From contig NC_043001.1 in assembly GCF_006345805.1 (NCBI RefSeq), positions 98,580,001-98,644,000 on the forward strand: 64,000 nt of DNA, read 5' to 3'. Below the pieces are notes generated by a model, which saw only the letters and a list, made by a program, of their open reading frames with translations, was not told the origin of the DNA and made no database searches. Positions 1-64,000 of this stretch are shown piece after piece. This DNA comes from Octopus sinensis. Taxonomy: Eukaryota. The position numbers and the translations under genes are program-made. Numbering within the stretch: the first letter of the stretch is position 1; each line of letters opens with the position of its first letter.

Positions 1-870
1 ATTTTGAATTCATATTTACTGCTGCAGAGGGACCAAAAACAGAGGAATTGAGGATGAAAGATTTGGTGTGGCTGGGATGAGGTGGGGGAAGTCAAGATTG
101 GTGTATGTGTCAGTGGGTTTCTAAAAGTCAGAGGTGGAGAGGGTAGAGAGGGTGGAGCTAGGGTAGTCAATGGAGATGATGACGTAAAGGAAATAAAGGA
201 AGGTTTCGGATGTGAACTGGAAAGAGGAGTTCCAGTGAACTAACAAAGGAGATAAAAGTGTTCTTTGCAAAAAAGGGAGTGGTCCTGAAATAGTCATTAA
301 GAAACTGGCCACACAGCTCTGGAGAAATGGGGACTGGTGAACTGAGAGAAAATTTGAAGACCTAAAATAACCAACAAATAAGCTGGCATAGTTGGGTCCT
401 CTCCATGTTCCTATGACCACTCCAGTGATCTGCTCATACATCTAATCCACGTAAAAAAAAGCAGTTGAGGGTGAGAACCAGTTTGGCTAGATGGAGGAGT
501 GTGGTGTGTAAGAGAAAGAAATGTTTGAGAGCTTAATGGCCTTCAATGTGAAGGATGAAGTATAAAGAAATGATATCCATGGTGCAAATAAGACAAGAAG
601 GTCAGGGGGATATGAAGACGGAGTTGAAGAGATGGAGGGTATGATTGGTGTTGTGGATATGGCAGAGGAGGGCAGCACCAGGGGTTCAAGGAGGATATCA
701 AGGTAGTGAGAAATGAGTTTAGTGGATTAGTTAAGACAAGGGACGATGGTCCAGCCAAAATTTTCAGAGATTTGTGATCTTCATGAAGAAACAGATAATG
801 GAGGTATGGGGTATGTGGACAATAAAGAGTGAAGCAGTTGAAGAAAAGAAGGAAAGAAGAAATGAGCTGG
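1..870 (-). mobile_element. Decayed Penelope-like (PLE) reverse transcriptase fragment
   Basis: ORF 121-441 YEQITGVVIGTWRGPNYASLFVGY resembles the PLE RT motif YxQxxGxAMGTxxxPxYAxLFM. Upstream frames give a 'MDIISLYT'-type motif. Frameshifted. Confidence 0.7.
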
Positions 871-1287
871 ATGATGGTGTGTGTGTGTACATACGTATGT
901 ATAGTTATTTAACAAAGATCCCTAATTATTATCATATTCTGATCTGATGACATATATGACTAAGTCTATCCATTCACTGTAGAGAATGATCTCTTGGATA
1001 AAAGGAGTTCTCAGATCAAGAAGAATCTACTTTAGTCACATGCACTTAACGTGTGTCCCAACCTCATTGAATGTAAATCATAAAAGGCAATAGTTTTCTA
1101 TTATGCCAGGTAAAGAACAAGTATTTACAACACTGTCTGGGTATGGATATAGTAACAACTGACTAACCATTGTCTAGAATTTTTTTGTATGTTTTTGTTA
1201 GCTTTATCATCATCATCATTATCATTTTTATCATCATCATCATCACTATTATCATTATTCTCGTTGTTAATATTATTATCATTATTA

Positions 1288-2503
1288 TTAGGTCATCCCC
1301 TAAATAATGCAGTTTTCTTTATGCTTCTTTTATTTTTCAAGATTAAAATAAACAAAGTTCTTTTTTAATCTAAAATATACTCTTCTTCATTTTCTTCAAT
1401 GCTCTTCCATCTTTCTGGTAGACTTGCAAGGCTCCTCTTCCAAAATTCACTTGTCTGTGATGAAAAATACTCTTCCAGTACTGTTCTGACCTTGTCTACA
1501 GAAATTTTTCTTCCATACAAATGATTTTGAAGATTGTGGATAATCAGATGGAGCAATGTCCAGTGAATATGGTTGGTGGGGCATCATTTCCCGTTCAGAC
1601 TGCTCCAGCCTTTGGAATGTCATCCTCACTGTATGTGGCCAAGCATTATCTTAATGGAAGAACACCCTTTTCTCTTGAAACCAAAGATGACTTTAGCCAC
1701 TCAATAGATCTCCTTTGTTATCGTTTGGTTTGGGTTTAAAAGTTCAAAGTGGACTAAACCTTTCAAATCTCGCCAAACAGATAACAACACCTTATGTGGG
1801 TGAAGACCGTCTTTAGTCTGGGGTGCCAGTGTTTCTCCTTTCTTTATCCACTGTCTTCGGCGGTTGACATTTTTACAGAGAACCCATTTCTCACCATCAA
1901 TCACTCTTCAGTCCAAAAAGGTTTCATTTGTGAGACGTGACAGCAAAGAAGAGTGCACATTCACTCTCTGTGCACAATTAGACTTGGAAGTTTGTGAGGA
2001 GCCCATTCACCCAATTTGCTGACTTTTCCAATGGTATGCAAGTGTCAATGAATGGTTGAATGACCAAATCTAAGCTTCTCTGCTAGTTCCTCAACAGTTA
2101 TGCAGGGTTTGCAGGATGTCCTTGTCAAGCTCTACAGATCTTCCAAGAAAGGCTCATCTTCTATGCTGTAGTTTCTGGCTCAGAATTTCTGGAACCACCA
2201 TTGACACAGGCTTACACTTATTGTCCAGTTCCCATATACTACATTAATATTCCTCACACTTTGCATTGCATTGTTGCCTTTATTGAACTCATAAGCAAAA
2301 TATGCCCCTTTGTCACTTCCATTACAGCTTTGAAAAAATAACTGTTAAAATCAAACTGCACTCTTCAAAACTTGCACTAAGAATAAGTACAAGGTAAACT
2401 TATGACCTGCTTTTATAGCAAGTTGATGCAGGTAGTTTATCCTCCCCCTCCAACTTTTAGTTCATGCAATTGAGCAAACCACATTATTTATGGGATGACC
2501 CAA
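1288..2503 (-). mobile_element. Mariner DNA transposon, decayed
   Basis: TIRs TTAGGTCATCCCCTAAATAATG / CATTATTTATGGGATGACCCAA flanked by TA. Transposase fragments IDGEKWV, HPHKVLLSVW, PYSLDIAPSDY, LPERWKSIEENEEEYI. Confidence 0.9.
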
Positions 2504-2514
2504 TATTATTATTA

Positions 2515-2717
2515 AGGCAACAAGCTGACTGAATTGTTAGCAAACCAGGGAAAAGGTTTAGCAGTACTTTGTCCATCTTTACATTCTGAATTCAAGTTCT
2601 GCCAAGGCAGACTTTGCCTTTCATCAGGATTGATGAAACAAGTTCCACTGGGGGCAATGTAATCAACTTGCTGGACTTGTGCTAAAATTTGAAACCATTA
2701 TCATCATCATCATCATC

Positions 2718-2749
<32 letters not shown>

Positions 2750-2967
2750 TATTAAGGCAGCAAGCTGGCAGAATTGTTAGCATGCTGAACAAAATGCTTA
2801 GCATATTTTGTCTGTTGCTACGTTCTGAGTTCAAATTCTGTTGGGGTCGACTTTACCTTTCATCCATTGAGGGTCAATAAAATAAGTCGTACTTGAACAC
2901 TTGGGTAGATGTAATTGACTCATCCTCTCTCCCAAAATTGCTGCCCTTGTGGCAAAATTTGAAACCA
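2515..2967 (+). mobile_element. Two tandem SINE copies (family A, GGCGGCGAGCTGGCAGAA head)
   Basis: Same sequence as 30479-30695 (GAGTTCAAATT B-box-like, GACTTTGCCTTTCATCC core), followed by (ATT/ATC)n tails. Confidence 0.75.
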
Positions 2968-3244
2968 TTATTATTATCGTTATTATTGTTTTACTTCCCA
3001 GAGCACTTGGTAGAGTATGGAGGACTGTTTTTTGTCCAACATGCTAAAGACCACCATGGAGGCAACTTAGGTCAACTTGACAGCCATATCTTATCCAAGC
3101 ACCCAAAGACCCAACACTTAGACAAATATGGGAGTATGTCCTTATAAATGAAACTTCCCCAATACTGAATAGGAAATATACATAGTAGATATCATAACAT
3201 CATACCCACAGTTTACACAGGTAGAGTAGAATAGTTAATAGACC

Positions 3245-3800
3245 GTTATGTAGATAGATGTATGTATGTGTGGGTGTGGGTGTGTGTGTATGCACATGTA
3301 TTTTTTTTTTGTATGTAAGCAGATTGATATGAAAATAAACAGATCAACATACAGATGAATAGGTTTGTAGGTTGTAAGAACAGACAAGCAAACAAGCACA
3401 CATACACAAATGGAGACTGAAACACATGACCATATATACACACACACTTTACTCCACACAAGGACACATATGGAGACACGGGTCCACACATATAGAGATG
3501 CACATCCATACATACAAACATGGTACATAGTTGCAAAACACACACACACACAGACATGTACACAAAGAGACAGAGGTGCATACATATACAAACACATGCT
3601 CACACACACACATACATAAAAAAAACACAAACATGGACATGCAAGCACATGAATATGCAGTATACATACATATATACATATGCATACACACACACATATA
3701 TATATACATACACACACATGCATACATACATATGTACATGCATGCATAGGCACACACACACACACTGACCCACACACATGCACACAAACAAACAAAAAGG
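3245..3800. repeat. Degenerate CA/TA microsatellite tract
   Basis: Low-complexity (CA)n/(CATA)n; source of spurious VCVC/HTHT ORFs. Confidence 0.9.
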
Positions 3801-4177
3801 AACAAAGTGTACATAACGGACAGAGTCAAGACTATTGAAAAGGTTGCAAGACGCAACAAAAATTTTAGGAAAATAAAAATAAGAAATAAGTGGAAATTTT
3901 ACCAGTGAGTGTGTTAAATTATAAGGCACAAAAAGAAAATGACTCTCCCCAGACAGAACAGAATATGTATGTATACGTTCATATATGTAAGTATTCATAT
4001 GTTATATATTATATAAGTATTCATATGTTATATATTATATAAGTATTCATATGTTCCAGCATGGTAGTATCTCTTAGATACCCTAAATTATGATTTTAAC
4101 AATAATTATTACCTTTGAAGGTTTTTATTCCCATGCTAGCCACTTGATAAGATCAATATGTAAATAACGATCTTATA

Positions 4178-4214
<37 letters not shown>

Positions 4215-4763
4215 GACTACTTTTAGTTTCTGCCTACCAAATCTACTCTCAAGATTTTGATTGGCCCAAGGCTTTAGTAGAAGACACTTGTTCAAGAGCC
4301 TCATAGAAATGATACTCTTGTTCATTTCTCAGTCCGGATTATGGTATATATGCAGAGATAACTGTTTCTATGATGTTGCCCATGACTACTCTAAGCTTAA
4401 AACTTAAAACTTTTATACCTATTCCATTGTTAGAGTGATAATGATCTCATGGTTCTATTTCTTGCAGACAATGCTCTGTAGCTGAGTGGTTTTGACATTT
4501 GAAGACAAGGGGAATTAAAAATACCTCACTTGGAAAACAACTAAGGACATTAACAGGAAGGACAGCTGACTGTAGAATTGTGCCTCAATAAGTCTTGTAC
4601 AACCCATACCAGCATGGTGGTTGTAAAAACAACAATAATGATTATTATAATGATGATGATATATTATTTAAATAATTCTAGCTTAATAACAAATTTTAAA
4701 ATATTTACAATTTTTTAAAACCTTCTCACTCAAGCTATAGAGTTTTAAAGTTATCCCTACAGA

Positions 4764-5951
4764 TCATCATCATCATCATCATCATCATCGTTTAGCATCC
4801 GCTTTCCATGCTAGCATGGGTTGGACGGTTCAGCTGGGGTCTGGGAAGCCAGAACGCTGCACCAGGCCCAGTCTGATCTGGCAATGTTTCTACGGCTGGA
4901 TGTCCTTCCTAACGCCAACCACTCCGTGAGTGTAGTGGGTGCTTTTTACGTGCCACCAGCACAGGTGCCAGACGAGGCTGGCAAACAGCCACAATCAGAT
5001 GGTGCTTTTTACGTGCCACCGGCATGGGGGCCAGGTGAGGTTGGCAACAGCCACGAAAGGATGGTGCTTTTTACGTGCCACCAGCACGAGGCCAGTCGGG
5101 GCGGCGCTGGCAACGGCCACGTTCAGATGGTTCTCTTCGTGCCAACGGCACTGGTATCACAGCTGCAATATCCATTGATGTTGATTGATTTCGATTCTCA
5201 CTTGCCTCAACAGGTCTTCACAAGTAGAGTTTTGTGTCCCAAGAAGGAAAGGTATGCATAAGTGGACTGGCTACATCCCATGTAGAAGCCACAGGTTATG
5301 GTCTCACTTGTCCTGTCGGGTCTTCTCACGCACAGCATACTTCCAAAGGTCTCGGTCTCTAGTCATTTCCTCAGTGAGACCTAAAGTCCGAAGGTCATGC
5401 TTCACCACCTCATCCCAGGTTTTCCTGGGTCTGCCTCTTCCACAGGTTCCCTCAACCGCTAGGGTGTGGCACTTTTTCACACAACTATCTTCATCCATTC
5501 TCACCACATGACCATACCAGCGCAAACGTTTCTCTTGCACACCACAACTGATGCTTCTTAGGTCCAGCTTTTCTCTCAAGGTACTTACACTCTGTCGAGT
5601 ATGAACACTGACATTACACATCCATCGGAGCATACTGGCTTCATTTCTTGTGAGCTTACGCATATCCTCAGCAGTCACGGCCCATGTTTCACTGCCATGT
5701 AGCATGGCTGTTCGTACACACGCGTCATACAGTCTGCCTTTTACTCTGAATGAGAGGCCTTTTGTCACCAGCAGAGGTAAGAGCTCTCTGAACTTTGCCC
5801 AAGCTATTCTTACTCTAGCAGTTACACTTTCAGCACACCCGCCCCCGCTACTGACTTGGTCACCTAGGTAACGGAAGCTATCAACTATTTCTAGTTTTTC
5901 TCCCTGGAATGTGGCAGAAGTTGGTCTCAGAGCATCTCCAGTGTTTAATTC
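4764..5951 (-). mobile_element. 5'-truncated RTE-clade LINE
   Basis: ORF 5304-5972 FRYLGD...ARVRIAWAKFRELLPLL...RLRWYGHVVRM...GRGRPRKTW. The 3' UTR has tandem GGTGCTTTTTACGTGCCACC repeats, followed by a (GAT)n tail. Putative TSD CTACAGA on both sides. Confidence 0.92.
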
Positions 5952-6222
5952 TACAGAAATTAGAACCAGCACTAATTTCTATAGAATATCTGAGAGATAA
6001 CTTTACAAAAAGTTAATTAATAACACTACCTATACAGGTGAAACACAGTATTGACTTATAAGTCTTTAACATACTTAGTAGTATATTGTGTTTGCATAAT
6101 GGAATACGGTGTTCCAACATGCAATCAAGCTACAGAATGCTAAAGGCAATCAGACACATGTAAAATGTAGGCAAAAAATTGGGGGAAAGAAGTCATCAAA
6201 AATGTTATCATTTTATGAATAC

Positions 6223-6389
6223 CTGAGTTTTTCTTAACTTGAGTCTTCCTTGAGGAACATTGAAGAAAATATCCTCTTGAATTAATAAATCAGTTCTTGC
6301 TCCACTCTCCAGATGGACTTTTTCTTTCAGCTGTTCTACATCTTTTACTCTAGATTTTATTTCTATGTTAGTATGCATCTTCAAGAATC
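6223..6389 (-). CDS. Exon of a CYTH-domain (CyaB/class IV adenylate cyclase-like, triphosphate tunnel metalloenzyme) protein, N-terminal part
   Basis: Acceptor ttctcgttcaattag and donor CAG|gtattc. From ATG 6378 it reads MHTNIEIKSRVKDVEQLKEKVHLESGARTDLLIQEDIFFNVPQGRLKLRKTQ, matching the CYTH motifs (N/E)xExK, QxDxFF and GRLKLR. No downstream exon was found in the window. Confidence 0.88.
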
Positions 6390-8554
6390 CTAATTGAACG
6401 AGAAATTAACAAGCCAATTAATCAAAACACATATTTATTTCATTAATTTTACTACTATTTATATTGTATTTCAAATTATTTGGATCAGGTTATATTTTCT
6501 GCAAAATAAACAGTGTGCTTACGAACTATAAAAACTATGGTTCTATAAAATGATTCTCAATTTTTTTACTTTCTGATACACTGGAGATTGAATTTTAAAA
6601 AAATAAACAGGAACACTTCTTATAGAAAGTTAAAAGAAAGAAACAAATAACAATGTTTTCAAAATAAAAAAAATACTTAAAAATATAAATCACTAATGCT
6701 TACCTTGTTTTATTTTAATCACATAAAGACAGACAGACAGAGACACACTCACACATACATACATACATACATACACACACACACATGCACATGAATGTAT
6801 GTATGTACATACACACACACACACATGATAGGCTTCTTCTTTCAGTTTCCGTCTGCCAAATCTAATAACAAAGCTGTTTTTGATCGGCTTCAGTCTGTAG
6901 CAGAAGACACTTAACAAAGGTGCCGCAGAGTATGACTAAACCTAAGACCACATTGTTGGGAAGCAAACTTCTTAATCACACAGTCATGCTTAACAGACTT
7001 CCACACAGTTTCCATCAAGCAAATTTCACTACTAAAGTATTGGTCAACCCAAGGCTATAGAAGAATATACTCACCCATAGTGCAGTACTGTGGGATCAAA
7101 CCCAGTTTGATATGGTTACAAAGCAAACGTCTTAACCATACAACCATGTTTTTTGCAGATGAAATGAAATATCAGTTTTTTTGTCCAGCCCGAAGTCAGC
7201 GTCAGTCCTTTAGCATTCAGATTATTCTATCAAATGAAATGCTTATTTATTTACATTGCTTATTTATCAAATGCTTATTTATTCACAACTTCAAAATTTC
7301 AATGATGTGATGGTTTCTTTTTAGAATGACATTGAACCATAGGCATAAGAGGCCAGATATGACCAGTTTGAATGTAAAACAGGTAGAATATTTGAGCTGG
7401 ATATGGCTAGATTAAATGCTAATCATGTCAATAATAAAGTATCCCAAACATGTCCATCCCATCACTTTTTTCTCTTCCAGACATGATGTATCTAGAACTA
7501 CATTATCTAATGTGCCCTTTTTTAAGATAGTAGTGTACGACTTAAGAGAGTCTTAATTGCTATTTCTAACAAGTCAAGTAACCACTTAAAGGTTATGCCA
7601 CTGATTGGAATGAAAATCCCCTTGTTACAGTTGTTGTTGATGTTGATGATGATGATGTTGTTCAGTGGTGGTGGGGTTGGGATGTTAAGCCACAGGTTAG
7701 GTCTGTCTGTGCAAACTGTAACAATTTTTTTTTTTTGTCTTTAGTAAGTATTATTTCCTATTTACTTCTAAAAATCAAAGAAACTGACAACTATTCACTT
7801 CAAACCTTGCTTTTGAGACCTGGACATCAATGTTTTGAAACTGACCTATTTTCCATCACATTTCAGACAGATTCTGCACTAAGTTGCTGAAGTAGAAATG
7901 TCACTGTATCAAATATTCTGCTCAATACCACAGATTTGTTTGTCAGTTAATTGACCTTAACCACTTGAGCATGTCCTTTAGTGGCTGATAATATGTGCAT
8001 CTCTGATTATGAGCAGGAGTAGTGGAGGAGCATCATAGCCATGTGTTGAGAGGGATTCTTTGGGGTTTGAATAAATGTAACAAAAGCAAAGTTTGAAGGA
8101 AATATTAGTCATTTTTCATACTTACTAGGGTTAGGCAAATAGGAAATAACAGTTGCTACCCATGGACAAAAAAGTGATACACAGTGCAATCAAAAGCATA
8201 GCAGCCACTAAATTGGCAGAGTCATTAGTGTGTCAGATAGAATGCATCATGGTATTTGTTCCAAATCTCTATGCTCTGAGTTCAAATCTCTTCAAGGTCA
8301 AATTTGCCTTTCATCCTTTTGAGGTTGATAAAAAAAATAGTAGCCATTTATGGTGGTGGATTGGTAGAAATGTAAGAATTCCAGACCAGAAGCTTCACGG
8401 TATTTGTTCTGGCTCTTTGGATTCTGAGTTCAAATCCTATCATAGCCTACATGGGTGATAGCTTTAATCCATTACTCAGTTTGATGTTACCACCTAGCAC
8501 CTGAGGTACTTATAGTGGAGTCCACTAAGTGGCAATCATCCAGGTCAGTGCTAT

Positions 8555-8745
8555 TTGGTAGATAAAGCAATTAAGAGTATGAAGACAAGGAAAGCCCCCG
8601 GCCCATCAGGAATCACTGCAGTAATGTTCAAAATATCTGGCAGTGTTGGCTATAAGCCTAGTCACCCGCATAGTTAACCAGGTGATACATGAAGGAGTCA
8701 TACCCAATGACTGGTGTAGTAGCACCATAGTCAACTGCTACAAAG
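8555..8745 (+). mobile_element. Internal RTE LINE fragment
   Basis: Matches 38185-38370 (VDKAIKSMKTxKAPGPSGIT...VIHEGVIPND). Confidence 0.8.
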
Positions 8746-9256
8746 TTATATAGCTATTATTAAATTATGATTAATGAAAATAGAGGCAAGCAAGAATGAG
8801 AGACTGTTGCAAATAAAAATGGAAAACGATGCCTGCAACAAATTATTAGTGCTTATTATTAAACATTAAAATCTACTCCACAATGAATGCAATGAATATT
8901 TAAATTCATGAAGAATTGTACACAGAGAATGCAAAGAACATTTAAATCTGAGAGAATTTGGGGTTAAAAATTTTCAATAAACTTCAGAAATCAAAATTAT
9001 AAGCAATTTGTCATAACATGAATTTATAAAAAATATTTCCAGATGGTCAAGCTTTTAATATTGCTTTCTTTTAGTACTTTTAGTAATTGTTACATACCTA
9101 ATTAATGAGTAGCCTTCTCCATTATAGTATACATACACACACATATATATATACATACATTATACCTATATATTTATATATATATATATAAATTTTATTT
9201 GTTAGGGAATAAAAATTCCGGCATAACAGAGGTTCAAATTATTCTCAATGAAGAAA

Positions 9257-9882
9257 TATACATTTTGATTTAGAGATAGGAGGCCCCTTCATCTCACCAT
9301 ATAAAAAAGAATTTTTATTTTAAATACCTACTGTTTTATAACTTGGTTACACGTGTTTCATGAGGTACATTCCCCGGTTCCCTAACCACTCCGTGTTTTG
9401 CTGGAACCCTTCTTAAAATGTAACCCCAATCATCATCCCTTATATCACTTTATCATCGTTCAATACTATAAACTATATTTTAATTTTTTTTAAACCCTTA
9501 AGTATGTGTAAAATAGGTATGTTTAAATTAGGTTCGCTAGACCCTAGAGTACAAGCCATAATTCAGATAAAAATTCAAATAAAAAGTTACAAAAATAAAG
9601 TAAGAAATAAAAAATAAAAATGCTAAAAAAATATACGAAAAATTTTTTTAAAAATTAAAATATAGTTTATAGTATTGAACGATGATAAAGTGATATAAGG
9701 GCCTGATGACTGGGGTTACATTTTAAGAAGGGTCCCAGTAAAACATGGAGTGGTTTAGGAACTGGGGAATGTACCTCATGAAACATGTGTAGCCATGTTA
9801 TAAAACAGTAGGTATTTAAAATAAAAATTCTTTTTTATATGGTGAGATGAAGGAGCCTACTATCTCTAAATTAAAATATATA
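9257..9882. repeat. Fold-back element (arms about 230 bp, spacer about 150 bp) with hammerhead-like cores
   Basis: 9269-9494 is the reverse complement of about 9647-9870. Lies next to (TA)n. CTGATGA at 9703 and GAAACATGTGTA at 9780. Confidence 0.85.
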
Positions 9883-9977
9883 TATATTTTTTTGTGTGTA
9901 TATATATATATGTATATATGTATGTATGTACATATATACATATATATGCATATATTTATATATACATATATACATAC

Positions 9978-10039
<62 letters not shown>

Positions 10040-10067
10040 ACACACATATATATATACATATATATAT

Positions 10068-10442
10068 ATCATCAGCGTTTAGCGTCCGCTTTCCATGCTA
10101 GCATGGATTGGACGGTTCAACTGGGGTCTGGGAAGCCAGAAGGCTGGACCAGGCCCAGTTTGATCTGGCAATGTTTCTACAGCTGGATGCCCTTCCTAAC
10201 GCCAACCACTCCATGAGTGTAGTGGGTGCTTTTTACGTGCCACCGGCACAGGTGCCAGACGAGTCTGGCAAACGGCCACGATCGAATGGTGCTTTTTATG
10301 TGACACTGGCACAGGGGCCAGGCGAGGCTGGCAACGGCCACGAACGGATGGTGCTTTTTACGTGCCACCGGCACGAGGCCAGTCGGGGCGGCGCTGGCAA
10401 TGGCCATGAACGGATGGTGCTTTTTACGTGCCACCGGCATGA
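10068..10442 (-). mobile_element. RTE LINE 3' UTR fragment
   Basis: Near-identical to 4780-5130. Confidence 0.85.
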
Positions 10443-10518
10443 ATACATATATATACATATGTACATACATGCAAATATATATATATATATATATTTACAT
10501 ACACATATATATATATAT

Positions 10519-10556
<38 letters not shown>

Positions 10557-10559
<3 letters not shown>

Positions 10560-10932
10560 CAATAATAAATCTCTGAGTGAGGTATAAACAGTAGCTGCAC
10601 GACATCGCGAAGTATATTTGCCACTTAAATGTGGCTAACCCTTAAGGGTGGATGCTACTGTAGCTTGTAGCCCCAGAAGGACACCTCCTCCAGCTGGCTA
10701 TTAACACACTTTCTGTGCCCTATCAGTATTTGAAAGGGAAAGCCATCCTTCCCATCTTCAATCTGATATGATACATACGGACTCGAGTTTCTGGGTACTG
10801 ACCCGTCATTAGCGTGTGACAATCACCAATTACTGATGAAAAGTGGGTTCCCTTTGCAAATATATATCTTTTTCCAGTGACGAAAAGTCACTGATATCGA
10901 AAATGTGTAAACAAGCAATAATAAATCTCTGA
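10557..10932. repeat. 356-nt unit bounded by a 20-bp direct repeat
   Basis: AAGCAATAATAAATCTCTGA at 10557-10576 and 10913-10932. Internal hairpin CAGTGAC-GAAAA-GTCACTG. Confidence 0.7.
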
Positions 10933-12371
10933 TTCTGGACCATGGAATATCTGTTTTTGGCTATGGTTGCCATTTAGTGGTAGGTGCTTTTGCAGCTAAG
11001 GCACACCCTCTGCATGCTTTCACTATTTCTTAAATGTCACAGTCCATTGCTGCCTAATATACATAGCTTCTCATTAACGATTTTATTCTCGAAAGCCTTG
11101 GGAGACCAATGTGAAATTCCTTTAGTAATCTCCTCTGTAGTATGGCTGGCACTACGACTCTTTTGTGCGTACATCAATGCACTGTCACACATTGAGAATA
11201 GGTTTGAATTTGCGTTGCACATATTTCTATCTCTTTTAGCCTTCAGCATTTCTCTCATTTTTTTAATGAATTGATTGTCTTCTTATTTTAATTTTGTCTT
11301 GTAATGTGACTGGCAGTTCACATATGACATTACACAAAACATTTTTAATTTAATTTTCTGCTCGCAACGCAACAAACACATTTTCAAATGGTTCAGCATT
11401 TTTTGAAATCAGTCTAGAGAAACAATCAGCAGGTCCTAATTTCTTAGATGGTATATACTTTATCTTAAAATCATAGTTTAATAATAAAGTACCCCAACAT
11501 TGAAACTTATTAGCAGTATGGGCAGGGATTACTTTCTTCAACCCATATATAGATAATAACAGACAATGATCAGTCTGTGGTCAAAAACTTCTACTGCGTA
11601 AAAATCTATGCAATTTTTGTTATGGCAAAAATAATTGCTAGAGCCTCTTGCAAAGTTGTTATATTTGTCAGATGGACTACACTTTTAATTGTGTCTGCTC
11701 TCGACAGATCTGGTCAACATTCATTTCTATCAAGGATTTGTCCTAAATATTTTATTCTTGATAAGAAAAATTCACACCTTTCTTCACTCAAAGTAAAGCC
11801 ATAATCCCTAATTTTTTTTTCGAACACATATTTTACATGCTCTACATGTTGATCCCTGGATGTTAATGAGTATATCATCCAGCTATTGAATTGTGAATTC
11901 AGTCCACTAACAATCACTGGTGTGACTTTTTAACCAAATGGTAACCTGTTGTATTTATACTGTCCCTTATGTGTATTAATTGCTATGTATTTAGAGCACT
12001 CACCATCTACTCTAATATGCTGGTATGCATCAGAGAGATCCAATTTAGAAAATATCTTGCCACTGTTTAAGTTTGCAAATATGTCCTCTGGAGTAGGTAG
12101 CAGATAGTGAAACATTTTAAGACAGTCATCTAAACCAGTGCAAAAATCAGCACACACTGTGATTTTATTATTCTTTTTCTTAACATATACAGTTGGTGAT
12201 GCCCATTGACTATATTCCACTCTTTGGGTAACTCCAATTTTTTCTAATCTCTAACTCAGTTTATCTGTTTTAATGCTGCAAATGATGCAGTTCATTTTAG
12301 TTTAAATACCAGTATGGCATTTTCTTTTACTTGAAACTTCACCTTTGTTTTGGAGCACAGACCTAATTCAT

Positions 12372-12571
12372 CAGACAGAACCTCAGAAAAAGTCTTTAAA
12401 AATTTTTATTTTAATTCATCTGACAACTTATTTCTACTAGTAGAAAAAACATTCACATTTTTACAGAAAAGCAGACAGAACCTCAGAAAAAGTCTTTTAA
12501 AATTTTTATTTTAATTCATCTGACAACTTATTTCTACTAGTAGAAAAAACAGTCACACTTTTACAGAAAAG
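12372..12571. repeat. 100-bp tandem duplication inside Gypsy pol
   Basis: CAGACAGAACCTCAGAAAAAG...TTACAGAAAAG occurs at 12372 and 12472. Confidence 0.9.
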
Positions 12572-13881
12572 ATTTATGAGGAAGTCCCATAAGTTAAATA
12601 ATTCCATCCAGTCTGCTCCAAATAGATTTGTCATATTATTCAACACAAAAATTTTGGCTTGTTAGGTTTTTCCAAAAAATGTAATATCACTTATCATTTA
12701 ACCCTTAAAATGTAACTCTTTTCCTGAAATACCACATGCAATTTTCGAAGCTTCTTTTAATCTAGGTCTCCTGGTTTTTCCTATGTATTAGTGTTAATTA
12801 TCAAGATATCACTGCCTGTATCCAATTGTAACTTTACGTTCGTGTTATTAATTGTTACATACACAAATTTGCTTTGAGGCTTGTTTGTATTTCTTGTCAC
12901 CGATAACCTGTTTACGTGATTTTTTTTCTGTTGAACTGTTTTTTTTTTTGGGGGGGGGGGGGTTACAGTGTGGTTTTTTAATGACCTATCTTACTACACT
13001 TGAAGCATTTTATATTTTTAAATGAACAGTTACTTTTAAAATGTAGACCACCACACCCATAACATGGATTCAGTCTCAACATTCTTTTCACATTTTTCAT
13101 ATTCGTTACTGGTCAACTCGCACGCAATCATTTTCTTCAATTTTATCTGCATCATGTCTTAGATTTATAATCCTATGGCATTCTTCTGCTACTGCCTACA
13201 GAGTTAATTCTTGATCCTGTTCTAATGTTGTTAATATCCAGGAATGTATATCTGCATCTTTGCTTGCAGTTAGCCCTTGAACAAAAATTAGACATTTGAA
13301 CATGTCCCATAATGAACATGTTCATTTAATTTGAATTTTTTACACTTTATGTTAACAACTCCAGCATAGGTAACAATATCTTCATCTTTTTTTAACAAAT
13401 TTAAACACTGCCAGTGAGTATTGAACAGGGAACTTCTTTCACTGAAAATTTTCAATAAAAAATTGTTTTATCAGAACAAATCTCATGTTTGGCAGAATAT
13501 AATTACTATTTTTTTTGTGTTCAGCAGGGGATAACTTTCTTAAAAGTAGTTGTACTTTTTACTCATCAGACCAATTTTTACATTCTTTAGAGATTTCTTC
13601 ATACCTTTGAAAATATACAGAGAAGGTAATCTCTTTTTCTGGCTTATAGCTGAAATCTTCAATTGAATTTGTTACACTGTCTGGCAAGTATGAACCTGAA
13701 ATATTTTCAGACTTCTTCAATATTAATTCCAGTAACTGTTGGTGTTGTTGTTGTTGCTGTTGCAGCAGCTGTTGTTGTTCCATGTTAAAATGATTTTTTT
13801 CTGTGATTTCATACCCCACCCCCCAAATTCTAAACATCCAACACAAGCTTCGAACTACTTGTTGCAACTTTCATATCCTGA

Positions 13882-14083
13882 TGTTGGAAAAATAATTTAA
13901 TGAAGCAGGGTGTAAGAAAGTGTTTACTCAATGCATTACTATTACTGCTACATGAGGTTAAACGCTCTCTGCCAATGGCTCACAGTGAACTACTTACAAT
14001 CAATTGCTGACAATTCTTTATTTTGTAGCAATGTGTCAGTCCACTTTTAGCCACTTGAAGGGGGTCAGAATTCTTCCGCAACA
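13882..14083 (-). repeat. Putative 5' LTR of the Gypsy element
   Basis: Begins TGTTG and ends CAACA on the minus strand, immediately upstream of gag. No second LTR seen. Confidence 0.6.
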
Positions 14084-14577
14084 ATACCCATTACAAAAAG
14101 CTTTGCCATAAGTCATTTGTATGACACACAATTAAAAGTTTTGGTACACCAATATAAATGTCACTGGTGTTCTCCATTCTCAATCTTCTGTGAAAGCATG
14201 TCCATTTGTGGGGAAATATTACCTTACTTGGAAGCAGGTGAGAGTTGATGACAGGAAGAGTATCCACCTGTAGATTAATTATGATTTCTACATCCATTGA
14301 GGATGCATACCTTAGTTTTCTTACTTCTCTTTCTTCTCATTCCAGTTTTTGCATCTATCTTCTTCACAGTTTTCTTCTCATTTTTTCTCATGTTATCACA
14401 TAGACCAATATCCTGGTTCTCAAATACACCTAATGGCATACACTGAACCTGAAAGATTTCCTTGGTGACATATAGCATATCATATAAATCTGCCAAATTA
14501 TTGTATCTCTACAGCATGAAACTATTAGTAGGTCTTTTTTAAATTCTGTATACATACATATATACACACATACATAT

Positions 14578-14808
14578 ATATATTAAAAATGGGGAATGCC
14601 AGTTTATGGGATTACCTTAGGTTTCCTGTCCATAAAGGGTTTAATTTTATGACTTATCCTCAAATCTCAAAAATCTGTTGGCCCATGACCTCTTAAAAAT
14701 GGGCCAACAGGTTTTGGGATCTGATGATACACCATAAAGCTAAACCCTTTATGGATAGGAAACCTAAGGTAATTCTATCAACTGACCTTCCCTATTTTTA
14801 ATATATAC
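14578..14808. repeat. Fold-back element in (TA)n
   Basis: Arms mirror around about 14690 (CTGTTGGCCCAT / ATGGGCCAACAG; TTACCTTAGGTTTCC / GGAAACCTAAGGTAA). Confidence 0.88.
14716..14776 (+). ncRNA. Type I hammerhead ribozyme motif
   Basis: Stem I GGGAT/ATTCT, core CTGATGA, stem II CCATAAAG/CTTTATGG, GAAA, near-palindromic stem III ACCTAAGGT, GUA cleavage triplet. Confidence 0.72.
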
Positions 14809-14895
14809 TGCTTTACATCTAAAGGTGTGCTTCTTTCGGATTTGTTTACTAAAAATTATATATATATATATATATAGATATATATATATATATAT

Positions 14896-15255
14896 TCTTT
14901 TATTTGTTTCAGTCATTTGACTGCAGCCGTGCTGGAGCACCACCTTTAGTCGAACAAATCGACCCCAGAACTTATTCTTTGTAAGCCTAGTACATATTCT
15001 ATCGGATTCTTTTGGTAAACTGCTAAGTTACGGGGGATGTAAACACACCAACATCAGTTGTCAAGCGATGGTGGGGGACAAACAAAGACACACAAATACA
15101 TACATACATATATATATACACACACACACAATGGGTTTCTTTCAGTTTCCGTCTGCCAAATCCACTCACAAGGCTTTGGTCGACCCGAGGCTATAGTAGA
15201 GTAGAAAACACTTGCCCAAAGTGTCATGCAGTGGGACTGAACCTGGAATCATGTG
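14896..15255 (-). mobile_element. SINE family B (tRNA-like head, CTTGGGCAAG core)
   Basis: Reverse complement of 47280-47693. Confidence 0.85.
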
Positions 15256-15261
15256 TGTGAA

Positions 15262-15903
15262 AGGGAGATGACTGCGCTGGTATGGTCATGTGATGCATGT
15301 GGACAAGGACAGCTGTGTGAAGAAGTGTCACACTCTAACAGTGGAGGGAAACTGTGGAAGAGGTAGACCCAGGAAGACTTGGAACAAGCTGGTGAAGCAC
15401 GACCTCCGAATGTTGGGCCTCATGGAGGTAATGACAAGCAAGCGAGATCTTTGGCAATATGCTGTGCTTAAGAAGGCCTGTCAAGCCAAGTGAGATCATA
15501 GATGTAGCTGATACCAGTGTCATGCCACTGGTCCATTAAAAGCATCCTTCAAACATTGGGCAATATGCTGTGCTGATCATAATCATGGCTGATGCCAGTA
15601 CCGTCTGACTGGCACATAAAAAGCACCATTCGAGTATTGGGCCTCATAGAGGCAATGACAGGTGACTGAGACCTTTGGCAATATACTATGCTGTATAGAC
15701 CTGTCAAGCTAAGTGAGACCATAGTTGTGGCCAATATTGGTGTCAGGTCAATGGCACCCATGCTGGTGACACGTAAAAAATACCCACTACACTCTCAGAG
15801 TGGTTGGCATTAGGAAGGGCATCTAGCCATAGAAACCTTGTCAAATCAGATTGGAACCTGGTGCAGCTTACCAGTTTCAGTCAAACCATCCAATCCATTC
15901 CAG
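15262..15903 (+). mobile_element. RTE LINE 3' end
   Basis: ORF 15290 DSCVKKCHTLTVEGNCGRGRPRKTW plus a decayed 3' UTR. Confidence 0.85.
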
Positions 15904-16106
15904 CAGGCGATGCTGAAAAGTTCCTAGTTTTAAGGGTATCACAAAAGGCCCAACTTTCTGAGTTCTTTTACAATGCTTAGAAAAACTGAAGGACCGCTGC
16001 AATAAGTGTGTGAATCTGAGAAGGGAATATGTTGAATAAAATCATAATGAACTGATCCTCCTGTATTTTCTTTTACCCAAGGCCAGGAACTTTTCAGCAC
16101 CCCTTT
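15904..16106 (+). mobile_element. Short non-autonomous mariner derivative
   Basis: Inverted termini GCTGAAAAGTTCCT / AGGAACTTTTCAGC. Internal RCNKCVNLRREYVE* is a typical mariner C-terminus. Confidence 0.7.
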
Positions 16107-17154
16107 GTATATGATAAATGAAAGGTGACACTCAACACATTTGGTAGGAGTCACATTATTATTTAATAACTGCTTGACTTGAGTCCCTGCAACTCAAAGT
16201 TTCATGAACTCATACAACAAACATAGCTCATCAGACATTTGGAGGTCAAGTAACAGGAAATGAGACAAATATATAATATATTAAAAAAAGATGACATAAC
16301 TTCAAATTTTCACCAAAAGTGGCTCACCAAACTGACTTTGATGAGCCAGCATTGGCAAAACTTCAAAGTCACAATTCAATTTCTATTGAGTTCTTTGTTT
16401 AATTAATGTCCAAAAATTTATTTTTATATAATTAAAAACACTTATATTATTAATTATGTATGTGTACATGCAAGTACATGTATGCAAGCATGTAATTATG
16501 TATGTGTTTGTATGTTTGTATGTATGTATGTGTTTGTATGTTTGTATGTATGTATGTATGTATGAATAAATGATGTATGTATATGTTTGCTTGAATCAGT
16601 TATCAAGTCTCTCATTAAAGGCTCACTTAATCATAATAGTAGATAACAAGCTTGTAAGACTTATGTATGCGTGTGCATGTTGGGGCTATATATATATATA
16701 TATATATATAAAGAGACAGTCAGTCAGATAGATTTGTGAAAGAGACAGAGACACTCCAACGTAATGCTTGTTTGTATTACACTGCACTTCATTGCAATGC
16801 GATTGTACAATTTTGTTGATCTTATGGCAAGTTATTATTATCCTTATTATTATTGTTGTTGTTGTTGTTGGCACATGAAAATTGATTTGTCGTCTCTTCC
16901 ATCTATTTATTCGTTTAGGTCGTTAGTATGATTTTTCTTTTTTTTTTTGTATTTTCCTAATTTACTTTTTGCACTTGTTTTTGAATCACATTGATTTATC
17001 GATTGATTTTGCAATGCTTTTATAGGAAGAGACTGCTCATCAATAAACCTACTTTCTTTTAATAAATATAGAAGCAGCAGTAGTATCCACAGCAGCAGCA
17101 GCAATAGCTGTAGTAGTGGTGGTAGTGGTAGTAGTAGTAGTAGTAGTGGTAGTG

Positions 17155-17188
<34 letters not shown>

Positions 17189-17944
17189 AAGTAGTAGTAG
17201 CAGCAGTATATTTTTCCATTAAGGTTTTTCAAATGTTAGGTAATTTATCAGACACGTAACAATACATGCATACACACACACATACACATACACACACACA
17301 AACACATATACAAATCTATATGCAGATACATATCCACAATTCTAAACATACATAAAAAAAAACTATATACACAAACACACATACAAGAAAACTCCATTCT
17401 AACTGATTAACAAAGCTTATTGTTTGTTGTTATATAACAAATAGGTATGTGTATACACACACACACGCACACATCAATGGCAGCAGCAGCATTTAATGTC
17501 CACTTTTTCATGCTTGCATGAGTCAGATAGAATTTGTTGATGCAGATTTACTGCAGCTGGATGTCTTTCCTGTTGCCAACCCTCACTTGTATGGTGATAT
17601 TTTCCCATAACTAGACAGGGCTTTTTTCAAAGAAAACTGGAAATGAACAATCTTGCTTGTACGACAATGATGCTCATTTACAGCCATCGTGTGATGTACA
17701 CACAAATACCTATACACACATACATACATACATACATATGATGGGCTTCTTTCATCTTCCATCTACCAAATCCACTTACAAGGCTTGGTCAGCCAAGGGC
17801 TATAGTAGAAGACACTTGTCCGTGATGCTGCACAATGGGACTGAATCCAAGACCACATAGACAGGAAGCAAGCTTCTTACCCACATAGCCTCACCTATAT
17901 ATCATATATTATATATATGTGTACATTAAAATATACATATGTAT

Positions 17945-18215
17945 TTATCATCATCATCATCATCATCGTTTAACATCTGCTTTCCATACTAGCACGGGTT
18001 GGACAATTTGACTGAGGTCTGGCGAACCAGATGTCTGCACCAGACTTCAATCTGATCTGGCAGAGTTTCTACAGCTGGATGCCCTTCCTAACACCAACCA
18101 CTCCAAGAGTGTAGTGGGTGCTTTTACGTGCCACATGCACAGTAGCTAGTCCAGCGGCACTGGCAACGACCTTGCTTGAATGTTTCTTTACATGCCACCA
18201 GCACAAGTGCTGGTA
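17945..18215 (-). mobile_element. RTE LINE 3' UTR fragment
   Basis: CATCATCGTTTAAC...CAGCTGGATGCCCTTCC, same family as 4764-5951. Confidence 0.8.
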
Positions 18216-18274
18216 GGAAACGCAGGTATTTATATATATATATATTAAAATATACATATGTATTTATATATATA

Positions 18275-18472
18275 GTTAATCCAAACGTGAAGAGAAAACA
18301 CAACAACGCGTGGACGTGGAACAAGTATAGTGTTATTGGACACTCAGGAAAGGAAAGAAAGAAGGAGGATTTAATGTTTTGAGCGGAACTCTTCGTCAGA
18401 AACATAGAAAAAGGAAAGGTCCAAGGAAGGGAAGACGGAGAAAGAAAATCACCAATGAAACACACGTGGTCA
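18275..18472 (-). repeat. Short (TA)n-embedded repeat with a decayed hammerhead core
   Basis: Minus strand CTGACGA-AGAG-TTCCG-CTC-AAAAC (GAAA mutated) at about 18371-18407. Related fragment at 30150-30250. Confidence 0.55.
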
Positions 18473-18647
18473 CATATATATATATATTAAAATATACATA
18501 AGTATTTATATATATATATTCATAAAACATACTATATATGCATTCATATATGTATATATATATATATATATGTACTGTTAGTAATAAAATAGAAGTATTA
18601 TTTCTAAATCTCTCCTCCAGGACAGCCACATTATATGTATATATCCT

Positions 18648-19782
18648 CATCATCGTTTAATATCTGCTTTCCATGCTAGCATGGGTTGGACGATTTGACT
18701 GAGGACTGGCGAACCAGATGGCTGCACCAGGCTCCAATCTTGATCTGGCAGAGTTTCTACAGCTGGATGCCCTTCCTAATGCCAACCACTCCGAGAGTGT
18801 AGTGGTTGCATTTACGTGCCATCAGCATGTGGGCCAGTCAGGTGGTACTGGCAATGGCCATGCTCAAATGGTGTTTTTTATTGCCACCTGCACAGGAGCC
18901 AGTCCAGCAGCACTGGCAATGACCTCACTTGAATGATTTTTTCACGTGCCACCGGTACAAGTGCCAATAAGGCGACACTGGTAACGCTCGAATGGTGCTT
19001 TTTACATGCCACCAGCATGGAAGCCAGTTAGCCGCTCTGGCAACGATCATGCTCGGATGGTGCTCTTAGCACTCCACTAGCACAGATGCCAGTCATTAAA
19101 TTTTATTTCGATTTCACTTGCCTCAACAGGTCTTCACAAGCAGAGTTTAGTGTCCAATGAAGGAAAGGTATGCATAAGTGGGCTGGTTACACCCCTGGCA
19201 TAGGCCACAAGGTTATGGTCTCATTTGGCTTGCCGGGTCTTCTCAAGCACAGCATATTTCCAAAAGACTCGGTCACTAGTCATTGCCACAGGTTCCCTCA
19301 GCCGCTAGGGTGTGGCACTTTTTCACACAGCTATCCTCATCCATTCTCGCCACATGACCATACCAGCGCAGTCGTCTGTCTTGCACACCACATCTGATGC
19401 TTCTTGGGTCCAACTTTTCTCTCAAGGTACTTTCACTCTGTCAAGTATGCACACTGACATTACACATCCATCGGATCATACTGGCTTCATTCCTTGTGAG
19501 CTTACGCATGTCCTCAGCAGTCACAACCCATGTTTCACTGCCATGTAGCTTGGCTGTTCGTACACATGCGTCATACAGTTTACCTTTTACTCTGAGCAAG
19601 AGGCCCTTTGTCACCAGCAGAGGTAAGAGCTCTCTGAACTTTGCCCAGGCTATTCTTATTCTAGCAGCTACACTTTCAGCACACCCTCCCCCGCTACTGA
19701 CTTGGTCACCTAGGCAATGGAACTTATCAACTACTTCTAGTTTTTCTCCCTGAAATGTGGCGGAAGTTGTTCTCTGCATATT
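18648..19782 (-). mobile_element. 5'-truncated RTE LINE with internal deletion
   Basis: ORF 19441-19779 GEKLEVVDKFHCLGD...ARIRIAWAKFRELLPLL, plus 3' UTR repeats. Confidence 0.9.
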
Positions 19783-19903
19783 TGTATGTATATAAGTAAA
19801 TATTTACATATATCATTAATATGATTTAAAATCTATTTTCCATGCTGGCATGGGTATATATATATATATATATATACTTTATTTAAAGTAGCAGAAAATT
19901 CAA

Positions 19904-19953
19904 CAAAATCTGTTACTCTGAGTTTCTCGTTGCCGTTCATCAGACAGTTTTTG
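19904..19953 (-). ncRNA. Minimal type I hammerhead ribozyme motif
   Basis: Minus strand CAAAAACTGT-CTGATGA-ACGGCAACGA-GAAA-CTCAGAG-TA-ACAGATTTTG: stem I pairs 9 of 10, stem III CTC/GAG, GUA site, weak stem II. Confidence 0.72.
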
Positions 19954-19979
19954 TTAGAATGGAACCGATATATCAATTC

Positions 19980-20034
<55 letters not shown>

Positions 20035-22132
20035 CATATCTTGGCACTATGGACTGAAAGGAGGGAACATCAGTCTGATGAAGCCAATTGTCCGTAGGTA
20101 CCAGCAGTAAGGTTAGTTTACATTAGGTGTGGTTAATATCAACAATTACATTACAAAAGACTGAAGTAAAATACAGTAGTGCTTTTAATCAAGCACACTA
20201 TCCAACCTGACAGTGAAAAATAAATGTATACTGTAAATATACACTATAATACAGTAAATTCAACATTTTTAATTTAAAACCATGGATGGTGAAGAGGTGT
20301 TGATATGCCATGATTTTATCTGCTGCTTCCAAAATCCGTTAAAAGGAGGTCCATAGTATCAAGGTATGAGTATATATATATGCGTGTGTGTGTGTGTGTG
20401 CACACACATACATAGAACAAAAGGATAGAAAGGTACACAACAGGTATCAACTCAGATTATTCAGATTATGATATAATCTATACGACATATATAGAAAGCA
20501 AATGCATAAAGGAGTATAAATATCAAGAGATTAGTAAAAGTTCCACTATGGGAAGTTCTTAGTTTGGTAGGGAGAAGAAATATATCGCTGGTAAAAATCT
20601 TGTAAGTGAAAGAGAAGAAAAAAGCTGGGCATATTTTCACTGACAGCTGTTTCAAGAATATTTGCATATTGGGAAAAAATGTAGATTTCTGCATGTTGTC
20701 TACATCCAAAAATATTGTAGTACCCTATTTTGTCAGGCAGTTGGATGCCTGACAAGGAATTTTGTCTATGTTAGCAAACAGCTGCTTGTCTGTTTTTGTA
20801 TACTACAATGCACAAATTATGAATAAAATACCATGCCACTAAAACATATGTAGCATGGATTGAACTACTATTGCTCAATCATCTCCTTTATTATATATTT
20901 ATGTTGGGTGTGTGAGTGTATAAAATACTGAAATTCAAATTCTGTTTCTCTGTATGTGTATTCATTGTTTTTCGATGAAACTACACACTGTAACAATAAA
21001 ATGACTCAACATTTCTTCTTCTAAACATAATTCCTTATGGCTACAAAAAATTTAAGGGAACCTGATATAAGCCTCAACACAAAAGAATTTTGCTCATTAT
21101 TATATTAATACTTTCCAAAAATTTTTACCATATATGAATAAAAAAACAAAATGAATACTCTAGTAGTACTAACACATCCACATACACATTTACATATAAG
21201 CACACATGCGCATACACACATATCCATACACCCACACAAACACACACACACATACAACAGTGATATTGACAGACTTTCTCAATAAAAAGAGGAAGAGAAT
21301 TAAAATCAGTACAGACAGCTTTCAAGTGCTGTATGATATCACACAAATTGCACCAGTTAAGTAATGGCAAGAAAAATAAACACATCAGCTAAATGAAAAC
21401 ATGAAGTTGATAACATCCTGCAGATTGGTGGAAAAATCTTCAAGAGACACTCACTTCATGATGACTTCCCATATGAATCCAGATGTGTGGGACAAATGTA
21501 TCTCAGCAAAAAACTGGAAGAACACTTTGCATAACACAAAAAGGTTATGCATAGATATATTTTCAGTAAACTTGTAGAGGATAATATTAACATGAAGTGT
21601 TGCCCTTTTTGAATTTGTGACCATTAAATCATGTCACATCTCAATCCAAGAATAGTAAATAACTCAAAAATACCTAAAATACAAATGGAACAATAAGGCC
21701 CTTAAACTTTCAAGATGCAACCACAAAATATCCTATCTTTATGATTCTGGGAAAGTTGTTCACATCTGCAAAGTAGCTAATCTCTATGATAAAACATGAT
21801 TTTTTTTTTCAGTTCCAAATAACTATATCAGGCTTGTTATGCTTGCATTTAATTAATGGTTTGATGGGAATGTTCCATTAATATTTCTTTTGTTGCTATG
21901 TATAGATTCAATGGTAGAGGTGTTGTTTATATTTATCCAAAAGCAGTCTTTTCAGATGGCATTGTATACTGTTTTAGCAACAACACCATGCCACAATGGT
22001 AGCATCTCAATGACAATTTCTAGCAGCTGCTGGTAACATGTTATGTCATTCATAGAATTAATAATGATAGAGTAATGACTGAAGTGAGCAGGGAGGGGAG
22101 GAGGGCACTATGTATGTATGTATGTATGTATG

Positions 22133-22605
22133 TCAGGTCACTTTCGAGTGCTACTGGTAACATGTAACCCAGTACAACCTGTTGCATGGTCAGGTCGTCA
22201 GCGACTAACCCGACAACCCCACCTTGGTGAGGAGGGTGTTTATTGGACACCCTGTGGGATGAAAAACAAAACCCATCAAAGGGCAGAGGAACTCTTGAGA
22301 GTCAACGGATATCCAATAAATGTCTTAAGGCTGTATCATGCACGGGGACATAGAAATAATCGGACTGAATACCTGATTGCGCGGTTAAACCATTGGGAGT
22401 GAAGGACTCCTAGCCTTTGTTAGGGCATCCTTCTAGGAGAAGGTAACTCAGGTAACTGGGATAACTCTGACATAAAACCTGCGGCTCAGTGGTTACCGAT
22501 GATGTTGACTTGTTCTTCTTTTCGGATTATGGCAGCTGTTGCTTAGTGAGTAGGATTGACTCAGTGCACAGCCTTTCCTCGCTTTAATAAAAAATCTTCT
22601 TGCAC
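22133..22605 (+). repeat. Unclassified interspersed repeat (LINE 5' UTR- or SINE-like)
   Basis: GC-richer block starting GTCAGGTCACTT..GAGTGCTACT, with a related start at about 57973. Confidence 0.45.
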
Positions 22606-22754
22606 AGGTATTGCACGATAACAACATTGATTAAGCTTCATGCAATGGCAATACACGATAACGGGGGGGGGGGGGGGGGCAGCCACCATGTATGTATATA
22701 TGTATGTATGTATGCATGTATGTATGTATGCATGCATGTATGTATGCATGTATT

Positions 22755-23085
22755 ATTTTATTCTTTTACTTGTTTCAATCATTAAACTATGGCCATCAGG
22801 GCACAGCCTTGAATTTTTAGTCAAATGAATCAACCCCAGTACTTACTTTTAAGCCTAGTACTTATTCTGTTGATCTTTTTTGCTGAACCACTAAGTTACA
22901 GGGAAGCAAACACAGCAACAATAGTTCCCAGGTGGTGGTGGGGGACAACAAACATAACACAAAGACACGCATATATAGATATACACACACATATATATGT
23001 GACAGGTTTCTTTCAGTTTCTGTGTCCAAATGCACTCACAAAGCTTTGGTCAACCCAAGCTTACAGTAGAAGACACTTACCTAAG
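22755..23085 (-). mobile_element. SINE family B, decayed
   Basis: Similar to the reverse complement of 47280-47693. Confidence 0.7.
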
Positions 23086-23131
23086 GTATATATATAAACA
23101 GACACAGATAGTTTGATAGATAGATAGATAT

Positions 23132-23205
<74 letters not shown>

Positions 23206-23901
23206 GAAAGAGAGAGAGGAAGTAAATTCTAGATAACTTTATTTGGTCAGCCGGAACCAAAACTGGTTGAAACTATTTGTCATCAGCTGGATTTACAGCT
23301 AACAAATAGATTCAACAAATTTGAATCCGGTTTATGTATATATATATATATATAGGTGTGGGTGTGGCACTGGTACAGGCATAGTCATATGGTAAGAAGA
23401 TTGCATCTGGGTTCAGTCCCTCTGTGGGTCACATTGCACAAGTGTCTCCTACTATAGCCTTGGGTCAACCTAACCTGTGTAAGTGGATTTTGGCAGATGG
23501 AAACTGAAAGAAGCCCATCATGTATATACATATATATATAAATATATATATACCCATAAACATACATATACACACACATACACATGTGTGCACACACACA
23601 CACACATACACATACAAAAATTTGTCACAATATATGGATTCAACTAATCCAGCAGTACTCATAAAAAAGCTCCTCAATGTATCATTCTACAAAACATATA
23701 AAATATATAGTATGACACAAGTGAAAATCATGAAGAGTGCAAGAAATTATAAATAATGAAAGAAATATACTATGATAAAATTTATTTAACCATTGGAAAT
23801 TCTTATTTAATGACAATTGTTTTACGGCTTAATAAACATTTATAGATTAATTTATTCTATATTTTATAATAAGTAATGAATTACTTATATATCTGTATTA
23901 A

Positions 23902-24021
23902 TATATATACATTCTTTAGATTAATGTAGATATTAAGCTAGCTCTTCAGATTAAAAGAAATCCATGTTTAACCTGAAGAGTTAGCTTAACATCTACATTA
24001 ATTTAAAGATTGTATATATAT
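23902..24021. repeat. Short fold-back in (TA)n
   Basis: TTAATGTAGATATTAAGCTAGCTCTTCAG mirrored by CTGAAGAGTTAGCTTAACATCTACATTAA. Confidence 0.85.
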
Positions 24022-24025
24022 TAAA

Positions 24026-24342
24026 GACTCCGCCGGTTACGACGACGAGGGTCCCAGCTGATACGATCAACGGAACAGCTTGCTCGTGAAATTAACGTGC
24101 AAATGGCTGAGCATTCCACAGACACGTGTACCCTTAACATAGTTCTCGGGGATAATCAGCGTGACACAGAGAGTGACAAGGCTGACCCTTTGAAATACAA
24201 GTACAACTCATTTTTGCCAGCTGAGTGGACTGGAGCAACGTGAAATAAAGTGTCTTGCTCAAGGACACAACGCGTCGCCGGGAATCGAACTCACAACCTT
24301 ACGATCATGAGCCGAATGCCCTAACCACTAAGCCACGCGCCC
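24026..24342 (-). mobile_element. tRNA-derived SINE family C
   Basis: Minus strand GGCGCGTGGCTTAGTGGTTAG (A box), GAGTTCGATTCCC (B box), CCTTGAGCAAG core. Decayed copies at about 49535-49680 and 59320-59465. Confidence 0.85.
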
Positions 24343-24577
24343 TCACTGTATATATGTATATATATATATATCAATGCAGGCATGTAAGTAATTTATTACT
24401 TATTATAAAATATAATATAATAAATTATCCATACATATTTATTAAGCTGCAAAACAATTGTCGTTAAATAAGAATTTCCAATGATTAAATAAATTTTATC
24501 ATAGTATATTTCATTATTTATAATTATATATATATATGTAAACAAAGCAAAAAAAAATGGAACAAGAATGTAACACA

Positions 24578-25320
24578 CAACAACAAAACATCCAGACAGT
24601 TAGATGATACAAAGAAGGACATGAAAAAACAAGGATGGGTCATTCAGAGCCTTCTATCAACAGTCGAATTCCAGATCATCCCTGCAGTTTCAGCCAGTTA
24701 CACTTGAGACTGCTCCAATCAGCCAGCCCCAAGGAAATCTAAGCTAAGAGCACTAAGTTCTTTGGAACAAAACAAGCAAATGTATACGAAAAAACGGAGA
24801 AATTTTACTCAATTACAAATACAAACAACAAGAAAATAACGACAGGTGTCTTTTGACTAAAGACGAATTAAATTAAGTTGGCATGAGTGGAGTGAAGCCT
24901 TACAGCAGGAACACAAGAGATGAAAGACACGAGAAGGAATATAAGAGATGCTACATGGATGGAAGTTGAACCAAGAATGAAAGGTCAGGCTTGGCAGAAC
25001 ACCAGTCACATGAAAAGAGAGGAGTGAGGTAGGAGGCAGAGGGATTGAAGAATTAGGGAGGGACAGGAAAGAAAGGAAAGGTAAGGAAAGGGATATGAAG
25101 AAAGGTACAAGAGAGGTAAAAGATTATTCCAAAGAAAATAATGCTCTTAGCTTAGATTTTCTTGGGGCCAGCCAGACTGGAGCAGTCTTGAGTGCAACTG
25201 GCCAAAACTGCAGGGATGATCTATGACTCAAATGATGACAGAGGGCCCCGAATGATCCGTCCTTGCTTTTTTCCTGTCCTTCTTTGTATCATCGAACTGT
25301 CTGGATGTTTTGTTGTTGTC
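24578..25320. repeat. Fold-back element with about 190-bp arms and a purine-rich spacer
   Basis: 24580-24766 is the reverse complement of 25127-25319. Confidence 0.85.
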
Positions 25321-25974
25321 TGTTACAGTCTTGTTCTATTTTTTGTCTGCAACAGCTGTGGGTGAGGCAGAGGTCACTCAGGTTGAGAGGCAGGAGTCTC
25401 AGAACCTGTGGCTACATATGGAGGATTACTTTGTATTTACATCAAGGGATAAGAGGAAAGCCAAAATCCTGTACTCCCAGTATGTCATGTACCAGCCCGA
25501 GGAGACCACCAACAAAGGACAAGCAGTAAGCCTCTACAACTTGAAGTCACATGTCAAGAGGAAACACCCAGTGCATGCCATCTAGTTTGAGGAGATAATC
25601 AAGGCTGGCTCTTCCCAAGGGAAACACAGGCAATCTTCTGGTAGCAGTGCCAGTAGCCAGTTGTTGCAGCCATGTGCAAAGAAAGCACACCAGCCCAGCA
25701 TTGTTGAAGCATTTGCCCAAACTGCTGGCGTCTGCCAGTCTATGATAGACAGAAGGATTGTAGACCTGTTTGTTGACAACATGCTACCACTGCATGTGGT
25801 GAAGTTCTCCACCTTGGTCAGCCTGATCAAGACACTGAACCCCAGGAAGACATTGATGCTCCACAGCACTCTGGGCAGAGTGATTATGGCCAGCCATAAA
25901 CAGTTGGAGGAGTATCTTTCAAAGTATTTATGAATTAAAATTATACAAGATTATTAAATTATTATTATGGTGTA

Positions 25975-26208
25975 CAGTAATCCCTCAACTATTAGGAGTG
26001 TTATGTTCCAAAATCTCCCACAGAAATAATTAAAATCCCAAAAATATAAATACCTATCAACTGCAGAAACCTGGATATAATGAGGAGTCTGCAATATAAA
26101 TTTACATATATTAGCAAGAAAAATCCGCAATGTACTGAGAGCACAATAGGTAAACTATGATGTACTGAGTGCGCGATAGGTGAACTGCGATATGGTGAGG
26201 GATTAATG
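25975..26208. mobile_element. Tc1/mariner-type (pogo/Tigger-like) MITE
   Basis: TA|CAGTAATCCCTC ... GAGGGATTAATG|TA inverted termini. Confidence 0.75.
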
Positions 26209-26330
26209 TATTTCATATTTTCTTAATTTAATTTAATTATTTATTAAATAATTATTTTCTTAATTAATGTAATAAAATGTATAATAGCTAACTGTAATAA
26301 ATGTTATAATATATGGTATATATATATATA

Positions 26331-26639
26331 TCACCGTGACTGACCAGGCTATCAGATGTTGCTACACATCGCTGGTCACAATGCACTTTGCATTGATTTA
26401 GCCTTCAAATGACATCACCCCGCTGGCTAAGCGAGCAGGCCAACAGAAGAAAGAGTGAGAGAAAGTTGTGGCAAAAGAGTACAGCAGGGATCGCCACCAG
26501 CCCCTGCCGGAGCCGCGTGGAGCCTTAGGTGTTTTCGCTCAATAAACACATAAACACTCACAACGATCAGTCTGGGAATTGAAACCGTGATCCTACAACC
26601 GCAAGTCCACTGCCCTAACCACTGGGCCATTGTGACTCC
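26331..26639 (-). mobile_element. tRNA-derived SINE family D
   Basis: Minus strand TGGCCCAGTGGTTAGGGC (A box) and GGTTTCAATTCCC (B box), then a non-tRNA body. Flanked by microsatellites. Confidence 0.8.
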
Positions 26640-26979
26640 ACATGTATGTATGTATGTATGTATGTATGTATGTATGTATGTATGTTTGTATGTATGTATG
26701 TATGTATGTATGTATGTATGTATGTATGTTTGTATGTATGTATGTATGTATGTATGTATGTATGTATGTAGGTAGGTAGGTAGGTAGGTAGGTAGGTTTG
26801 GGGATGATGTACAGGTATTATATATTAGAAGAAATGAGGTACTCAGAAATCTGGATGGCTTTATATTTAGATATTTATTAGTATGTTACATGTTTTTATA
26901 AATCATATATCATATAATTAGCATTTTCGTCCACTCTAGTGGAGTCTTCAAATTGAACTTCAATTTGAAGACTCCACTA

Positions 26980-27425
26980 GTGGAAGGTGTTTATAAGCCA
27001 TTTAAGAAACACACAAAATCTGTTAGATTCACTTCAACATTTAAATTTAATTTGTCAAAATATTTTCGTTGCTTTGAGACCGCGACCAGTTCACTGACAA
27101 AATTCCATGTTGCATGCTATCTAGTTTGAGGAGATAATCAAGGCTGGCTCTTCCCAACAGAAACACAGACAATCTTCTGGTAACAGTGCCAGTAGCCAGT
27201 TGTCGCAGCCATGTGCAAAGAGATGTAGCACGGAATTTTGTCAGTGAACAGGTCATAGTCTCAAAGCGCCGAAAATATTTTGACAAATTAAATTTAAATG
27301 TTGAAGTGAAAATAACGGATTTTGTGTGTTTCTTAAATGGCTTATAAACATCTTCCATGCTGCAATTGTTTTCATTCCAGCACATGACCTCAGATCAGGT
27401 CACATGCTATGCAAGTACATCTCCG

Positions 27426-27426
<1 letters not shown>
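26980..27426. repeat. Fold-back element (same family as 52573-52909) with captured hAT DNA in the loop
   Basis: Arms 26980-27115 and 27223-about 27358. The loop 27111-27221 matches 25572-25682. Confidence 0.9.
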
Positions 27427-27459
<33 letters not shown>

Positions 27460-27893
27460 CACTCATGATTAAGTCTGCACAGTCAAAACAGCAGTCTTTA
27501 ATGAAAGAACGAATAAACAAACCCTAAGTTCAGAACTTATCAAATTCTGACTGTCATTCCATCCCTCATCTCAGTTATTCATCACCCCCAACACATCACC
27601 TATCAAGGTAGTGTCACTATTTTCAAAAGTTTAATAACAAGGCTTTGAATTATAAGTAATATTTCCATGAATTTAGAACAGCCTAGTAACAAATGTTAAA
27701 CTACAATTTGAGATTTTTATAAACAAAATATGGTTATAAGATACTGCAATCAAATGTCCTGCCTTCTTCCTATCCGCAAAAAATTATACAAACCACGTGC
27801 TCACAAAAACCATTGCCGGTTGCATGAAGATGCAGATGAGAGGCTATTTTCTTTTTTAGTAGGCCTTTATCATACTCTGCATCAGTTTATATA

Positions 27894-28300
27894 TAGTGAC
27901 AGTGAATTATTTTCCTTGTTGGTTTTAAATTGTTACTAGCCACCTTGATTATTCTATAATTTTTCACATTGCCATTTTGTGAAATCAGTCACTGATTCCA
28001 ATGGCATTCTCCATAATATTGACAGGGCAAGTTGGCCTCTACCAGCCATGATGGACTGAGCATTACTGATGAGTATTAATTTCCTATATGAAATTAGCAT
28101 ACTAATTTAATGCATCTTGCACAGAGTGGAGAGGGCTTTCTCCTCTGTCAATACAAAGAGACCATGTCTTTTTGTGGCTAAGAAGTTTATGACTCCTATT
28201 TCTAGCAATGCTGGTTCTCACTGTATCCTTGTCACTCTTAGTGACAGTGAATTAGTTCCTTGTTGGTTTTAAATTGTTGTTAGCCACCTTGATTATTATA
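27894..28300 (+). repeat. 345-nt unit with about 60-nt terminal direct repeat (retrozyme/pLTR-like)
   Basis: TAGTGACAGTGAATTA..CCTTGTTGGTTTTAAATTGTT..TAGCCACCTTGATTATT at 27894 and 28239. Ends in (TA)n. Confidence 0.8.
28060..28113 (+). ncRNA. Monomeric type I hammerhead ribozyme motif
   Basis: GCATTA-CTGATGA-GTAT(taatttcct)ATAT-GAAA-TTAG(cata)CTAA-T-T-TAATGC: 6-bp stem I, 4-bp stem II, stem III with tetraloop, AUU site. Confidence 0.8.
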
Positions 28301-30247
28301 TATATATATAATATATATATAATTTTAAGTTTTTAACTTTACAACTTATGTCTCTTTACAATTTAACTTCTTTTAATTACAGTTTGCTCAAGGATGTCCC
28401 CTGGGTGGCGACCTCCACAGACTGTTGGTCAGCTCACAACACATCATCCTAGCCTGATCTCACCTCAGAGGACATCACACTTTGATGTTCTCACCCAGGC
28501 TATGGTGGACATTCACTACAAGTTCCATCTGCAAGACAAAATGGCCAGGACCATGACAGACATAAAAACTTTGTTAAGACATTTATGCAATTTGGTACAG
28601 AAGTTGAACTCTTGCTAGACATTCCTGAGGCTGCTGCTGATCTGGACATAGAAGGCATCAAGGATGTGAACCTGGATGTGGATCCCAAGACTGGGGATGT
28701 GAACAAAGTTGAGTACATTTCGGTTGATGCCATCCCTGACAAGTCCAAAAACCTGGGCCTAAGCCTGCCAGTGCACATGAAGTGTACAACCTATACCTTC
28801 AACTTGGTAGCCAGTGTGGATACCAACAAGGCTCTTGACAGCACTTTGCTCAAGTCAACCTACAGGAAGGCTATGTCCAAAGCACAGTGGCTATGGAAAC
28901 TGCAGAGCCCCAGCACAGTGGCCACAGACAGCATTCTGGATACGTTAAAGAAGAGGTTTGTGGTCCCCAACAGTACCAGATAGAACTGTATGTATGACTC
29001 TGTTGTTGTCCTCAACAACCAGGAGAAGAATAGGGAACAGGGTAATGACACAGCTGAAGCAGTAGACCTTCACTAATTTTGATGTCGGCTTCCTGCCCAA
29101 GGCCTTGGATAAAAATCCAGGGGAAGGACTAGGATTATTTCAGGAACCTTCTGCCAACTGTAGTGGACACCATTATAAAGCTGAAGGGGGCCAAGTTCAA
29201 ATATCTCCTGTACTGCAGTCTTCTGGGAGACATGATACTGGCAAGCATCATGAAATGGTTTGGGCTTCTCCTAGATCTGGAGTGCCAACTGGCCACTGCC
29301 TTCCACCCCAAGTTTCACCTGTTCTGACTGGAGCAGTATAATAACAGCCAGGTTAGCAGAGTAACAAATGCCATGGAGACCATCATAGAAACAGCCCAAA
29401 TGGAGACCAATAAGGAAAGCAGTACCACCACCACCAGCAATGAGGATAAGGAAGATGATTTCTTCAGCAACATCACTCAGTTCTGGGAGAGCAGGAGCTA
29501 CAAGTCACTGAAATCTAAGGCGTAGAACTTGGTGAAGACCTGAATGGAGTCTGTCTTGAAGGAGGTACTGACTGAAGTTGCCTTTTTTGGAGGAGCAGGT
29601 CTTGATCAACCTGTTCACTGACATCCCATCTAGTGCTGCAGTTGAGCACCTATTCTCTATAAGCAAAGATATTTTGAAGGTCAAGAGAGCCACTCTGTCA
29701 GATGGAAACTTTGAGAAGCTGATATTTATGAAGGGCAACCAGCATCACATTAAGGTGATGGAGAAGGCCCAGCCAGAGTAGCACACCTTGATAATGCTAT
29801 ACTATGCCTTTTTGATTCATTTAATACTCTTTGTACAGTAAATAAAGTGTATGTTGACTGAAAAACTAAAGTTTAATTTCATTTGTTCATTTAATTATTT
29901 GCATACACCTTGATCATCATCTGATCTTAGCATGCTATACCTTTTTAGAAAGCTCTATATCTAAGCTACAACATGAAAATTTCAGCTCTCTAGGTCTGTT
30001 TTTAGGGGGTTTAGAGCAAAACAAACCAAACCGATACTAAATTCATATGATAAAAGTTAGCGGTCACCATTTAGCATTAGCTCCCATTAATTTTTTACCT
30101 GCTTAGGTTGAGAGTTTGTGAAGCTAACTTTTTGGTTAGCTGAGCCCACCATCCTCCTTCTTCCCTTTTTTCCTGAGCGCCCAATAATACTTTATTTGTT
30201 CCACATCCTCGCGTTGTTGTCTTTTTGTTTTCTTGTTTGGATTAACT

Positions 30248-30282
<35 letters not shown>

Positions 30283-30478
30283 TATATATAAGCATATTAC
30301 ATCCATGGCAATCTTTCAGTAGGAGTCACGTCATAAGTGAGTGTGCAACATTATTTCATTTGCTCGACAGAGCTAAACTCATTTTTATGAGGACCTTTTA
30401 ATATATTACTTATTTTAAATAGTTAAACGATTATTTGGCAAGTGATTTTCTTCATTCTTAACATTTTAAGACTTTATA

Positions 30479-30695
30479 AAGCGGCGAGCTGGCAGAAACA
30501 TTAAGCATGCCTGGCGAAATGCTTAGCAGTAGTTCGTCTGCCTTTACGTTCTGAGTTCAAATTCCGCCGAGGTTGACTTTGCCTTTCATCCTCTCGGGAT
30601 CGATATATTAAGTACCAGTTGCGTACTGATGTCGATCTAATTGACTACCCGCTCCCCTAAAATTTCGGGCTTTGTGCTTAGAGTAGAAAGGAATA
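30479..30695 (+). mobile_element. SINE family A, well preserved
   Basis: GCGGCGAGCTGGCAGAA...GAGTTCAAATTCCGCCGAGGTTGACTTTGCCTTTCATCC. Other copies at about 8205, 34870, 35515, 56410, 60043 and 60307. Confidence 0.85.
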
Positions 30696-30950
30696 TTTTA
30701 AGGCTTCATAATATAAAGTATGACATACGATATTTTATCAAGGATGGGAAATGTATAAGATGAGTGAGGCTTGGCTTCTGTTTTTAGCAAAACGAACGAA
30801 CGCAGCAGAGACTCTCTTGTTGGTCCTCTAAGATGAGAGAAGTGGTTCCAACTCGAAATCAAAAACGGGTTTCAAACTCTGTTCTCGCTAGTAACCAATG
30901 AACATCAGTTGTGCTCGTTGTTACACAAGCTGTAATATTTGAAACAATAC

Positions 30951-31007
30951 CACGTCTCTGGTATTTTTCTAAAAAGAGGAAGTTATATTCATGCTTTGTC
31001 ATGTCGA
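30951..31007 (-). CDS. Candidate upstream exon of the CYTH gene (MTKHEYNFLFLEKYQRR-G)
   Basis: Acceptor ttttcttgtttacag, ATG at 31002, donor GTG|gtattg. A phase-1 junction joins in frame to exon 6389-6223 (G|GA TTC TTG AAG ATG). Confidence 0.4.
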
Positions 31008-31069
31008 CTGTAAACAAGAAAATTTTACCAGATTCATAAATAAATAATAGCGTTAATCGACACACACAT

Positions 31070-31102
<33 letters not shown>

Positions 31103-31597
31103 TACATACATACATACTGTAGCTTATAGAATCTTCTGGTCCGTTTGCTTACATCTAACCGGAGATCGATAAACTCGGTAGCGATAATAGATCGGTTCAA
31201 TTAAATCGATTACACACCCTGCCACCAATGTTTGTGCGCTTATTAACCAGTGTGTATATATATATATATATATACAATGTATGTATATAAACATACGTGT
31301 ATGCATGTGCGCGTGCTTGTAATCGTGTGCGTTAGATAAATATATAAATGACACACACATATACAGGGTATTCGTGTGCAAAAATATAAATTCACATGAA
31401 CCTGCAAAAGCAATGGGTATTTCCCACCTCCTCGAAATAACTGTCAACAATAACAGAAAAAATACATGAATAAAAAAATAAAAGAAAACCAGCTGAATGA
31501 CTAGAAACATCCGTCCGACACATTCCTACATTATCTTACGGCTAAAATCTAACTTTCTACGGAACTAAGTTTTCACCAAAAATTTCTTTCAACCTAC

Positions 31598-31660
31598 CTC
31601 TCTTGTAGCTGTACAAAACTGTTATGTTGTTTACGCAAACACATTTCGGTTTTTATAGCT
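31598..31660 (-). other. Candidate non-coding first exon
   Basis: Donor GAG|gtaggt at 31597 within unique CpG-containing sequence. The 5' end is unknown. Confidence 0.35.
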
Positions 31661-32728
31661 CCATACCTCTTAATTTTGCATTAAATTTACATCGGGGTTA
31701 GCATGTTTTTGTTGAAGCTGCACAAGGTCTTCTATAATTCTATTCAATCAAGATTTATGTTAGTAGATGAAGTAAAGAGTGTAAATTAGAAAGATGTATA
31801 ATGTATTCGACCACATGCATTGCTTATAAAAATAACCCTATGCTCTTAAGGAAAAAAAAAAAACTTACGTATTATTTATAAAGGAAAACCTGACATTTAT
31901 TTGCAGCTAAATATTTTCTGAAGTTAAAAATAATCTGAACTATTTACATCATGTTATCCCATACAAGCGAGTGTCCTTTTGTTTATTTTATCAGTCACTG
32001 AATAAATGTTTTCGATAAATAGTATAGGTGTTTCCTGTATCAATAAAAGTTATATAGAACTGCAACAAGCATCTTCGTTGGAAATACTGAAAAAATATAA
32101 CTCTTCATTTTCATTATTTTGACTATAGGGACAAGGCATCAAAGTTTGTGGGGAGGTGGTTAGTCGAATAAATCAACCCCAGTAGTTGACTAACAATAAT
32201 TAAAGCAACATTGTTCCCACCCCAATCCTACAACAGTTACTTGTTTGTGTTAAATATAAGATTAGCGACTCCGGTTGCAGAGATACATAGTTATCACTGA
32301 CTTTACAAACAGGAGGAAAGGATCTTTCCTTCAAAATGAAAAGATCCGGAAATAATTGTTGAGGAATGTTAGCACTTCACACCATTTAAACAACTTGCTT
32401 TCGGATACGGATGAAACAAAAAGCCAATTTGCATTCCCCTTTTGACAAGAAAATAATTGAATGCTTACAATCGAATGGGATATATTCAAATTTCCTTCCC
32501 TGGAGGTCACTTCCGGCAGTTATTTCGAAAACACAGACCTTAACTTTGAAACGTAAGAAAATTTCCTCAGCAGGCCTTATTGATGATACATACATACATA
32601 TGTGTACTTTTCTATTCATTTCGGTCATTTGACTGTGGCTATGTAATACAGTTCTATATTTTGAGAGATGAGGAATTATGTACATTATTTGCATTTGACG
32701 GATATTTGTCCTCATCTTGTTTGTTGTT

Positions 32729-32774
32729 GACACAACGTTTCGGCTAATATACTCTCCAGCCTTCTTCAGGTGCC
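32729..32774 (-). ncRNA. Minimal (dimer-type) hammerhead downstream of the Penelope ORF
   Basis: Minus strand GGCAC-CTGAAGA-A-GGCT(12 nt)AGCC-GAAA-CG-TT-GTGTC. Palindromic AACGTT replaces stem III. Confidence 0.68.
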
Positions 32775-32914
32775 CTGGGGAAATTTCGATGTTAATATAT
32801 TCAGGTCACTGCCTGGAATCGAACTCTTAACCACTACACCATATGCCCGAGGAGTGCAATTGTGGAGTGAATTTTAGGGCTTATAAATCTAATATTTTCC
32901 TATCCTTCCCTAAT

Positions 32915-34370
32915 ACTGGTTCCTATATGTTATTTACATCTGCATTAGGTCTGCTTGGGAGGTTATGTTCTAGTATGTGTGCTGCTTCTTTTAGTTTTCG
33001 TATTTTCCAGTGGTGTTCACTGTCTATTATTTTAACTTCATCCCACAGGGGGAGGTGGTCTCCGTTTTTCCATACATGATCAGCTATACCCAATTTATCA
33101 ATATCTCCTTGTGTCACAGACTTGCGATGTTCCTCTACCCTTACTTTGAGGGGCAGCATGTTTCGCCTTTGTATACATACCACAGCTGTATGGGATGGAG
33201 TACTCGCTGTCTTTGGTCATATTCTCTTCTTTTGGTAGTTTTACTTGAAGGAGATATTTGCAAAGTGTTGTATTACTTTTGAATACTGTCCTGATGTCAT
33301 ATGGGCCACATATCTTTTGTATCTTTTCAGAGAGGCCTTTCACATAAGGTAGACAAACTGTGGTCAGTTTGGCACAGGAGTGGCTGTGTGGTAAGTAGCT
33401 TGTTTACCAACCACATGGTTCTGGGTTCAGTCCCACTGCATGGCATCTTGGGCAAGTGTCTTCTACTATAGCCTCGGGCCGACCAAAGCCTTGTGAGTGG
33501 ATTTGGTAGGCGGAAACTGAAAGAAGCCTGTCGTATATATGTATATATATATGTATGTGTGTGAGTTTGTGTGTCTGTGTTTGTCCCCCTAGCATTGCTT
33601 GACAACCGATGCTGGTGTGTTTATGTCCCCGTCACTTAGCGGTTCGGCAAAAAGAGACCAATAGAATAAGTACTGGGCTTACAAAGAATAAGTCCCGGGG
33701 TCAAGACGCTCGATTAAAGGCAGTGCTCCAGCATGGCTGCAGTCAAATGACTGAAACAAGTAAAAGAGAGAGAGTTCATGGGTTTCATCCCCACTTCATA
33801 ATTGGAGTGGATAGTATATTTTGGGGGTAATTGATGCTTAATAGATTGTTACTTAGCTTGATCATTTCTTTGTGGCATGTATCAGGATCGCTACTTATAT
33901 TCTTTGCTCGGTGTTTTAGGCACTGAGCAATCCCTCTCTTTACACTGTATGGATGGTGGGAATTAAAGTTGCGGTATTGTCGACTTTGCCTTTCATCCTT
34001 TCGGGGTCGATAAATTAAGTACCAGTTAAGCACTGGGGTCGATATAATCGACTTAATACCTATGTCTGTCCATGTTTGTCCCCTCTATGTTCAGCCCCTT
34101 GTGGGTAATAAAGAAATAGGTATTGTCTAGTGAAGGTTGGCTTGCGGTATATGGATGTTCCGGATCTATGCTTGGTGTGTGTTATTAATATGTCCAGGAA
34201 TGCTAGCTGATTGTCTTTTTCCTTTACCATTGTGAACTGTATGGATAGCTTTATTGAGTTCACATGATCTTACAGTATTTGGACATCTTCCTGGTGGGGC
34301 CAGAGTGAAAAGGTGTCATCAACATATCACAGCTATAGGGTTGGTTTTAGTGGTGTTGGTCCTAAAAGCT
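32915..34370 (-). mobile_element. Decayed Penelope-like element (RT C-terminus plus GIY-YIG endonuclease), interrupted by two SINEs
   Basis: YVDDTF, IQFTMVKEKDNQLAFLDILI, YRKPT, SHHPYSVKRGI, YSIPYSCG, LKVRVEEHRK..IADHVWKNGDH..WDEVKIID. Confidence 0.88.
33371..33774 (+). mobile_element. SINE family B, full length
   Basis: GGCACAGGAGTGGCTGTGTGGTAAG...GGGTTCAGTCCC...CTTGGGCAAG...GACTGAAACAAGTAAAAGAG. Confidence 0.9.
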
Positions 34371-35159
34371 GCAATATGTTGATGACACCTTTATACTCCG
34401 GGGATCTGTAGCAAACTTCTAAGTCAGCAGGAATAAATTAAAAGAAGAGGAAAACAAAACCAAAGTAGGACAAGCTTATCTGATCATTTAAAATATTTTA
34501 ATTAATGTAAAGGTGAATCGTAGTAAGGAAAAGTAAAAGTAAATTTTGTCTTACAGCTGGTTCTGGGATTTCCCAGGTGATGGATCAATATATTGATCAA
34601 CATTCTCCATATACTGAGTATTCCATCATCAGAGACAAAGTGTATATGCAGGAAAGTTCTAGACAGAAAATTTAATGTTGATAGAAGTATAAAGTTCATA
34701 GTTCATCTTGTTCTGGAAGGTATGGGGGTTTGGCCATATTTCCATGAAGGTGTACCTCCTTATGTATAATCCCAGGTAAGTCCAGACAGCAGGTTGAGTG
34801 ATGCATTCAGGTTGATAGAATAAATCTAGCAGTGTAATGTTATAGTGCCAAGTAATTAAATTTTATTTTGGCTTTAAGTTCTGAGATTAAATTCTGCTGA
34901 GGTCAACTCTGGCTTTCATCCTTTTGGGATCAATAAGATAAATACCAGTTAAGCAATGGGGTTGATGTAATCAATTAGCCTTTTCCTCTAAAATTTAGGA
35001 CCTTGTGCCTATAGTAGAAAGACAGAGAGAAAGAAATTACCAGAAATACAGGTAAGGTGAAATAAATAAATAAATGATACAGTACAGTAGAATTTATTCA
35101 TTGCATAGTATTGATGATTGAAATTTGTGTGAGACTGACTAATTTTTCATTCTGTTCCA

Positions 35160-35380
35160 TAAAAAGCATCCATGCTGAAACCATGTAAAAAGCACTGGTG
35201 CTGGTGCCACATAAAAAGCAGCCAGTACATTCAGTAAAGTGGATGGCATCAGGAAGGGCATCCAGCCATCAAAACCATCCCAAAACAGTCAACTGGATCC
35301 TGGTGCAGCTCTCTGGCTCATCAGCTTGTCAAACCATCCAACTCATACCTGCATGAAAAACAGACATTAAATGATGATGT
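35160..35380 (+). mobile_element. RTE LINE 3' UTR fragment, decayed
   Basis: GGAAGGGCATCCAGC...CAGACATTAAATGATGATG. Confidence 0.7.
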
Positions 35381-36554
35381 TGAGTGAACTCAGCTCCCAC
35401 AGATCAGTCTCCTCATCACTTTCCCATTCCCCACTATCTCTGCAACACAGCCTTCATTTTCAAGGCTTGTGTTCCCTTGTAACTCCTACACATTGTAAGG
35501 AGATAATTATAGGGCCATTAGATTGTTGGATAGAATGCCTTGTGATTTTTGTTCCAACTCTGTGTGCTCTGAGTTCAAATCCTGCCGTGGTCAACTTTGT
35601 CTTTCATCCATCGATATCAAGTTGGCAGAGTCATTACAATGTTGGATAGAATGCCTTTGTTCTGACTCACTGCACTCTAAGTCTCAATCTTATTGAGATC
35701 AACTTTGCCTTTCACCCTTTTGGGGGACTATAAAAGAAAGTACCAGCCCAGTGTGGTGGAATGGCAGAGTTGTTAGAGAGCTGGACTAGATGCCTTGTGG
35801 TATTTTTTCTAGCTTCCTTGCATTCTGAGTTCAAACCTTGCTCTGTCACCAAAAATGAGTGACATTTCTGTCGGGAGTTGCAACAGACAGACAGCATCAG
35901 CAATTTAAAAAAAAAACAATGAGAACATAAGTTTCCTTCGTTTGATCAGTAGATTGATTGCCACTGCCACCACCACCATCACCATCACTACCACCACATA
36001 TTATAAAAGCAGCAGACCTTGAACACATGCAGCAGATTTCACATAGTAAGTCTTAAATTACAAGATATCAACATACTGTTTACAGTAAGGTATTGTGGAT
36101 GCAGCACAAATGTATGGACTATATAACAAAACAAGAATAAAACATTTTTTTTGTGTACATATAATCTACTTATATAATTGGCTATGCGTCTCCTCTCATT
36201 CTGTCTTTCTGTTTGTCCATTCCACTAACTTACACATCAAAAGTAATTAGCTGCTAACATACTTTCACATGGTATCTGAATTTAGTTGGAACACTGACAG
36301 GTCATTTATTCAGCTAACTATGTATGAATTATATATAGTTATATACAGGAAGATTCAGAAGTCCCTTTAGATTTAAATTATGTATTTCTTAATAATTTTG
36401 TTTGGTATATAAATATATAATGAACCTATTGTATACAGTGTTGGGGTGCACTACAACTCATCAACGAAAAGTACCTAGAACTGCACAAACAGTACATAGA
36501 ATATGCACAGGAAGTGAATAGTGAATAAATCTTTAAAATAAAATATGGGTGTTG

Positions 36555-36760
36555 GGCATCAGGTGTACTGTTGGCAAATTTCAGGAAGCATGGAAGTTTT
36601 GAAGGATGTAGTGTCCTGGTGATTGACAACTAATGTGGGTAGTTTATTCCATGCTTCAGCAATTCTACATGAAAAGATATTTCCAAAAGTCATGGGGGCT
36701 GTGTTTTTTTTTAAAATTATTTTGGAAGCATGTCCATGAGTGTTAGACATATAGAATTAT
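36555..36760 (-). mobile_element. CR1/L2-type LINE 3' end fragment
   Basis: FSCRIAEAWNKLPTLVV..TSFK resembles the FSxRVxxxWNxLP C-terminal motif. Confidence 0.6.
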
Positions 36761-37464
36761 TTTTATTACTATCTGTGTTATTTTATTATAAATGCTTTCT
36801 GATAAATGTTTTTTATATATATGTTTAAGAAAAATGTCATTGTCAAAAGTGGATAGAATATTCACTGTGCTAAAAATGACATAATATAATGATAATCCTG
36901 TCTGATTGTCATGGCATATATAGTTCAACTCTCCGGGGTGGTACAGTCCAAGTGCCTGACAGTATGAATGGAATTTTAGAGAGTCAATGTTCTGAGGAGG
37001 AAGAACTGGGCATGTTGATTAGCAAATGGTCTAATATGGAGTGGACACAGCATGGATGACAATATGAGGAGAGATGCATGAATTGGGAGAACCCAAATGG
37101 ATGTGGCACAAGACTAGGAGAAGAGGCCACTCTAATAGTAGTAGTCATTAATCAAGTACTGATGTTTGGGTGTTATACTGGATGTTTGTGTTTAGTGGCA
37201 GTACTGACCCAAATGTGGGGACTGAGCCTCAATGTAGGCCTCATCTGAGCTTTCTGGAAAGTTAGTAGTTGCTAAGAGCTGAAATATTTCCTGGCTCTAA
37301 GGAGAAAAATCCAGTCTTTGCTATATTGAAGGTGTTTATTGACCAGGGAAGACCCCCACTAATAAGGAAGTCTTATCATTGGAAGCAATTTTAAGGGTTC
37401 TAGCTATGTATGTTTATGTTTAATGTGTGATAATATATTTTCATATTTTCACAGGTATGGTTAA

Positions 37465-37625
37465 GTCAGGCATGAGTAAAGCATGGCTAAGGCATGACTA
37501 TGGCATGGCTAAGGTGTGGCTAAAGCATAGCTATGGCATGGTTAAGGTGTGGCTAAGGTATGGTTAACATGGGACTATGGTATGGCTAAGGAGTAGCCAT
37601 GGCATGGTTAAGGTGCAGGTATGGT
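37465..37625. repeat. 10-bp minisatellite (GGCATGGCTA)n
   Basis: About 15 degenerate decamer units directly upstream of a family B SINE head. Confidence 0.8.
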
Positions 37626-37801
37626 TGAAAGCACAGTTGTGGCTGTGTGGTTGACAAGCTTGTTTCCCAACCTGAGGGACTTGAGTTCAGTCCTACTGCA
37701 CAGCACTTTGGGGGAAGTCAGGCTGACCAAAGCCATCTGAATGGATTTGGTAGACAGAGACTGAAAGAAGCCTGTCATACACACACACACACATATTTGT
37801 A

Positions 37802-40030
37802 TGTTGACAGGGCTATTAGAGTAAAGAAACAAGCTTGGAAGAACGGTGGTAGCAGGGAATTGTATCAGACTGCCAGAACAGAAGTTAGGAGCAGTCTTAT
37901 TTAGCCAGAGAGGAAGCAGATAAGAAAAAATTTGCCAATGGTCTGTGCTGTGAGGACAAAACTTGAGGTATTTCATGTTGCAAGACAGTGTGTTTAGAGA
38001 GAATCGTGATGTTGGAGGAGAGAAATGTGTTCGCATGGATGATGGTTCACTTGCACTAGATGAGGCTGCAAAGAGAGAGGTTTGGAGATGCCACTATGAA
38101 AGGTTGCTGAATAAAGAAAATGAATGGGAGAAAAAGAGTCTGCCGAATGTCGACCCAACAGAGGGACCAGTTATCCGAATACCTTGGTAGATAAAGCAAT
38201 TAAGAGTATGAAGACAGGGAAAGCCCCTGGCCCATCAGGAATTACTGCAGAGATGCTCAAAATATTTGGCAGTATTGGCTATAGCCTAGTCACCAGTATA
38301 GTTAACAAGGTGATACATGAAGGAGTCATACCCAATGACTAGTGTAGCAGCACTATAGTCAACTACTACAAAGGAAAAGGTGACGCTTTAGATACAAATA
38401 ATTACAGAGGTACATTACAAGGTAATGAAGGTCATGGAGAGAGTCATAGCCCAACTAATTAGGGAGAGAGTCAGTTTAGATGAGATGCTGTTTGGGTTTG
38501 TGCCAGAGAAAAGCTCACTTTGATGCTATATTTCTGGTAAGACAAAAGATAAACCTCTGTACCTGGCTTTCGCTAACATGGAGAAAGCCTTTGACAGGGT
38601 CCCCTGATCCCTCACCTGGTGGTAAATGAGGAAACTAGGGATAGATAAATGGCTAGTGAGAGCTGTGCAAATCATGTACAGGGATGCTGTCAGTAAGGTG
38701 AAGGTTGGCAGCAAGTACAGTGAAGAATTCCGAGTAGGGATAGGGGATCACCAAGAATCAGTCCTCAGCCCCCTCCTATTTATCATAGTCCTCCAGGCAA
38801 TAACAGAGGAATTCAAGACAGGATGCCCCTGGGAGCTCCTCTATGCTGGTGACCTTGCTCTAATTGCTGAGTCACTATCAGAACTAGAGGAAAAGTTTCA
38901 GGTGTGGAAGCAAGGATTAGAACCGAAGGGCCTTAGAGTCAACTTAGCTGAAACCAAAGTCTTAGTAAGTAGAAAGGCAGACAAACCACAAATCCCTTTA
39001 GGTAGATGGCCCTGCTTAATCTGTAGAAAAGGTGTAGGTAGAAACTCCAGTGTAAGCTATGGTCACATAAGAGGTGCAGCAATATCAAAGGAAGGCTAAC
39101 TGTGAAGATAGTTTTTGTATGTGGCAAATGTTCAGGTGCTATAAACACTGAAAATGTGCAGAGAACTGCTTCTGTCACATTTCAGGGAGAAAAACTACAA
39201 GTAGTTGATAGCTTCCATTACCTAGGTGACCAAATCAGTAACGGGGGTGGATGCTTGAAAGTGTAGCTGCTAGAATAAGAATAGCCTGGGCAAAGTTCAG
39301 AGAACTCCTACCTCTGCTGGTGACAAAGAGCATCTTGCTCAGAGTAAAAGGTAGACCGTATAATGCATGTGTATGAACAGCCATGCTACATGGCAGTGAA
39401 ACATGGGCTGTGACTGCTGAGGATATGTGTAAACTTGCAAGGAATGAAACCAGTATGCTCTGCTGGATGTATAATGTCAGTGTTAATACATGACAGAGTG
39501 TAAGCGCCCTGAGAGAAAAGTTGGACTTAAAAAGCATCAGATGTTGTGTCTAAGACAGACAACTGCACTGGTATGGTATGGATGAGGAGAGCTGTGTGAA
39601 GAAGTGTCACACCCTAACAGTAGAAAGAATCCGTGGAAGAAGGAGACCTAGGAAGATGAGGTGGGAAGCATGACCTTTGAACAGAGGCAATGACAAGAGA
39701 CCAAGTCCTTTGGTGATATGCTGTGATTGAGAAGACCCGGCAAGTAAAGTGAGATCACAGCCATGGCCTATACCAGTGTCGCATAACCAACCCATTTAAA
39801 AGTACCCTTGAATCATTGGGCAATACACTACACTTGAGAAGACCTATTGAGTCAAGTAAAATCAGTCAAAAAATAAAATCAAAATCAAAATGGAAATACC
39901 AGTTCCACTTGACTGGCACCCATGCTAGTAACATGTAATAAGAACCATTCAAGCGTGAGTTGATGCCAATGCCACCTGACTGGCTCCCCATGCTGGTAGC
40001 ATGTAAAAAACACCATCCAAACGTAACTGA
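37802..40030 (+). mobile_element. Longest RTE LINE copy (RT domain), decayed
   Basis: GKAPGPSGITAEML, NYRG, MEKAFDRV, SVLSPLLFIIVL, LYAGDL (YADD), Cys-rich insert, ARIRIAWAKF. Multiple stops. Confidence 0.92.
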
Positions 40031-40970
40031 TACCAGTCCACCCCTCCAATTTAGTTGGTGGTCTTGTTATCTCTATTCTAGCTTTTGGTAGAGTAGAAGA
40101 GGTTAGAAAGGGTCAAGTGGTGAAGACATTATTTCAGCCTAGCTAAAGGCATCTGGAAAATGTTAAACTGCTGTCAGAGAAAAACCATTGTTCCATCGTG
40201 GGAAAAGTTCTGTTGCAGTGTTAATTTAAATTTGGCTGTGGTGGATCGAATCCACTTCATGCATGCAAGATTCACTACATATATATGTATATAATAATAA
40301 CTATAATAGTACATTATGATAATATATATCCTCTGATTAAGCAACATAATCTAAACAACTGATTGAAAAATGATGAGCTGAACACATTGGGATTGAACTC
40401 ACCTATCAATGCTTACATGGCTGAGTGCATACCTGACAGACCCAAAGCCTTCGGGTTTGTTTATGAAATTTTATATAGATATATTTCGCTTAGGCATTGT
40501 GGGACTAGTAATGCGTTAGAACTCAATATACATATGTTTCAGAACAAAGTGTTAGCTGAGTATAGAGCAGTAATAAGAAAAGCGATGACAAAGGAGCAAA
40601 TGAGTATCTTATGAACTTCATCAGCTTTCAACTGTTTCTGCCATAAGATGCAGTGAACTCATAGTTGTGTGCTTCATTGGAGCCCCAAATATGAAATGTA
40701 ATATATTGGGGAACAACATCTCAATGAGAAAAGTCAATGCAGATGTATATAAGAAAAGTGCATGTCCAAATATATACACACACACACACACATGCACATG
40801 CACACACAACATACTTCTTCTGGGTTCCATCAACCAAATCCACTGACATAGCTTTGGATTTGGTTGGCCTAGGACCAGTAAAAGACACTTGCACAATGCA
40901 TTATGCAGTGGGATTGAAGTAAGCTCCTTAACCACATAGTCATGACTGTGCCTTCATCTTGTATATAAAA

Positions 40971-41481
40971 CTAGCAGTATCGCCCGGCGTTGCTCGGGTT
41001 TATAAGGGAAATAACTATATAAGCATTTTTAGAGAGTTACTTCCCTTATAGATGCCAATTCGGGCTTTCTTAGCCATTTCTGTTTTGGTGTCTTCAAGCC
41101 ATGAAGTCGTTCTAAAAGAACGCTGGTCTCCTTGACAACGCTTTACGACGTTGATTTCCGTACACTCCCTTCCCCACAGCTTCACGAGAGAGGGAAGAAG
41201 GGGGAGAAGCAACATAGGTGCAGCTGTGACCATGGACGCCAACTCCGCCGCCATCGACACACGAAAAAATATGCATTAAAATGGAATAAAAAATGATGTT
41301 AAATTATTTTTTAAATCGTAGACTCATCGTAGACGCGCGCTAATACCCAGACAGGCTCGATATAAATCACGACTATAAGATACCCGAATTTGGTTAAACT
41401 GCACCGCAAAATGTGGGAGTAGTTAGGAATCTAAATCAAAGGGGACAGACACTCACACAACTACAGTTTTATATATATAGA
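40971..41481 (-). mobile_element. Non-autonomous Helitron
   Basis: Minus strand A|TCTATATATATAAAAC ... CCCGAGCAACGCCGGG hairpin ... CTAG|T, with no TSD. Confidence 0.85.
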
Positions 41482-41664
41482 TTTAAGTACAATGCCAATG
41501 GAGGAACTACAGCTTGCAAAGTGTATCAAATTAGTCTACTACCTTAACCACTAGTTTGTTGTTGGTATTTTTTTTTTTTGCTTTTTGATTTTGTTTTTGT
41601 GTTTGTTTATTATTTTAATGGTTTCAGTCATAGGACTGCGACCATGCTGGAGCTCTGCCTTGTT

Positions 41665-42165
41665 TCTTTTATTCTTTTACTTCTTTCGGTCATTTGACTG
41701 CAGCAATGCTGGAGCACCGCCTTAAAGGGTTTTTTTAATCAAAGAAATCAACCCCAGGACTTATTCTTTGTAAGCCTAGTACTTATTCCATTGGTTTCTT
41801 TTGCCGAATCGCTAAGTTATGGTGATGTAAACACACCAACATTGGTTGTCAAGCAATGGTGGGGAGACAAACATACACACACAGATGTACACACATAAAT
41901 ACATACATACATACATATATATATATAAATATATATATATACACACACATATACATATACATACATACACACATGCACACACTCACGCACACACACACAC
42001 ATATATAGAGGATGGGCTTCTTTCAGTTTCTGTCTACCAAATCTGCTCACAGGGCTTTGGTCAGTCTGAGGCAAAAGTAGAAGACACTTACCCAGCTGCC
42101 ATGCAGTGGGACTGAACCTAGAACCAAGTGATTCAGAAGCAAGCTTCTTACCACACAGCTACGCC
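41665..42165 (-). mobile_element. SINE family B with expanded internal microsatellite
   Basis: Reverse complement of 47280-47693. Confidence 0.85.
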
Positions 42166-42384
42166 TTTGTTTATTTTCTTTTTCTGTCTTGATAATTTTA
42201 TTCATATCAGCAAGCATACGATTTAATTTTTTTTTTCCCTTTTTGGTAGCAATTGTTTTTTCAGCTGGATGTCCTTCATACCACTAACTACTCAATTAAT
42301 GAAGGAGGAGTAGTAAAAATGTGTTTTTCTTAATCGGGTAGACTGGAGTAAGCAGAGCAATTTACCTTGTTTATGAGTACTAAA

Positions 42385-42645
42385 CATCAACATCGTCATC
42401 ATCATCATCATTAACAGCAACAGTATTATCATCATCATTGTTGTCGCTATCATTATGATCTTCATTATTATCATCATCATCATCATCATTACTGCTGCCA
42501 TCCTCCTCCTTCTTCTCCTACTCCTCCTCTTCATCATTGTCATCATCATCATTACCACTACCACCACCACCACCACCACCATCATCATCATCACCACAAC
42601 TGCCACCACCACCACCATCATCACCATCATCATCATCATCATTTT
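42385..42645. repeat. Compound trinucleotide microsatellite (CAT/CAC/CTC)
   Basis: Directly visible in sequence. Confidence 0.9.
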
Positions 42646-45600
42646 TCATTAATTTTTTTCCTCTTTGTATGGGCTAGACAATTTGTCACTTATACACAAC
42701 CCTTCAGGTCTGAACATAGCTCATTTCTTCCAAAAGAGACAAAAAAAGCAGACAAATGGAGAGAAAGACAAAGAAATAGACAGACAAGAAGAATCAATTC
42801 CAATACAGAACTGGTAGTTTCTTGACCCTGAAAGAACGAAAAACAAAGTGACAGCAACAGGATTGGAACATAGAGAGCTGAAATGTATACTGTAAGGCAT
42901 TTTAGCCAATGCTTCAATGACTCTACAAAGCTTTCAGTGGTTTATTATACCACTTCATAATGTCTATCTATGGCAAAATGAATTGAGGCAATTATGTAAC
43001 CTAGTACATCATAACACCAGTGAAGGAATACAGGTTTGAACTATTTGGTAGGTAGGCCAACATTTCAGTCAAACAGAGCAGCAAAGCTCTAGTTTCCATT
43101 CTTTCGTTAGCAAATAAAGGTTTTCAGAAACATAACTTTTGTAGATTCCAAGAACATTCTGCATATAAACTAATCCTTTCTGAACCAGAAAGATCTCATA
43201 AAATTATTTTCAGCTGTAGTTTCCACAGCACATAGCTTTACTCAAATGAATAGGGTAGAATACTACCCATCACAAATAGCTTTCTTTGGTAAAGAAATTA
43301 AAGTCAGCATTGAAAACCTTTGAAATAGATACAAGCTCCACATACTCCCACTGTCTGTGACAGTAAATTAGAAAATACTGGCCTATTTTGTCAGAGTTAT
43401 GTGGGTTAAGTCATTGTAAGCTTGAACACCATCTTAAGTCACAATGCAGAATTGGTTAGAGAATGTAAACTATCAACATCTCAGGTGTTTGTCTGGTGTC
43501 CATTTGACTCAGAGATGTAGCCATCTACATATGAATGGAAGAAATTTTAACCAGAGGTAGAATCATGCATGCTGTTGTTGGATAGGTTCTGCACAATCTT
43601 ATTTCACAACAAAACTATGTCAAAAAGGAAGCTAGCAGAATGATATATTCAATCAATGCTTCTAGCCATATCCATTCCATGTTTATTATGGTACATGCTA
43701 CCCTAACATTCAAGTCTTAAAATAGGTTGTATGGAAGTTTGTTGAAGTCAATTTTGGTACTACAAAACAAACATGTAGAAGTTTCTTTGTTACAAATAAA
43801 AAATTGTTAATTTTCTTTTTCTTTTTTTTTCCTTTATCTTTTAACTAAGAGAGAAGGCAGTGTCACTGATACTTTACAGGACCCCTCAGATTAGTGGGAA
43901 AGTAACAAGAGATGTTCTCTTAAAATTGGAGAGCTAGCCTAAAATGCTTGCAACAGAAATGATTCTGCTAAAGATGATGTTGTTAAACTGGGTGATGGAT
44001 TAAGTCTACCATTCAAGCAAACTATGGTGGAATTTGAACTCAGCACACAAAGATCCAGAACAAATGCTGCAAGGCATCCAGTCCAATGTTTTTACAGTTT
44101 CACCATTTCACAGACCCTGCATTGGTACCATTTTTTTTATCAATCCCCCAAAATATGAAAGCTAATTTGACCACAGCATGACCTGAAATTAAAGCACAGA
44201 GTGATGGAACAAATACAATCAAATGGTTATTGCTGTTAATGTCTTTATATTTTAAAACAGCAAGATGTGATTTGAGAGAGAAAGAGAGAGAGATGTGGCT
44301 GCTATTTCTAGTAGTTCAAGCACCTACATGACAGCCCGCTCTTATCAATGGTTTTGGAGATAGCGATGATAACGGTGGCTTTGGTGGTGTTTCTGCTATT
44401 GCTGCTACTAATGTTTTTTTTCACCCTTTTTCTTGTTACTTCATAGCTGTTACCGGTACTTTAACATTTGCAATTAGGTTTTAACTTTGAACAAGGTGAC
44501 TAACTAAGAGTTTCACTATTTGCAATCAATAAGTAATTATCGATAAAAAAAAAATAGTTTTTTTTTTATTTACTTGTATATTTATTTATTTATTTATTTA
44601 TTTCTTTTCAGCACTAACACCACACACACACACACACACACATACATATGCATGAACATGTGCTCAGCTATAAAAAAAAGAGGGTATGTTATATAGATTA
44701 AAAACAAATTTTTTTTTTTAAATCTTTAAAAAAATTTGTTAAGGAAAATATCAACGGTTTACAGAAAGGCTGACTTTATTTTACAGTTGTTACAGCAAAA
44801 AGGATAGAGTATGTAAATACAGATCAGTTATCATGAATCCATTTCAGCATATCACAAAGAGAAATCTTTTATTTATTTATTTGGACTATTGCTATATTGG
44901 AACACCGCTGTCAATTATATTGACCCTGGAACTGAAGTTCAGTATTCACTTTTGATCTCTGATTATCAAATGGCTGAGTTAACTTATTTCAAGTGAGTTA
45001 CTTCCCTTACAATTAATATGTGTAAGTGAATGCATATGTAAGTGTTCTAAATGTGTGTTGTTGTAGTACTGAGGAGGGGGAAGGGCAACAAGTGATATTT
45101 AGCTGAAAATTAAAAAATAAGTTTTCTCAATAATTTAACATAGTTGTACACCAGTATAGACAAAAACATACTCACACATGCATGCATGCACACACACACA
45201 CAAGAAGGGTTCCAAAAGCTTTGGCCTCACTATGGTCCCTTTGACAGCAATCCCAAATTATTCTTTTCCTACTGACATGTCTCTAAGTATGTTGGGCTCA
45301 AAATATTTTCAAACACCTCTCATAAATTCAAGAGGAAGTCAAAATCATCCACACTTTCGCAAAAAATTTTCTTTACGTTTGCCACACTGCCTTAAGCACT
45401 CATGAACTAAAAGGAGTTACTCTTGTAGCTACGTAACCAAGGTTTGACCTTAATCACTTCAGTTTTCTTTCATGTGTTATAGAGCAAGCATGGCTGCTCC
45501 ACTAAGAGTGGTCACCAAAGAAAAACACAAATCAAAAAAGGGGGCACAGTAAAATGCAACATGCAGCCACAACTGGGCTCAGATGTTGGTTCCAGCCCCA

Positions 45601-45772
45601 CTCTAGCAACCGGTGTAGTATGATGTAGAGCACCAAACTCAAGATAGACCAGAATGCAGAATACAAGCCAAATAAAAAGTGTGGTATTCAAAGTTTTTAC
45701 ATGTCCTATAAAGCTATGAATACTTGGCCTGTTTATCATCATGTATATATATACACATTTATATGTGTGTGC

Positions 45773-45808
<36 letters not shown>

Positions 45809-45916
45809 TCATTTTTACTTGTTCCATTCATTCATATATTTATATTTACACACACACACACACACATATATATGTGTGTGTGTATACACACACACACATT
45901 AATATATATATATATA

Positions 45917-47183
45917 TTGGGTTGTCCGGAAAGTTCGTGCCGATTTTTAAAGGAAAGAAAAAGGTCAATAAATACTTGCCATTACATTTGTAACCAACCA
46001 AATACGAACTATTTTGTTGCACAATGCATCTCCGTCTTTCCTTTAACTTGAAAATACCCTCTTCCCAGAATTGAGGTAGTTTCATGGCAAAGAATTCATA
46101 AAGGTATCTTTTTACGTCATCCAAAGAATTGAAATTTTTATCATTAAGACTATTCTGCAGAGACCTGAATAAGTGGAAATCCGAAGGAGCAATATCTGGT
46201 GAATATGGAGGGTGAGGTAACACATCCCAGCCAAGCTGCAGCAATTTTTGTCTGGTTCCCAAAGAAATGTTCGGTCTTGCATTACCATGTTGGAAAACAA
46301 CACCCTTCCTGTTGGCCAATTCTAGATGTTTCTCTTGAATTTCTGCTTTTAATTCGTCCAGTTGTGTGCAGTATTTCTCAGAATTAATTGTCTGGTCACT
46401 TAGGAGAAGCTCATAGTACAGAATTCCTTTCCAATCCCACCAGACACAAAGCAAGACTTTTTTAGGGTGAGGACCTGCTTTTGGGGTGGCTAAGGGTGGC
46501 TTGTCGCTTACTCTAGGATCACTTTCTCTGAACATTTCGGAAGATAATCCATTTCTCGTCACCTGTCACAATTTGCTTTAAAAAAGGCATGGTTTCATTC
46601 CGTTTATAAAGCGAATCACAGATGGAAATGCGATCCAAAAGGTTCTTCTCACTCAACTCATGTGGTACCCAAACGTCGTAGCGATTTGTGCATCCAAGCT
46701 TTACCAGGTGCTCATGAATGATGGATTTTGATAGGTTGAGGCTTTCTGCCAATTCTCTGGTTGTGCAATGTGGGTTATTGATTTGGTCATCATCTGTAGT
46801 GGATGGTCTGCCTGATTGCTCTTTATCAATAAGGCTGCAATCTCCAGCTTGGAACCTTGCAAACCACTTCCATACCGCACTTTTGGATAAAGAAACATTA
46901 CTGTAAACTGCACATATTTCTTTGGTTGCTTGTGAGGCATTTTTCCCTTTACGGAAAAAGAAAAGCATCAAGTGCCGAAAATGAACTTTCTTATCTTCCA
47001 TTTTAAAGGGTTATAGAATTAACACAGGTTATAGGAACATAAACCTTCTTCCATGAAAAGATAGGTTAAACTGTGCTCAAAATGGAGGTGTAGTCAAGTC
47101 CTATTTTATGGACTCAGCCATGTTCTGAAATAAGTCGAAAAGTAAGCTACTATAAATCGGCATGAACATTCTGGACAACCCAA
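45917..47183 (-). mobile_element. Near full-length mariner (mellifera-subfamily-like), frameshifted transposase
   Basis: TIRs TTGGGTTGTCCGGAAAGTTCGTGCCGATTT / AAATCGGCATGAACATTCTGGACAACCCAA within (TA)n. MEDKKVHFRHLMLFFFRKGKNASQA, WVPHEL, VTGDEKW, HGNARP (catalytic D lost), YSPDIAPSDFHLF. Confidence 0.95.
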
Positions 47184-47279
<96 letters not shown>

Positions 47280-47281
<2 letters not shown>

Positions 47282-47693
47282 TGCAGGAGTGGCTGTGTGG
47301 TAAGTAGCTTGCTAACCAACCACATGGTTCCGGGTTCAGTCCCACTGCGTGGCATCTTGGGCAAGTGTCTACTGCTATAGCCTCGGGCCGACCAAAGCCT
47401 TGTGAGTGGATTTGGTAGACGGAAACTGAAAGAAGCCTGTCGTATATATGTATATATATATATATGTATGTGTGTGTATGTTTGTCTGTGTTTGTCTCTC
47501 TAGCATTGCTTGACAACCGATGCTGGTGTGTTTACATCCCCGTCACTTAGCAGTTCGGCAAAAGAGACCGATAGAATAAGTACTGGGCTTACAAAGAATA
47601 AGTCCCGGGGTCGATTTGCTCAACTAAAGGCGGTGCTCCAGCATGGCCGCAGTCAAATGACTGAAACAAGTAAAAGAGTAAAAAGAGAGAGAG
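47280..47693 (+). mobile_element. SINE family B, full length, young
   Basis: CpGs retained. Nearly identical to 33371-33774. Confidence 0.9.
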
Positions 47694-48099
47694 TATATAT
47701 ATAGGAATCTGATTAAATCTTCCACACATCAACATGTACCTCCTTGCAACAATGTAACCTTCAATTTTATCAAGATATTCTTGGCCTGAAGAGTAGCCAG
47801 TGGTATACATCTCACTTGGATTGTTACCACTTCTGAGGTTCTGCTCACCATGAAACATATATAGCCCAGATCTTATTATTTCATTCCATAACTCTTGTAC
47901 TCTTATTCACACACCTGGCAACCCTGGTTGCCTACAGTGGAATGTAAAAAGAACTTTTTTCAGCTAAACGTTCTTTGATATCAAACACATCCACAACCTT
48001 CCATCGCAATAAACCCCTATTGTCCATGAAAGTTGTTTATATATATATATGTGTGTGTATGTATGTATGTATATATGTGTGTGTGTGTGTATATATGTG

Positions 48100-48155
<56 letters not shown>

Positions 48156-48182
48156 AATATATACAAACACACACACACACAC

Positions 48183-48216
<34 letters not shown>

Positions 48217-48284
48217 TTCAACAACATTGAGGAAAGGCCCCGATAGGCCATTCGACCCACTAGAAAGAGCAGCCAAGACTCAAA

Positions 48285-48803
48285 CCACTAAATAGTAGTA
48301 ATTCAGAAATTAAAGGAAAATTAAAAAACATTTACCCTAGTTATCTTTAGACAATGCATTGTTTTGACGTTCTTTATGGCAAACCAGCCTAATTAAATTA
48401 AATTAAATTTAATCAAGTCAATCTACCAAAGAATCTCATCGGTAGAGAAGCCAGGAGGAATAGATATACACGAGGCAGCAGCATTTGTGCCTCGGGGATA
48501 TATAATTCTGAAATTGAATCAGCAGTTTATATTTGCTGCTGATAAGTTGGCGCGATTACGGTGGTTTTGAAAATTTAGGGTATATATTCCCGAGGCACAA
48601 ATGCTGCTGCCTCGTGTATATCTATTCCTCCTGGCTTCTTTACCGATGAGATGGGCCTTTGGTAGATTGACTTGGTTAAATTTAATTTAATTTAATTAGG
48701 CTGGTTTGCCATAAAGAACGTCGAAACAATGCATTGTCTAAAGATAAATAGGGTAAATGTTTTTAATTTTCCTTTAATTTCTGAATTACTACTATTTAGC
48801 GGT
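48285..48803. repeat. Large fold-back element (arms about 220 bp)
   Basis: 48288-48505 mirrors 48581-48800. The spacer holds its own small hairpin TCAGCAG..CTGCTGA. Confidence 0.92.
48638..48743 (+). ncRNA. Type I hammerhead motif, U4C core variant with long stem II
   Basis: CTTTA-CCGATGA-GATG...CGTC-GAAA-CAATGCATTG-TC-TAAAG: stem I CTTTA/TAAAG, palindromic stem III, GUC site. Confidence 0.75.
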
Positions 48804-49859
48804 TCTTATTTTAACTTGTGTCCATTGTTTTTCAATCTTTCATTACACATCTGTGACCGCTTCAGCAACACTTTCTGTCCTCATGTGTGCTCCTACTCTG
48901 TTTAGTCCATTCACAATATCTGTTTCAACACACAGTTTCACATCAGGAATCTTGCAACACAAATTCATAAATGTATATACATACACACACACACACATAT
49001 ATATATATAAAATGTATATACATACACACACACACATATATTTATACTCACACACACACATGCACATGCACACACACATACACGCACACACTAGTGTGAT
49101 GAATGGAAGAATGAGTACTCAGTATAGGAGAGTCCAAATAAGCATAGCCCCCACCCACAAGTGAGTATGACAATTAGCTTGTACCATATTTTCACTTATT
49201 GTTTTAGGTGCCTATGTTGTTGTGAGTCAACACAGACACTCTATTAGTGCTTCCCATCCTTGACCTAGTAAAATATCAAGGATGTAGCTGCTGGATAGAG
49301 TAAGGTAGTTGAACTCAGCACACAAAGATCCAGAACAAATGCTGCAAGGCATCCAGTCTAATGTTTTTACAGTTTCACCATTTCACAGACCCTGCATTTG
49401 TACGGTTTTTTTTTTATAAATCCCCAAAAATATGAAAGCTAAGTTGACCACAGCATGACCTGAAATTAAAGTACAGAGTGATGGAACAAATATAATCAAA
49501 TCATTATTGCTGTTAATGTCTTTATATTTTAAACTTAGCTGGTACTCATTTACAGCTGAGCAGCATGGAGAAGCATGAAATGATATACTTTGTTAGAGGT
49601 CTCAATGCATTGTCCAGTCTAGGAATCAAACCCACAGCTTTATGATTGGGAACTCAACACCCATATCATTATGCTATATAACTTCACTAGAAGGTAGAGT
49701 AGAAATTATTATTCATTTGACTTACCAGTATATGCTTGTGAATGTTAACAATGCCACTCTACAAACAAGAAACCTGAGGTATTAGCATGATACCCCAGAT
49801 TTATGTAAGTTGCGTAATAAATAATATGTGTGTACGTGTGTGTGTGTGTGTGTATCTAA

Positions 49860-50235
49860 AGGGAGAAGGGTACAAAGTAGTACTTGCATTGCTTAACATA
49901 AGAGTCAAAACGACTCAATTAGCCACAAAAAAACACTTTCATTGATAAGTTGAAGAAAAGACTGACGAGAATTGAGATGCAATGCATCGGAATCTGAAAT
50001 CACATGATATGGATATATCTCCTACCTCAGTAGGGAGCTTGTCCCACTGCAGTACAGAGCTTTCTCACTTCCCCTCTTTCATCAACTTATTAAGATAGTT
50101 CTTTTTGTGGCTAACTGAGTTGTTTTGACTCTTATTTCTAGCAATGTTGGTACTACTTTGTACCTTTGTCACTTCAATGACATTTATAAATTTGCCTTTA
50201 GGTTTTAGTTGCTAATAAGCTAATAAGCCACCTAC
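49860..50235. repeat. Partial fold-back related to the 27894-28300 family
   Basis: 49868-49960 mirrors 50075-50170. The 3' part CTTTTTGTGGCTAA..TTTCTAGCAATG..AGCCACCT resembles 28168-28289. CTGACGA at 49962 and GAAATCACATGATA at 49996. Confidence 0.7.
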
Positions 50236-50283
50236 ACACATGCACACACACACACACACGCACGCACACACACACACACACAG

Positions 50284-51461
50284 TACACTGTGTTAAAAGT
50301 TTTTCCATATTTCAAGGTTTAATTATTAGTGCAAACAAATTACATACGAAGAACATTTATTCATCAAAATATATCCCATTATATTCTATTATCTGTTGCC
50401 ATCATTGTGACAGAAGTTCGATCTCCACTGAAACCATTTAGCAAAAAAAAAAAATCCTTACACTTTTTTTCAACTTTATCCACGTTGTTGAACCTTCAAG
50501 AAATGGGCCATAGTTCAGAAAAGGTGATAACCTGGTGGTGCAAGGTTTGGACTGTAGGCAGGGTGAGGCAGCACTTCAAGCCCCTCAAGTTCCTAAAGTT
50601 TGCACTTGGTCACATCGGCAGTGTGTGTGTGTGTGTTGGAGTACTGTCATGCTGTAGAAGTGCATGTCTTTGACTGACCAATGCCAGGCAGTGAGCTTTC
50701 AAAGTATCATGTACTCAACTGCATTTGCTGAGCATAAAGGTTAGCATTCACAGCATGACCATCTGGGACAAGCTCACAGTACAACACCCCCTCAAAATTC
50801 TACCAAATATACAACATGACCATCTATTTAAATCACCCTTGTTTGACAACAAGTGCTGAAGCCTGACCAGAATGAAGTCACCGAATTTTAATAGATCCAT
50901 TCTTCATCCCTAGTTACAATTCAACACCCAAAACGAGCATCTCAAGTATTTGTCAGCAGTCCTTTGCAAATGTTCAGATGTTGAGCTTGACCATTGGTCT
51001 GTTCATAAGGGACTTCTCAACATATCTATTCACAAGGCTGAGCTTATGGGATAGTCAGTTGACGGTGCTTTTGAAGGACCAAGTTCTGCCAACAGTGTAT
51101 GAGTGCAACCATTTCAAGCAACGTCTCATCTTACACAACAGAAAGTCTCTCTAACCTTGATTTGTCTTCAAAACTGGTGTCACCTTCCTTGAAATGTCTG
51201 AGTAAGTTTCATGCCTCACATTAATTAACAGTTCCTGGGCCTTTCACATCCTTAATTTCTTTTGCCACTACCTTTGCACTCAGTCCTGTTTTTTCCACAA
51301 GTAGCATAAAATGGCTCAAATTGCAATATTTTCACCACTCATTATCAAAGCTGTAAAATAAAGAATAAATAATAAATGTTTATATGTTATGTGAAAATAA
51401 AGACTAAAGAATCCAGCAATGATTGGATAACAAGTTAAAAACACCTTTTGACTGAACCTGA
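50284..51461 (-). mobile_element. Old decayed mariner-like transposon
   Basis: Minus strand EVLPHPAYSPNLAPPGYHLF at about 50515-50578. Mariner-like length; termini weak. Confidence 0.7.
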
Positions 51462-51473
51462 TATATATATATA

Positions 51474-52561
51474 CTAGCAGTATCGCCCGGCGTTGCTCGG
51501 GTTTGTAAGGGAAATAACTATATAAGCATTTTTAGTGAGTTATAGCAAAAAAATGCATTAAAAATGAAATAAAAAATGATGGTAATTTTTTTTTTAAATC
51601 GTTGACTCATCGTAGATATTTTTAGAGAGTTACTTCCCTTATATAATAGCGAAAAATGCAAAAAAATGGAATAAAAAATGATGGTAATTTTTTTTTTAAA
51701 TCGTTGACTCATCGTAGACATTTTTAGAGAGTTACTTCCCTTATATAATAGCGAAAAATGCATTAAAATGGAATAAAAAATGATGGTAAATTTTTTTTTA
51801 AATCGTAGACTCATCGTAGACGCGCACTAATACCCAGAAGGGCTCGATATGAATCACGACTATAAGATACCGGGTTTTGGTTAAACTGCACTGCAAAATG
51901 TGGGAGTAGTTAGGAATCTAAATCGTAGGAGACAGACACACAACCTTACTTTTATATATAAAGATTTGTGCGCGAAAGTGTGAATGCGCATGCGCGAACG
52001 TGTGACTGCGCATGCGCGAAAGTGTGACTGCGCGTGCGCGAAAGTGTGACTGCGCATGCACGAACGTGTGACTGCGCATGCGCGAACGTGTGACTGCGCA
52101 AGCGCGAACGTGCGACTGCGCATGCGCGAACGTGTGACTGCGCATGCACGAAAGTGTGAATGCGCATGCGCGAACGTGTTACTGCGCATGCGCGAAAGTT
52201 TGAATGCGCATGCACGCACGTGTGACTGCGCATGCCCGAACGTGTGACTGCATGCGCAGTCACACTTTATGAGGGAGGGAAGAAGGGGAGAAGCAGCACA
52301 GGTGCAGGTGTGAGCATGGACGCCAACTCCGCCGCCATTGACACACGAAAAAATTGGAAGAAATGGAAAAAAATGATGTTAAATTATTTTTAAAATCGTA
52401 GACTCATTGTAGACGCGCGCTAATACCCAGACGGGCTCGATATGAATCACGACTATAAGATACCCGAATTTGGTTAAACTGCACCGCAAAATGTAGGAGT
52501 AGTTAGGAATCTAAATCGTAGGAGACAGACACTCACACAACTTCACTTTTATATATATTGA
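51474..52561 (-). mobile_element. Composite non-autonomous Helitron (two 5' modules, one 3' end)
   Basis: The 3' CTAG and hairpin at 51474-51502 match 40971. Three about 100-bp tandem units at 51525-51820. 5' TC ends at about 51964 and 52561. Confidence 0.82.
51968..52268. repeat. 22-bp CpG-rich minisatellite (TGCGCATGCGCGAAMGTGTGAC)n
   Basis: 12 full units from 51985, a partial unit before them and an inverted final unit. Confidence 0.95.
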
Positions 52562-52572
52562 TATATATATAT

Positions 52573-52909
52573 ACGGAGATGTACTCGCATAGCAAGTAAT
52601 TTGATCTGAGATCGTGTGCTGAAACGAAAACAATTGCAGCGTGGAAGGTGTTTATAAGCCATTTAAGAAACACACAAAAGCCGTTCGATTCACTCCAACA
52701 TTTAAGTTTAATTTGTCAAAATATTTTCGTCGCTAAAATCCGCGACCTGTTCACTGACAAAGTCCGTGCTGCACGGACTTTGTCAGTGAACAGGTCGCGG
52801 ATTTTAGCGACGAAAATATTTTGACAAATTAAACTTAAATGTTGGAGTGAATCGAACGGCTTTTGTGTGTTTCTTAAATGGCTTATAAACACCTTCCACA
52901 CTGCAATTG
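52573..52909. repeat. Near-perfect 279-bp palindrome plus a one-sided overhang, in (TA)n
   Basis: 52631-52769 mirrors 52771-52909 around a 1-nt centre, with one mismatch seen. Confidence 0.95.
52780..52827 (+). ncRNA. Hammerhead motif with G3:C8 swapped core (mirror copy 52713-52760 on minus)
   Basis: TTGTCA-GTGAACA-G-GTCGC(ggatttta)GCGAC-GAAA-ATAT-T-T-TGACAA. Confidence 0.62.
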
Positions 52910-52924
52910 GTTTGATATATATAT

Positions 52925-53225
52925 ATATATATGAATTAGAAAAAAAAAACACCTTTTATAAATTCAATAATGAAAAATTAAATTATACCATTTAGAAAAA
53001 TTACATCTTATAGAAAGATCAAATATAAGATAAAACATATAACAATGATTAAGTAAAGTGCAAAATATATACGCTTTATTTATTATTTTGCACTTTACTT
53101 AATCATTGTTATATGTTTTATTTTATATTTAATCTTTCTATAAGATGTAATTTTTCTAAACAGTATAATTTAATTTTTCATTATTGAATTGATAAAAGGT
53201 GGTTATTGTTTCTAATTTATATATA
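52925..53225. repeat. AT-rich fold-back (arms about 140 bp) in (TA)n
   Basis: AACAATGATTAAGTAAAGTGCAAAATA mirrored by TATTTTGCACTTTACTTAATCATTGTT. No hammerhead core seen. Confidence 0.9.
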
Positions 53226-53271
53226 TATATTATATTTAGTGAAATTTGATTTAGTATTTCTAAATTGAATT

Positions 53272-53462
53272 TACTGGCTCCGTGCTGGTGGCACGTAAAA
53301 GCACCCACTACACTCTCGGAGTGGTTGGCGTTAGGAAGGGCATCCAGCTGTAGAAACTCTGCCAGATCAAGGCTGAAGCTTGGTGCAGACATCTGGTTCG
53401 CCAGCCCTCCGTCATTCGTCCAACCCATGCTAGCATGGAAAGCAGACATTAAACAATGATGA

Positions 53463-53466
<4 letters not shown>
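53272..53466 (+). mobile_element. RTE LINE 3' UTR fragment
   Basis: GGCACGTAAAAGCACCCACTACAC...GCATGGAAAGCAGACATTAAACAATGATGAT. Confidence 0.85.
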
Positions 53467-53489
<23 letters not shown>

Positions 53490-53500
<11 letters not shown>

Positions 53501-53690
53501 GAAAGAATGGAGTCGAACGACGATTTAACAAAATTCCTTTATTCTCGACATATGTTTCGAAGACTGCATATTCTCAATTCCGAAGGAATAAAGGGTGCAT
53601 TATGCCGCCTTCTCATCAGGAAAAACATATGTCGAGAATAAAGGAATTTTGTTAAATTGTTGTTCGACTCCATTCTTTCATTTATTTATA
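53490..53690. repeat. Fold-back (arms about 67 bp) next to (TA)n
   Basis: 53491-53557 mirrors 53623-53689. Confidence 0.9.
53542..53624 (-). ncRNA. Type I hammerhead motif, canonical core
   Basis: Minus strand TTTTC-CTGATGA-GAAGGCGGCATA...TATGCAGTCTTC-GAAA-CATATG-TC-GAGAA: long stem II, palindromic ACATATGT, GUC site. Confidence 0.78.
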
Positions 53691-53840
53691 GTAAAAAAAC
53701 ACACAAATTTCCACACGAAAGCACATTATTTCTGCCCTTGGCATGTAGCTTCAACCGTGATTTCTGACGTAAATTTGCTACCCAGGTATCAGTTAACCGA
53801 ATTATCCATACTAGGATAATTCATTCAACTACTTAAACAC

Positions 53841-53875
<35 letters not shown>

Positions 53876-54479
53876 TACACAAGTGAAAATGATAAAATTT
53901 AATGGGAAACATTACAAAAATAATAAAAATTAAGCTCTCATCAGCTGTCTCACTAAACATCAGAATATTTTCAATGCTTCTGATAAAACTGCATACCTTA
54001 AGAGTATCAACAACGGTGGTTAGGCAATATATAGAAAGGGGGCAATATGTATAAACTGTAAAATATATGGTCAAGCCTTAGTGGTGGGAAAGGATCAAAA
54101 TAATGACAATTAAAAGACACATGGTTAAGACTAGTGATCATGACAAAAAGCATGAAAATTATAGGTTAACTTATGGCAAAATTATATAAAACATGTTTCC
54201 TATCATAAAAATAAAATGTTAGTCAGGATAACAATGAAACAAAACAATGCAAAACAATAGTACAGACACATAATGTGAAAGAAAGAAAATACCTTATAAG
54301 TGCTAGATGAAGTCCTTGAGCAAATAATAGAGAAGAAAAGGATGTGTACTCACTAGACAAGCTGAAAGATGACAGAGAAATCAATGGCCAACATGAAAGC
54401 AAAAAGTTGTTCTATTGTTTTGTGTTGTTTTGTTTTATTTATTTTTATTGTAATCAATCAACTTGTAATCTTAGGTCTC

Positions 54480-54890
54480 AACCATGGGAATGATAAGTGA
54501 ACTGAGGAAATAACTCTTTTCTCATATGAAGGAGGCAAATCCCTAGTCTGGGACATGACATGTTGTGACACATTCTCCAGTGCCAACCTTGCTGCATCAG
54601 CCACAAACCCAGGTATTGCCACCCGTAACATAGATAAGAGAAAGATAGACAAATATAGGAGCCCGATCAGCTGCTATCTGTTTGAACCGGTTGCCCTTTG
54701 TGTTGGTTGCCATCAAAACCTCTGGCGTTTTTGGACCCTGTACTGCTGATTTCCTCTTTAAAATTGAAATAGCTGTGGCCTGTTTGAGAAATGAGACCCA
54801 CAAGTTTAGGTGGGTGTTGAAGCAAGTGCCACTGACCATTTTCTGGAGCAATGCCTTTGCAATTATGTCTACAAAGTGCAACTGAACATG
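54480..54890 (+). mobile_element. C-terminal restriction-like endonuclease fragment of a CRE/R2-group non-LTR element
   Basis: ITLFSYEGGKSLVWDMTCCDTF...KRKIDKY...YLFEPVA / IKTSGVFGP resembles RPDG..GKxLxWDxTC..KxxKY..FxPxAxETxGxxG. Confidence 0.7.
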
Positions 54891-55289
54891 CTTTTTGGTC
54901 TGTGGTTTACAATGTTACTCCCTTTCCCCTGTTTTTGCTGCTTAAATCCCCCACGCCCAACTTTTTTTTCTTTTTGTCTGTTTCCTGGGTGTTTTTCCAA
55001 GGTAATTTGATCTTTTATACTTTTTATGCTTTTTTTTCTTTCTTTTCTTCTTGTGAAAAACATGTTAATAAATTTAACTCTATTAATTTGCTCTATGATA
55101 AATTCAGCACTGGAATAAAACTGTGATGCCCCCTTACCTTGGTGCCCTAAGTGCGTTCTTAATTGGTTTAATGATTAATCTGGTTCTGGCCTTTCTCTAA
55201 ATATTTGTAGCCTGTGCTAATGTAAATGTTGAGAGTAAAGCCCTGGTAGGATGATCTAACTATGAGGTGGGAAGCTGCAGGCTGATGCA

Positions 55290-55450
55290 TATGCACACGA
55301 AGTTTTTTATTGGAAACATGCTTGGCTGGATGTGATTGGGGAAGATCTTCAGAGGCTCGACATTGCCTTGGAGGATGCTGAGGAGCTGGTACAGGACCAC
55401 TAGCAATAGAGACCACTGGTGAACCTGGTCAGCTCTATGCATAATGATGT
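55290..55450 (+). mobile_element. LINE (RTE-type) C-terminal remnant
   Basis: Plus frame WLDVIGEDLQRLDIALEDAEELVQDH*Q*RPLV. Confidence 0.5.
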
Positions 55451-56050
55451 CTCTGGGACCACTAATCTGGGATGACCCCAGCCCCATCAATTAAGAGCCT
55501 GAAGCAAGCAAACAATCTAATGCAAAAAAACATTACTATTCTTATCAAAGGTAACAAGATGATGGAATTTATAGAGGCAGAACAAAAATGTGTTGCAGAA
55601 TTTAATTGTTTATGATATTCTGTGCAGGCATAGATGTGTGGTGAAGAAGCTGAATTTGAAATTACATGACTTCAGATTCAGTCCTACAGCACAATACCTT
55701 GGACTTGTACCATAACTCAGGTCAAGTAAATTTTTATAATGAAATTCATTAGATGGAAACTTTGTAGAAAAACTTCAAGTAGACCATTTCTGTTCTGAGT
55801 AGTAAACTTAACTGGTTGCCTTGTTTAACACCACCACTTGGCTTTTGAGTGTTTTTAGTAGTGTTCATTCTGGTGCATTCATATAAACCAGGGCTCTTGT
55901 TTAACGATAATTTTCCCCCTTTCTGTACCCCCTCCAATGGTGGAGGACCTGAAAAAGGGTTAGGGATAATGTCCCTGCTTCAATAAAGATATATGAAAAG
56001 GACATTTTAATGTTAAAATCCTTTTGGAATCAATTTGAGCTTTGCTCTTT

Positions 56051-56306
56051 ATCATCATCATCATCATCATCATCATTTAGCGTCCGCTTTCCATGCTAGC
56101 ATGGGTTGGACAGTTCAACTGGGGTCTGGGAAGCCAGAAGGCTGCACCAGGCCCAGTCTGATCTGGCAATGTTTCTACGGCTGGATGCCCTTCCTAACGC
56201 CAACCACTCCGTGAGTGTAGTGGGTGCTTTTTATGTGCCTCCGGCACAGGTGCCAGATGGGGCTGGCAAACGGCCATGGTCGGATGGTGCTTTTTACGTG
56301 CCACCG
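56051..56306 (-). mobile_element. RTE LINE 3' UTR fragment with (GAT)n tail
   Basis: Near-identical to 4764-5020. Confidence 0.88.
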
Positions 56307-56641
56307 TCATTGATAAATTACATGTAAGTAATTTACTAGTGTCAGTAAAAATCAACTGTACTATATCCTTCCTCTTTCCATAATAATATTGCTATATGTG
56401 GTTATTTGGTCTGTCTTTACATTCTGAGTTCAAATTCCACCAAGTTCGACTTTGCCTTTCATCCTTTCAGGGTCAATAAATTAAGTACCAGTTGCATATT
56501 AGGGTTGATCTAATCGACTGACTCCCTCCCACCAAAAAACTTTGGGCCTTGTGCCTAGAGTAGAAAAGAATATTGCTGTGTGTGTGTGTGTGTGTGTGCA
56601 CATATAAGCTGAAAAACAAATAGACAGACAGGCATGCAGAC

Positions 56642-56688
<47 letters not shown>

Positions 56689-57234
56689 CAGATAGACAGA
56701 TAGATAGATAGATAGATAGATAGACAGACACACAAACACACAGAAACACAGACAGATGGACAAACAGACAGACAGATGAAGTAAACTGGCTTTAAATGTG
56801 AAACAAATTGGGTTATAGGAAAACTTGACAAATATAGATTTATTTTGTTTTGATATTAATGTCCTTTGTATTTTTTCTTTTCAGAATATTTTCCATGGTA
56901 ACAGACTCTTTGCCTTATGCTTTTAGATGCTATAATGGCCAAACATGTATACATAACTCACCTGGTTTGCCATGTTGATGCATACAAATATATAATCACA
57001 CTGTGATAAAATATATAAACTGTGAAAAAAAATATAAACTCAGTAAAAATATTAAAAAAACAATCTGAAAATATAAAACCATGTGAAAATATTAAAAAAA
57101 AACTCTGTGTAAATATAAAACAGTGTGAATATATACACCCGTGAAAATATTTTTTTAAAAATGTGAAAATATATGGTTTATATATACTTATACACACACA
57201 CACACACACACACACACGTACATAGATATGTACC

Positions 57235-57790
57235 AGTGTGGAAGATCAGCAGCAGCTGCCCCAAAGTGTCTACAAGACACTACCTGACCCCAAAGCATGA
57301 TATAGTCACAAAGACTATTTACAACACTGCATGCCCTGATATATACATCAAAGGCTTGTCAGAACCAGCATGTATTCACACATTTATAAACAAAGAATAC
57401 TGGTGAAACGCCCCATTAAAAAAGGCAATTCGGTGCAAACATATCAGACCAGATATTGTTCTGTGGGACAAGGTACAAAGTCATGCACTGTTGTAGAGGT
57501 CAGCTGCCCAGCAGATGTGAACATGCAATCAAAAGTTCAAGAAAAGGAGAACATTTATAGTGAATTAATGCAAGATTTAAGTTATTGTACCCTGACTATA
57601 AAGTCGCATTTGCAACTATCATTATAGGTGCATTAAGTTATGTATCTACAAATTTACACAAAAATCTAGAAATAATAAGTTTTTCTAAGAAAGAGCGAAA
57701 AAGCTGATACAGATTCTCCAAATCCAATCTATTAGCAGTACAGTGAAGATTTGTAATACATTCCAAAGATTCACTATCTGAAATTCTTTA
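57235..57790 (+). mobile_element. RLE-type (R4/NeSL-like) LINE C-terminal remnant
   Basis: ISSSCPK..HDIVTKTIYN, RPDIVLWDK, CTVVEVSCPADVN..QEKENIY, IIIGAL. Confidence 0.72.
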
Positions 57791-60532
57791 GATAAATAGG
57801 TGCACACACCTGGGTGTGTGCATTGACAGCTCAACCAACACACCAACTCAACACATGTTTACAAACATCAAGAACTCCCTTAACTCAAAAATCTTGTCGT
57901 TTTGTTAGCAACCAGCTTGAACTATCTCAAGAAGAACTGAAATAAAACTCAGAGGAGAAACATACATATTATGTCAGGTCACTTATGAGTGCTACTAGTA
58001 ACATATAGTTTGATAGGACTTGTATGGTTAGGTCATAAGCAACAAAACCAGTTCCCTTATCTGACTTACTAGGTAAGAAGGGTTACAAGAAATATTAGTC
58101 CAAAATAATTGACCCTATGTTGGGATGAACTCATTGATAAACTTTAAAATTCTGGGTTAGTGTCCAGCACTGCTGAGTTTACTACACTAGTAGTGTAATT
58201 GGGTAGATAGTCTTGCTTATTAGTATTGGAAAGTAACCAGATCCAAAGAAGAATATCTCAGAACATAAACACTTACTGCTTATAAGAGCTTATGAAGGGA
58301 AGAAAAGTCAAGGGAGTCAACTCCAACAATAAAGTGGGTCAGAAGAGTGTTCAGAATCATGAAGAGGGTATGAAGACACAATGAATGGGTTGTATCTGTG
58401 GCCTCTGATCCTCAGTGATAAGAAAGGGGATATTCATTCAGCCATTTAGTAATGGTTCTCTACATTATGTGTTCAAATCCCAGAGAGGTCAGTTTTGCCT
58501 TTCATCCACCTTCCAAGATAAGTTCTAGTCCAAGGTAGTGGATTGTTAGTGTGGGACAAAGTGCTTTACAATATTTGTTCTGGTTCTTTATATTCTGGAG
58601 ACCCAAGCAGGTGCAATAAAATTGTCTCTATCTAAAATGATAAGATGGTGTCTTGTAAAAAAAAAAAGACCTGGAAGCAGGAAACCATTTTTGAATTCAT
58701 TCATGAAAATTCCATAACAAGTACATAGCACCCATTAACAAGTCACCATGTGTCGTTCACAAACTAAAGGCACAAAAGGAAAGGATCAAACACAAAGTTG
58801 AATATTAAACAACAGTTTTGAACACAGAATATAAAAGACTGGAAATAGATACTACAAGGTGTTTTGTCTGACTTCACTCTTCCACAAATTTGTGTCCAGG
58901 AAACAGTAATTTATTCCTAAAATACCCAGTTCTTGAAGAGTATTTATTTTTCAGTTCCAAAAGAAACAAAAGTCAAAACTGACCACAAATATATAGGTGG
59001 TTGGGTGTATAACTGAGTGAATCATCCCACTAGGATATCACTGGTAATATTTTATTAACCTAGAAAGAGAAAAAACAAAGCTGATTTCATTGGGATTTCA
59101 ACCTGAAGACGTATGTTGCTCAACACTTAAGTACAGCCTGTCATTACTTGCAAGCAATTTTGGTTAGGTAGCATGAACCATGCTTTTGCTAATTGCTTCA
59201 AGAGACTATTAAATTTCAAACAGACACATCTTCACACACACACACCACCACCATCACCACTTGACCCAGTGGAGCATCCAGAATGTGACAGCTGTAGAGA
59301 GAAAGAGCTGCACCAGCACTGAGTTGGTACTTATTACAGCTGAGTGGACTGGACCAATGTGAAATGAAATGCCTGCACAATGACACAACATACCACCTTA
59401 ACCAGGAACTTGAACCCAAAATCTTATAATCATGAGCTAAATGCCCTTGCCATAAGCCATGCACCTTTGCACAAAACACTGCTAGACAGAAATTTGTTTG
59501 CTGCCATGGCTGCGTAAAAGAACCTTCATTTGTCAGTTATTTAGAGGAATGGTAAAGTTGACAGAAGTAACCTGAGTATATTACTGGTACTAAATAAATC
59601 AATGAGGAATACTCTACACAGTTGCTCAGTCTTCTAGAAACAGTAGCTAAATCTCTGTCAAATCACACCTTATGTCCTAAAAAAAGGTCACTTTTGATCA
59701 TATAGTCCGTCAATTTGTGGTATGGTCATGGCTGGAGTGCTTATGATTATATGTATGCTTATCAGGAATGACCACCACCACTACCAACAATAACAACAAC
59801 TGATATGAATTTTGGTCTGTCAGTTCCAAAAGGGTAAAAGATAAAGTTGATCTCAGGATTTTAGTTTTGATTTCCTTGCTGTAGCGGCAAGGAGCAGGTT
59901 GAATCATTAGAGTGAAAGATAGAAAATCTTAAAATATTTGTTGCAGCCTTCTGAGGTCCAACCTATTTGTCATTCTTTCAGGGTCAATAAAATAAAGTAC
60001 AAGTTTAGTGTAAGAATGATTATTGTCATTATTTTTATTACAGCAACAAGCTAGCAGAATCATTTTACATGCAGGACAAAATGCTTTGCGGTTTATTATT
60101 TGAAGTCTTTATATTCTGCCTTCAAATGCCACTGAGGTCAGCTTTGCCTTTCAGTCTTTCAGGGCCAATGAAATATGTACCAGTTGAGCACTAGAGTTGA
60201 TGTAATCAACTTCCTAGTCTCATCAAAACTATTGGCCCTTTGACAAAATTTGAAACCTATTATTATTATTATTATTATTATTATTTGGCGAGCGAGATGG
60301 CAAACAAGGCGGCGAGCTGGCAGACAGGGCAGTGAGCTGGCAGAGTTGTTAGCACACTGGACGAAATGCTTAACAGTATTTCGCCTGTCACTACATTCTG
60401 AGTTCAAATTACACCAAGGTTGACTTTGCCTTTCAACCTTTTGATAAATTAAGCACTAGTTGCATACTGGGGTTGACCTAATCGACTGACCCCCTTCCCC
60501 AAAATTTCAAGCCTTCTGCCTATAGTAGAAAG

Positions 60533-60579
<47 letters not shown>

Positions 60580-61245
60580 GTGAGAGAGCAGTGCACGCCA
60601 TCAAAGTGAGACTAGGGTACAAATATACAAAGCCCAATATACCCATTATGACTACCTGCTTGATAAGGGTACACCAGGCACATGCATCATAACCATATAT
60701 GTGTGTCATAATGATTTCATATCAAGATAAACAGTGCATGACCTTGCAGGTGAGGCCCGGTTACAAGTTTCAAGTTGAGTAGCCCATCCTGATCAAAAGG
60801 CCTCTGAATAAGGATTGTTTAAGGATTTTGAACAAAACATCCATGATTCCAGAGGTGAATTATTCAAACCCCAAAGTATTCCTCTCAACACATGGCTATG
60901 ATGTTCCCCCACTACTTCTGCTTATGATCAGAGATGCACATATTGTCAGCCACCAAGGGACATGCCCAACTGGTTAAGATCAGAAGCCATGAGAGTCAGT
61001 GCCTGGTATTGCACCAGGGCATTTATTATTATTACTATTATTATTATTATTGAGTGAGAGAGCAGTGCATGCCATCAAAGTGACACTGGGGTAAAACATA
61101 TGAAGCCCAGTATACCCATCATAACTACCCGTTTGATAAGGGTACACCAGGCACATGCATCACAACCATATGTGCACGGCATGGTGATCTCATATCAAGA
61201 TAAACAGCACATGACCTTGCAGGTGGGGCCCAGTTAAAATTTTCT
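60580..61245 (-). mobile_element. Two adjacent copies of a (TAA)n-tailed SINE-like repeat (family E)
   Basis: GTGAGAGAGCAGTGCAYGCCATCAAAGTG.. at 60580 and 61054, each adjoining (ATT)n. Inverted partial copy at 7915-8073. Confidence 0.75.
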
Positions 61246-61409
61246 TCTGGTCGAAAATTTCAGGCCTTGTGCCTATAGCTGAAAGGATTACACAAGTCTG
61301 CATTTTAAAATGAAGTGAAAGATGATTGTCTACTTACAGGTGATTCTGACCCATTTTTTAAAGCTGATTTCAAATGTTTTTAGTTTTTGCCTATCATGTA
61401 CAGATTTTG

Positions 61410-61561
61410 CACTGATGGCTGCCAAAGATATGATGATTTTTCTTGTCATTCCCTTTTGTGGCAGACTTTTAGATAAAAGTATGATGAGATTAAGAACAAA
61501 TGACATGGTAAATGTATTAAAAAATATATTTAGTATATATGTAGGCCTACATACTATTTAT

Positions 61562-61604
<43 letters not shown>

Positions 61605-63030
61605 GAAGAAGAAGAAGAAGAAGAAGAAGAAGAAGAAGAGAGATGTTGAATGATGATGATGATGATGATATGAATTAGTATATTGACTAAATATATTTTT
61701 TTAATGTACTTACCATGACTTCAAAGTAATTTTACTCCTTTTCAAATTTTCTTTACTTTGATTTCCTTCCAGCTTTTGGTAGTTGCTTGCAGTCTCTCTT
61801 TAGGGTCCAGTACTAATTCACCATCATGTTCACATTCCACTCCCCTGGTACCTCCACTCCATTTTTTTTAATGTTGTGGTGAAATCACTCGCCATGCTCT
61901 TCACTTAGATTGCCAAGGTACTCTGGGAAATAGTCGAGGTGTCAGTGAAGAAAGTGCATTTTAACATTCATTTTGCACTCAAGCTTTTTGAAGTTTTGCA
62001 ACTCAGTATCAACTATAACTTTGTAATTTGAACACTTATTGTTTCCCAAAAAGTTCTAGACAACACACTTGAAGCTCACCCATGCCTGTTTTAGAGATTC
62101 ATTCATGGATTTCTCATAATCTGGACCAACAAATATTCCTGCTTTAATTTTCTCACTGGTTATATTTGGGAATATATTTCTGAGATACTGCAAACATGGT
62201 TCCTCTGCAGGCAAAGATTTAACAAAATGTTTCATCAAATCCAGTTTGATGTGCAAAGGTGGTAGCAGTACTTTTGTAGGTTCAATCAAGGGCTTGTGCA
62301 GAATGGTTTTGGATCCTAGGTAACAAACTTCTCCTTTGTGGCCAGTTTTTATCCATGCAGTGTTTTTCTTTAGCTCTGTTGTCCCATTCACATAAAAAAA
62401 AACATTGCATTTTTGTGTAGCCTGCCTGCTGACCTAAAAGCATGCCTAAAATTTTGAAATCACTGCACACTTGCCAGTGGTATTCTGCATACTTTATATT
62501 TGACAAAAGATTTTTTTTACATTTTTATACGTCTCCTTTAGTTGTACAGAATGTGCCACTGGAATAGATGAATATTTATTTCTATTGTGTAGCAAGACAG
62601 CCTTCAAACTCCTTTTAGAGGAATCAATGAATAGCCTACATTCTGAAGGATTGCTCTTGATCTCAAAAGAGTTTAGCAGGTTTGGAATATTATAGCAAAA
62701 CACCACTGATTCATACACAGCAAAGAATGGTAACAACTCGTGTTCCCTGTGACAATACCAAGAGAAGAGGGTTCCCGGTAACAAAAGTTTTTTCATTTTT
62801 AGCCTTGAACCAAGTTCCACTGCATCCTTTGGAGGGTTCAAATCTTTCACCAAATGATTGAGCTTTTCCTGTGTAAATAACTGCAGACTTTCGATTTTGT
62901 CAGGAGTGTAGTCATCACTTTATTCTTCACATTTGTATTCATCACTATCTGATGTAACATTCTTCAAAGCAAGTGGGGTGAGAGGAACTGGAATGTCAAT
63001 TCCTGATTATTCTGGTCATGCCACAGAGGC
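61410..63030 (-). mobile_element. Decayed DNA transposon, CMC/Chapaev-3-like transposase
   Basis: ELGSRLK, RLFIDSSKRSLKAVLLHN..SIPVAHS, GQQAGYTK..FLCEWD, PPLHIKLDLMKHFVK, KMHFLH, EEHGE*FH. Possible CACTG terminus at 61410. The superfamily label is from recall. Confidence 0.72.
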
Positions 63031-63039
63031 ACACCTTTT

Positions 63040-63570
63040 GTAACATTTCTACTGTGCACTCTATTCCAATTTCCTTCATATTCTTCTTAATGCCTTCTGA
63101 ACCAAACAATAATTGGCACTATCTTCACCTTCTACATTTTCCATAGCCAGGCTATTTCGCACTTAAGAGGGTTATATTTATCTATTTTTTTGCCTTCCTT
63201 CTTGACTATTCATGTTTCCAAGGAGCACACATCAGCTATATAGTACATGTGATGCAACTTGTTGACCACCACTGCCCCCAGTCTGTTATGCTCTAACACC
63301 TGATCTGATTGGATTGAGAAATACCAGAAGATTTTGCAAGTCTCCAAGTCTGCCACTCTCTGTGGTTTGTACTCATACCATGTCTTGCCTCTCTCTTAGC
63401 CCCCACTTTTTGCTCAGTTTCCAATGTAGCACTTTGATAACCTTATCATGTTGCCACAGCTTGAAGTGGTTTTGGGCAATTCTAGGGCATTTGTTAGTGA
63501 TATAGGCAATGGTTTTGTCCACTCTATTACAGTGGAGATACTTGCTCATTCCTAAGGTCAGTGACACTTA
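63040..63570 (-). mobile_element. Old R4/Dong-like LINE remnant
   Basis: CPRIAQ..HDKVIKVLHWKLSKKWG, then YEYKPQRV..KIFWYFSIQSDQVLEHNR. Confidence 0.7.
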
Positions 63571-63577
63571 CTAATTC

Positions 63578-64000
63578 ATTATTATTATTAATATTATTAT
63601 TATTATTCAGTAGTTTTATTTTTATAGCGTGCTTTCATTTCACTACCGAGCGCAGCTCTGTGTGCCTTGGGTATGTGCTGTGATTTGTTGTGATGCTCTG
63701 ATGGTTATTGTATGGAAAGTGTTCTGCGTAGGATGTGTGCAGTGCCTAGTAGTGCAATTTTCTGTATGTTATATGTGTTTGTAAGTCCTGGTGTTTTTGT
63801 TATGTATTTGTCTGAATATTTTTTTATCATGCCTAATGCACCTACTATGATAGGAATTGTTTCTGTTTTTAGATTCCACATTCTGGTTACCTCTATTTCC
63901 AGGTCTTTGTATTTTGAAAGTTTCTCCATTTCTTTTAGAGACACGTTGTCATCTGCCGGTATTGATACATCAATTAGAAAGCATTTTTTTTCTTCATGAT
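63578..64000 (-). mobile_element. Young R4/Dong LINE 3' end (continues beyond the window)
   Basis: KKCFLIDVSIPADDNVSLKEMEKLSKYKDLEIEVTRMW..IPIIVGALG..QKIALLGTAHILRRTL, open frame, (TAA)n tail. Confidence 0.9.

What the first reader, a model, noticed from the sequence alone, without database searches (positions are those of the whole stretch)
9257..53690. Many hammerhead-ribozyme-bearing short elements, mostly fold-backs, in (TA)n microsatellites
Seen: at least seven sequence-distinct short elements fold into type I hammerheads (14716+, 19904-, 28060+, 32729-, 48638+, 52780+, 53542-), with decayed cores at 9703+, 18371-, about 26920- and 49962+. Most lie in long inverted repeats in or beside (TA)n, and most have a palindromic stem III. 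Established: Penelope-like elements carry minimal hammerheads in their pseudo-LTRs that work as dimers through a palindromic stem III, PLEs often leave inverted pLTR structures, and animal retrozymes are small non-coding hammerhead retroelements. Inference: this is a diverse set of non-autonomous, microsatellite-targeting PLE derivatives, about one per 6 kb, invisible to ORF-based annotation.
Basis: partly seen in the sequence, partly recalled or inferred. Interest (0 to 1): 0.88.

Follow-up and report, generated by a model that had tools for sequence, protein, structure and literature searches.

The report
Penelope retroelement ends with swapped hammerhead
These short repeats in TA microsatellites are mostly the cut-off ends of Penelope-like jumping genes, plus a few non-coding relatives, each carrying a hammerhead self-cutting RNA motif; one family with thousands of copies has its key core base pair swapped (G3-C8 instead of C3-G8) and is predicted to still cut RNA.

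Summary
In detail: all 11 named sites belong to multi-copy families with type I hammerhead motifs and palindromic stem III, far above shuffles (7 hits vs 0 in 60 shuffles). The interpretation needs correcting. Five of the seven main sites (14716, 19904, 32729, 52780, 53542) are 3' pseudo-LTR ends of coding Penelope-like elements (PLEs): longer copies continue into a GIY-YIG/RT frame. Only 28060, 48638 and 49962 look truly non-coding (345-480-nt head-to-tail units, retrozyme-like). Fold-backs, two alternative 3' ends (tail) and (TA)n targets are known PLE traits. New here: (1) the 52780 family (at least 5,306 copies) has a G3-C8 core, while three sister families carry C3-G8 or U3-A8 in the same fold; I found G3-C8 only as an engineered mutant, but could not read one key survey; (2) 26 of 27 fold-backs pair one tailed with one untailed arm; (3) short copies start at one fixed site, often after an extra G, not at the cleavage site; (4) the 28060 unit rides in a hAT transposase intron. 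Density is about four times the genome average. No cleavage was tested.

The parts
9167..9883 (.). Fold-back of family F9703: left arm (-) with tail, right arm (+) without; long-stem-II hammerhead at 9699-9794+ (stem III decayed in this copy); parent ORF not found
14577..14843 (.). Fold-back of family F14721, hammerhead 14716-14776+; 3' end of a coding PLE (endonuclease frame ends about 120 nt upstream in L098)
18275..18480 (-). About 205-nt unit of family F18399 between (TA)n; minimal hammerhead 18370-18403 decayed at two CpG sites; family motif intact in 10 of 15 loci; fixed 5' start; parent ORF not found. Partial second copy at 30151-30246+
19872..19986 (-). Short pLTR end of coding PLE family F19943 between two (TA)n runs; hammerhead 19910-19948 with 2-bp stem II and tetraloop; not a fold-back
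26794..26980 (-). Family F26920 element with 45-nt palindrome; hammerhead-like motif 26916-26954 whose family core has U3 opposite G8; parent not found
26980..27427 (.). Older copy of the G3-C8 family as fold-back (motifs 27051-27101- and 27237-27287+); its 111-nt centre (27111-27221) is a 95% copy of 25572-25682, 1.5 kb upstream
25345..29781 (+). Decayed hAT-like transposase gene; one intron (about 25924-28382) holds the F26920, F52780-type and F28066 insertions
   Evidence: (Pfam Dimer_Tnp_hAT only E=0.08); hAT motifs recalled
27894..28302 (+). Retrozyme-like non-coding unit (345-nt period, 65-nt terminal direct repeat, then (TA)n); canonical-geometry type I hammerhead 28060-28113
32660..33367 (-). 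5'-truncated coding PLE: RT-thumb/GIY-YIG remnant 33367-32926 followed by pLTR with minimal hammerhead 32729-32774
48204..48804 (.). Fold-back of non-coding family F48643 (about 480-nt head-to-tail unit); hammerhead 48637-48744+ with U4C core and 10-nt palindromic stem III; damaged copy 48344-48448-
49856..50220 (.). Fold-back of non-coding family F49962 (related to F28066); junction falls at the core and removes the 5' strand of stem I; family motif intact
52572..52913 (.). Near-perfect fold-back of the young G3-C8 family F52780: tailed left arm, untailed right arm; motifs 52712-52761- and 52779-52828+; 3' pLTR of a coding PLE
53490..53850 (.). Fold-back of coding PLE family F53619: hammerhead 53542-53624-, inverted partial arm with 146-nt longer tail on +
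3036..3960 (+). Outside the finding: remnant of a sister PLE (endonuclease end 2995-3176) with a U3-A8 hammerhead motif at 3830-3868, decayed at one CpG

Best explanation
The elements are insertion products of many Penelope-like retrotransposon families, mostly the 3' pseudo-LTR ends of coding elements plus a few non-coding retrozyme-like units, each with a hammerhead motif that likely cleaves only as a dimer. Shown: family membership, the link to RT/GIY-YIG frames, two fixed 3' ends per family, (TA)n targets, palindromic stem III. Inferred mechanism: the PLE protein nicks both strands of an AT-rich target and starts reverse transcription at two internal sites on the element RNA (as shown in vitro for the anole PLE). 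One nick primes at the tail end and the other at the inner site, and the two cDNAs join at their far ends through short homologies, which gives a fold-back with one tailed and one untailed arm. The short copies are likely made when priming occurs in the pLTR copy near the 5' end of the capped mRNA, so that the cDNA runs only to the transcription start; this explains the fixed 5' boundary and the extra G. The template was mostly uncleaved RNA. In family F52780 the core pair is G3-C8; sister families keep other Watson-Crick pairs there, so the pair is likely under selection and the ribozyme likely keeps some, probably reduced, activity.
For: Descriptor vs shuffles. Same-strand upstream PLE frames: 9 of 30 F52780, 8 of 20 F19943, 2 of 20 F53619, 1 of 20 F14721 loci; RT (YxDD) plus endonuclease in long copies; 32769 in the window. 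Two 3' ends 59, 146, 65, 66 and about 95 nt apart in five families. One tailed plus one untailed arm in 26 of 27 inverted F52780-family pairs (p 2e-7 against one half), in 10 of 10 distinct F53619 fold-backs, and in 7 of 7 distinct F9703 fold-backs, one with a shortened tail. 5' ends: 23 of 26 short arms in the unbiased set start within -2..+22 of one site 22 nt before the core; G precedes that site in 14 of 21 copies without genomic upstream sequence vs 19% G; 1 of 48 short arms is compatible with a start at the cleavage site. G3-C8: 5,306 exact pattern matches, reversed control 0; stems I and II are in the minimum-energy fold; sister families with 37-51% identical proteins read C3-G8 (22 of 23 loci with the motif; 18 of 20 in a second family) or U3-A8 (10 of 13); on 12 distinct hand-picked rows the 3-8 pair is paired in 12 of 12 (CG 6, GC 4, UA 2) and stem II in 60 of 60 cells with two pairs changed on both sides. 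Literature: tails, inverted 5'-truncated copies and (TA)n bias (PMC8557442, passages); two internal RT start sites, both strands extended, uncleaved RNA as main template, C3G/G8C partial rescue (PMC11167929, parts 1-2 read).
Against: No cleavage or RNA-end data: only assembled contigs were offered. Inside the G3-C8 family there is no covariation: 2 C3-G8 copies are seen and 2.4 are expected from independent decay. The cross-family covariation rests on four lineages, so two or three events, and on rows I picked. One young sister family has A9C, and other families lack the G10.1-C11.1 pair (F19943, F14721, F9703) or have U3 opposite G8 (F26920), so cores in these elements can drift. Pfam gave no significant hit for the PLE frames (RVT_1 E=0.004 for a homologue, below cut-off), so the RT/GIY-YIG call rests on motifs and domain order; the tblastn queries came from the same families. 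The extra G could be templated by the tail end, which is complementary to the 5' start. Some 5' ends are artefacts of my mismatch rule.
Confidence: 0.8

Rival explanations
1. All the short elements are independent non-autonomous families (retrozymes or SINE-like PLE derivatives) that copy themselves through their own short RNAs.
For: True for F48643, F28066, F49962: head-to-tail units of 345-480 nt and 0 of 20 loci each with an upstream PLE frame. F18399 has fixed ends and no parent found. Short F52780 copies share a fixed 5' start, as a SINE would.
Against: Short and long copies of F52780 and F19943 are 98-100% identical over the shared part and the long ones code. 32769 follows its ORF directly.
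Confidence: 0.12
2. The G3-C8 motif is a dead or nearly dead hammerhead carried along by an active PLE; the complementary swap is chance or reflects another constraint such as the overlapping promoter region.
For: Cleavage is not needed for insertion in vitro (PMC11167929). A young sister has A9C. The core lies 22 nt after the inferred start site. No C3-G8 sister lineage inside the family.
Against: Three different Watson-Crick pairs at 3-8 across four families; G3-C8 fixed through several subfamilies whose loop II differs; no variant at these two places among the 40 differences listed for runs of three organism labels (7 rows not shown, thin cover there).
Confidence: 0.35
3. Fold-backs arise after insertion or by snap-back of one cDNA on itself (or are assembly artefacts), not by priming at two sites.
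For: Centres often hold short palindromes or microhomologies.
Against: A snap-back or duplication would copy the same 3' end, yet 26 of 27 pairs have different ends; arms have diverged independently in old copies (83-96% identity); one centre is a copy of target-side DNA 1.5 kb away.
Confidence: 0.07
4. The motifs are chance matches in AT-rich, repeat-rich DNA or the elements are MITEs of DNA transposons.
For: Rfam lists no hammerhead; the descriptor gives 0-3 false hits per 400 kb at its looser setting.
Against: Shuffle controls; each motif is the family state in hundreds to thousands of candidate copies; arms vary in length from the 5' side and end in two fixed 3' termini; coding parents are RT elements.
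Confidence: 0.01

Closest known systems
Minimal hammerheads in the pLTRs of metazoan Penelope-like elements (Cervera and de la Pena 2014, PMC4209133; parts 1-2 of 4 read)
   Same: Type I motif near the 3' end, extra nucleotide between 9 and 10.1, palindromic stem III, mostly solitary copies from truncated PLEs, pairs on opposite strands 100-700 bp apart, natural U3-A8 variant.
   Different: G3-C8 core in F52780; U4C in F48643; A9C in a sister; several families lack G10.1-C11.1. That paper reports U3-A8 as the 3-8 covariant in the parts read.
Canonical C-terminal endonuclease PLEs: Penelope/Poseidon, Neptune, Nematis, Hydra (Craig et al. 2021, PMC8557442; abstract and passages read)
   Same: RT followed by GIY-YIG, 5' truncation, partial tandems, inverted 5'-truncated copy, optional tail at one end, (TA)n bias with a cysteine linker before the endonuclease.
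   Different: Tails here are 59-146 nt rather than 30-40 nt. The F52780 clade has a long stretch between the RT motifs ending in PSID and GGAIG, which recalls the IFD that the paper gives for Naiad/Chlamys, but its endonuclease is C-terminal; clade not determined here.
Poseidon PAc of the green anole (Frangieh et al. 2024, PMC11167929; parts 1-2 of 4 read)
   Same: Two RT start sites equal the tail; AT-rich target; uncleaved RNA as template; C3G/G8C double mutant partly active.
   Different: There G3-C8 is engineered. In the parts read the paper does not treat the one-tail rule of fold-backs or short pLTR-only products.
Animal non-LTR retrozymes (Cervera and de la Pena 2020, PMC7229834, passages; Li et al. 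bioRxiv 10.64898/2026.07.22.740005, part 1 and passages)
   Same: F28066, F49962, F48643: non-coding head-to-tail units of about 345-480 nt with type I hammerhead; proposed PLE-dependent.
   Different: Here mostly monomers to partial dimers with PLE-type tail, fold-back and (TA)n insertion; one unit was amplified as a passenger of a hAT intron. The word octopus does not occur in either main text.

Membership tests
Penelope-like element (C-terminal EN+) | Single ORF with RT followed by GIY-YIG endonuclease upstream of the pLTR | tested here: met
   Met for F52780, F19943, F14721 (RT and EN), F53619 and 32769 (EN only). By motifs; Pfam not significant.
Penelope-like element (C-terminal EN+) | Same, for F48643, F28066, F49962, F9703, F18399, F26920 | tested here: not met
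   0 of 20, 0 of 20, 0 of 20, 2 of 20 (neighbours), 1 of 15 (not shared upstream), 0 of 15 loci; only best-scoring loci with 1.5 kb flank examined.
Penelope-like element (C-terminal EN+) | Optional 3' tail (two alternative 3' ends) | tested here: met
   Five families tested, all bimodal.
Penelope-like element (C-terminal EN+) | 5' truncation with inverted or partial tandem copies | tested here: met
Penelope-like element (C-terminal EN+) | RT phylogeny placing it in a named clade | not tested
   No reference PLE proteins were at hand; homologues are unnamed.
PLE minimal type I hammerhead | Core CUGANGA ... GAAA ... UH | tested here: inconclusive
   Exact in F53619, F19943, F14721, F9703, F28066, F49962, F18399, 32769; variant in F52780 (G3-C8), F48643 (U4C), F26920 (U3 with G8).
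PLE minimal type I hammerhead | Palindromic stem III | tested here: met
   All 11 families.
PLE minimal type I hammerhead | G10.1-C11.1 pair closing stem II | tested here: inconclusive
   Present in F52780, F53619, F28066, F48643, F49962, F18399, 32769; absent in F19943, F14721, F9703, F26920.
PLE minimal type I hammerhead | Self-cleavage as a dimer | not testable with these tools
   Needs a bench assay.
Rfam hammerhead families | Covariance-model match | tested here: not met
   None among 75 matches at E<=1.
Non-LTR retrozyme (F28066, F49962, F48643) | Non-coding head-to-tail monomer of a few hundred nt with type I hammerhead | tested here: met
   Periods 343-345, 339-356 and 480-486 nt; no ORF.
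Non-LTR retrozyme (F28066, F49962, F48643) | [quoted passage not shown] | tested here: inconclusive
   Only partial tandems seen in 20 loci per family.
Non-LTR retrozyme (F28066, F49962, F48643) | Expression as linear and circular monomer RNA | not testable with these tools
   No raw RNA reads offered.

The most novel reading that the evidence does not exclude
An octopus-type genome holds a recently active Penelope-like family whose thousands of copies carry a natural, functional G3-C8 hammerhead, completing the C-G, U-A, G-C series at the core pair within one clade; and its insertions record a general PLE mechanism in which a protein dimer primes both target strands at the two start sites of one RNA, making one-tailed fold-backs and cap-marked pLTR-only copies.
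Probability: 0.4. Interest if true: 0.65.

Novelty: new variant of a known kind. Interest (0 to 1): 0.5.

Why it matters
The 3-8 pair is the tertiary pair that positions the general acid of the hammerhead; a natural G3-C8 lineage would widen search descriptors, which miss it today (Rfam and the strict descriptor both do here), and gives a natural series to test how much activity PLEs need from their ribozyme, an open question. The one-tail rule and the fixed, G-marked 5' start turn the unexplained inverted and pLTR-only PLE structures into testable predictions for the existing in vitro system. About 10 intact-looking motifs per 400 kb imply tens of thousands genome-wide (extrapolation).

Tried and rejected
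Rfam scan: no hammerhead. Pfam on PLE and hAT frames: nothing above cut-off; PDB search of a homologue: nothing. Covariation inside the G3-C8 family: rejected, C3-G8 doubles equal chance; a C3-G8 loose-end consensus from 3 contigs of run X13 may be such a decayed copy and is not used. First pair count used a mis-indexed structure; one search is the corrected one. Hammerhead cleavage as source of 5' ends: rejected for F52780 (1 of 48 compatible). Endonuclease hits near F9703 were neighbouring elements. Expression: no RNA holder listed, no evidence either way; a second read-laying on the hAT-intron unit did not complete, so splicing and circles remain open. Literature on natural G3-C8: searches (C3G+G8C+natural, 2 papers; one read, engineered; PMC8495972 seen as listing only; G3-C8, 1 paper, engineered, passages; G3C8, GUGANCA, U3-A8; 1 paper, U3-A8 only); Perreault 2011 passages report U3-A8. 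Lunse et al. (about PLE hammerhead variants) and Przybilski and Hammann 2007 are not held, and supplements were not opened; either could already list G3-C8. Hammerhead in a hAT intron: 0 papers with all four terms, a narrow search. Octopus+Penelope+hammerhead: nothing relevant in 4 listed. Earlier scan notes on this genome and sequence: none.
Full report
Observation. A strict type I descriptor gives 4 hits against a shuffle mean of 0.04-0.07. A version allowing any Watson-Crick pair at core positions 3 and 8 gives 7 strong hits against 0 in 60 shuffles. Rfam sees none. Seven of the eleven are fold-backs. The window lies in a 2.72-Gb genome; a protein named Octopus vulgaris by its source matches it at 99%, so the host is likely an octopus.

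Families. Each site belongs to its own repeat family with 298 to 4,564 first-look candidates (lower bounds, 40 scored per search; the 32769 family was not searched genome-wide but has 6 matches in 400 kb). In the family alignments the decayed window copies resolve into complete motifs with palindromic stem III. By the same rule the window has 8 motifs in 64 kb and 40 arbitrary 10-kb stretches have 12 in 400 kb (shuffles 0-3), so the window is about four times denser than average.

Coding or not. Longer copies of four families run upstream into a GIY-YIG frame on the same strand: 9 of 30 loci for 52780, 8 of 20 for 19904, 2 of 20 for 53542, 1 of 20 for 14716. Extended loci show RT before the endonuclease. 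The 32729 motif follows an RT-thumb/GIY-YIG remnant in the window. These are 3' pLTR ends of coding PLEs. The protein call rests on motifs and domain order; Pfam is not significant. Three families are non-coding head-to-tail units: 48638 (480-486 nt), 28060 (343-345 nt) and 49962 (339-356 nt), the last two related. They fit retrozymes, except that I saw only partial tandems. For 9703, 18371 and 26920 no parent was found.

Insertion anatomy. All five families tested have two fixed 3' ends and end next to (TA)n in 13 to 17 of 20 copies (26 of 30 for 52780), against 4.4% of window positions. This is the known PLE tail and microsatellite bias (PMC8557442, passages), and the tail equals the distance between two internal RT start sites (PMC11167929). 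In fold-backs one arm has the tail and the other lacks it: 26 of 27 inverted pairs of the 52780 family, 10 of 10 distinct 53542 fold-backs, and 7 of 7 for 9703, one with a shortened tail; the 48638 family has exceptions. I infer that the two nicked target strands prime at the two start sites and the cDNAs join at their far ends. One fold-back (26980-27427) has a centre copied from DNA 1.5 kb upstream, which fits joining by template switches.

Short copies. In the set chosen without regard to the 5' side, 23 of 26 short arms begin within -2 to +22 nt of one site, 22 nt before the core; 5 more arms are long. A G that the genomic upstream sequence does not have precedes this site in 14 of 21 copies. 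I read this as the capped transcription start: priming in the first pLTR copy of the mRNA gives a pLTR-only cDNA. The G could instead come from the tail end, which is complementary to this start. Only 1 of 48 short arms could start at the hammerhead cleavage site, so the template was mostly uncleaved, as in vitro.

The G3-C8 core. The 52780 family reads G-U-G-A-A-C-A where hammerheads have C-U-G-A-N-G-A. Everything else fits a PLE minimal hammerhead: 7-bp stem I, extra nucleotide, G10.1-C11.1, 5-bp stem II, GAAA, palindromic stem III; stems I and II are in the minimum-energy fold. The pattern occurs 5,306 times (control 0) and is fixed in subfamilies with different loop II (4,956 for the older loops). 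Within the family there is no covariation: 75 copies have C3, 169 have G8, 2 have both, and 2.4 are expected. Across families there is: three sisters with 37-51% identical proteins keep the same architecture with C3-G8, C3-G8 and U3-A8. On 12 distinct hand-picked rows the pair holds in 12 of 12 and stem II in 60 of 60 cells; this is two or three events, not twelve. The engineered double mutant partly restores cleavage in a PLE hammerhead. Natural U3-A8 is published. My searches found G3-C8 only as an engineered change, but the main survey of PLE hammerhead variants was not available. Against activity: a young sister has A9C, and other families here lack G10.1-C11.1, so these cores tolerate drift. 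I put some retained activity at about 60%.

A passenger. The 28060 unit lies in the single intron of a decayed hAT-like transposase gene, in sense orientation; 13 of 20 family loci share that context and free-standing copies exist. The hAT call rests on recalled motifs and a weak Pfam hit.

Verdict. The core variant and the insertion rules are new details of a known kind of system. Nothing here was tested for cleavage or expression.

Noticed in passing
window 25345-29781 (+); L457-L460: hAT-like DNA transposon whose intron carries a sense-strand canonical hammerhead unit; 13 of 20 family loci share this context, so the unit was likely amplified as a passenger.
   Followed up: partly
window 27111-27221: Centre of a PLE fold-back is a 95% copy of window 25572-25682 (hAT exon, 1.5 kb upstream), with short homologies at both joins.
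   Followed up: partly
window 3036-3960 (+); L317-L336: Sister PLE family with U3-A8 hammerhead; many genome copies begin at the same point inside the endonuclease region next to a 30-nt inversion, unexplained.
   Followed up: partly
L292-L316: Young coding PLE family (P0017 type, 3,581 candidates) whose hammerhead has C at position 9 in all 23 loci where the motif was found.
   Followed up: partly
L155:3835-5676; P0001, P0007, P0015, P0017: PLE clade with C-terminal endonuclease and a long insertion between RT motifs that recalls the IFD described for Naiad/Chlamys; homologues 42-50% identical and unnamed; clade not determined.
   Followed up: no
F19943 and F14721 (window 19910-19948, 14716-14776): Both have a purine-purine opposition in place of G10.1-C11.1, a 7-nt near-palindromic stem III and a GUA site; their RTs are of the same GLYRDD type.
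   Followed up: no
window 45846-47010 (-): Mariner-type transposase in two frames (PF01359 E=2e-22).
   Followed up: no
window 5304-5978, 19358-19803, 38626-39549: Fragments of an RTE-like LINE (label recalled from motifs).
   Followed up: no
window 121-441 (-) and 22088-22402 (+): Frames with motifs recalled from PLE RT and thumb; not confirmed by Pfam.
   Followed up: no
L033:9-2971 (-), just beyond the window end: Nearly intact non-LTR element with RT and a C-terminal CCHC/restriction-like domain (label recalled).
   Followed up: no
window 23745-24525, 24560-25336, 52950-53201: Further local inverted repeats without a hammerhead hit.
   Followed up: no
L423, L443, L450, L451, L455: Additional, unrelated hammerhead families in arbitrary genome stretches.
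   Followed up: no
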